Under the pieces are notes generated by a model. It was not told where the DNA came from, did no database searches, and was given only the letters and a program-made list of their open reading frames with translations. A stretch of 64,000 nt of DNA, taken from Zygnema circumcarinatum SAG 698-1b. Its lineage: Eukaryota; Plantae; Zygnematophyceae. The stretch is from the NCBI GenBank assembly GCA_037447605.1, contig CM074805.1, positions 1,025,361 through 1,089,360 on the forward strand, in the 5' to 3' direction. A program made the position numbers and the translations under genes. This document shows, piece by piece, positions 1 through 64,000 of this stretch (its first letter is position 1; every line of letters starts with the position of its first letter).

Positions 1-88
1 AACATTCTACAAGAGTACCATTCAGACAGGCTCATTAGAGAAGCCCAAAACCATTATCTTGAAGCTACTGAGTGCAATCTCTTTTTAC

Positions 89-2681
89 TCAAGTGATGAA
101 TAAATGTTTCCCAGGAATAAGCATTAGAAAATGACCATTTTTTTTCAGCTCATTGGAAAACATACCCCTTTGATTTGCAATAAGAAATAAGAAGCCACCC
201 TCTCCTCCAGCTCCAACCTCTTGTGGGAACTCGCACTTGGCAAGCACATGCACATAGGTTCGCTGGTGGTTTCCACCACCACGGAAAAATTTTGGGCGTC
301 CAAATATAGCGACATCTAACAACCTGCAAAAGTTCACGTTTGTGGCCTTAAGCTTGAATCGGGGCAGGTGCAGAAATACCTCGGAGTTATGCATTAGACG
401 AAGGTTGGTTTGACTCGAACACAAAGGTGAAGCATATTCACGTAAACAGCCTGAGTCATCCCATTATCAGGTTTCGACCATCAAGTGAAAACTGTCTGCA
501 AAAATGACCCCAAAGCCTTCCAGCTTCCTCAGGTTACCTAGTAAGTCACAACATCAACATCATCACAGTAACTGACATCTCATTCTTGTTCCATACGCGA
601 CTTTGTTCAGGGTTTACTAGAAAATCATCCTGGAGCCTTCTTTGAATGATATGAACAACAAAACCCTATCAGGTAATAAGGAATGACAAAGTCTTTGTCG
701 ATGCTCAGTGAAAGTGAACAAGTCGGTGCAAGACTACCATTGATCACAGACTGGCATTCATCAAAGCTTCCCGCAGATCAGCACTTCTCATTATCACATT
801 ACAATTAAAGATGAAGTTTCTGCAACAGACCATGAACCATACCATTAAGGTCCTAACACCAAAGGCGAAAAACTGTGAAATTCCACAGGCCACTGCTTGC
901 AAAGCGATCAGTAAAAAGTGATGCTCCTTGGAACTAACTGATCGCGGTTGAGCGGTCGCTCAAGCTGGAGAAGCTCTCGCGGCAGCCACATGCACTCGTC
1001 GAAAGACTCTTTTCTTTGCCATTTTTCCCCCTGGGCTGGGGAAAGGCCCAGAACCCAAAATGAGTCCAATGACTGTCGATAAGAGCTGCCACCTCGAAAA
1101 CCCATTCAACCGTGTCAATAGTTCATGAAGTATGACCATACAATTGTATACCACAAGGTTGACACAAACCGGCATTACCGTACAAGAAGAAATTTGATTA
1201 CAATGAAACTTTGCAGCATAGCGTATTTGATAATCTTCCACCCTCAAAAGTCGCAAAAACTGATCCTTAAGAGAAGCAGCGCCACGCAAAATGAACACCA
1301 AAGCTTACCTGTATCGCACAAAAAAGTGAGGATCAGAGCCAAACGCAACGAACTCCTGCTGCTGCAAACCTCGTCTGCCTTTCTTGAGTGCTTCCATTTC
1401 AAAGTCCCATACCAGTCGTGGGTCCCCGCCTGCTTTCTCGTGCCTTTCTACCCACGGAGGCGTTACCTTTTGAGGCCGGCCATAATTTGCATCCCACACG
1501 TCATTCCATTGGTCGCCATCAAGGACTGCGAAATGAAGCATCAAGGGTGTCAGCTTGCATACAGGCACAAGTTGTAACCTAAAGAGGTTGGACACCGCTT
1601 TCAGCAGATAACTTACAAAAGACTAGAGCAACCATTGCAAAGACCTAATGGATGCATGAGAAGAACAGGAAGTGCCTAAGTGAATAGCTACAGTCGCGAA
1701 GTGCTACGTCGCAAGTTTGCGAAAAGGTCGGAGGTTCTGATGGACGTGAAGAACGTTATGTATCAGCATGCCAGTGGATATATTCTCCTTATAAGCATTT
1801 TTTTTCTGTCTAATAATTATTTTGATGCCAAATGTAACGTGACGAGGAAATGCTACTATACATCATATTGTTAGCCATGAACTCTGATGTCTATTCGCGA
1901 AGAAGTAGCGTAATTGTTTAGATCATTATGCGTTTCTTGATTCAATGTACCAGGTAGAAGAGTGATAGGGGCGTGTTTTGTACCTAAGATTGGAAGGCGT
2001 CCTTGATTCTCAAGTAAAAAAGCTCTAGAGATAAACGATACTCTCAGATTCTAATTCTGATTTCATCAGTTTCAAGAAAGCAAGGAAGCTAGAAAAGGGG
2101 TTCCTGCATTCTATCAAAAGAACGAAGCATTTATTTTAACACATTGAAATTGTATAAGCAATTCCACAAGCTATGCGATCTTCCCATCTGAAGCAGAACG
2201 CTGGAATTAATTCAAGCTCAAATCCAGGAGGCAATGCGAGTCTGCAAGTTCCTTAGAACTTAAAAAGTTCTATTAGACCATAGAGGAACTAAAAACCGCT
2301 GGAACAGGTCACAAAGGTACGATAATGCTGACAACGTTGAAAGCGATGGCTCGAACGCTTCTAGTAATCTAGTCTTCTAACCGCATTCCACAAATTCATA
2401 AAACTTGATTCCCAATCTCAACCAGAAAGTTCACACGCGCAAATTATGTCCAAAAGCTCGCAAATACATTGCAGAGGACAAGCTCCCTGATGCAGGATGG
2501 GAAAAAGGAGGGATGAACGCCTGGCAGCACCTGATGGAATAGGCGCCATGGAATGTTTAGCAGCAGCGGAGGGGGGCGCCGTGTGGGCCACGACGAGCAA
2601 AAGACAGACGGCGAGATAGAAGGGGAAGGTGAGGGGCGGCAGCGGCCGCGCAGACAGCGCGCCTCTTCCTCCTCCCGCCAT
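89..2681 (-). CDS. Unidentified multi-exon gene with a predicted N-terminal signal peptide; probably continues beyond the window start
   Basis: ATG at 2681 gives MAGGGRGALSARPLPPLTFPFYLAVCLLLVVAHTAPPSAAA (hydrophobic signal-like segment). GT/AG-bounded open segments occur at ~1580-1309 (LDGDQWNDVWDANYGRPQK...FFVRYR), ~1093-960 and ~325-150 (LLDVAIFGRPKFFRGGGNHQRTYVHVLAKCEFP). It is head-to-head with VPS34. I could not recognise the family, and the exon structure is uncertain. Confidence 0.45.
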
Positions 2682-2944
2682 GGCTTCCTCCTCCTGCGAC
2701 GAGAGACGGGGGAGGGAGAACCATAGAGGGAGAGGACGAGCGAGAGCAGCGGAGTGGGAGACCAAAGCTAGTGAGAGCCTCCATTTCATTTCAAAGCAAG
2801 AGAGCGCCTTTTATTGAAAATAACATAAAAGTTTTGTATTCTGACCTTACCGTACGGTCTGGATTGAATTCGTACTTTCGTACAGGCAGCCAGTACTGGG
2901 ATCTTGCCTTTTATGAATTTTGACCTACCCTAGTTTCTGGGTCA

Positions 2945-3200
2945 GGATTAGGGTTAGAATTAGGGTTAGGATTAGGGTTAGGATTAGGGTTGGGGATTAG
3001 GGGTGATAAGCGGTTTCTGAAAAGCTTTAAAAGTAGGGTCAGGAACTTAGGAATTTGATAACTAATGAAGTGGATTTTTCAAAGGCATAAAGGTTTGGGT
3101 TAGGGTAAGGCATAGGTTTGAAGCGGGTTTTTTAAGGTTGAAATTAGGGCTACGAATAAAAGTTTGAGGTAGAGTGTTAAAGGTGTTAGGGTTAGGTTCA
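2945..3200 (+). repeat. Degenerate telomere-like (TTAGGG) / telo-box array upstream of VPS34
   Basis: GATTAGGGTTAG-type units at 2946-3003, plus TTAGGGT/TAGGTT units at 3100-3197, ending ~50 bp before the VPS34 ATG. Confidence 0.75.
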
Positions 3201-3247
3201 GACTGTTCGAGTGAGCTGCAAGGGCGCAAGTGGCTGCAGCAGCGAAG

Positions 3248-10437
<7,190 letters not shown>

Positions 10438-11079
10438 GTTGTGTGCAGCAGCTTGGTGGGATTATTGAAGCAGAGAGAGGTTTATGTACAGTGGGCACTT
10501 GGTGAAGGGAGGGAGGAGAGGGAGAAGGAGAGGGAGACATGGCAGGCAACACTACGATCGTGTACATAATGCGGAGCAAGAATAAGCGAACAACCCTTTT
10601 GGGCAGCAAGATTTCGCGTTCCAGCTGAGTAGAAGGCAACGGAAACGTTCTAAAGAGCACCAACTTTTTCAAAGCTAAAAGGCGATTGGCGGTTAGGTGT
10701 ACTTGGTTCGAAAGTCATGCTAGTAGCTACCACTCTGTGGTCTCTGACATTATTTCATAATGGGAAGAGTTCGCCATCCGAGTTTTCATGCACGAGGGGT
10801 AATGTTGGTTGAAAATGAGGTCATTTGAATGGAGGGAACGGTTGTGGTATAAAATGTGCAGACAGAAAGGAGTACACCGTGTATTGTCAGCCGCATCCAC
10901 TACTTCAACGATAAAAGCCATCCAAGCAAACCAATGCAAGAATCATCAGGAAACACAAAACCATGTTCTCATGGAAACACCTGGGCAGGCACGCGAGCCT
11001 CTTTTATATCCTAAACTTGAATCTGCCATTTCTGCAAAAAATGATATGTCGGCAGTGTCTCTTTACATCCCACCTGCGC

Positions 11080-14000
11080 CTAAGACCCTGCGAGTTTCCT
11101 CCCTCCAAGCTGCTGTCTGTCCTGCTGCTCCGTTTGCAGCTCATAGATCTGCATGTAAGTCTCCGAAAGAGCCACCATCTGCGGGAGAGTTTCTGCCACA
11201 TGCAGATCCTGCATCTCATACCTGCACAACTCAATACTCTGCAATTAGCAGACAGTGGGAATTTGCAAGTTGGTGAACTGAATGCTTCCGATTGAACTGT
11301 GATTTGAAATCAGCTAATTGTTGCGTGATGTGCTCAAGTTCCAGCGTTAGCTTTACAAATAACTGTCCAAAATGAAAGTTCCATGACTGGAAACAGTGAG
11401 CTTCTGTCTGGAAAGAAGGAAAGTTACCAAGCTTCCTCCGATTTACGCTGCACAAACACTCGGAAGGCTCCTTCTCCGGGTTTGCCATCGTGAACCACGT
11501 TCGCAATAAGGTCATATTTGGAACGTAGTTTTTCCCCGTCTCCTGTCGCTTGCAACGGTAAGTAGTCCTTGAGTTCTAAATTCTTCACCGGGAAGTTCAC
11601 TGCATCCAGCCAAGAACGAGGACGATTGAATGCTCATTCATGCACGATATTCACAATGAGAAATGCGACAACATACGACTCATTGGAAAAGGTAATAAAT
11701 ATCTGAAAAGAATGATTTTGCGCCCCCTCCCCCCCCCCCCACAACTAGACACGTAAGTCCAACGGGACCCACCCAAAGTTGGATTCTTCTCCATAAAGAA
11801 GTTGTTTTTTGTGAACCGTTTCATGTGTAGAACAAGATAGTGGGGTAGCCTTGTAACTCGATAGCGCATTCGTGCAGGTTTAGGCCGAACAACTTCGGTA
11901 ACTTGCTCTCCGTCAAACTTCTTCAAGATGTTAAAGAGAGCTACCTGTTTGCACCAGAACAGTGCAGGGTACAAATCATGGTGATGTATGAACAAAAAGG
12001 TTTCTTTCTCCAAACACTACCTTGTCACAATTTCGTACTTGTCATAGAATAACGTACACATTTCATGGGACACGCCGCGCTAATGCTGCTTAACAGCTGG
12101 TAAAGCAAGCATTCATCACTTATGGCAAGAGGAAAGGCCCTCTAACCTGGGGTATGATGTTTTTTTCCATAACGTCCTTAAAGAGAGGAGGCGGCGGTAG
12201 GTCGAGCCCCAACATGAGGAAGGGCATCTTACTCACTTCCTGCTTCATCCCTCTATTTTCCTCTCCATTCTTCTCTTCTTCCTCGCCCCCTCTCTTTCGC
12301 TTCTTTCCCACCTCAGTATGGTCCCCCCCCTCAGCACCCGCAGAATCTTCAGTTCGTTTATGCTGCACTTCCTTGACAACCTCCAACTCGCCCTGCCGTC
12401 ATAAAGCCCAGAAACGAGGGTGAGGCCAGTCCATTAAGTATTTTCAGTCTTCATGGTTTCCGACAAAGCAACCTTGACTATGTACATTTCACAAGGACAT
12501 CTGATTCAATGTCGAAAAGATTGACTCCAAGGCCTCATCCAAACTTAATGGACTGAAGTTACAACTTCATGTTCTCAAGCAACCATGGCTTCTCTCACCT
12601 GAAAACACCGGTATATTATGCTACTGTTGGACTTTCGAGTACCCCCAAGGTCTGTATGCAGTGTGTTGAGGAGCCATGACGCAAACTCGACAGGATCAGA
12701 CTGCACTCCAATCCGAAAGCGTTTTGCGCTGGCCATCATCACCGCTTGAAGGAACTCATGAGGGGACACCTGTTTGCGACCAGCAGCATTTCCCTCTAAA
12801 ATCAACAAGCAGCTCAAGTGAAGGAGGCCTCAGGGGTGCATCCTGCAATACGTTTTTCGTTTTTCTAACTAAACATGTCGAGACAATCCTGCCTTTAGGA
12901 ACCAAACCTTTAACAAATCTCGTGCTCTTCTTGCATGCAAGAAAGGACATGGCAGTGCCACTACCAGAACAGAACGGAACTCCTTACTGACTGAAATGTG
13001 CTTCCGCCAAAATCCAAGTGAAACTCTAGCCATAATTGGTATTTGAGTATTGCAGAAAAACAACGCGGGGCTCGATAAAATCCTGAAGAGTCCAAATCGT
13101 CTTTTAGGTGAAAGTGAAATATATGCTACCATAGCCCAATCGTTGTACGGACCTGGCCTTTGAAATTACGCGCATGCCAGATTTTCCTCGTCAATTCGCC
13201 GAACCTCTTGACCAACACCGACTTGCAGTCCTTATAGTTTTCTGGAATCAGGAAGAAGTCTCTTAGTGGCGTCACTCGCATAAGTGCTTGGATAATTACG
13301 TTTACATAATCTGTTTCCTTGATGTTGTTCAGACCGACCTGTGAAGGCATAAGATGGGCCAAAAGAGTCATACGAAGAGTGTATGGAAGCCATGCCCCTC
13401 AACTAAGCTATACCTCTATGCAGAGGTTAAAACCCTACATCGGTAAATTTTCTGCGGCAGAAAGCAATGTAAAGCTTACCATTCCAGGCAGGTAGTCGGA
13501 TCCATCCAATGCTCTTGCCCACTGTTGGGTCTTATCCATTTGCTCAACCTGCACCTTGTTAAACCTGTGCAGGGGCAGTTGCAGGAAACATGTTCCCTTC
13601 AGTCATAAGACCAGATATGTACAGGTTGAAAACAGACATGATTGGTTTTGGCATGCCTAAAAACAGCATAAATCTCTCTGTTTGTCACTACGGGCGTGAG
13701 GAGAGATTTGAAGAAGCTGGTGAAAACTACGTCCTTTCAACACAACGCACATCCTCCCAAACATAAACCTTCTGACCACATTAAGATTCTTGTTTAGGAA
13801 AGGTGGGATAACAATCGCACCTAGGATTGAGCACGGAGCGTATGTCGTCTAGGGAAGGGTCACTAATCTCATAACCATCCGGCAGGCAAAAGACTTTTTC
13901 AGTGTGCAGATTGATAAACACGTGATGATCAGCTTCCAAGCTGTGCGTATAAGCATGTGAATTCTTGGCCCGGCCTTGAAAATATTTTCCACATACTAGG

Positions 14001-14600
14001 CAACCATACACGTTAAGATTGGATAGAGAAACGGAACAAAATTTCTCGAAATCAAAATCGAGAACCTGCATGAACACAAGCCCAATTGACTAGTTCTTAA
14101 CCATAGTCAAGTACATGCAAGGATATCATTAAGGTAAAACGCCAGTTTTTTGATCGAAAAAATCGCAAAAAAAAAACAGTTTTGACAGGTTTTGCCTGGT
14201 GGCAGAATAGAGCAACAAATTGGCAATATTCAAAGGAGATTCTTTCTCCGCTGAGTGGTTTTGCTGATACACCCTGACATGTCAGAAATTCTCGCTCACC
14301 CTTGCATGAGCCACAGGCAGTTCCCAATGCATCCAGCATGATAATCCTAGATTCAATGGAAGTACAGAGTAGAAACTGGCACTTCGACACAGAATATCGA
14401 AGTTCAGCTGTCACCTGCTAGCACACCTGTCTGTTCACTGTATCCAAGTACGGGCATTCACGTCGGACCTCCACGTGCCCCCTCCTCCTCTTCACAGAAT
14501 GCTGCTCCTCTTGCTCCTCATCTTCCTCCATCGATGACTCGTCGTCACCATAATCCACTGCCTTCCACACCTCCCCATCCCTTTTCTCAAGATCCACCAT
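11080..14600 (-). CDS. USP39: U4/U6.U5 tri-snRNP-associated protein 2 (USP39/Sad1-like; zf-UBP plus inactive peptidase C19)
   Basis: ECPYLDTVNRQVLDFDFEKFCSVSLSNLNVYGCLVCGKYFQGR, VGLNNIKETDYVNVIIQAL, QVSPHEFLQAVM, LHMKRFTKNNFFMEKNPT, KYDLIANVVHDG, WYEMQDLHVAETLPQMVALSETYMQIYE. ATG at 14600, TAG at 11080-11082. Confidence 0.95.
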
Positions 14601-14720
14601 CCTCGCTAATGCTCTCACTCCCTTCCTTTCTTCCCCCCTCCTTCCCTCCCTCCCTCCCTCCCTCCCTCCGTTTTGCCCCTCCGCCACCTCGCACCAGCTC
14701 GCACCTGCGCTTCTCCCCAG

Positions 14721-14786
14721 CCCTAACCCTAACCCTAGGCCTAACCCTAACCCTAACCCTAACCCTAACCCTAATCCTAACCCTAA
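14721..14786 (-). repeat. (TTAGGG)~11 telomere-like array in the USP39 / J-protein divergent promoter
   Basis: (CCCTAA)n on the plus strand with two variant units, 120 bp upstream of the USP39 ATG. Confidence 0.9.
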
Positions 14787-15171
14787 TAGCGACGCGTCGT
14801 GACCATCAGAATGTAAACTACGAGGAATACAATCCCGATATGATACAAACGATTTTACCGAATAGACCGATAGTATCGGGATACGCCACGCCCTCCCCTC
14901 CCTCCCTCCCGGGCGGACGTGGGCGCCGCTCCTCCTCTCCTTCATGTCGTGGAGCTTTGCGCTTTAGAGCTGGCAGGGCCTCCCTCCTCTGCCTTCCCAG
15001 CACGCAGAGCGGCTATGGCGGACGAAGGGGCCTGCTGCAAGGCCGTAGCCACGCTCGTAGGCCTCTTTGGGAGCGTTCAGACCTGCATCTAGGCACCTGT
15101 GACATGCGGAGGACGTTTAGGGAGGCGAGAGCAAGCAGAAGTTTCGTCTCTGCTGGGCGGGCTGTGGAAGC

Positions 15172-18100
15172 ATGCCGGTTGCTGGTGAGTCCGGAACATT
15201 TCAGAAATTTTGGTTGTAAATTTCCAAAACGAAGGACGCTATGTTTTTCGCATTGATCCGCCAACTGTCGTAATGTAAATTGGGTTTGAAGCATTCCACT
15301 GTCTGCAGACGATTATGCAGCTGCATGCATGCTCATGTATGGTCATGCTCTCCTTTGCTCTGCGTATGTTTGTTAAACGGCTGGATGAGCGTCAGTCTCC
15401 CTTTTTCCGTTTTAAAGGTCGTCAATTTTAGTACTTAGGATTATATTTGAGCTCTGTACGCAAAAAGTATCTGCTTTACTTTTCACATTCATGCAGTACT
15501 TTTCGGGCCGCCGTTTACCTTCCTTTACTCTGGAAGGCATGCTAACTTCATCGCTGTAGCATTTGCGATCAAACTTTATGGCCGACGAAGCCTGTCGGTT
15601 TCGGTCTCAGTGGCAGCAGGCATTTTGGAAATTTTGTATTTTTGAAGCGGAACGCTTCTGGCCAGCGAGCTTTGAGCAGAATTGCATCATTTGAACGAGC
15701 AATTCATGTTTGGAGCTTTGTGAATCAGGGGAGGTTGATGGTATTTGTGGGCAGCGCAGCAATTTAGAACAAGGTGTTGTGTGATCTACTTCGTTGTTTA
15801 TTGACGTATTCTGAGTTTGACTTATCCATGAAATTGCAAACATATTGTGTTGGAGTGCGCCAAGTATAGCAATTGAATTATACATGCACTGAAGTGCCCC
15901 TATGTAAGGGCAGTTGATTACGTCGATCGACTTAAAAAGCCAGACTGACTACCTGATAAACGTTTTGTTTGACTGTTACGCATTAAACGTGCATGGATCG
16001 CTGTCTTGTTCCTGTTTTGTTGGAACTTAGACAGCTGGATGGACTGCTCCAAACGCTGAAAGTTAATTGAATTTTTAGTGAACAACGCGAAGGAAAAAAA
16101 ATTAGAGCTTGTTGAATGTGCTCCTCTGCGCGAACATTGTTTTGAGACCACACAAACATGTGAGCTTGGGTACAAGGGTTTAGTTTTAAATCCGCGGTGT
16201 CGTTTGCCTGCTGGTTAAACTTAGCCTCGTTTGTTTATGCTCTGTAGAATGGTAACGACACTTTCTTTTCGCGAATGAAAGCGTCAGGGATAAGCATCCA
16301 TTCAAGACATCACAGTTTTAATATGATAAAGTCTGGCAGTCTCATCACTCCTAGTAAATTCCTCAGCTTCCGAAATATTTCATCCTTAGATTGTTGAAAC
16401 GAGAAGTCAGACAGGCAAGTGAACGGTTGCAGATAGTTTGCAGCTACCATGGTAGCTTCATCTCTGAGTATAGTCTTCTACCAAGCATAAGCTACTTGTC
16501 AGGACCTTTCACGATGCAACTAGCTTTCATCGCAACACTTTGATCTGGCATAGAAATTGAAATACATGAGATGATGTGATGCAGTGAGCCCAGCCTGCCA
16601 AGCGAGGAAAGCCATCATGTTCAGGCGGCAGAAGCTGCATGCACATCGGAAGGACCTTAAGTTCCCTCTGCACTGCAAATGCAGCTGATGTCATTGGACG
16701 CCAGGTGCTCTCTCGACCTTCACTGTTGTTGGCCACCTTGAAGGTCTGCACCCTGCATATAAAGTCTTAGTTTACCTTGAAGTTTATTGACTTCTCCTGA
16801 GAATGAACATTGACAAGCTAGCTAGCTAGCTACAGTTTCAGTTTACTTGATCAAATGACAGATACGTGAGCCACGCTTTCATGGTTTGCATACTTTCTAT
16901 GTCTGATTTGCATTGGATGAAATTAACTGAAGATGTAGTTGGAAAATTCGCGGTACGCACCGTTAAGTATTTTTTCTCGGAGGTCTTTGTACTTAGGAGT
17001 GACCCTTCTATCTGGATGAGAACTGCACACTTTTTTGGGCAATCCCTTTCCAAAGGGTTACGCCTGGCAAGTTAAATCCTACTTTTTGTCGGAAAGCTAA
17101 AACTTTGCATCTTTATGGAGACAATTTCTCTCCATTAATACGTTTCTCCTTTCAATCTGACTATTGATGTTGTCTGTGAATATCTGGTTATTCTACAAGC
17201 AAACCTCGTCACAGACTTTCATGCGATTTTTGGATCATATTATCAGTTTGATGTGAAAGGCAATTATATTCCCTTTGATGTTCAGTAAAACATCTTTAGA
17301 ATAAGCCGAGGCATCTGAACTCTTTTTTAGATGTATGGCTTAAAGTCGTCCTTCCATTCTGAACTTTCTTGGTTGCAGTCTTTAGACTTCACGAAACATA
17401 TGGTGTTGATCGTCACTGTGGTCATGATGACATGTCAACATTCACATCGCCATGATGGCATTGATGATGACTGACTGTCATATTCGTGGGAACGGATTTG
17501 CCATTTCATGCAGATGCGCATTTTGTTCTTGGAGTTTCAAGAGGAGCTTCACTGGACGAGGTGAAAGCAGCTTATCGAAAGCTAGCATTGCAGTGGTGAG
17601 TTGTGATACTCCCATGTCTTGTGGAAGTGACTCGCAAGTTTAACTGCAGCTCCTCGCTAGGCTCAGACCTCCGTGCAGTCATTCTCTCCTCATCCCTCGC
17701 CTCCAGTCCAATGAGCAGATGACAGTGTTGGCACGAGTAGTCAGGATTGAATGAGTTAGAATGTTTTGGGTGGCAGACCAGGAATCTGACATCACATTCC
17801 TCATCTAAATCATTAATTGCTTTCCTGAATTTGTTGGCAGTCACCCTGATCTGAACAACGGAGACGCCGAGCAGTTTAAGCGCATAACAGAAGCATACGA
17901 ATCCTTGTTGAGGCCGCAGACAAGCTCTCAGACAGTAGTACCCTCCCACCCTCCCTACCGGCAGCAAGGGCCCGGAGGGACCATAAGACGAGCTCCCATT
18001 ACTACTGGGTTTGGGGGCCCTGCGGCGGCTCTATGGGGTGTGGGACTCGCCATTGGATGCTGCCTGTTTGGGACGGCCCTGTTTCTGGGACATTCAGGCA

Positions 18101-18240
18101 TGTACAATCAGAATTTGCATAAGGGGCCGTCTCGGGTCATATACCCAACCTCGGATGCAGGGAAGCGTGAAAGGATCGCGAGTTTGCTGATGGAGAAGGC
18201 GAGGGAGAAGAGGCAAGTACTTGAGAAAGGCTTTGACTGA
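15172..18240 (+). CDS. Small DnaJ (J-domain) protein with a C-terminal hydrophobic segment
   Basis: Splicing 15172-15184, 17514-17595 and 17841-18240 gives [55 protein letters not shown]... with the HPD motif, then a hydrophobic stretch AAALWGVGLAIGCCLFGTALFL. The first exon assignment (2.3-kb intron) is less certain. Confidence 0.8.
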
Positions 18241-18714
18241 GGAATGCAGGTCCTTTATCCTTTGCAAATATTGCTCGCCATGTATATTCAATCCCTTGTT
18301 GTCAAAATAATTTACCCTTTGCGGTGTCTCTGCCAAGGTGCTTGCTCGCTGCTGAATGTCTGGAGCGGTGAACTCGTTGCACCTAATGTGTTTCGTTTAT
18401 ACTATTTTTAGTTTTGAGGACCTTGTTGTGATTGTTGCTCGAGACATCCCACATATGTGCTAATGTCGTTGTTTCGGCACAATTGCAAGTTTCCAAACCA
18501 ATGCATGGCAGTACAACTTACAGAAGGCATGAAAGAAGTATTATTAATATAAGTATGTTTAATTGTAGAACACCTATGCCAAACGTCAAAAAAGTTTTTT
18601 TTCCGCCCACTCGAAAAGGGACCCTTATTCTGCCCTAAAAAACAGTCTGCCCCGCACTAATGTGGGTACCCATATACCAGAATTAGTGCGGATACCCATA
18701 TACCAGAATTCCAC

Positions 18715-18805
18715 AGAAGATGGAGCATTGATCTCACGATGGCGAGGCCATCAAATGTACATGGCCAACAGCATCATGGGGAACCACGAGGAACAGGCTG
18801 CAGCT
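18715..18805 (+). repeat. Dispersed ~90-bp hairpin-containing repeat, copy A
   Basis: GCATTGATCTCACGATGGCGAGGCCATCAAATGTACATGG...GGGGAACCACGAGGAAC; similar copies at ~24340, 43232, 43341, 52085 and 59283. Confidence 0.8.
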
Positions 18806-19289
18806 TCATTAGTTGTCTGCCCCGAGCTCATCTCGATGTACAAAGCGACATATCGATATATTTAAAGCGATATATCGCGGTATTGTCTCCACGGGGCGGT
18901 TAGTCAACGTGGACGACCAGCCACTTCTAGGTGCCACGTGGCGCTTGCAAAAGGAAAGAAAATGTCGGTGGAGCCGCCCTGTCGTGTGCCCTTGCGCGGC
19001 TGTCTGCCACGTGGCTACCTCGCACTGGTCCTCTCCCCTCCCCGGACGCCCCGATTGGCTCACGCGGGCCACTGTCCCCGTGGCGAGATGACCCGCCTTC
19101 TCCCCACGCCTTCGTGGCACGGTCAGGCCGAAAAATTTCTGCGAGCGGCGACCTCCCGCGCGGTGTACCTTGTGGTGCCAGCTGTACGGATTGCAGCGAG
19201 ACTGGACTGGACTGGATGGATGTACGGGTCGAGCGGGAGCATTGGGCGTTCCCTCCCCGGCTTACTCGCGCCATCAGCACTTCTGTCAG

Positions 19290-19400
19290 GGTTTAGGGTT
19301 TAGGGTCAGGATTTAGGGTTGATGTTTAGGGATAGGGTTTAGGGTCGAGGGTAAGGGCAGGGGTAGAGTTATTAGAGGGTGAGGGGCGAGGATTAGGGGT
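19290..19400 (+). repeat. Telomere-like TTTAGGG/TTAGGG telo-box array upstream of CMSS1
   Basis: GGGTTTAGGGTTTAGGGTCAGGATTTAGGGTT...TTTAGGGATAGGGTTTAGGG, ending just before the ATG at 19415. Confidence 0.8.
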
Positions 19401-19414
19401 GAAGCGCAGCCGCC

Positions 19415-21466
19415 ATGGCGGACGAGGTGGCGGCGGGACCTCCCGCGAGGGCGGTCGTCGGAAAGAGGAAGCGGACGAGCGCAGGAGATGCTCCTGCTGA
19501 AGGGGCGGTTGGGGCGGGGAAGAAGGCGAAGAAACCAAAGAAGGGGTCCTCAGCTCCTAGACGGCAAGCTTCAGGGTCTGGAGGGAAGCCCTCTGGAGGA
19601 AGTAGGGCAGACGGTGGGAGAGAGAGCGCAGAATTGAAGGGGAAGAGAGATGGCACACCCAAGGGGAAGAAAGGGCGGATAAGCGATGGTGCAAGGGGGC
19701 ACTCTGGAGGGAAGGACTTAAAGAAGCGGAAAAGGGCGGCAGGGAGTGCGGAAGGAAGTAAGAAACTCGCTTTAGAGTCGCCGAAAAAGCGCATGAAGAC
19801 TGGGAAGAAAGTGAAGTCTATGCTCACATCTGCAGAGAAGAAGGAAGCCAAAAGAAATGCCGTCTTGTTGAAGGCCGATAAGTTGCGGAAAGTCGAATTA
19901 GCGCCAATTGGAGGGAGTGTTGCGAGGCAGGCGGAGTGGTTCTCGAAGACGTATTTCGACCATTTTGGGGCTAAGCTATCGGCCCTAGAAAGAGACCCTT
20001 TGACCGGTGAGAAATCTTATACGAATCTTCTGAGTCACTTCGAAATTAGCATTTAGTTGGGGATCGGTTAGCACAGCTGTCAGCTTTGATCCATTCCTCG
20101 GTAGCGAGTGAGCGCAAAAAGGGAGCAAGGTCGAACGATTATTGTATTATTGTGCGTGGCCTCGTTTCCAAGCTAACCTTAGCAGCTGGACGGCCTACCA
20201 ATACGGCGTGGGATGAACTGAATTACTGAGGGATGCTTAATCGCAGAAATAGTCTTGTTACTTTTTAGTTTTGAGATCTTGGACAATGTGCAGCGTGGAG
20301 GTGGAGGTGTCCAATTCTCAGTCTTCGTAGAGGGGAGGGGGGCGCAATGGTCTGTGGCAGAAATCAATATGTTGCCTCTTAATGAGGGTGAGTCTGCTGG
20401 ACTCCTTTCTCTTCCTGACACCATCAGCTCGGCCCTCAAAGGAGAGCTGAGAGCTCGACGCCACTCAGAAAATGATGCGGAGATTGGGAGCCCTCTTGTG
20501 CTCGCTGCCTGCTCTTCAGCAATGCGATGCACAGAGCTTCTCCGGTTCGTTGCTTCCCTCCCTTATTTCTATGTTGAGCGAAGAAGAAACAAGCCATGCC
20601 TAGCTGACAGTTGCAGTAATTTTCTTTAATGGCATTGGTTTTGACGCGGCTTGGGTGTGCCAATGGTTGTGGGCAGGGTCTTGAAGCCTGTTAGTAAAAA
20701 GCAAGTAACAGTGAAGTTGTTTGCAAAGCATATAAAATATGAGGAACAGGTGGAGATGCTTAAGCAGCCGGTCTTGTTTGCTGCAGGGACACCTGCAAGG
20801 TAACCCACCCATCATATGCACCTTGTCCATGTATCAGTTATGATGTTCAATGTCAATGCAATCTGAGTCTACACATGTCATCGTTGAAGCTACGATAAAG
20901 AATTATGAGGAAGCTGAGGATTAAGCTGAATGATATCATTTATGTGCTTTCGCAGAGAAGGTTAGGGTGTTTGACGTGACTTAACGTATGTAAAGTGGAG
21001 CAGTTGCCATACAATGTGTTTTACAGAAGACTCTTGTCGTTGCTTGTTTCACTGTTACTTGTCGGGATGTTGAGCATGAGGGCTCTCATATCGTTTCTTT
21101 GCCTTCATTTTCTTTCTTGTGGCCATCAGGATCGAGCGGTTAGCCAGTAATGGACCTCTAGGACTTTCAGCCTTGAAGCTTCTGGTCCTCGACTTGTCGC
21201 TAAACGCAAAAGGCTTCTCAATACTCGACATTCCAGAGACTAAGTACGCACTTGGCACTATTCAACTTTTAACCTTTTCGTGTTCCATATTAACTTAAGT
21301 TGCTGGATGTTAAGGTCAGGCTGTCTGTACGGTCTCCTTGCTTTCACTTGCATTGTCCTGATGCCGTGGGACAATGATGTGCAGGGCTGACTTTTGGAAT
21401 CTTTACGAGAAACATCTGCATCAGCGAGTTCTTGATGGGCAAGTGCAGATATGTCTCGTAGATTAA
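19415..21466 (+). CDS. CMSS1: CMSS1/Cms1-like ribosome biogenesis protein
   Basis: K/G-rich N-terminus, then GSPLVLAACSSAMRCTELLR, VKLFAKHIKYEEQVEMLKQPVLFAAGTPAR, LLVLDLSLNAKGFSILDIPET and a last exon ADFWNLYEKHLHQRVLDGQVQICLVD* (TAA 21464-21466). Confidence 0.8.
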
Positions 21467-22006
21467 GCAGAAGTTCAGTTAGCATTTTTTTCATTCAAAA
21501 GAAATATGACGCAAGAAAAAAGGGAGGGAAAAAATAAAGAGAATGACAGCGGTATCCCATTTTTGGCATTAATGAACAAGGAACTGATCTACATTGTAAG
21601 AGAAGGCGTTTGCGCACAGCCATTTATCGGCTAGTGGACGCTAATTCCAAGCACAGAATTCAACGAACCCACATTTTTATTCACCTGAAAAAAACCCTCG
21701 CCTTTGCGGGTGGTGGCTTCCTTAATCTTTTCTCTGAAGTCTCCATGCAGAAATGTGCTGCTTCCTGGGGGCCCTGCTGGCCTCCTTTGCAGCCTTCCCC
21801 TGCATAGAGAGTGGGAGGAGACGGACTCGTCATTCCTTCCTAACATAAATGAACATGGCGGCGAAAAGAGTGCCCTTTCCAGACGGATGGCTCCAAAGAT
21901 GGCAGTTGCATCCAAAACCGCGCTCTCCTAAGAATGGCACATTGTGTCTTGGATTCAAATAATGCTCCGTTACTTTGAAAACACATGGCGTCACGACGGA
22001 TTGAAG

Positions 22007-24154
22007 TTACTTGGCCCCTTGCTGCTCAAGTAGTGTTCGGATATGTTGTGTTATCAAATTCAGGGCGGCGGTATTTTCTGCACCGCGAGGCACCTGCATA
22101 GCTCGAGGAGGACAAGGTCAACCTCGAGTGCCAAAAGTCACAGGATTTTCACATGGAAGAAAGCAGCATGGGGGGACAGGTAGCAAGATTATGTACTCAC
22201 GATGATGTCGGCAAACTTCTTGGTGGGTGAGATATATGTCTCAAAGCTTGGCTTCACACTCTGCTCATAGCGCCCCAAAACCTGCATCACATCTCGGCCT
22301 CGTTCCACAATGTCTCTTCTTATTCTGCAACATTGGAAGGCGACCGCTCCTTCGAAGTTACTTTGACGGTTCCTGAATATTTTCTTAAAAACCACTTTGG
22401 ATATGATGCCGATCTTCAAGTTGCGATGGTTACTGCAATGCAGCAAAATTAAGGATAGCATGTGTGTACCTTCGAGCCAGTCGTGTGTCCGCATCCGTAT
22501 CGACAAAAACTTTAAGGTCAAAAAGCTCTCGAATCTCAGGAAGGTGAAAGACGAGGATTCCTTCCAGGAGCACCTACAAATAGAGAAGATTGTTCATGTT
22601 TTGCACTCAAGATTCACCTTCAAAATTAAACGCCCCTCCCCTGCAAACTCACTTCTGTTATGAATCCCTCTACAGAATGTTCAAAAAGCCATACTCTTTC
22701 CCTCCTTACCACTGTAGCTCCCGTTATCGGCGTTCTGTAGGGCAGGCGTGCACTTGTCACATAGTCGTAGTTTGGGATCTCCACTGACTCCCCATTCTTT
22801 AGCTTTTCCAGCACTTGCAGAAGTTCAACGAAGTCAAAAGCATCAGGGTGGTCGAAATTATATGTTTCGATATGTTCTTGCTCCTTTGGAGTCAGATCAC
22901 GGTAGAATGAATCCTGCCGCCCTGCACACCCATCTCATTAGCCTTGGACGACCATGATCATGCTTCAATAAACCACAACAAAGCACAAAGTTCACCACTT
23001 TCTCCTAATTCTATGTCATTCCTGCGTACAAACAGCCCATGATCTTCCCGTTCATCGTTATGAAGGCATGCCTGAGACAGGCTGAACAGATGCCCCCGAC
23101 TATGCTCCTCCAACTGTTCCATGATTTTACGGCACACGCTTGTTTTGCCAGAAGCTGTGCCGCCTGCGACTCCAATAAGGAATGGCCGGCGAAGCGGAGT
23201 TGCATCTTTGGTGGACGAGTCTCGCGAGAGTTCCTTGTCTGGCTGAATCTGCAAAAGCCTTCGAAAGCTTCAGATTTAAATTCCAAATGAGCAAAAAAAT
23301 ATCTTCATACTGAGCTGGCTGTCTTCACACTGAGTTGGAGAAATGCTGTAGTATATGAGCCTGAACCTCTGAACAACAATTTCTACGACAATTGGCTATG
23401 TGCGTTTCGGAACTTGAAAAACAAAAGGAGCAAAGGAGGGGCTACTTGCTCAGCTTGAGTTTTGGTCGCGAAACAGTCTGGAAAAGTATAATGCAGTTGG
23501 CCCCATCTTCAAACAGGCTCTTAACGGTCACACTAACGCTTCCTGGAACGCTGATTCAGAGCTGCCTTGGAGTCAATTCCCGTGTGATTGTAAATTGTTA
23601 GTGGCCTCTGCCAATTACTGGTAGTGCCACCCTCACAGCACCTTCTGTCCACATTACTGGACTGGACTTGCTCCTACAGAATACTAATGACTGACATGCA
23701 GCTGCAGCGCGAAAAGGCGTAGAAACGAAAGAGAAAGAGAAAGAGGAAAAACCAAGAACAACCCTCCCTGTTTTCTCACTCCCTCCCACCTCCCTCCTCC
23801 CAACCCAGACTCCACCCCCCCATCTGTACCTACAACTTCAGTCTTCGATGAGCCCTCCATGAGCCACGTAGGTGCCTGTTCAGCCGCGATGGGCAGCGCC
23901 TTAGAAGCAGCCACGCGGTACTCTGCAGAAGCCCCCCAGAAGAAGGGGGGCGCTCCGCCCCGCTTCTCCACAGACCCCTGGGAGGGGCCCCTTCGCAGTT
24001 GCTTCTCGCAGATGGAGGAGCGAGAGTGAGGAGAACATAGAGAGAGGCGCCAAGGGAGGGAAGCTGCCAAACGGTGCCACGTGTCGGCTAGAGGACGACC
24101 GAGGACCGCGGCTGTCACAACCCACCGTGGCGTGCCACCTGGCACGGCCGCCAT
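22007..24154 (-). CDS. Uridine/cytidine kinase, single domain, with an N-terminal extension
   Basis: [25 protein letters not shown] (P-loop), [96 protein letters not shown] (TAA 22007-22009). Start at 24154 is inferred. Confidence 0.85.
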
Positions 24155-24499
24155 AGCCGGTGGAGCGGCGAGATTGATGAGAGACGGAGGGAGAGTGGTG
24201 GGGGCGGCAGTAGAACGGCAGAAATTTCTCACATAGTGCGTTGAATTTCGTGAAAAATCATTTGCATAGAAAGGCTTGCATCGGCTCGATACCGTACTGC
24301 GCGTTATAGTAACGACATTCAAAAAGGGGCAAATTATGTGGCATTGACCTCACGATGGCGATGCCATCAAAAAGGTGTTAAACATGCCGCTTGGTAGTGA
24401 CGGAGCGACGAGAGAGCTCAGAGAGTAGGGAGTGCCTCCAGGGAGCAATAAGGTGGAAGAGAGCGGGGGAGAAGGGAGGAGGATACAGGGGGAGGAGCC

Positions 24500-25638
24500 A
24501 TGGCGGAGAGGGCGGGCGTGAATGGCCTTAACGCGCTGTCTGTGGAGGAGGCGGAGGCGGCTCTGCTCCGCTGCTGCGGCAGCCGCTCCTTCGCTGCGAA
24601 GTTGGCGGCAGCACGGCCCTTTGCAAGCGCAGAGGAGGCGGTCGAGGCGGCGCGGAGGGTGTGGCTGGAGGAGGTCTGTGCCTCAGGGAGGGGGCCCATT
24701 GCAGTTAGGGTTTGTTGAGTGGGAAGGATTGAAGGAGAGGGAGGGAGGAGGGGGGAGGGAGGGGGGGGAGGGGGGAAGACTGTGGGACGAGTTTCGTTAA
24801 ATGGGGGAGTTTAGATGGTAAAATGTAAAGGAGGGTTGGAGAAACGCCTTGAGCTTGTGAGGAATAGCTAATATGCCTCACCTATCCGTTTATGCTTGCT
24901 CATAGAAGAAAGCGAAGTTAAATTCATGCTGTGTCAGAGAGTGTTGCTAAAATTCGTGCTGTGTCAGAGAGTGTTGCCCAGCGCAGCTGCGGTAGTGTGG
25001 AGCCCAAAGGCCAGGTTGTATACAAACAACCTGAAACAACTATCAAGTAGAAGGCGCAAGTCTGTTACCATTTTAATTGGATGGAGATTTTTTCCGTCAC
25101 CTTTAAAAATCGAGTGATGGGAAAGAAGCGAAAGGCTACCTGCTCAATCCAGAATGTCTCGACGCATCTTGACATTCCAGCAAATGCTAAGTTATTAATA
25201 GAGCTTGCCCGATGGTTTGAGGTGTCTGCGAGTGCCGACTTCCTCGTCCCCAAGAACTGGAGTCTTGCATAGAAGTTAAATGCCCTTATTACTGTCCTCC
25301 CGCCGTCCTCGTTAGTCTGTCTAAGCCTCCGCCTGTGGATGCGCCCCTTAGCCATTACAGTTTCACTTACATAATGCCAGTCTGACCAGTGTGAATGTTT
25401 TTTCTCATGCGATGAAAGAGCAGGAGCTGGTCACGATGGCTGACTGTGTTCTTCATGTGGAAAGGGGGGAACAGGTGCCGTTGAGCGGTTGGCTGGAGGC
25501 TTTTGCAGCTCACCCGCGCATTGGCAATGTGGAGGGTCTGCGGGAGAAGTTTGGCTCCACTGCCGGGTGCGGTGAGAGTGCACACGGCGGTAGCCCGACT
25601 GCTGCTCCTCTCTCTCCTCCCCTCTCTCTCTCCTTTTC

Positions 25639-25680
<42 letters not shown>

Positions 25681-27475
25681 TCTCTCTCCCTCCCTCTCCC
25701 TCTCCCTCTCCCTCTCCCNNNNNNNNNNCCCCCTCTCGCTCTCGCTCTCTCTCGCGCGGTCTCTCTCTCTCTCTGTCGCTCTCTCCCTCTCTCTCTCTGC
25801 TTCAATTCAATTTGCCCAGCTTCCCACTCTCCTCTCTGTCATCTCTTTTGATCCCTCCACCTCTGCAGGACTCTATAAGAAGCCAAGATCACGGTTTTTT
25901 TTCCTTCGGATGCAGGTGGTGTGAAGGGGAGCAGGCGGCAGCTCTGCGGTCTGCAGATGACGCCGTCTTGCAGGTGCTGCTGCAAATCAGCATAATTAAA
26001 GCATGGAATTTGATTTGTATGAGGTTCTTCTTTATTTGGCGTCGGAAGGATGCTTTCGAGTCAGAGTGCGGTCAGACCCAGAGCTATACCTCTCTGGCAG
26101 CAGGTTTATGAGAATTCCGGCGTGATTGATCCATTTAAGTATCAACACTTATATGTTCTGGGGTTTCTTGATTTGGGGAAGATAAGGAGAGTGCTGAGAT
26201 TGCCTGTCGGAAAGTGGAAGTGTAACATTGACCATGGAGGATGGCTAGCTGAAGTTGTGTATGGCCTGTAGTGCTGTGGAGTAAATGCTTCGTCGAGGTG
26301 CATCATAGCCTGCAAGCTCTAAAGACTGTCAGTTGTATTCTTGCTGGTGCAGGAGCTGGCGGAGTGGAACGCCCGTTACGAGGCCAAGTTTGGCCACATT
26401 TTTATCATATGTGCATCGGGTCGGAGCAGCCGGGAGGTGTTGCAAAGCATGCAGGTGGGTCCAGTCTGCAACACTGAGAACTCTTCAGGGTGGCACTTCT
26501 TTTCTACTGGTGTCTACTGGCAATCTCCTCTTTCTCTCTCGTCTCTCTCCTCTCTCTCCTCTCTCTCTCTCCTCTCTCTCGCCGTCTCTCTTTCTCACTC
26601 CCTCTCCTGTGTGGCCCCACAGGTCCGATTCCACAATCGACCAGTGACCGAGCTGCAGACAGCAGCGGAGGAGCAGGAGAAAATCACAGAGCTCCGTCTT
26701 GAGAAGCTTCTCTCAGAACCTCTGCTCCGTGCAGAGCCCTGCAGCAGCTCTCAAGGCCCATCGCACGAGGTCCCTCAGGCAGGCGAACAGCGGCCATGGC
26801 ACACTCTCGCCGGTGAGAAGCTCCTGCATGCTAAGGGCCTCTCTGTACGACTGCAAGTGTCTGCAGAGCGCCCCCTACCACCACATCTGCACCCTGCCTG
26901 AAACCGTGCCCTCGCTGTCCATGGCTGCTGCAGGCCCCTCTGTCCCTTCGCATCGCCGCCTCGCCTTGCTCGCTAACCATCTGAAGCAACCACCCCATGG
27001 CCTCCCTCCCTCCGCCCTTCCTCCTAACTCCACCACCCTGTGGGGCTCTCCGAGCGCAGGCACGAAGGACAACACGGGCCTGAGGCCTCCCATCACCACT
27101 CACGTGCTTGACGCCGCTGCGGGACGTCCTGCTTCCGGCATTGCAGTGCACTTGGAGCAACTGTCAGCCGCCACCTCTGGAGGAGCCCTTGGAGAGGACT
27201 CTTTACAAGGAGGGAAATGGCTGCAAGTTGGAACTTCAAGGACTGACAGTGATGGGCGGTCAGGAGCTCTAATGGAGCCGTCTCCTTACTTGGCGCCCGG
27301 AACGTATCGTCTGACATTTGAGACTGGAGATTACTTCTTACGGCAGCATGGGGGCCCCGGGTTCTATCCGGAAGTTACTGTTACGTTTGTGGTTGACTCC
27401 TCACAGTCTGCGGATCATTTCCATGTGCCAATCTTGCTGTCTCCGTTTTCGTATACTACTTATAGAGGCAGCTGA
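24500..27475 (+). CDS. TTL: Bifunctional OHCU decarboxylase / 5-hydroxyisourate hydrolase (transthyretin-like, S-allantoin synthase)
   Basis: LLRCCGSRSFAAKL, WLEAFAAHPRIG, WCEGEQAAA, LAEWNARYEAKFGHIFIICASGR, QEKITELRLEKL; linker with PTS2 RLALLANHL; RPPITTHVLD, FYPEV, HFHVPILLSPFSYTTYRGS* (YRGS signature). The donor at 26813 joins in frame to acceptors at 26933 or 27059. Confidence 0.95.
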
Positions 27476-27715
27476 TTGTAGCGCACGCTTATGTTAAAGG
27501 CTGTTCCACCTTTCAAGCTGTGGCAATTGAAATAAGAAACTGTTTCGTTGACTTTATCTGCAACAACCAAGTGCATTGTATTTGTGGTACCAATACATGA
27601 ATGTTGTCCATCACATTACGCCTCAGAATAGTATACAAAGTCAGCTAAACCAGCGAAGATCGAAACTTGCCATCCTCATCCTCTATCCTTCAGAAATTGT
27701 ACACAAACGTCAAGT

Positions 27716-29650
27716 TTAGACATTAAACATGACTTTAATGGCGTCCCCTCCTCTTGCACTGGTCTCAAAGGCCTTCGCCACTTCCTCCTGAGTAAATCTG
27801 AACCTGTGAGTGATCAAGGGCTTCACATCTACTTTTTTTGACTTGAGAAGCTCTAAGCAGAGGGGGTAGGTATTGCGGTAGCGGAACACACCGATTACAT
27901 CGACTTCTCTCGCAGCGGCGGATGTGAGCGGGAGATTCATTTCATCATGGCCCATTCCCACCAGCAGAACCTTCCCACCTGCATCCGTGGCCTGAAGAGC
28001 TGTTCGCATGGACTGGGTAACTCCCACGCAGTCAAAGCAGACATCAACCCGACCGTTGAGAGCATTGCGAATCCCAGATATTTCCTTTTCCCCATCCTGC
28101 AAACAATCGGAGCAATGTTTCTGCATTCAGAGCTGAAGAGCGCAGCAATAATAGGACAACAAACAGTTGTTTGATTCCAGCATCAAAGCTTGGAGAGTGT
28201 ACTTACAGACGAATCTTTTGATGCAGGAACAGCTGCGTCTGCTCCCATCTTCGACGCAAATTCTAGACGCTTCATGTCTACGTCTGTCACTGCAATCTGC
28301 GATGCTCCAAATGCGCGCGCCACAAGCAGCGTCACGAGGCCGATGGGACCTGCGCCAAAAATTGCCACGTGGCAGCCTACCAGATTGCCAGCTCGCCGAC
28401 ATGCGTGAACTGCTACGCTTAGCGGCTCACACATAGCGCCCTCCTCCAAAGAGACGCCCTCTGGCAGGGGAAAGCACAGATCCTCTGGGTGCACAATCTG
28501 CCAACGCCCCTTTCCTGACCATCAGTTCACTGACACCGTGGCTAAAGAGTCTGGCAAATATGCTATGACGGGAACTGCATGTCTAAGCACAACGCAGAGT
28601 ACACGCCTAGACTGAAGTCGACAATAGGAGTGCTAGACGGCCCCACATTCATCACTTGCCGCAAAAGTAGATATCGCTACTCACCTGGTTAGCAAGAGAA
28701 CCGTGCACAGGCGGGGTAGCAAAAAACTTCATTTCTTCACAGAGGTTGTAACGCCCAGTTTTGCAGAGATAACATCGGCTGCAAGAGACCCCCGGCTCGA
28801 GTGCCACCGCATCCCCGACATTGCATCGCCTTACTTCCGACCCGACCGCCATAACGATGCCGGCACTCTCGTGTCCAATCACCATCGGCTCTTTCACGAT
28901 AAAGTCAGCACATCTCATGCGCTGAAGAAGACGAGGGATAGGACAGGAGAAACAAGGATGAGGAAGAGGGAGATAGACTAAGACTCTGCTTAGGGAGACG
29001 CTTTTGCAAAAGCGAGAACTAAGTATTGGTTAGAATAAGCAACAGCAGACTTGCATCAAAAGTTCAGCAGACTGCACATCTTGCGCTGAGAAACTCATAT
29101 TCACAGCTGTAAACAGTCTGAGGATTGAAATGCGTTGTCACAAGAGCCTGACCTTGAGGTAATGCACATCGCTGCCGCAAATTCCAACAGCCTTCATTTG
29201 TATTCGCACTTCGTGTGGGCCTGAGATCTCCGCCATTTTAGAGAACAAAGAAAAATAATGATAATCCAATTAAGCACGCTTGCAGCAGAGCTGAATAGAA
29301 AGCGGCAATTATTCATAAGGGCTATCATCCTCTACTATATTTTTCAAAGTAACACATGACACACTATGCAGTGCCAAAAAGTTACTGTCAATCACGTCTT
29401 GGACAGGTTCAAAATGGACCATCCTTCAAACGTATGAACAGATGCTACTGACTTATAGCCAGCAGACTATGCACCAATTTTCAGTTTGCAACGTGAAACC
29501 AAATCCAGTGAACAAGTTCTCCTCACCAAGTGTTGATGGAAGCTCAAACGGCAGTATCCGCAAATCGTTGATTCCATACAGCCATGCTGCCATGTTCTGG
29601 TCCTTCCCCTCTTCCTTTACTGATACGCCACCTCCATCGATGGCCGCCAT
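27716..29650 (-). CDS. SDH: Sorbitol (L-idonate 5-) dehydrogenase, zinc-dependent MDR family
   Basis: [116 protein letters not shown]. The start is at 29650 or 29671. Confidence 0.95.
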
Positions 29651-30052
29651 AGCTGTCGCAGCACCAGTCATGCAGCAAGGACTTCAGATGATGCCAAAAT
29701 CGTGATAACATAAGTTTCCAGGTTCAGATGTTTGCTATTCACTGAAGTTGAATCTTTGTATTATCATCGCTTTACACTCCCAAATCCATCCCTCATGCTT
29801 TCAGAGCAATAACGTCTCCCACTACAAGCTGCCTGCTCAACAGATTGCCACATTGCCAGTGCGCAGAATGTTTTCTTTACCCCTCACCCTCTCAAACTAT
29901 AACTGAGAGCGTTCACCAAACCAAAACTTACCTCAGTGCCGCGCAGGGCTCACAGGTCGTTGGGCCTTCACGCTCAGTGCGACGGTGACTCTTCTCTCCT
30001 TCTGCGGGAAGAGAAAGAGAGAAACCTTTCATCAGCGCCTGTGATGCAACGC

Positions 30053-30165
30053 CAAGTGGCAACTGCCACGTGGCGGCAGATAATTTTTCCACGGCGAGGT
30101 GGATGTACTGTAGACTGATATGCCACGTGGCACAAAGCGCAGGTTGCCACGTGTCGTCACGTCCG
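30053..30165. promoter_or_regulatory. G-box/ABRE cluster in the SDH-KDTA divergent promoter
   Basis: GCCACGTGGC at 30065 and 30122, GCCACGTGTC at 30146, near-matches at 30053 and 30157. Confidence 0.55.
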
Positions 30166-30204
30166 TTTTAGGGTTTCGTTCCGTTGACGAGCTTCGGTGG
30201 AGCC

Positions 30205-33200
30205 ATGGCGGCCGGCCTGCCGGGAGCGTACCTCGTGTACCGCCACGTGGCAGCTGCAGCAGCGCCGCTGGTGCTGCTGCAGCTGCGCTGGCGGGGAGCT
30301 CTTGGGGAGGGCAGGAGGTGGCAGCAGCTGCTTGGCCATGGCTGCCCGCGCAAGCCGTCTGGGCCTCTCCTGTGGTTCCACGCGGCATCTGTCGGTGAGA
30401 GATGCTTAGCCATGGTGTCCTCTTGCAGCTTTCCTGGTTGAGAATGGCAGCACACTGCTGCTGCTGCTGCTGCTGCAGCTGCAGCTGCAGCTGCAGCTGA
30501 AGCACGGAGTATGAAGGTGTCAGGAAGGGGAAGCGTACGGATACCAGTAAACGATGGCAATACTTACGTAGAAAGAAGAGAGAAGACGAAGAGGTGGAGG
30601 TGTTTGTACATGGGAGACTGCAGCATGCATGATGAATTGGCTCTTTAACTTGCAGGAGAATCTGCAGCTGCAGTTCCTATTGTGCAGCGCTGCTTGCAGG
30701 CCCGGCCGGCGGTCCATATTCTCATGACCACACGTGATGTGTCAGCTCTGTGAGTCGCCCCCTCTCTCACCCTTCCCCCCTCTCCCTCTCTATCTCTCTG
30801 CTTCTAATGGTATTCTAGCACAGTGAGGCAATGAAGGGCATCAGCGTTTTCTATCCCTTCCACGAATTCTGGCTTGAAAAGGACTTCATTTCAGAATGAG
30901 AAAATCATCGTCATGTTCAGGTGTAGTTTATTGTCCAAAAGGTTGTCCTGAGCTATGGAGGAAACGAGCACTAAATTTAGCATAGCGCCGTCTACGTTTC
31001 TGGCCAGTCCAGCTAGCTCCATCGTAGATAAAGATCAGCGAGAAAGCGGAGACACCCGAGCATTGTCGCTCATTGTATTCATGAAAAACCTTTTTTTCCG
31101 TAAGTTCAGGAGAGGGTGGCTCTGGATACAGGTCTGTCCTGGAAAAGACCTTCTCGCAAAGGGTGACTTGCCAGGTAGCATATCTAGCTCTCTCTTTCAA
31201 CTTGTTAATAGAAGTAAAAATATTGCGAAGAGCCCAGTTCCTCTTCTTCTATGGTGATCAGCAATAAATATCCTTGGCTACACTACTCTTATGAGACGTC
31301 GTTCGCTTCCAACGCAGCACTTTCTTCAAGAACCTTTGAATTGCCTGTTCAAATGCGTTGCAACTGCTGCAAGCCTTTCTTCTCACAATGCATCCTCTGC
31401 GGACATTTCTGATACAGTTGGCGCCCATTGACACACCGCAAGCTGTGGCGCTTTTTCTGCGCCATTGGAATCCCCAGGCAGGCGTGTTTATGGAGTCCGA
31501 GCTATGGCCCTCACTTCTGCTCTCGCCCTTCCTTGATCAGGTTGTCCATTAATGCCATAGCGCATGTATTCACTTGAAGTACCAATTCTGGAACTTTGCC
31601 TGTTTCTATTGCTTAAAATTTTCTGCAATATTCTCCCGAATGTGTGACGGTCAGAGGATGCAACTGCACCTGCAAATAGGCGGACAGAAGCATTTTCTGG
31701 TTTAGGTTTTCCCTCACCCTGTGTGCACTGGCAGGTACCGCTTGCACTGCTGAATGCGCGCATATCCTCGGGGTCGTTTTCCAGGTGGCAAATTCCGATT
31801 GGGAGGCCACTGGTGGAATGTATGCTTGAGCGGTTTTCGCTTGTGGCACCACCTGTAAGACTGTCATTAGCTCCATGATTTCAGAAAAATATGAGAAACC
31901 TCTTTCTCAACTGTGAAATTGTCATTAGTTATTGTAGCTTATTTTTTGAAATCCTGTGAAACTGCAAGTTGTGACTCTCTGGTGGCGATCTTTCTGTGAA
32001 GCAGAATTCAGCAGAAGGGGTGAAGTTGCAGCTTTTGGGCGCTAATCCGTTTACGTTGCGTTTCCCTGGAGACCTCAAATATGGTATCGCCTCTCGTGCC
32101 CCGTCAGAAGAATGCAGATATGCCTCTTCTTCAATATGTATCTGTATGCTTCACAAAAAGCCTGTACTGCAACTACAGCACCATGATTGTCTCGATGTCC
32201 TTCCTTCCCTCTGCAAAACCAATTGGAATGATATGAATCTGAACCGGGGGTTCTTGATGCAGGGACTTCTGGTGGGCGCAAGAGCGCTGTAAACTCAAAC
32301 GCGGCAGAGGAGCTCAAGCAGCAAATAGGAACCCGCCACGTGTGGCTTGCTGCCAGCACCCATCCTGGAGAAGAAGACGGTAGGCCCTTAACCTTATTTG
32401 GCATACGGTATGAACCGGTCCCCTCCTTTGGGGGGGGGGGGGGGGGGGNNNNNNNNNNGGGGGGGGGGGGGGGGGGGGGAAGAGGAGTTTGCACACAAGC
32501 AACCTCGTATTCGAAGATTCTGTGTTCGAGCTTCCTTGCAGGAGCTGCATACTGAGGGCGTTCTTGGGTCGGCTGGGGAGGGGCCGCTTTCTGTCAGGGC
32601 TGCAGCTGTAGCGCGGGTCCACATAGTGCTGAAGCGAACCTTTGCAGACCTCCTCACAGTGATTGTGCCACGTCATCCTCGACGTTCCAATGCCATCTTG
32701 CAGGTGGGATCGCCATACACATGTAAAGTTGGCATTAACGCATCGACACCTTCTTTCCATTCTTGAGTGAAAGGGCACAGACGCAGAAGAGTGGCCCTTA
32801 TGGAAGGGGTGATGGGAGAGGGGTTGCGCAGACACTTCTTGAGCAGGGCCTCTCTGTTGGACAGCGCTCCCTGCAAGAGCCCATCTCGCCCAGCATGGAC
32901 ATTTACCTCGCCGACACTCTTGGTGGGAGCCCTTGCTTGTTTGCTTCTTCGCTGTTCGTTTCAGCGCAATGCGGGTCGGAAGGTGACATGGCTGCCCTTC
33001 TTGGTGCCACGTGGCAGGAGAGCTACGCATGTTCTATGGAGTCATTCAGGTGGCGTTCGTGGGAGGGTCCCTTTTGGAGGGCCTCCAGGGGCACAATATG
33101 GCGGAGGCAGCCTTGGCGGGTTGTGCTGTCATTACAGGTGACCTATAGGGTTTGTTGGATGCTGAATTCACCACTTGCATTTACATGTGGGTTCGGGGTT

Positions 33201-33671
33201 TGCGGGCGATGGATGAGAGGATAGAGCGGGGCTGGATGAGGTGCACAAAGCTCACATCGAGTAAGATTGCCTGAAATGGCAGGGCTTCATGTAGGGCACT
33301 TTGCGGGAATGGTGGCGGAGCTGCAGCGGTTTCACACTCGTGCTGTCTATCAGGTTGGCTGCGATCCTTGTTGACAGAGCACCTGAGAAACCGCGAGGAT
33401 GTGGAATACAGAGATAGCGCCTATCCTTAGTGGCGAAAGTCTAAACGCACTATTTTCTCTGCTCAATGCGATCTTTCAGGTGAAAGATGAGCAGGAACTG
33501 CTGGAGAGTGTTGAGGAGCTGCTGGGGAAGGAAACGCAGCTGAAGGAGCGAGCCATGGCTGCAAAGCGCGCTGCAGAGTTGGCAGCTGCAGGTGTGACGG
33601 AGCGCACTTTCGCAGCGCTTGAAGCCATGGTGCTCAGGCCTGCCTTTGGAGAAGCTTCAGAGGAGGCATGA
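30205..33671 (+). CDS. KDTA: 3-deoxy-D-manno-octulosonic acid (Kdo) transferase, GT30 (WaaA/KdtA-like)
   Basis: LLWFHAASVGE, QLAPIDTPQAVALFLRHWNPQAGVFMESELWPSL, WLAASTHPGEE, TVIVPRHPRR, DIYLADTLG, and an end at ...PAFGEASEEA* (TGA 33669-33671). An N gap lies in an intron at ~32448. Confidence 0.93.
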
Positions 33672-35836
33672 TGCCCTTGAGTGACAGAATCAATATATGG
33701 ACCTTTAAATGAACGCGAAGGTGCAATGCACATAAAAATGCGTACTGTATAGGTATGCGAGCATCGCCAAATGTAGCTACCGAAAATAAACAGCGAAGGC
33801 AAGCGGACAAATGTAGTCCTTTGTGACCATGGAATGAAATTCTAAGAGCTTGAATTAGAAGCTTGATGCGGCAGCCAAGCAGGAGCCCCTCTGACTTCTT
33901 GACGAAGGTTCAGGGCACCCGTGGTCGCCAGCCGATAGGGAGAGGGTGGAAATATCGCCTGATGCTTCTGTGGGATCGCGATATATCGAACTTTACGGTA
34001 ACAACAAAGCTGCCGCCCTATTCCCTTCCGCTGCCTGGAACCTTCGCCAAGTGAACGCACGCTGCTCCTCTCAGGGCGTGCGCGCTGACCCTCCCTCCCT
34101 CCCTCCCTCCCTCCCTCCCTCCTCCTCCTTCCCTCCTTCCCACAAGTCAAAGTCCAGTCGCGGCTGGGTGGCTGGCTGCACGGCGGCTCCCATCGTTTGA
34201 CGTTCTGATTACCGTACCGTCATGCCTCCAAATAACCTAAAATCATCATCTTTTGACATTTCGGCGAGTGTCGGCCTCCCCCTGTTCGAGAGTCGTCGGT
34301 GGGAGTCCCCCGCTCGCCGGAGGGAGGGAGGGAGGGAGGAAGGGCCACGTGCGAACGTACAGATCGTGCTTTTCGGACGGTTCGGTCAGTTGGGTCGCGA
34401 ACCGTCCGTCGCCCGCTGAGGGCCTCTGTCTGTACGGACGACGTGCGCGGCCGTGCGGGGTGTACGGTTGGTTTGTACGGAAGAAACCTGGTTTCTGACT
34501 GCGAGGATGATACCTCCCAAATGGAATTTGCCTTGGGTTGCCCTGCTACAGGGGGATGCCAAATGCAAAGCTGCGCTTGCGAGATGCGGGGAAACCTTTT
34601 TTTACGCGAAATTCTCAGATGTGGGGCAAGAGCATTGAGTGCCAAAGTGGGAGAGAGGCTAAAATAAACTCGAAAAAGAAATTATTCAGGGGATGGCACA
34701 TCATCATGTCCACATACAAAGCATCCTGAGTGGTCTGCACATGAATCAAAAAATTTATCCAACAATGTTTCCATCCTCGAGCCGCTTTCGGAGGGTCTCT
34801 CTCCCTCCTTCCTCTCTCTATCTCCGCGCTCCGCAACCTGAGAACAAAGCTTATTATTGCTTTACAGGATTTTGCCTGTTCTCGCCCTCCCTCGCTCCCT
34901 CACTGCCGCCTCACTAACCTAAAGACAGCGCCGCTTTCCCTACTCTCGCTCGCTGTACAGAAATAAAAAAACAAATTGAACAAACAAATTTTGGGTAAAC
35001 TAGGTCTACAACAAGGGAGAGCCTCCAAGGTCGCCGACAGACAGACCGACTCAGCCGCCATGACCTGACCTTCCAGCGCTGCAGAGAGAGAGAGAGAGAG
35101 AGGGAGAGAGTGCGCCCCCCCCCCCTTCCTCTTCCTCGCCTCAGTATTGAACACCCCAATTTGGGAAAATCGCGCATTGTTGCGGATCGAACCGATGAAA
35201 GGCGGAGGATTATTGTTGGCGCCGCAGTCAGTCGATGAGTCAGTCAGTTCGTCAGTCAGTTCCATCGACGATGATGATGATGATGATGATGATGATGACT
35301 GGCTAGAAGCCTATGAAGGTGCAAATGGGCCCCATCAGAGAAGTCTGAGCCTGACATATTTGCGGTTGACTTTGTGCCATCCTGCAGGCCACATACAGAT
35401 AATCGACAGTTAGCTTCAACAAAAGATTATGAATAACATAATACGCTCAAGCGCATCATCATATGAAAATGTCATACATACAGGGAACAAGGGCAAAGAA
35501 ACAAAGGAAGACGAAGCGTACCTCAGCAGCTGGAAAGTTGAAGGCTGAAAAAATTGAGCACTTCGTCGCCATCGTCAGCACCTCCAAGCTCGCTCCGCAT
35601 TATCCATTTTTTTGTGATAAAACTCTAACTATGCACTACCACTCAGCTCCGATTTCCAAAGGCATCACCAGCACACTCTCCCTTCCTTTCCTCGAACTCC
35701 GCTCTCCCTCCCAATCCCTAACACCGCTACTCTCCTCATCCCGGACGCGTCTCCTATTTTTTTTTCCATAAATTAAACCGCGGTTATTCCTTCTCCAAAA
35801 CCGCCCTCTCTCCTGCCTGCTTCCAGAAGCAGCCTT

Positions 35837-37875
35837 TCAAGCCCCCATTCCCCACATGTTCAAGAGGCTTCCAAGACATCGTCCATGGCTTCCGCCCACA
35901 TTACTTGAGACAAGCAGCTGCTGTAAAGTCACTGGCGTCGCGTGCCCCCCCGCCCCCAACAGAGAAACAGAGCTCCCCTGCTTCTTCCACGTGGCAGAAG
36001 CAGATTGGCACCCCAAGAACTGCGGCTGCCCACGGGACTGGGTCACGACCGCGTCCAGCTCGGACGCGGGAGCGCCACCTGGCAGCACGTGATTGGTCAG
36101 CGCGGAGCTCGCGACTCCCGGATTGGTCAGAAGCTGAGCCCCCATGTCTGGGGGCACCACTTCTAGGAGGGCGCCGTCAGGGGGGACTCCCGGGGTTAAG
36201 GGCAGCCATCCCCCCCAACCCTCCAGCTCAAGGGCAGCAAGCTGGGATACGTATTCGCTCGGGGAAATTCCATGGAACGAGCCCAAATTACTCTGTGATA
36301 TGTCTGTCAGAAACGAGTTTTCGCTCTCGTGTAGGGACCCATGGTTGGCTTCAAGCTTGGAGCCATTCGACTTCTCGAACAGTTGGGAGAGGTCGCCATC
36401 CATGGAGTTCCCTCCGAGAATCTCATTCAGAAGAGAGTCAATGACTAAGCTCTCATCCATGTCTGCATTGTAATCAGTCCGCCATGGCTGCGAGTTTCCG
36501 ACGGTCTGAACTGCAGCAGCACTGCTCAGCAGCCCTGCAGAGCTCCCCTGAGAATTCAGTATGGAGTCAAAGTCTAGAATTCCCCCCTTCTGCAGACACT
36601 TCCCCCCCATAGTCCCCTCGTGAGCTAGCTCCCCAGCCATGGCTGCAGTCTCCCCCCACTGCCTCTTCTCCAATACCTCCTCTCCAACATCAATGAGAAG
36701 GGGCTGCTCTGTCGGCCATGGCCAGAGCTCCGCATAAGCTACTAGTCGACCCTCTCCTCCGTTCACTACCGTCCCGCCTCTTTCAATCTCACAACCTGAG
36801 TTCGAGTTCGAGTTCGACTCTGCGGCGGGAGGCCCTTCATGGCCGCCGGTCTTTTCGCAAGACGAAGAGGGGCTGTCCGCATTGTGCACAGGCGCGACGC
36901 CGTCGGAGCTCTCGCCATGGCGGCCGGTGGTGTCGCTCGTCAGCCCGGACGAGCTCGAAGAGGCCATCGCCTTCCTCTTCCTGCACCCCCCTCCCTCTTC
37001 TTCCGCGAAGCTCCCACCGCTGTGCGCCTGCACCTCTGAGCTGGTCGCCTGTGTGATAGCAGCAGCAGCAGCAGTGGCGGGAGAGGCTCCGGGAGAGGCA
37101 GTGGGAGAGGCTGTGGGAGAGGTAGTGGGAGAGGCCGGGGGAGAGGCCGGGGGCGGGTGCAGGGGGTGGAAGAGTTGGTGGCGCGCGGGCGGGGCCGCGC
37201 GCGGCGCGTGGTTGTGGAGGTCGGCCTGCGTGATGCGGAGCTCGCGGGGGTCCTGCGGCCGGAAGTCGATGGTCTTCTTGGCGGGACACCCGCGCTCGCG
37301 GTACATGCTGCACCGGTAGTAGTTTCTGCACGCACAGGGAGGGAGGGAGGAGGGGGGGGTCGGAAAGGGGAGAGGGGAGGGGGGAGATGGAGGAAGTGGA
37401 GGGCGGAGAGGGGAGAGGGGGAGAGGGTGGGGTGGGAGAGCGAGAGGGGGGGAGAGGGGTGCGGGACGAGGGAGAGGGGGAAGGGGAGGGAGGGGAGAGA
37501 GAGGGGGAAAGCTGACGAGAGAGCAATGTGAGGGAATGGTGAGATAGATACCTGCGGTTCTGCGTGCCGCGAATATGCTTCTGACCGTACTTGAGCCACG
37601 AGAAGCCGTCGTCAGGGACCTCCAGGTTGCCACCCAGCTGCACAGTTTTCGGCCTGCGGACCCAGCCATGGCAACCGCTCGCCTCAGCACACTCTCCTCC
37701 CTCTCTCTCACTCCCACTAGCCCAAATTGCTCTGCTGAATGCAAGGGCCCCACAGTGCAGCAACTGACCTCTTGAGCGGGCTGCCGTCGGGCGTGATCGC
37801 CACGACGCTGTGCACCACTGTCTCCGCCTCCCCCAGCGCGCCCTCCTCCCGCCGCAGCCACCCCGTCACCTCCAT
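35837..37875 (-). CDS. WRKY-family transcription factor, variant WLKYGQK (WRKY-A)
   Basis: Exons 37875-~37770 (MEVTGWL...GSPLKR), 37653-37552 (QLGGNLEVPDDGFSWLKYGQKHIRGTQNRR) and 37325 onward (NYYRCSMYRERGCPAKKTIDFRPQDPRELRITQADLHNH), followed by a long acidic Ser/Gly-rich tail. Alternative 3' splicing could extend it to 35256. Confidence 0.88.
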
Positions 37876-40800
37876 GGCGCCGCCGCCTGCTCGCTGTCTG
37901 CTGCTGCCACGTGTCCCTTTCACTCGCCCTAATTGCCCATGTCCAGAGCCTCTCCCTCTCTCGGTCCCTCTCGCACTCTCTCTCACTCTCTCTCCCCCTC
38001 CCTCTCCCTCTGCTCAGGAAGGAAGGACGGAAGGAAGTTCCGCGGCGGCGGCGGCGGCGTACTGTTTAAAGGGGCGGCCCGGCGGGCGGCGGGCGGCGGC
38101 GGGCGGCAGCGGGGAGGGCGGGCGGCCGTACGGGCATCATGGCTGCATTTAATGCGCAGCACGTGGCGGGCCCTCGCCGCGCCGCCCCGCACGTGACGGC
38201 CGGGCGGCCGGCCAATCCGCGAATTCTGCCAAGACGGAAGCCCAATGGGAGGGCCGATTTACACGTGTTAAATGCGCCGACCTGGCGGGCCCACCGCGAG
38301 GCACGCGCGGAGATCGTGCGCGGCGCGCCACGTGTGAGCCGGACAGCGCTGGGGCTGTCAACTCTATTCCGCGCCCGGGTCGCGACAAACGCGCAATGAT
38401 TGCGCCGTGCCGGATGCGCGGGGCCGGGGGGGCGGGGCGAGCCAGGCGACGGGCAGGCGGAAAAAGCGGGCAGGCGGAAAAAGCGGGCAGGCGGAAAATA
38501 GGAGGGGGGAGCCTGGAATATGCGCGGAAAGATTTTTCTGGGCGCGGCGGGCAGGGGCGGGCGAGCCACGTCAGTTAGGGCAGGCGCCGCTCGTGCGGCC
38601 CTGCGGCTGACGTGGACGGCGTGGGCGCCACGGCGGCCCCAGCTCGGACCAAAAAGAATCCGAATCCGACGTGGCGTGAAAACGGATTGGCGGAGCGTCC
38701 GAGGACAAAAATATCGACATCTCGCGATTGCGTTTTTATCCTCACGATTTTCCTCCGCCAGTTGCCCGGCTGCCCGCGCGTCACGTCGTGCCAAGGCAGG
38801 CGGGCGGCCTCCTTGCCGACAACCGTTTTCGTACAACTGTTTTGTCGCGAAGCGGCGGTCGTCCCTGGACGGGTCTTTCGCGCGCCCGCAGGCGGTGCCG
38901 CCCGCGGCGATTGGCCGACGCCGGCCGGAAATCGCGGCCGTCGACAAGGGCCGGCAGCCGGGGCCGGGGACGCGCAAGTGACAGGGGGTGACGTCACTTG
39001 CCGGACAGCGCCGGCCCGCGTGCCGTACGGCCGACCGCGCGAGTGCGCCCTCGCACCGGGCGGCCGTACGGCAGAAATCGCCGCCCGCTAATGGGACAGC
39101 CCCGGGCGGCGGCGCACTCGATTGTGGTCAGAAATTTTTGGCTTCCGGGCAGCTGGCGAAGGAATTTCCCGGAGGTGATTGCATCTGGGCCGTCCGATTG
39201 CGTGCCCGGCCAGCTCGGACGGCGGCAGGAGGGCCGCCCGGGGGCGAGCGCACTAACAGGCCAAAAGGGCCCGCCCGGCGGCCAGCGCGGGGCGGCGCGT
39301 GCGGACGACGCGGCCCTGCGTCATGTACTACGTAAAGCGCGTGGCCGCGCTGGCCGGTGCGTGGTACGGACAACAACTTTGGGCGGCAGCCAGCGCGGCG
39401 CCGCGCCACGTGGTGGACTGCGCGAGCGCAAAGCCTGGCGGGCGGGTAACCGCGGGGATCCACCGCGCGAGGGGGCGGGTCCACTTGGGCGGCACCGCCA
39501 TGTGGCAGTGCACCTGGCGCCAGGCGACACGTGTCGCGGCGTGGGTCGCTCCGCGGCGGGCCACGGCCACGCGCGCGCAGAGGGCATCCAAGTGGACTCG
39601 CGCGCGCGCGCGGGTCCGCGTGCACCGTACGGCGCTCGGGAACAAATGGACCGTACAGCCCCGCCGCGCACGTCCTTTGCCCGCCGCGGCGCTTCGAGGA
39701 GCCGTACAGTTGTTGATTGTACGGATCCCAGCGCCGGCCGCCGCTTGACGGTGGTGCCGTAACAAGGGCCGCAAGCAAGCAAGCATGCAAGCAGCCGAGG
39801 AGACCGGGAGTGGACCGGCAAGGCGGTTCAGTGCCACGCGTCCACGCCATCAATGTTGCTGCGTAAACGATGTTGGAGTCTTCGAACAAGAAATTTTCGC
39901 GGTTAATTGAACGTATTTTTTGCAACGAAATTGAACCGCATGTGTGAAGTGCATTACGGCGCATGCTTCAATGGCTCGCAGCCATGCATGGTCGGACCAT
40001 TGCATTGTTTCCCAACCATTGGCTTCAATTGTTGCCAATCATTGGAGTCAATTGTTGCAAACCATTTGACTCAATTTTTTCGAACCATTGATTTGCGCAA
40101 ACGTTCTAATGGTACGGTAATGTAAAACCAATCACTGGTTTCAAAGCTTGCAAACCATTGGTTAGGGACTTAGCCAGCCAGTATGGGCCAATGGTTGATC
40201 GGGCCATTGGAGCGGCAACCATTGGCTAACTGTTGGACGGCGATTCGCAAGTAGTGAAATGGCAACCAATTGGATGCCATCGGGTACCGTTGGCCATTGG
40301 CGTCCGATGGTTCTGACCATTGGCCATGGTCCTACGCCAATGATTCGCAACCACTTGAATGGTTGGCAACCACCAGCATCCAATGATTTCGACCATTGGC
40401 AATGGTTGGCTAGTCCTACGCCAACGCAACCATTGGAAGGGTTGGCAACTAATATACGTGGTTAATTAGGTTCCCAACCACTAGTTGACATCCATGCCAA
40501 TGGTTGGTCCAATGGTTCCGCCGCGTTGGAGCGCTCCAGCAGCGTCGGTCCGCGTCCTGCCCTCGCCACGTGGGCGGAGCGGGGCGAGCGGCTCCGCTGG
40601 CCATTCTAAGGGCGCGACTCCATGGACAGGTTCACCGTCGTGTGCGACGGGCGGTTCACGGACTCCATGGCGGCGCGCTGTGTGCCCGACATTTTTTTTG
40701 CCAAAACGCGCCGCGGATTGAGCTAGATCCACAGCGATGAAGTAACGAGCGTTTACCAATCGCCTTCCGTCACGTGGCATTCAAGGATCGCGCTGGCTCG

Positions 40801-41039
40801 CAGCCGTCGATTGACCTACGCTATCGACGGCCCATATCGCACGGTGGCGTGACGTGGCGACCACGTGCCGAGCGCTGACTGGAGCAAGCCATCCAGAATG
40901 CGCGGGAACTGAACGGCCGAGTTTGGCGGAACTGGCCGCATGTAGCACGGGAAATCTGGGGCCCCGAATTCCACGGTACGGTACCGGCGGTAGCTTTGCG
41001 TTGTTGCTTTGCTTTGTTCCAACCCTCATCCCTTCCCCT

Positions 41040-41105
41040 AGTCAAGTCAAGTCAAGTCAAGTCAAGTCAAGTCAAGTCAAGTCAAGTCAAGTCAAGTCAA
41101 GTCAA
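41040..41105 (-). repeat. (AGTCA)13 pentanucleotide array = 13 tandem W-box (TTGACT) motifs on the minus strand
   Basis: A at 41040 followed by 13 x GTCAA (41041-41105). Confidence 0.9.
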
Positions 41106-41219
41106 AGGCAAAGGCAAAAAGGCAAATGGGTTCCTAGCAATCAGAGGCCCGCCTTCGGGTATGAACTTGGGGCCCGCTGCTGCCGTATGTAGGGATGGCT
41201 TAATTACGACTATATAATA

Positions 41220-41920
41220 GGGGGCGACTATTTACAGTGTACGGATTCTGAATGTAGTGTACGATTTCGCCGGGCAGCAAAAAAAATCATTTTTTTGGTT
41301 GCCCGGCGCTGTTTCATACTTTTTAGAATAGATACAGACCTATTTTCGTCGGATGTACGGATAGTGATTTGAAATGTACCAAGCGCGCGCGTCTACAAGG
41401 TAGAACAACGCAACACGTGGAGCGACATGATTGGTGCGGCAACATATGACGTGACAAGTATGTTTGGGACCGTGACGTGACGAAACGAGACGCGACAAAA
41501 GTGGAGTCCGCGGACGGCAGTCGGAAATGGCGGGAATAATAACTGACAGATTTTTCCTGAAACACGCTACGTTATGTGCCCTATCTTTCTCTGTCAGTTT
41601 TAATTCCGGCCATTTCCGACTGCCGTCCGCGGACTCCACTTTTTTCGCGTCTCGTTTTGTCACGTCACGGTCCCAAACATACTTGCCACGTCATATGTTG
41701 CCGCGACCAATCATGTTGCTCCACGTGTTGCGCCCTTATACCTTGTAGACGCGCGCGCTTCGTACATTTCAAATCACTATCCGTACATCCGACGAAAAAA
41801 GGTCTGTATCTATTCTAAAAAGTATGAAACAGCGCCGGGCAACCAAAAAAAGGATTTTTTTGCTGCCCGGTGAAATCGTACACTACATTCAGAATCCGTA
41901 CACTGTAAATAGTCGCCCTC
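41220..41920. mobile_element. Non-autonomous foldback TIR element (~330-bp arms, short loop) with 8-bp TSD ATATAATA
   Basis: The left arm GGGGGCGACTATTTACAGTGTACGGATTCTGAATG... is the near-perfect reverse complement of the right arm ...CATTCAGAATCCGTACACTGTAAATAGTCGCCCTC. ATATAATA occurs at 41212-41219 and 41921-41928. Confidence 0.9.
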
Positions 41921-41975
41921 ATATAATATATATTATATTATATAACTGTGACGACTAGATAACGGCTGTTATATA

Positions 41976-42422
41976 GGAGAACTATATACCGCCCCCCTTT
42001 TTTTGGTTATCCCGCCACTGTTTTTTTGAAATCCGACCCTCCCATTTCGGCTATTCTGCCCCCCTCCCCCATTTTGGATATTTCGGGAGGTGATCGCCCC
42101 CCTATTTTGAATATTTCTTTCCCGCCCCTCCCGTCCTCTCCCTCCCNNNNNNNNNNTCCCCTTCCCTTCCCTCCCCTCCCCTCCCCTTTGCTCTCTCTTG
42201 TGCTCTCTACTCTAGTCTCTCTCTCCTTTGCTCTCACTCCTCTGCTCATTCTCTCTCTCCTTTGCTCTCTCCTGTGCTCTCTACTCTAGTCTCTCTCTCC
42301 TTTGCTCTCACTCTGCTCACTCTATTTCTCTCGTTTGCTCTCTCTCTCGAACGTTGCGCTGATGTGTGAGAAGGAGAAAACGGGGGGGGGTATCCAAAAT
42401 GGGGGGCGGTGTATAATTTTCC
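41976..42422. mobile_element. MITE-like TIR element with 8-bp TSD GTTATATA
   Basis: Ends GGAGAACTATATACCGCCCCCC... and ...GGGGGGCGGTGTATAATTTTCC. GTTATATA occurs at 41968-41975 and 42423-42430. It has a CT-rich interior with an N gap. Confidence 0.8.
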
Positions 42423-42483
42423 GTTATATATTACTTTACAACGCCTTTACAACATGTACGGTCGGACGGTCGTACGGTCGTAT

Positions 42484-43030
42484 GACTGTACAGTAGGACC
42501 CCATCATATTTTCCACCTCAACATTTGCGTCACCAATAAATTCGCACCAATTTTGCCGAAACCACTTTTTTGTACGGTAATTTCGTGTTAGCCGTAGAAT
42601 CCGTGCAATTCGTACAATCTGTACTAGCCGTACTAGCCGTACTAGCTGTACTAGCCGTCACGGGCTTACGCAAAACTCACCTAATCTCCCCGCACGCGCC
42701 GCCGTAAGAGGCGCTCACTCCTCTCCCCTTGTTATTGGCTTCGATACGATACGACACGATACGAGACGCCCCGATACGGTACTATCCGTACTAGCCGTAC
42801 GAGCTGTAGTAGCCGTTACGAGCTCGAATTTAAACGATACGGTACGATGCGGTACGATGCGGTACGATATTATAGAAAACGATACGATACGATACGTACG
42901 GGCATACATGAACTCTAACATAATTCCGCTCGCCTATTGGTAACACGGACCTTATATTTGCCAAAAACAATATTTTCGCCCGATTTTTGCCAAATGTAGG
43001 TGGAAAATATGATGGGGTCCTACTGTACGG
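42484..43030. mobile_element. Inverted-repeat element sharing its internal core with the 58222-59272 element
   Basis: TACAGTAGGACCCCATCATATTTTCCACC ... GGTGGAAAATATGATGGGGTCCTACTGTA. The internal CATGAACTCTAACATAAT.CCGCTCGCCTATTGGTAACACGGACCTTATATTTGC also occurs at ~58843-58898. No TSD was identified. Confidence 0.6.
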
Positions 43031-43231
43031 TATTATGCGGTACGGATGTACGGTCGGCTGGCTGCAGTGCAGCCGCTGCACTGCCATGCGGGAAGCAAGG
43101 AAGAAGCATCGCCAACGCCAAAACGACCTAATTTTGGTCGCGACTTTCGAGGTTGCTTCTAGCGCCGTGCTGTTGAGCCTAGAAGTAGATTTCCGTTTTG
43201 AGGCTTTCTCTTTGTCCTTTTGTCCTTTATG

Positions 43232-43430
43232 ACCGCTTCCTCTGGTTCCCTATGTCGACTTAATCCATGTACATTTGATGGCCTTGCCATCGTGAGTTCA
43301 AACAAACATTTTTTTCACTGCATTATTATAATATAGGCCAGGGAAGTGGCATTGGTCTCACGATGGCGATGATGCCATCAAATGTACATGGACAAAAGCA
43401 GCATGAGGAACCACGAGGAACTGGACGCGA
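43232..43430. repeat. Two back-to-back copies (C reverse, D forward) of the dispersed ~90-bp hairpin repeat
   Basis: GACCGCTTCCTCTGGTTCCC...TGATGGCCTTGCCATCGTGAG (43232-43300) and GGGAAGTGGCATTGGTCTCACGATGGC...GAGGAACTGGAC (43341-43426). Confidence 0.8.
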
Positions 43431-45841
43431 AGTACCTAAGCACAAAATAAAAAAGCTATGAGCGACAATCTACGCCCCGGCTTAACAACGCAGCCCTAGG
43501 AGCAGTCCGTCTCTAGTCACACCACTCGCGGCCCGCCTGGCAATACGGCCGCAAACGACAAACGGCCGCTCGCCCGCCCTGTCGGCCGCCAAATTGCGAT
43601 GTATCGCTCTACCAACAATATATCGTCTGAGGCTGCTCGACTTCCGTATCGGAAAGACGGTATTTAACGATACGATAGTGTCTGAGAGAGGCGATGCGAT
43701 ACGATACGATACGATACGGCGGCGCGTCGAATGGGTGGAAATCGGCGGCAGACGAGTCGCAGGCCATGAAGGCGATGGAGGCCGCCATGGTGGCGACCTG
43801 GGAGGAGGAGGGGTCACTCCTTTCCGACCTTCACAGTGCATGCGTTCTTGCCAGAGAACACCCCGGTCAGGTCAAGGCATTGAGCTCCCCTACCCGCGGG
43901 CCTGCACTGCCCGATACGGAACCACCTCTTATACATCCTCTATTTTCCAACTATAAAAACCATGGCAGAGACATGCTGTGGGTAGAGAGAGGTTCGCCTC
44001 TTCGCTCCCATCCCCAGTCGTGTTTTTTCAAACAAACTCAAGCTGTACGATGGAGGGCCCATGGGGACTAAATGGTAACCCCGTAGAAGACAGGACCCCC
44101 CTCCGCCAAGAGAGAAGATTATGAACGAAAGCATGGGTTGTTGCTTGCGTCTTGTATCAGGCAGGGATCGCCGGCTGTCTGTGGCTGACCGTGAAGACCA
44201 TCCCTCCCGACTTCACCTCCCGTACCACCCTGCGCTATCGTGGGCTCAGTGCGTCACGGGATTTTAAGCTGACAAGGGCTAATGGTGAAGGGCGAGGACC
44301 TTCAACACGGCATGGTAACTGTGTACCATGTCCGAGAATTTGACTGTCTTTTTCCTTACACCTGCGTCGGATATTTTTTAGCAGGGGCCAGCCAAGGACG
44401 AGGGCTCCGTGATAATCTACATCCTCTATTGTAAGTCATGTTGGCATCCCTCCAGGAAGCCTCAAGGAGAGGGATTAGAGCCCCGCCAAAGGCTCAAGAT
44501 TATGTGCGATGCATGGCGAATCTCCCCCTGAATGAAAGTCAGCCCCAATAGAAGAGAGTCTCTTCTCCTATACCACTGCCACCCTCGCAGTCCCAAGTCC
44601 CCTTCATATGGGGATGTTCGAAGCCAACTGCCTGTTGGGAGCCTCATTCATACGAGGGGACGCGGCATTGGGATTCAAACGGGCTCCCTCGTCTCACTTT
44701 TTAACGGCATGGAAGCACTGCCTCTTCCAGCAAGTACTGTTGACGACCCCCCCCCTGAATCAACTGCCACCTGTTTCTGCCGAGTTCTTCACGACTTGGC
44801 TGCTGACAGGAGGCCCATCCGTGCTGCACCATTCCAATCTTATGCTTATAACTGCCCGTGTGGGGGCTTCACATGCTTTAGATCCTCGTCCCGCACCCCT
44901 ATGTACATTATCTCCTGCCCATGCATTGCACCTCCCATCAATTTCTTCCTCCCTGCACTTTGTTTCGAGTCACCCAGGGCGCCGCTCAGTTACTTTCCAC
45001 CCCCAGTTATCCTGCAGATGTAGCACGTGGGCTGTGCCTTTGGCTTTGAACGACACACAATATTTTGACTGCATATTTGACCGACTGAACTGACAGCTTG
45101 TTGTATTAATGCCACCACACTATGAGATGGACCAAGGTTGGCACGGCGGCCCAGAGGTGACCTATTTTGTTGACCACTTATCGCAAGGAGAGAGGAGGAG
45201 GGAGCCACAACTCATGAGGCATCCAAAACACAGAACATGGCAACCCACACGGAGAATGGACAGTGTTTCCGTTTAGAACGAATTCAAGGAACAAATGTTA
45301 GAGAAGAATATAAAATGTCACAATATTTAAAAAAACTGCCCACTTAACAAATACCCAAAGGCCTACTCCTTTTTGGCTTAAAAAGAATAGCAATGCACCA
45401 CTTTTTAAATCTGAAATGTGAAGGACGAATGAATAGTAGAGAGAACGACCTACCCCAAAAATGATGGGTACAAATACCTGCGCTGAACCCTTCAGGATTA
45501 AACCAATTAATACGCCGCCTAGTCGATCTAATTCCGCCAAAATCAACAATAAAGACCACCCCCCTATCTGTGGGAAACGTAATGAACCCTCTCTGCTTCA
45601 TGCTCCCCTTCATGAAGTTCGTTCCAAAGCACGACAAAGAATTGCAGCGCAGTCCGTAGAGACCATTCTAAAGAACGCGCCGAACTCTCTTCGTGCCTTA
45701 TTGCTGCCCGACTGACTTGAAGACCTCAATAAAAAAACCGCACCCAAACATGAGTCCAACTCAACCGTAAGTCCACTTAGTGAAGCTGCTCCCCCCCACC
45801 CCCCCTTCCTGACAACTCCATATTTATATATACAGCACCCC

Positions 45842-47285
45842 TCATGCCTCCAGTCTGCTACTGCAGCTACCATCCCACGAACGGTGCCTCCTCCAACCTG
45901 GCTCTCCCATCTCTCTCTCTCTCTCCCTCTCTACCACTCCCCGGCTGCAGCTGCTCTCGCACCGAGCTTCCTCCGAAAGGGAGAAGGGGGTGCATCTGGG
46001 GGGGGGCTCCATATTGGAGGGAGGTCCGCTAGAAGAGTGGGAGGGGAGAGAGGAGGTAGAGAGGACAAGCCATCCGGGATCAAGGGTCTGCCAATTTTCC
46101 TTTGGGAAGTCGCGTGAAGAAGATGCGGGACGAGACTCTCTCTCCTCAGCTATCGAGCTCTCTCGTATCAGAATGTCGGCTGCTCTCTCCAAACTGTTCA
46201 CTAAGTGGGTCTCTTCTACAGGGCCTTCTAACAGTTGGGGCGGAGAGGAGGTGGGAGGGAGGGCAGAGGTAGGCTCCTGCTGCTGTGCCACGTGGCCTTC
46301 CCGCAGGCGGTGGAGGGAGAGGATGGGGTGGTTGTGCTGCGCCATATATGCGGTCCTCTCTCTCTGAAAGGAGTCCTTGTGGTAGTCGATGGTGCGCTTA
46401 GCGGGACACTCCGTCTTCTTGTACATCGCACAGCGGTAGTAGTTCCTGCACCGCTCGCAGCCACGCAAACCCTAACTTCGTGCACATGGAAACGGCAAGG
46501 CAGGAGCAGGCCAGGAGGAAAGCGAGACATTTCAATAGGGAGGAAGGGCAGAGGGAGGGAGACAGGGAGAAGGGGAGGAGGGAGGGAAAGAGGGAAGAGC
46601 ACAGTGAATATAGGAAAGGTTGCTATGGGAAGGAGGCGAAGGGGGAGGGAGGGGGAGATGAGAGAGAGAGAGGTGGAGTTGGAGAAAGTGAGAAGAAGAG
46701 TCGCTGTACCGCATGTAACGAGTGCCCTTGATATGCTTTTGGCCGTACTTTTCCCAAAAGTATCCGTCGTAAGGGATTCCCAGCCGGTGATGAATCCGCC
46801 TGCACAGACACAATGTCAACATATCTTCAGCCCAAGCAAGTATCTCCAGGATTTAGCAAGGATTTGCGCACAGTAAAGTCTGAGCATTTGCAGACGGCGA
46901 GTATCATTCAGAAGCTGCAATCATCTTACAGTTTCCTGCACAAAAACAGCAACATGATGTTGTCAAGCAGAGCCCACCTTCTGCGCACGACCTTATCTCC
47001 CTCTTGCCTGTTCTCAATATCCTCCTCCGAAGCAGGGTCGTCTTGGCCTGGTCTGCACACAAATCTCGCAAAACATAGTTCATGAATATTTTGAATTTTG
47101 CGTCGGATTTCGAGAGTTTAACTGGACATTGTAAGTGATAAACAGAAATGTTCAAGCATGACATAGAGAGTTGCTTTGACCATTTCCTTCCGGATGAACC
47201 TTACGTGCTCTGCCCACTACCACCCGCATCCTCTCTCTCAGGGAGGCCCTCCATCTCCTCTCCAGTGGGGGAGTCAGTTCCGCCC
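45842..47285 (-). CDS. WRKY domain unit, variant WEKYGQK (WRKY-B); possibly the C-terminal half of a two-domain gene starting at 49976
   Basis: The exon starting at 46799 reads RIHHRLGIPYDGYFWEKYGQKHIKGTRYMR; the next exon reads NYYRCAMYKKTECPAKRTIDYHKDSFQRERTAYMAQHNH. Stop at 45842-45844. In-frame upstream exons at 47285-47205 and 47052-46978 (internal ATG at 47254). Confidence 0.85.
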
Positions 47286-48193
47286 CTGCACAGACTCCAT
47301 CCACAGCTCAAATCTCAGTTCTTCCCAACTCAGATCAATACACAAGGGATATACGCACAAGTCGCAACTCATACAAACTTCAACTTCTAGCCGATGCTAT
47401 ACAGTCTTATCTTAACATGATCGCAAGTATCGAAGGGAGCTTTTGGAAGAGAATGAAAGAGAGGTGAATGGGAGAGAGGGTAAGTTCTGAGCATACAAAA
47501 GGCTTTTTGGGCTGAGGGACTCTTTACGAGTGGTTTCCAGGTCTCCTTCTGCAGCGCGATAATCTTCAGACGGCCTGCAAACACTCACAATATGAAAAGG
47601 ACAAACCTCTCAGGATTCTCTGTTCGTTCCTCATCCCCACTGCATAGCTCCTCCCTTCTCAGCAAGACCGAAAAAAAGGGTCTCACCGTCTAAGATCTTC
47701 GTGGCCTCTCTCCTCCTGCCTCTCCCACCCTGCAGGAGGGCGCGATTCCTCAATGTACGGTCCTGCAAATGAAGCCCCTATGAACTGTCAAGCGTGATGG
47801 ATAGAAGAAGCGCGGAAACACAAAAGACCCATGCTCTGCTTGCTCCCAGTGCTCTTGTTTTAGAGAAAGAAAATTAAAGGCATTCGCCGTCCCCACTCAC
47901 TACATCTCCACCTCCCTCCCACCCTCCATCTGCCTTGTCCCTCCGCCCCCACGATCCCTCCTCCCTCCCCTTCCCCCCCCCACCCCCCCTCCCTCCCATT
48001 CTCCCTCCCTCCCTCTCTCCCTCCCTCTCTCCCTCCCTCCCTCCCTCTCTCCCTCCCTCCCTCCCTCTCTCCCTCNNNNNNNNNNCCTCCCTCCCTCCCT
48101 CTCTCCCTCCCTCCCTCCCTCTCTCCCTCCCTCTCCCTCCCTCCCACTCTCCCTCCCTCTCTCCCAACCTCTCTCCCTCCCTTTCTCCCTCCC

Positions 48194-49976
48194 TCACTCC
48201 CTCCCTCCCTCTCTCCCTCCCTCCTCACCATTGCCCTCCGCCCCACAGCCGCTGCTCCCCTCCGGTCCGGCCGCAGGGGCCAGTCCGAGCCAACCCGCGT
48301 CCAGGCCCTGCCATCGCCCTCTCCCTCTCCCTCCCTCCGCCCCCTCTCCTCCTCTCGCCTCCTCCCTCACCACCGCCACGTGGCCCCTCAATTGAAGCCC
48401 CACGTCATCTTCTGGAGGGCCACAAACCACCTCTCCCGACCCTCCGGGCCGCCTCTCCCCTCTCACAGACAGCCACCCAGTAGTGGCTCCCTCTCCTCCC
48501 CCTCCCCCTCCCTCTCTCTCACTCCTCTCAGACCCCTCCAATGAGGGGCTTGCAGAGGTGTCTCTCTCAGCCTTTGCAGGCAGTTTAGTGAGCCCAATAT
48601 TCAACAGCAGCGCTTCTAGGAGAGCTCCGTTTGTCAAACAACTCTCTAAGGCTACCGGTTTCAATGGTTTCTGTGAATATTCTTCCAAAGATGCAGCTGC
48701 TTCCCCTTGAGATATCTTCCTCTTCTGCGAGCCATTAGGGTTATAGTAGACCTGACGGTCCCCATGCTCCGCTTCAGACGGAGGTTCAAGCTTCATTTCC
48801 GGCGGCAGGGAGGGAGGGGCTGCTTCGTGCGATACGGTGAGAGAGTGAGGGTGGGAGCGGTCGGGAACGAGAGGGTGGTTGTGCTTAGCGAGGTGGGAGA
48901 CCACTGTCCTTCGGAGGTTGTCTTTGTGGAAATCAACGGTTCGTTTCGCGGGGCATCCGAGGATTTTGAACAGACCGCATCGGTAGTATTTCCTGCTCAA
49001 ATTCAAGCGGAAGCAGGAGCATTCAGAAGCTGAGAGTGGCACTGCTGAGTGAGAGAAAGAGAGAGAGGGGGAGAGAGGGAGGGAGGGCGAGAGAGGCATT
49101 CTGCGAGAAGAATGTAGGGAGGAAGGAGGCAGGGGATAATGGTTTGTTTCCTTTTGTCTGGGTGAAATAAGCAGATTGGGGGGAGGGGGCAAACTTACCG
49201 CATGAAATCAGTGCCCTTGATTCTCTTTTGTCCGTACTGTTGCCATAGATGCCCGTCGTCGGGAAGACGTAGAGGATGCCGGATTCTCATTCTGTGCAAT
49301 AACTCTTCGAATAATGATTAAAACAATTGTTGTATTCAGTTAATAATCTCAAACCAATATAAACAAGTCTAGTGTACGCTATAGAAGCCAGCACCCTTAG
49401 GGCTACAAAATTTACCTCTTTCTCGGGATGTCTGTTTCGTCAATGCGGTTCCTTTCTCCATCATGTTCAACCAGCGACGAGTTCTCAGGTGCAGATCTGC
49501 GGCCGCGAATGTCCGAATATTGAGTTCAACATTTTTTGGTTTCCACAAGTCTACAATTAAAGAAAACCCCAATTACTTTACCTTCTGAGGTTTGCGAACC
49601 CTAATATCCAAAATGGCCCGTTAAAACACATGCTTCTCTCGTACTCCGAAGCGCTCCTGCTAGTTTCATCCTTAAGAGAGAGCCTCCTACTCGGCTGACT
49701 GACACATGACGGTTCTCCATGGCGCCATGGTCTTTGTATGTTGAAATGGCAGACGTAGAGAGAGGGGAGGAGAGGGGAGAGAGAGAGAGAGCGAGAGAGA
49801 GAGAGAGAGGACGAGGCTAACTCTGCATCCGGCGTGCCCCAGCGTTGCGGGGAATTGCCAGCTGGCGCCACGTGGTCCTCCTCCGCCTCCTCCCTGCTGG
49901 GCGCGCGCCCCTCCGTCTCGCTCCCCCCGCTGGGCTCCGCCTTCACGGACGGCTCGGTCTCCCCGCCAGCCTCCAT
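48194..49976 (-). CDS. WRKY domain unit, variant WQQYGQK (WRKY-C)
   Basis: ATG at 49976 (MEAGGETEPSVKAEP...). Exon ~49291-49199 reads MRIRHPLRLPDDGHLWQQYGQKRIKGTDFMR. The exon from 48992 reads KYYRCGLFKILGCPAKRTVDFHKDNLRRTVVSHLAKHNH. Confidence 0.85.
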
Positions 49977-52084
49977 GGGACCGCTCCCTTATGCCCCCTC
50001 TTCACCCGTCCTCTCCCTCCCTCCGTCCCTCCCCTCCGTCCCTCCCCTCCGTCCCTCCCCTCCCTCCCTCCCTCCCACCCTGCCCGCCCTCCCTGTCCCT
50101 CTCTCTCTCTCCCTCTCCCCCTCTCCCCCTCTCTCCCTCTCTCCCTCTCCCCCTCTCCCCTCTCTCCCTCTCTCCCTCTCCCCCTCTCCCCCTCTCCCCA
50201 ACTCTCCCTCTCTCCCTCTCTCCCTCTCTCCCTCTCTCCCTCCCTCTCTCCCCTCGCACCTCCCCCGCCGCCCCTACCCCCCCCGGGTGGTACCACACGT
50301 GCGAATGGCGGGGGCCTGTACGAAGGCGGATAAGCGGCCAAGGAAGGGCCGGCGCGTGGCGGCCCGCCTGGCGGCCCCGCCGGGTCCTCAGGACTGCGCG
50401 GTACGGCCCACGCCGTCCAGCTGGCGCCGCCCGGGGCCTCCACGTGGCCCTGCCCGCCGCGCGGGCCAATTGCAGAGCCCTCGGCGGGCCCTGATTGGCC
50501 CGCGGCCGCACGGCGAGGCGGACCGCCAGTCGCGTGCGACAACACTGCCGGGCCCGCGAGCGTACGACGGCGGTGTCGTATAGCGGAGGTCCTTCCTGGA
50601 GGACCGCCCGCCGTCGGGCCCGCCCCGTTCTTGGATTTGCCGCCCGGGCGCGCCATCATGATATCGCAAACGGCCAAAGACGACATTAAATGGGTGTATC
50701 TTGATTCGTACGATTCTGCGGGTGGTTGCAGTTTGGACGCTAGCGAGTATTTAAGAAAGGCCGCCCTCTTGCAAAGAGACAAGGTTACGTGGCGCAATCT
50801 GGAAGGTCCATGTGGAGAGAAAAGTTGGTCAACAGTATTAAGACAAAATTTCGTACGGTTACTTTTGAAAGCTGTACGATTTTTAGCGGACCTGCGGTTG
50901 AGAGATGACCGCCCGCCCGGGCCGCGGTCGAGAACACGCGGATGAATGTACGGACGGATTAGGCCGCGCCAAGACAAGAATCGAATGGCATTTTATTTGG
51001 GGACGCGGAAAATCAATTTTCGTATCTTTTTGGACTGGACCGCCGCGCACAGTGCAGATGGACGCAGTTTCATGCGGAACAGCGCCGTGTAACAGTGTGG
51101 TTTCCCAGCACCGCATATGACGGGGGGGCGGGTCTTGGTCCCCGGCCTTTACCGTACTTCTGTAGCCTCTGTGAAACACGAGACTCTGCTGCCAACAATA
51201 GTCAGAAAGTAGTCGACTAAAGACCCTCCCAAAACCAAGCCGTCCTCTAACCAGACGGCGCGCCGAAGTCAAACGTTCCTAACCGCGTTTCGCACAGGAT
51301 ATGATTCGCAGCCAGCGAGCAGAAAATCCTGGATGTCCGTACTTCCAGATGTACGGCCATATTTGACTTGAACCGCCGCTGGTGCGTCAGCAGGATTCGG
51401 CCAGCCAATCAGGAGCCGCCTGGCAGTAGTCAATCGGGAGACGGTTTTGTCGTTTGTCACATCGCGATGCCGTCGGCGTATCGGCTGTGACCGGCAGGGC
51501 CCGCCGGCCGCTGGCGCGATTCCCGTACTTCTGCCGCCCAGTGGAGCTGCCGGTCACAACTCGAGGCCGCCGACGCCGGCAAGTCTGGTCGGCCATAGCC
51601 GCCGCTACGCCGACGATATGATAGCACCTATCCCAAACGACAAGATGGTCGCCCCTTCGCATGTCCCTATCCGCACAGACTTTCTGTCCGTTTGTGGTCG
51701 GCGGCTCCTGATTGGTTGGAAATCTGCCGTTTGTCGCGGCGATTGGCCATCCTTTGACTTATTCTCTCGTCCTCAGCACCGGTCAACGCACCAATCAGGA
51801 GCCGCCCCGGTCGCCCGCCCTGCTGGTGCCTGTGGGCTGGCGCCTATTGGGTGGACAGGGATAAGAGCGGATACGATATATCACGATGTCGCCGGTGCAG
51901 CGGCGGCGACGGACGGAAGTTGCCGGCCTCGCCCTTGGCGCCGTCACTTCCGCCGGCCGGCCGGCAGTAGCGGCGACGCCGGCAACTTTCGTCCGTCGTC
52001 GCCGACGGTTAGAAATGGAGCACGCGGTTCGGAGGAGCGAAAAACTTATTTTTCAACTTCTATAACAGTCTTATAGTCTTGTCC

Positions 52085-52175
52085 ATTGTGACCGCTTCCT
52101 CTGGTTCCCTATGTCGATTTTATCCATGTACATTTGATGGCCTTGCCATCGTGAGTTCAATCAAACATCCTTCCC
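52085..52175 (-). repeat. Dispersed ~90-bp hairpin repeat, copy E
   Basis: Nearly identical to copy C at 43232; ends ...CATCCTTCCC. Confidence 0.8.
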
Positions 52176-53814
52176 TTATAACACTTTCACAGGTCGGACC
52201 ATGGGATCGCCAGCCATTGGACGACCATTGCCTGGCACTGGTTGGACGATCCAACGGTTCACAACCATTGCAATGGTTGATCCAATGGTCCGACCTGTGG
52301 GCTTCGGCGCGGCGCGCGACGTGACAGGCCGGAGGGCGACGGAGCACCTCGCGCGTGATGATGGACGTTTCCAAGGTTCTCTCCTTCAAAGTTTCCTTCG
52401 GCAGGAGGGAGGTTCGCTCCCGCTGGGCGGCCCACAGGCCACACCCATCGATTTGGGGGGGCACGGGAGGGACACGTGTCGAGACGGCAGAGAACAGTCG
52501 AGGGATGGCCATGGCTCAGAGTCAGCCAATTTAGTTGCATGCATGCGCGCCGTAGAGACTGACTGACTGACTGATTGACTAACAGACTGGCCAATTCCAC
52601 ATCCAACACACCCACAATGAGGAGTACGTGGCAAGCCGTGGTTGGTTGCAAAGCACACCCTCATCTGAATCATGGCCTCATTTGCGGCGCGGCATTGCCC
52701 CCCCTTCAAGCCTCACTCGAGGTCACCTGAGCTCCATCCTGAACCTGCCTGCGATTCGACCTCACTCACTCACTCCCTCACTCTTTAGCGTCAACTTAAA
52801 CCCCAACGGCCAAGCCCCCCCCCTCCCCCCCCCCACCCCCTCCTAAGTCCACGGATGGTCCATGGCTGCCACACCCTCTTCTTTGCTCCATTGCCGAAGC
52901 CGACGAGCTTTGCGCAGCTTCCCCCGTGTTCGCAGGCTCCGGCAATTTTGGTTTTAGAATTGAATAAATCTCTTCAGTACCGTACTAAACAAAGGCCTTT
53001 CACTATGCGGCATTGGGCCTGATCGCAGTTGTCCACCGTGCCACGTGTCTGCTGATCGACGGACGAGACTCATCCGAAGGCAGCTTCACTGTCCCTGTGA
53101 TGGGACTCGCCTCGCCCTCCGCAGAGCCATTCTCTTCCCCGCCATGGCGTCCCTCCTCGCCTTCCGCCTCCCCCCTCCTCCTCCCGAATGTACTGCTCCC
53201 AGGGGGGTCGTCCATGGCTTCCTGCACTTGCCTGCATTCCGATCGTCTGGTGAGGCACACTTGGAAGCGTCTCAGCTTTATGAACCGCGGCGCGACTTGG
53301 AAATTGCTGCTGCCTTTAGAAATAAAAGCCTCCGAATTACATGGGAGCCTTCAGACAAGCGCGGAATGAAGGCCTTACCGAAGTGGGTTCTCGCAAGCAG
53401 CTTCATTTACAGGGGAGTGAGGCTCACACAGGCTCCGACTCCCCCTCTCCTCCTGCGCCATATTCAGTCTGCAGCAACATCGTGAAGCAGCCCCCATTAG
53501 ACCCCTCCACCTCCGCGAGAAGAAAAACGAAACCATGGCAATGGCAACCAGTCGATCGACTCCTTCAGAAACTCCCCCACACCTCCCCTTTCAGAGAAAC
53601 CTTGGCATGCCAAGCCGACTTCAGTGAAGTGGTGAAAGAGAGGGAAGCAAGTTTCATATATTGGGGGCCTCTCTCAATTTCCTCATGTGTTGAATGCGGA
53701 TGTAAATTCGGTACCGCTCTCACCTCTCTCGCAAAAGACAGTCTTTGCGGCTTCCCTCCCCCGGCCTCGTCTTGCTCTCCTGTGGTTGCTTTCTTCTTCT
53801 TCTTCTTCTTCTTC

Positions 53815-55190
53815 TTAATCTTCTTCTGCATCGGCAGGCAGCGCTTCCTTCCTATCAGCTATCTGCAGTACTCTGCGAAGCGCTCCGAAATTTTTGATTT
53901 AGGGCGGGAGCTGATAGTTGGGAAATCTTTAACTAGTTTGAACAGCGAGTGGCTTACAGCCACTCAGAGATGAAAGTCAAGCAGCCAACATGATGATCCT
54001 TCATCTTTCTTTTTAAGATGGCGCAATCACTCTAACAATAAAAGCTCAGCGCGCATCACCTGCTTCGCCTTTTCCTCCGTCTCCTTAGTCTTCTCCGTCC
54101 CCTTCTCACCTTGTTTCTCCAGTTGCTGTTTCAGCTCATCGACTTGTTTCTGCAGCCTGCCCACACATCATTTTTACATTGATCAGCACCATACATTGCC
54201 GCAACCGCGTACTGTCTGCCTCATTCCCCTCCCCTTCCCTCCCCCTGTCAAAAGCTCAGACAAAGCACTCCCTCCCTCCCACCCCCCCCACCCCCCCTCA
54301 TCGACATTTCCCCCCCTTCCCCCCCCCCCCCACCCCCATAACGCAGTTCCATGTAAGAACCGTTCAACCGTTGCCTCTGCCTGCTGCCTTCCCTGTTCCG
54401 CCGCCGCAAGTCGCTCTCTAAGGTCCCGCCCTTCAAGCTGCTGCGCTGCGATCTCCGTCTTCAACCTCTCTGTGTTGCGCTCTTGATCCTCCATTGCTTC
54501 CTCAAACGAGCGGTTTGTCAGAATGCAGCAGTCCTGCATCCAATCAATATCAGCGCGTGAGAGACCCGTTCAATAGGCGGGTTTGGGCCGGTCCCCAAAA
54601 GACAAAGAATTCGCTTTCAGTTCATGGGTCACCTGAATGAAAGGTTTTCAGCCGCTGACAATGAATTGACTGCTTGAAGACGAAGGAGGGGCCCCAAGGC
54701 CATCGACACCCCGCAAACAACCATGCCGGCCTTTCCCGACCTTTTTCCGTTTTGCAAAAAAGTAGTGGTCTCATTGAAGGGCAAAACGTTACCTTAACTC
54801 CTCCCTCCACATTCTCGTTATTGACATCTTCACCCTTTCGCAGCCGTTTGGAGCCCTCAAACCTACTATCCTCCAGTCGCTGCTGTTCTCCGTCTCCTGG
54901 CCACTCTCCATCTTCACCCATCACTGTCACAACACATCAAATTCATGCCATTTACTACATAGAACGGAATGAACAAACCAAAACTGGTACCTGATTGCTT
55001 CTAAGTTGAAAAAACGGGTTACTTGTAGCAGCAGCAAAGCTTCCCGCTGGCACGGTTCGAGCTCACCTATGGCGGAAGCCTTGCGCTTGGTTGGCTCCTC
55101 GCTACTGGCTGCCTCAGCGACTTCCCGAAAGACAAACGAAAGAGCGGCTCCTGCAGTCGCACAACAGTACGAGAGAGAGAGACTGAGCGA

Positions 55191-55237
<47 letters not shown>

Positions 55238-56113
55238 TCCCCAACAACCGACCCATTCAAACAACAAAATGCCCACGAAATGAAAAAAGTTCGGAACCCA
55301 ACCCCCCCCCCATTGCGCACACCTGAAAACTCCTGGAACAAGAAGGGGTGGCTCAGATGCAGCGCCTCCGGCGGCCCCACGAGCGAGAGCACGTCCCCGT
55401 GGCGGAGGCGGCGCTCGGGCCCGTCCCTCTCGAGGCGCGCGCGGTTGATCCACGTGCCGTTCGCGGAGCTGTCCTGCACCCACGCCTCGAGCTGCCGCCC
55501 CGTGGCGTCGCCCACGCGCTGCCGCCGCACCACACGGCAGTGCCACGCGTTCACCGAGGGGCTCGCCACGTGGCAGTCGGCGGTCACGGGGGCGCGCCCC
55601 AGCACGTGCTCGCGCGCGAACAGAGCGAACTCGGCGCCGTCCACGCACTCGCGCGCCTCCGCGGAGAGCGCGGTCAGCGCGCCCCACTGCGAGGAGCGGC
55701 CGGCCGCCAGGGGGGTCCGCGCGAGCCGGGCGGCGGCCGTCCACACCGACACTGCGCTCTCGCGCTCGCCGGGGGAGGCCATGGCGGGCGGAGGGAAGCG
55801 GGAGGTAGGCAAGGGGACGTCTGGGCCGGGCGGAATGCCGGTGGCCATGGTGGGCGGAGGGAGGGAGGAGGCAGGCAAGGGGAGGTCTGGGCCGGGCGGA
55901 ATGCCGGAGGCCATGGCGGGCGGAGGGAGGCGGGAGGCAGGCAAGGAGAGGTCTGGGCCGGGCGGAATGCCGGTGGCCATGGTGGGCGGAGGGAGGGAGG
56001 AGGCAGGCAAGGGGAGGTCTGGGCCGGACGGAACGCCGGAGGCCATGGTGGGCGGAGGGATGCAGGAGGCAGGCAAGGGGAGGTCTGGGCCTGGCGGGAT
56101 GTCGGAGGCCATG
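53815..56113 (-). CDS. FHA-domain / coiled-coil protein, At2g45460-like, apparently short or truncated
   Basis: WGALTALS...EHVLGR...SPSVNAWHCRV...VQDSSANGTWIN..RLERDGPERRLRHGDVLSLVGPPE, then LSFVFREV...KRK, matching from memory the plant FHA protein At2g45460 pattern. Coiled-coil exons follow at ~54540-54370 and ~54160-54055. The model reaches TAA at 53815-53817; the 3' structure is uncertain. Confidence 0.7.
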
Positions 56114-56115
56114 GC
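55777..56115 (-). repeat. 5 x 66-bp coding tandem repeat (22-aa unit MA[ST]GIPPGPDLPLPASSLPPP[TA])
   Basis: Five contiguous GGCCATGG[C/T]GGGCGGAGGG... units, in frame with the FHA ORF. Confidence 0.92.
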
Positions 56116-58221
56116 GGCAGCGGAAATGACGACGGGACGGAGAAGGTAGTGAGGGGGGAAGGGGAAGCACCGCGAGGCGTGACGTACGGTGACGCGACGT
56201 GACGGCCCCACGAAGTTTCGAGCGCCGGAAAGAAGGCGCCAAGCGGACATTCCGACGTCCGTACAGCGCGCGTCTGGAAGGGGATTGCGCCAGCAGGGAC
56301 CGCGATCCGTGGGTGCCACGTGGCTGGTGCAGACGGCATCCCTGCCAGTGGCCGTACACGTGGCCTTATCGGGCCACGTGAACGGCCCGATTGCGAAATA
56401 TCTGCGGAAAGGTGACCAGGAAGTGGGATTTGGATGTTTGTCGCGTTGCGGCGCGATACTGGCAATCTGAGCGCCAGCCGTTTCGAAAAGGTTGGAAATA
56501 TCGGATCCGAGATTGGCTGGTACGATAGATTCAGATCTTATGAGATTCGATCAAAGATTCGAAGGTATGTCCAGCCAAATGTCCAGATTCTCTGGAGAAA
56601 ACGATGATATTTTGGCTGTATCCTCCGCAGCCAATCGCGGCTGACTATCGGGCGTGCGGATGTCGACACGTTTCCTAACACGTGGTTGTCCTTTGGGGCG
56701 ACATTTGTCGTATCTGTTGATCTCGGCCGCCTCTGCCGCGCCGATGGCATCTGGCATTCAAAATTTGTACAGGGCGTGTCCGTACATGGTCACGTGGTTG
56801 TGTCAGCACGATCTCTACAACGCTCGTGATTGGTTGCAAAAAATTTGAAATCGTACAAATCCTCGGTTTTTCTGGAGCGTCGGGGGTCAATCCAACAGAA
56901 TCTTCCGTAACAAAAGAAATAAAAACAAGTACTGTCGACACAGAGATTCTTCCCCAAACAAGTTACGTATTCTGATTCCACTTTAGTATACCGTACCTTA
57001 CCGTACCGTGCTTGAGAAAAAACTCAGATATTCAAATTTCCCGTCCCTCTGGTTTCTCAAAGCAAACTGACGGTTGCGCGTTTTGTGGCCGCGGACGGTG
57101 GTATGATGTCATCACGCGTCAGAAACCTGAACTCGCGAAACTTCGTCTGGTTTCTCCGGCAAGTTGGCTGCTCGCCCTAGACAAGATGATGACGTCACTA
57201 CTGGCGGTGAGCAAACTGCAACCTATACAACGTCCGTGACCGCAAACTCGGACGCTTCCGCAGTGACGTCGTCAGTGACATCAGCCGATTGCGGTAAGGG
57301 CCTGCGGGTCCGCTCCCTCCCCGCGACTCTGCCTCGGTGCGCCGCACGTGCGGGTCGCGCCAGGCTGGAGCCGCACGTGTGATGCTCAAAAATATTTATT
57401 GGACTCCCTTGTCAGAGTCAAGAGTTTAGGCGGCAACAGACGACTGGAACACGAGCCATCCAGATGTGTCGGTTGGAGTGAGACCCTCTCCTACGCTCCC
57501 GGCTCCTCAAGGCAAATCACCTTCCATTGGAACTCTAGTTCGCACTGAGGAGGACATTCTGCTCTCTTCAAATCAAAGGCACTCACCCATAGCCCAGTCT
57601 ACACACAAAGAAAATGCCAAAGATAATGCTGCGGAACAACACAAGAGAGAAGTTTGTAGGAGAAAGCTCACGAATCGAAAATTCCTTAATGCATAATCAC
57701 CCACATGAAAGTTGCTTCCCAACACTACAAGGTAAGCTCTCTCACTCACTACCTCACACCACGAGTGAAGGTACCCTCGATACACAAGCAAGCACAGAAT
57801 AAGAGTTAATCCTACCAAGCAAAGCTTCTCTCTATTATACTACCATGGCTATGTGACGTGACTCCTTCCTGTGGACCGGACGTCACGTCACAGCCGCACC
57901 CCCTTGCAGATGCATGCATTCAACAGCCAGCTACGCGGCCTATGTAAACCTACTGCACTGTATGCCAGCACCGACCTAGGGTATGCGTTCCGTACTGTTC
58001 CGCCGCCCGTGCAAGGTCTGACTCGGTCCCCTCCTCAGTTGACCTCGTCAGAGCCGCGGTCCCCACTACGGGTCCACGTGGTGCCGCCTCCTGGCGCCGC
58101 CATTCTCAGCGCGTTAGGCGCACACCGCCGAAGTCTGTACGGCCGCCATACATGGTAGAAGGACTAGGAGCACATCCCACGTCACACAAACTTAGTACCA
58201 ACATAGTTAGTGTATACTTTT

Positions 58222-59272
58222 GGAAAATGATACAGCGGCCCCACTTTTTGGATATCGGCGCCCCCTTTTGGGAAAAATTGTACTTTTTTTTTGGGCTAAT
58301 CACCCCCCCCCCCCCCTTGGATCTTTCGGGAGGAGAGATCTTGTAGACAATCGGACCCCGCGCCTCGCGCGCAGGATCCGACTGTGCACCGACGTACGGC
58401 GCCGCGCATCGCGGCGTGGCCCGCGAGATGCAGCGAGCCTACGGAAACGTTGTCCTCACCTGACCCGTTTGGGTCAGAGGTTGCCACGTGGCAGTCTTCC
58501 ATTGGACAGCCCTGCTGCCGATCCCCCATGCCGATGCAGTGGACCCCCATAATATTTTCCACCTTGTACAGTGCGTCCCCAAGAAATTCGCCCCGATTTT
58601 GCCGAAACCACCTTTTTGTACGGTAACTCAATGTTAGCGTATTAGGGGTGTTATCCTTACCTGACCTATTCTCCAATACAAAATCTGTTAATCGAAACGG
58701 ATTTCAAACATGGGCCACGCTTTTACTCTGTACGGTAAGTACGAATAAAATCTCTAATTCGTACGGTATACGTACGGCACCAATAGAAGCTCGTGTATCT
58801 AAATCACGCTACGGTACGATACGATACGATACGTACGAACAGACATGAACTCTAACATAATACCGCTCGCCTATTGGTAACACGGACCTTATATTTGCAA
58901 ATTACAATATTTTCGCCCAGTATTTGCCGAAACCATGGCGAAAATATTATGGGGGTCCACTGCATCGGCATGGGGGATCGGCAGCAGGGCTGTCCAATGG
59001 AAGACTGCCACGTGGCAACCTCTGACCCAAACGGGTCAGGTGAGGACAACGTTTCCGTAGGCTCGCCGCATCTCGCGGGCCACGCCGCGATGCGCGGCGC
59101 CGTACGTCGGTGCACAGTCGGATCCTGCGCGCGAGGCGCGGGGTCCGATTGTCTACAAGATCTCTCCTCCCGAAAGATCCAAGGGGGGGGGTGATTAGCC
59201 AAAAAAAAAAGGACAATTTTTCCCAAAAGGGGGCGCCGATATCTAAAAAGTGGGGCCGCTGTATCATTTTCC
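58222..59272. mobile_element. Non-autonomous TIR element with ~335-bp arms and 8-bp TSD ATACTTTT
   Basis: GGAAAATGATACAGCGGCCCCACTTTTT... is the inverted copy of ...AAAAAGTGGGGCCGCTGTATCATTTTCC. ATACTTTT occurs at 58214-58221 and 59273-59280. Confidence 0.9.
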
Positions 59273-59282
59273 ATACTTTTTT

Positions 59283-59367
59283 GCGACCAGTTCTTCGTGG
59301 TTCCCCATGCTTCTTTTGTCCATGTACATGTGATGGCCTCGCCATCGTGAAATCAATGCCACTTCCC
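59283..59367 (-). repeat. Dispersed ~90-bp hairpin repeat, copy F
   Basis: Its reverse complement GGGAAGTGGCATTGATTTCACGATGGCGAGGCCATC...GAAGAACTGGTCGC closely matches copies D and A. Confidence 0.8.
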
Positions 59368-61816
59368 TTTTCTTGAATGCCCTCGCCCTTTTAGGTCACA
59401 AGTAGGTTTGGACAACACTTTACGGGCAGCATCCTGAATTTTTGAAGTTAGTCTAACAAAGCTTCTACTGTTGTCAAGAGAACGCTTGGAAATTGGGATC
59501 GCCACAACACAATGGACATTACACGACAATACAGATTGACGATGATGCCTGCCGGAACTCCCCCGACATATGAAACTTTTTAAAGTGTCCCCGACAGCTA
59601 ATAAGTCAACGAGATGCATCATCCACTGATAAAGCGTCCGCATTGCGAATCCAACATGTGATGAAACGTGGCTTGCATGCCTATAAACCTATGCGAGTGT
59701 TGTACGAGACGAAATGTGAGCTCCCTTCCTGCTTTCAGGGTGTCTGTTAGCGAGAGCAGGAAAGTCGTCCTTGTGCGTCAGCCCTAAACAACCTTCACTC
59801 TTCTGTCACGACTTACGAGTTGAGAGCCGAAAGCCGCCACTGTGCAGGTGACGTGAGTCGGTTTCCTCATTTATCCGCACTTCGCCGAAATGATGACGTA
59901 ACGATCCGGTTTTTACAACAAAAAAAAAAAGGCAAAAAAAACACAGTGCAACACTTCGCGTGCCTCCGCTTTCTTTCTGCAAATCGGAGTGAAGTTCGCA
60001 ATTTGCATCTGCCAGAAAAAGGATTTGGAGCATCAAACATTTGGAGCATCGCCTCAAAGAAGATGCCGTGATCGCAGGGACGAAGTTGGCCTTGTTGGAG
60101 GTCGAGCAGCAGCCTTTTACGTTTCGTACCAGCAGTGCATCCTTCATCCCTGCCTTACAACATCGCTGCTAAAAGATAGGCACGTAACGATGGCGACGAG
60201 GCATGCCAGCAAGCATCAGAGGATCATCTCTCGCAGCCACCAAAAGAGAATTCATGATTGGATCTGGTTTGACATGATCTCCTTCTATCAGGGGACAAGT
60301 CCAATATGGTCAACTTCATGTCTCCTCGCTGCAAGCAACAAAGCCATTTCGCTTCGCATTGAATCCCGAACGGAGGGAGGCGCTAAGCTATAACTGCTAC
60401 CCAGTGCCTTATTGTTTCTCCACCGGGAAAGTTTAGCCACAGATTATGCCCTTCTGAGGAAACCCTAAACTAGCCTTTATTTCCTTTGCAGCCCAGCGGA
60501 TCAACAAGGTAGCCGGAGACTAACAAAGGAACCGTCAGCCAACCTACGCCTTATGAACATTTATTTGCACGACGGTTGATTGCCGGTTCAAAATGAAAGA
60601 GACAACATGACTGCCCTTTCTTTATAAAGCCTCTACAAACTGGCGACGGCAGACTGTGCCTCTGCAGGTTCGTGCATTCAAACGGAAAGGGCACAGCCAC
60701 ATCCTCTTCAATAGTACAACTGCAGAATGTCCGGTACGAGCGCCAAACCCCTAGGCTGAAGCCATGTTTTTAAGGTCGCTGCAGCCTTTTCAAACTTTGC
60801 AAAGGTCGTCATTTCCGTTGGAAGGCACAAATCTTAGGAGGAGAATTGGATTAGATTCTAGCAATAGTCCATGGGGCTTTACACCCCAAGAGCTTCCAAA
60901 AGGGCAGCCTGCCACTGATTGGTCACCTCCGCCATGAAACTCCAGATTCGAACTGCCCGTTGCTCCATTCATGTAAACTGCAAATGAGAACAAAGATCAA
61001 GAACACCAAAAGATTTCAAAAAGTCCACTTTCCATTGGCCTTCTTTTGGAGAGCAACTTTATCTAAGCAAGTCTAGAGAGGGTTTAGGATTTCTTCACGG
61101 TCAAAACCTGCCATGACATTGGCACACTTCGAACCCCCCAGTCCACTTCTGATAACTCCTTCCCTTTACTAAGGGATCATCCAAACACTTGCAGTGACGA
61201 AGCCAGTCATATTTGGGAGATGCCAAGATTCCTGAGCACATTCAAGCAACAGTCCAACGACGTACTGACTTGAACGTGATTCATTGCAGGCATTGTAATC
61301 GAGCTACCTCATTCTACTGCGCGAGCAGGCAGTGATGATATACATTGCAGGTAGTGGGAAATCACCTCCAGGGATAGCCGTGCCGGCTCCACATTACTGG
61401 AAGTCGTCCTTGAAAGCACGTCGTTGCATTGAGGAGAAAGTAGTTAGCGTCTCTGGAAAAACTGTGGTGTCCCGCGAATCGATTAAAACCTGTAGCCTGC
61501 AAAAAATCTACCTCGATGGCCGCTTAAAGAAGAGTAATGCTTCAGAATGAATTGAATGTACGAAGCACAGAAATAGTACTCTCTGGCGACTCCCAATGAT
61601 TTCCGACCATAACCTCAGACTCCACCTTCTCTAACTTCCTGCCTACCACCCCCCCCCCCCCCCCCCCCCCCCCCNNNNNNNNNNCCCCCCCCCCCCCCCC
61701 CCCCCGCCTTCCCTCCAAAGAAACGCAAATCCCTTTTCTTTACGTCTCCTTCTGCAGCGCTTGCAGACGAGCAACACGTCCTGGATCGCAGATTTCCAAT
61801 TGGCTGCCTCACCCAA

Positions 61817-63272
61817 TCAAGGTAGTGTCTCATTTGGGAAACCTAAATGCAAAGCTTGACCCCAATGCTTCAAATCAGAAGCCGTTTGGCCCTTTCCTTT
61901 CTCACAATCACTACTTGATAGATCTGCCTCGATTGGTGTTACTGGCTGCTCCTCAGGCATCCTATGTTCCATTGGTCGCAGAGCTTCCGGCAAGTTTCCC
62001 CCCTTGCTGTGACCCCCCTCATGACCGCTGCTGCTGCGCGTGTCAATGGACCTCGCATCAGAAGAGAGGGCCCGCCCCATGGGGGGCATGGGGGCATCCG
62101 TTTGCGAAGGGCCCTGGTCCATGGTCACTATTGTACGGCGAGGGTGGTTGTGGACGTGGGAATCTGTGATTCGCAGCTCAGCCGGGTTGCTCTTTCGGAA
62201 GTCGACAGTTTTCTTTGCAGGGCAGCCGAGCACCTTGAACATGCTGCAGCGATAGTAATTCCTGAAGAAGCAAAGATGAGGACAGCAAAGCAAGGGTGTA
62301 AGGGTTTGGAGATTTGCTTCAAACACACGAAGCCTCAACCTGGGAGACTTGGAGCCTATTGACGAGTGAAAACCTAACAATTGACTCAAGCAGCGAATTC
62401 TCGCCAAGAATCCAATACCCGAAAGGAAGACAGAGTAGACATTCTGAAGCAGAAGGAGGTGCGCAAAAACTATTGCCGTACAAACAACAATATAAAGATA
62501 GATGCACAACAGTAATGATCAAGCACTCGCAAGGCTGCCTATGCCTATCCCTAATCTGAGCCAACAGACCAATGGTCCAAACAGCTGACTCAACAAGATG
62601 AACAAAATGAGGAGCTGTAAACAGAAGCCTATGAACGAACGCAAAGACAACAAGGCACCCACACAAAGTAAAGATTGCACACGGCAAATTGACAGTTATG
62701 GTTGATGGTAGAATTCACCACATCGTTTGTGAACCACCCAACAAGCGAAACTCTGCTATTAGCACACTAATGCTGCCGTCTCGTCTGCTTAACAGAAGAG
62801 TGCGGAGCTCTCACCGCTGATGTTGCGTTCCCCGAATGTGCTTCTGCCCATACTTGAGCCACATGAAACCATCATCTGGCACTTCCAAATTGCCTCCAAG
62901 CTGCATCATCCGAGGTCTGCACATGCTTCGCGAAAAAAGATTAACACCATATGCGGTAAAAGCAATTAAAAGCCTTCAAGTGAATACGCGTTTATCTCAC
63001 ATGCGTGTTGAACAAGTGTTCAGAAAATAAACACATCCAGAATCGCCTTCATCAGAATAAAGTAGTACCGAAAATTACTCAGGCGATAAACAAGTCTCAA
63101 AAGAAGACGCTGCAGCCGCTAAAAGGCGCTCGCCATATTCATTGGACACGTTCAATTTAGCTTCACACCTTTTGGAGGGGCTGCCCTCTGACTCGCTTGG
63201 CAGTGCGCCACCTCCCTGCGCAGCGCAAGCTCTCTGCGGCCATTGCTGCATATCCAGCTCCGACGCGAGCAT
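61817..63272 (-). CDS. WRKY-family transcription factor, variant WLKYGQK (WRKY-D), closest to WRKY-A
   Basis: Exon 1 ends ...GSPSKR (~63171). Exon ~62915-62815 reads PRMMQLGGNLEVPDDGFMWLKYGQKHIRGTQHQR. The exon from 62261 reads NYYRCSMFKVLGCPAKKTVDFRKSNPAELRITDSHVHNH. The start codon and 3' end are uncertain (N gap at ~61675). Confidence 0.82.
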
Positions 63273-64000
63273 GCTGAAAAAAAGCCAGAGGGCCGACTTT
63301 GAATACCCTTCCTTGCTGCTTTCCGACTGCTCCGACTGCTGTAGGTATCAAAAAACTGATTGCAAAGGTGTGGCCTCAAATTTGTAACCCTAGAAGCTCT
63401 TGGTCGTCGTCGTCGTGAATAGGGACCAATATTGCATCTTGCGAGTTTCACAAGGACCGATGTTTGCAAATCTCTGCAAATTTAGAATCGATCCTGCGAA
63501 AGTAGATGAGACAAGTACAATATTTCCTCAAAAGCGTCGCAATTCTGCTTGCCCTATCTGCCGCTTGCCCCTCCTCAGTCGAATTCCTCCTTCCCCAAGC
63601 TTCAACCTGACCGGAAAACAGAAGAAGAGACATGGGAGACCACTACGCTCCCAGCATTAAAACTCACACAACCCCCAAAACTACTCGCCCGTAACCTAAC
63701 CTCCCTCCCCCCCACCGATACCCCCCCCTCTCCTCCCTCCCTCCCTCCCAGTAGCCTCAGCTTCCTCCCTCCCTCCCTTCCTCCCCTGCAGCTGTGCCTT
63801 CAAGGCTAAGCGGCGCCGCTTGACCAAGGTGGGTCGCCATTCAAGGTACAACCCTCCTCGACACCACCCAATCACAACCTGCCACGTTGGCATTTCTGTC
63901 TACGTGGTGGTCCCTGATTGGCCCATATCATTCCGGGCCCCGCCAAGGGGACCCGCTAAATCCAACCGGCCCATAAATGCGCAGTTACTTTGGCGCCGAC

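Follow-up and report, generated by a model that had tools for sequence, protein, structure and literature searches.

Three genes of a Zygnematophyceae WRKY clade with a variant heptapeptide and a long zinc-finger loop

[quoted passage not shown] In one of these, Zygnema circumcarinatum, a stretch of 64,000 nt from contig CM074805.1 (hereafter the window, in whose coordinates all positions are given) contains four WRKY domains in which the heptapeptide departs from WRKYGQK. To which branch of the WRKY family do these domains belong, and would they still recognize DNA? An initial annotation, made from the letters alone, had described a four-member tandem cluster with a hybrid zinc finger, locally expanded and possibly ancestral to group III. 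In the reading preferred here, to which we give a probability of roughly 70%, the window contains three intact genes of a Zygnematophyceae WRKY clade, most likely working transcription factors with a changed preference for the bases flanking their core site. What is new is a subfamily of a very well-known protein family, not a new kind of protein.

Four WRKY domains in three genes

A six-frame scan of the window returned W..YG.K heptapeptides at four places and no others, each on the minus strand and at the position first annotated (domains A to D; Table 1), and a tblastn search of the window with the four domains as queries found no further copy. W, Y, G, Q and the last K of the heptapeptide are invariant in the four domains. 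Position 2 is L in A and D, E in B and Q in C in place of R, and position 3 is K in A, B and D and Q in C, so that the loss of basic residues described earlier is real: Arg2 is gone from every domain and Lys3 also from C. Single variants of the WEKYGQK type occur in surveys of angiosperm WRKY families; no occurrence of WLKYGQK or WQQYGQK was found in the literature searched. Downstream of each heptapeptide, a finger scan found the annotated C-x7-C-x23-H-N-H motif, with the zinc ligands C, C, H and H at conserved positions. Its Cys-Cys loop exceeds that of groups I and II by 2 or 3 residues, and the second Cys is followed by the signature CPAK[KR]T[IV]D[FY]. Pfam PF03106 (WRKY), the profile proposed as a check, matches all eight exon halves singly at 22.6-33.6 bits, above its gathering score cut-off of 21 bits. 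This finger had been presented as a hybrid; it has a precedent in the solved domain of RRS1/AtWRKY52 (5w3x_B), which also has the formula C-x7-C-x23-H-N-H.

Table 1. Coordinates of the WRKY genes, domains and motifs in the window
Feature	Position	Strand	Basis	Details
Gene A, predicted	35837..37875	-	ab initio	exons 37875-37769, 37653-37552, 37325-35837; 565 aa
Domain A heptapeptide	37578-37598	-	six-frame scan	WLKYGQK
Domain A finger	37208-37312	-	finger scan	C-x7-C-x23-H-N-H
Gene C-B, coding region	45842..49976	-	RNA-supported	10 exons, 698 aa, two WRKY domains
Gene C-B, exons 1-5	50005-49822 (ATG at 49976), 49496-49416, 49291-49199, 48992-48230, 47763-47686	-	spliced contigs	
Gene C-B, exons 6-10	47573-47496, 47284-47205, 47052-46977, 46798-46710, 46445 to stop 45844-45842	-	spliced contigs	
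WRKY domain C (N-terminal in C-B)	48875..49245	-		aa 95-149; PR-type intron 48993-49198 (206 nt)
Domain C heptapeptide	49225-49245	-	six-frame scan	WQQYGQK
Domain C finger	48875-48979	-	finger scan	C-x7-C-x23-H-N-H
C-B intron with assembly gap 48076-48085	47764..48229	-		transcripts join 48230 straight to 47763
WRKY domain B (C-terminal in C-B)	46328..46756	-		aa 483-537; PR-type intron 46446-46709 (264 nt)
Domain B heptapeptide	46736-46756	-	six-frame scan	WEKYGQK
Domain B finger	46328-46432	-	finger scan	C-x7-C-x23-H-N-H
Gene D, predicted	61817..63272	-	ab initio	exons 63272-63169, 62916-62815, 62261-61817; 216 aa, one WRKY domain
Domain D heptapeptide	62841-62861	-	six-frame scan	WLKYGQK
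Domain D finger	62144-62248	-	finger scan	C-x7-C-x23-H-N-H

Between heptapeptide and finger lies a GT..AG intron (226 nt in A, 264 nt in B, 206 nt in C and 553 nt in D), which in all four domains cuts an Arg codon after base 2 (phase 2), five residues before the first Cys and in the context R/[NK]YYRC, as had been described. It is not a special feature of this locus: it is the canonical PR/R-type WRKY intron, which is common to groups I-CTD, IIc, IId, IIe and III (PMC4350883).

Spliced transcriptome contigs with CT..AC joints cover C and B in runs X1, X2, X4 and X6, which come from four studies, and the PR introns of both domains are base-exact in the contigs of all four. Record 3 of X1 and record 12 of X4 connect C exons to B exons, and a single ORF, with an in-frame stop upstream of its ATG, spans all ten exons. 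One transcribed gene, C-B, thus has C as its N-terminal and B as its C-terminal domain, and of the annotated four-member cluster the four domains stand and the four genes become three. Logan contigs may fuse overlapping transcripts, so that the link between C and B rests on contigs in two of the four runs together with the open frame, and not on single long reads.

Spliced RNA support in the cluster covers C-B, and genes A and D are modelled ab initio. Their introns (115 and 226 nt in A, 252 and 553 nt in D) are GT..AG with matching phases, the exon 1 donor of D being AAG/GTGTGA; exon 1 ends alike in both, with GSPLK(R) in A and GSPSK(R) in D, and in each gene both domain exons match the Pfam WRKY profile. 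Gene A has one WRKY domain near the N-terminus followed by a 450-aa tail in which Ser, Pro, Ala and Gly abound, and its last (finger) exon is an uninterrupted 495-codon ORF. A word-index search of the protein database with this 495-aa exon, in which low-complexity words dominated the candidates, returned nothing, and one with the last exon of D gave no match.

The cluster contains three 10-N assembly gaps, at 42147-42156 (intergenic), 48076-48085 (intronic in C-B) and 61675-61684 (past the predicted stop of D). The second, which is surrounded by a (TCCC)n simple repeat at 47955-48224 (period 4, 67.8 copies; Tandem Repeats Finder), is bridged by RNA, and the other two touch no WRKY exon. Continuity was checked at 48076-48085 alone, so that it is scaffold joins that place A, C-B and D next to one another; the 3' end of predicted gene D is uncertain because the third gap sits about 130 nt downstream of its stop. 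Ten long ORFs that lie between these genes and around them, also upstream of A, have no Pfam match, the whole window has no Rfam match, and its GC-rich block has no plasmid match.

A zygnematophyte clade and its relation to known WRKY groups

In the tree, the window domains and six zygnematophyte proteins (from Closterium, Netrium and others) form a clade at 99/99, separate from IId (98/92) and from four group III references, which constitute a 100/99 clade of their own in which the window domains are not nested. Within the clade A pairs with D (94/90) and B with C (93/66). Both the pairings and the lineage-specific subfamily suggested by the initial annotation are therefore recovered; of the phylogenetic check proposed with it, a separate position outside group III and IId/IIe is firm, and the neighbourhood of IId/IIe has 91/58 in the best tree. 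The clade (W-x-KYG[QE]K / CPAK[KR]T[IV]D[FY]) is defined here by monophyly with the Closterium, Netrium and related proteins, lack of Arg2 and a Cys-Cys loop of 6-8 residues, and the window domains share these three features. An exhaustive profile search found proteins that combine WLKYGQK or WNKYGQK with the x7/x23/HNH finger, as well as proteins of Closterium and Netrium in which WLKYG[QE]K goes with loops of x6-x8; a contig of another alga has WCKYGQK and an intron at the identical position. To judge from these sequences, the clade appears so far in Zygnematophyceae only, and no paper describing it was found in the literature searched. In the 2015 data set, the fungal WRKYs and those of mosses called 'group III-like' have heptapeptides such as WKKYGNK and WKNNGNT and H-x-C or other endings, and hence are not the same clade. 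A grapevine 'C-X7-C-X23-H-X-H' was also rejected as a precedent; it is printed beside 'C2HC' for group III genes and is apparently a table error.

The closest database relative, P0001:55-140, is 61% identical to domain A. Its AlphaFold model (pLDDT 83) suggests the four- to five-stranded WRKY beta-sheet fold, and the solved structures that match it best are all WRKY domains, with GhWRKY17 first (TM 0.81) and RRS1 second (TM 0.79, rmsd 1.6). A word-index search with the P0001 domain returned P0001 itself as the sole match, and a feature search of the ESM Atlas gave no usable match.

By sequence score and modelled fold, IId is the group closest to the clade. The IId/IIe proteins (GhWRKY17, PDB 9m0k; AtWRKY11, PDB 8iex; AtWRKY22-like) share with it C2H2 ligands ending in HNH, the codon and phase of the PR intron, a CPA[KR]K-like motif after the second Cys and an IKGS/T-like context after the heptapeptide, and they have a single WRKY domain per protein, as do A and D. 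On the other hand, their loop is C-x5-C instead of x7, they retain the Arg2 that is replaced here, the strand after the finger is [HQ]VER there and T[IV]D[FY] here, and a long 99/99 branch lies between. The hallmarks of IId outside the domain are the HARF motif and the calmodulin-binding C-motif; the A, D and C-B models contain neither HARF nor [VI]SSFK (C-motif). Group III proteins (AtWRKY30/41/70; OsWRKY45, PDB 6ir8) have a single domain with C-x7-C-x23 spacing and with the PR intron, whereas their last ligand is Cys (H-x-C) and that of all four window domains is His (H-N-H). RRS1/AtWRKY52 (PDB 5w3x, 7p8k), which is reportedly assigned to group III by convention, has the same finger formula as the window domains at about 35% sequence identity, although its WRKY domain belongs to a flowering-plant TIR-NLR immune receptor and is an effector target, and the algal genes have no NLR parts.

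Group I proteins (AtWRKY1/4/33; Klebsormidium kfl00096) resemble C-B in having two domains, the N-terminal one more degenerate in its DNA-contact residues. The fingers of group I, however, are x4/x22 and x4/x23 and of ancient separate origin, whereas both are x7/x23 in C-B; the PR intron of group I is reported for the C-terminal domain (PMC4350883), whereas it is found in both domains of C-B; and the C-B domains are nearest each other, unlike those of group I, which are of distinct lineages. The two-domain architecture of C-B thus most likely arose independently of group I. C-B may have originated by fusion; the linker before domain B has no significant similarity to the N-termini of A, D or C-B (z at most 1.3), and homology is confined to the WRKY domain.

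The domains are ancient and under constraint. Every domain pair is saturated at synonymous sites (pS 0.62-0.91), and pN is well below pS (0.15 against 0.82 for A-D, 0.25 against 0.74 for B-C), so that the dN/dS-type comparison proposed earlier reveals purifying selection on the WRKY domains. Outside the WRKY domain, tblastx detected no homology between the paralogues, zygnematophyte proteins compared with the window by tblastn align over this domain alone, and the same is true of the models of A, D and C-B compared with relatives by blastp. Because of the saturation, the lack of alignment outside the domain and the relatives in Closterium and Netrium, a recent date for the local expansion that had been proposed is not upheld.

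Proposed function and rival readings

DNA binding, altered specificity, nuclear import and a role for the tails are predicted here from sequence. The proteins would enter the nucleus through a basic patch just N-terminal of the domain and insert the W.KYGQK beta-strand into the DNA major groove by analogy with other WRKYs. In GhWRKY17, Y, Q, K255, R264, Y266, Y267 and R278 are indispensable, and R250 contacts bases 5' of TGAC (PMC12905487). The window domains all keep Y, Q, the last K, the intron-split Arg, the YY pair and the zinc ligands, and the Arg of CPARK is conservatively replaced by Lys. Replacement of Arg2 by Leu, Glu or Gln is expected to leave recognition of a TGAC-like core in place and to make the 5'-flank preference weaker or different; as R250A nearly eliminates binding by GhWRKY17 (PMC12905487), the loss of Arg2 could harm binding more than is assumed here. 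Domain C, from which Lys3 is also gone, is probably a weak binder alone and may serve as an auxiliary beside domain B. The long low-complexity acidic/Ser/Pro-rich tails would be regulatory or activation regions.

As for its ancestry, the clade might be a stem or proto-group III, that is, an algal sister of land-plant group III in which C-x7-C arose before land plants and His was exchanged for Cys later. We regard this as rather unlikely. Group III has the same x7 and x23 spacing, RRS1 is the second-best structural match, and a tree with the clade and group III as one side of a branch has the same log-likelihood as the free tree (AU test, p 0.47). The best tree nevertheless joins the clade to IId/IIe (91/58), and the CPA[KR]K motif resembles the CPARK of these groups. 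In a phmmer search of solved WRKY domains with the full domain of P0001, IId scored highest (52 and 51 bits), RRS1 38.5 and OsWRKY45 lowest (32). Profile matches below the clade, apart from one three-domain, group I-like protein, are almost all C-x5-C-x23-HNH, the two informatively named ones being WRKY22 (IIe) and WRKY17 (IId), and no H-x-C domain occurs among the matches. Members of the clade have loops of 6-8 residues and second spacers of 23-26, so that x7 can arise repeatedly and is a weak signal of homology. The proto-group-III proposal of the initial annotation is neither upheld nor rejected: the AU test does not reject it, and the best tree and the variable loop speak against it.

It is improbable that the domains have given up DNA binding and act as protein-interaction or decoy modules like the integrated WRKYs of immune receptors, as had also been considered. 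The absence of Arg2 throughout and of Lys3 in C is in line with this, given the R250A effect in GhWRKY17 and the finding that K314A abolishes binding by AtWRKY1-C; R313E in AtWRKY1-C, however, merely reduces binding (PMC1851648), and the residues reported as indispensable are all present except for the CPARK Arg. The domain is under purifying selection and adjoins a basic NLS-like patch, no NLR or receptor domain is attached, the neighbouring long ORFs lack Pfam matches, and nothing pointing to a decoy was found. Still less probable is that A and/or D are untranscribed relics and that the cluster is partly a product of scaffolding across gaps. The restriction of RNA support to C-B, the gaps that part A, C-B and D, of which one is RNA-bridged, and the failure of word-index searches to match A or D exons to any database protein would agree with it. 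Against it, the ORFs of A and D are intact, their splice sites canonical, their ligands conserved and the pair strongly constrained; the paralogues are at most 71% identical in nucleotide sequence and hence far too diverged to be assembly duplicates. Three intact genes for working transcription factors remain the preferred reading.

Implications for WRKY evolution

[quoted passage not shown] If the clade were the stem of group III, the lengthening of the Cys-Cys loop would predate land plants, as would the PR intron, and the switch from His to Cys would be a later land-plant change. A broader combination, in which the clade is the algal stem of group III (or of the ancestor of III and IId/IIe), the Arg-less heptapeptide reads a non-W-box code and C-B is a second invention of the two-domain form, is doubtful as a whole. 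How the WRKY family evolved on the way from streptophyte algae to land plants is poorly resolved, and the clade adds a missing piece: found in the algae that are sister to land plants, it combines the PR intron, a loop of group III length and group II ligands. It is also a natural experiment on heptapeptide position 2 in DNA recognition, and in C-B a two-domain WRKY has probably originated independently.

Four WRKY domains in three genes

A six-frame scan of the 64-kb window detected exactly four W..YG.K heptapeptides, all on the minus strand, and each is followed, 200-600 nt downstream on the same strand, by one of four C-x7-C-x23-H-N-H motifs. In each of the four domains (A, B, C and D), a GT..AG intron (226, 264, 206 and 553 nt, respectively) lies between the heptapeptide half and the finger half; it cuts an Arg codon after the second base, five residues before the first Cys, giving R-[NK]-Y-Y-R-C. 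This is the ordinary PR intron, a phase-2 intron found in groups I-CTD, IIc, IId, IIe and III (PMC4350883). Each of the eight exon halves independently reaches the gathering score of Pfam WRKY (PF03106), the profile that the initial annotation had proposed as a check; its description of the four domains was right in every detail, and the pattern cannot be due to chance. No fifth WRKY copy was found in the window by tblastn with the four spliced domains.

Coordinates of the WRKY features in the window
Feature	Position	Strand	Basis
Domain A, WLKYGQK	37578-37598	minus	six-frame scan
Domain B, WEKYGQK	46736-46756	minus	six-frame scan
Domain C, WQQYGQK	49225-49245	minus	six-frame scan
Domain D, WLKYGQK	62841-62861	minus	six-frame scan
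Gene A, exons	37875-37769, 37653-37552, 37325-35837	minus	ab initio model, 565 aa
Gene C-B, small exons	47763-47686, 47573-47496, 47284-47205, 47052-46977	minus	contig joints
Gene C-B, WQQYGQK and finger	aa 95-149		
Gene C-B, WEKYGQK and finger	aa 483-537		
Gene D, exons	63272-63169, 62916-62815, 62261-61817	minus	ab initio model, 216 aa

The new element found here is an RNA-supported two-domain WRKY gene, C-B, which carries domain C on the N-terminal side and domain B on the C-terminal side. Seven runs from four studies contain 55-61% of the words of 45300-50300, and contigs were examined from four of these runs (X1, X2, X4 and X6), one per study. The contigs lack exactly the predicted GT..AG introns (CT..AC on the plus strand), and are therefore derived from RNA. 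They confirm the domain introns of B (46446-46709) and C (48993-49198) to the base; transcription, which had been suggested as a check, is thus established for C-B, with both domain introns spliced as predicted in contigs of four runs. X1 record 3 (1575 nt) and X4 record 12 (1975 nt) span the C exons, the small exons and the B exons, while contigs of X2 and X6 end at a repeat-rich intron. The ten joined exons form a single 698-aa ORF from an ATG at 49976, which has an in-frame stop five codons upstream, to the stop codon at 45844-45842. For a frame to stay open over the 104 linker codons and also enter the frame of B, the chance probability is estimated at about 0.002. The C-to-B contigs and the single open frame support the assignment of B and C to one gene, with the qualification that overlapping transcripts may be fused in a contig, which does not happen in a single long read. 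In X1 and X4, a further contig form of low depth connects 46673 with 48314 in a repeat-rich region, with 22 foreign letters inserted between the two, and it could be an alternative or a chimeric assembly product. At 46659, inside the domain B intron, one assembly base is missing in contigs of all four runs covering it, in three of them at most or all of the local depth; the discrepancy reflects either an error in the assembly or a difference between strains, and the coding sequence is unaffected.

The predicted splice sites of the single-domain genes A and D are all GT..AG with matching phases, and exon 1 of both terminates in GSP[LS]K(R). The last exon of A has an open frame of 495 codons in DNA of 63% GC, with an estimated chance probability of about 1e-6. 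In all three window proteins and in the database relatives P0001 and P0002, the WRKY domain lies 45-95 residues from the N-terminus, immediately preceded by a basic patch (KRPK, KRPR, RKRMRIR, RRRR) and followed by a long tail that is not conserved and in which Ser, Pro, Gly, Ala and acidic residues are abundant.

Assembly gaps and intervening sequence

None of the three gaps hits a WRKY exon. The gap at 48076-48085 is inside a (TCCC)n repeat (47955-48224) within the C-B intron 47764-48229. Transcript contigs splice 48230 straight to 47763, so that both gap flanks belong to one transcript and the reading frame is not touched. The gap at 42147-42156 falls in the intergenic stretch that separates A from the 3' end of C-B, and that at 61675-61684 is about 130 nt past the predicted stop codon of D. 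The adjacency of A, C-B and D rests on the scaffold.

Downstream of C-B and about 3.2 kb upstream of the predicted ATG of A, there is a perfect (TTGAC)13 microsatellite (41041-41105, minus strand) of overlapping W-box cores TTGACT, none of which is expected by chance (TRF); it may serve as an array of WRKY targets or be no more than a microsatellite. Directly upstream of A, a 2-kb block (37900-39900) has 62-76% GC against about 50% around it, a CpG observed/expected ratio of 1.1-1.5, ORFs open in all frames and a 54-nt inverted match around 39021-39073; it matched nothing in Pfam, in Rfam or among plasmids, and the window contains no second copy. A 66-nt tandem repeat (55774-56114; 5.2 copies, 90% matches) is found in a GC-rich stretch (55067-56359) of long overlapping ORFs without a Pfam match. 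About 90 nt are common to 52095-52188, in the C-D interval, and 59291-59384, upstream of D. Their translated identity is 52-67% in several frames on both strands, and thus they are probably a small dispersed repeat.

Relatives, age and group assignment

A profile of the four finger exons searched against 1.84 billion representative proteins gave 48 hits. The best matches share the odd heptapeptide and finger features of the window: P0001 (WLKYGQK, x7/x23/HNH, 61% identical to A), P0002 (WNKYGQK, x7/x23/HNH), P0007 (WLKYGQK, x7/x23), P0015 (WLKYGQK, x8/x24), P0016 (WLKYGEK, x6/x24), P0017 (WHKYGQK, x6/x23) and P0020 (WLKYGEK, x8/x26). The named sources among them are Closterium sp. NIES-53/54, Closterium NIES-68 and Netrium digitus, which all belong to the Zygnematophyceae. 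P0001 lies on an intron-less, transcript-like 2.7-kb contig. A genomic contig of another alga (L002 of run SRR9302961, 40% GC) encodes at 1613-1890 a further member, in which the heptapeptide is WCKYGQK, the finger is x7/x23/HNH and the same Arg codon is interrupted by an intron of about 70 nt; among clade members, heptapeptide position 2 is therefore occupied by L, E, Q, N, H or C. Lower-ranked matches are almost all land-plant C-x5-C-x23-HNH WRKYGQK proteins, the exception being a three-domain group I-like Drosera protein, and the two informative names among them are WRKY22 (IIe) and WRKY17 (IId).

The finger had been described as a hybrid, and it is not without precedent: the solved WRKY domain of RRS1/AtWRKY52 (5w3x_B, 7p8k) already has the same formula, C-x7-C-x23-H-x-H (YYRC-AYKFTHG-C-(23)-HNH). 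One grapevine paper also gives this formula for group III genes, but next to 'C2HC', apparently a table error. WEKYGQK, WQKYGQK and WNKYGQK are known singly from angiosperm family surveys, and WQKYGQK occurs once in the R-protein file of PMC4350883. No mention of WLKYGQK or WQQYGQK was found in the literature searched, none of these five variants is present in the WRKY domains that PMC4350883 lists in its supplementary file 1, and no description of a WRKY clade in zygnematophytes turned up in the literature search.

The initial annotation also proposed a locally expanded subfamily. The paralogues have nothing alignable outside the domain, and over its 65 codons every pair shows saturation at synonymous sites (pS 0.62-0.91). 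Non-synonymous change is well below synonymous change (pN 0.15 vs pS 0.82 for A-D; 0.25 vs 0.74 for B-C). The domains are evidently old duplicates held under purifying selection, and not a recent local burst, pseudogenes or assembly duplicates.

The lineage-specific character of the subfamily and its pairings A-D and B-C have held up in an IQ-TREE analysis (LG+C20+F+G4; 34 domains, 65 columns) of the four window domains, six clade relatives, search-derived IId, IIe and group I representatives, and twelve reference domains taken from the supplement to Rinerson et al. 2015 (PMC4350883). The window domains and six zygnematophyte proteins share one side of a long branch (0.79; support 99/99), with group III (100/99), IId (98/92) and IIa+IIb (99/94) separate. 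The clade contains the pairs A-D (94/90) and B-C (93/66), with a Closterium protein adjoining B+C (84/79). From these 65 columns, the best tree tentatively attaches the clade to IId+IIe (91/58); forcing it with group III has no likelihood cost (AU p 0.47). In phmmer searches against solved WRKY domains, the P0001 domain scores 52 and 51 bits for IId, 43-45 for the group I domains of WRKY1 and WRKY33 (N-terminal), 38.5 for RRS1 and 32 for OsWRKY45. The clade motif CPA[KR]K resembles CPARK, and the Cys-Cys loop has 6 to 8 residues depending on the clade member, indicating that x7 is labile. These features lean towards IId/IIe, and a proto-group III origin seems unlikely.

Likely DNA binding

The AlphaFold model of the domain of P0001, the closest relative, has a confident WRKY fold (pLDDT 83) and superposes best on GhWRKY17 bound to the W-box (TM 0.81, rmsd 1.7), followed by RRS1 (TM 0.79). 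Y252, Q254, K255, R264, Y266, Y267 and R278 of GhWRKY17 are indispensable for its interaction with DNA (PMC12905487); all four algal domains retain the corresponding residues, with Lys as a conservative replacement for R278. R250 of GhWRKY17, at position 2, touches the bases immediately 5' of TGAC, and the R250A mutant has lost almost all binding (PMC12905487). In AtWRKY1-C, R313E only reduces binding and K314A abolishes it (PMC1851648). From the kept residues and these mutations, A, B and D would retain putative binding to a TGAC-like core with a weakened or altered preference for the 5' flank, and domain C (WQQ) would probably be a poor binder alone, acting as an auxiliary domain within C-B. 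Collectively, the window holds three constrained, partly expressed WRKY genes in a zygnematophyte clade that stands apart from the seven groups of land plants.
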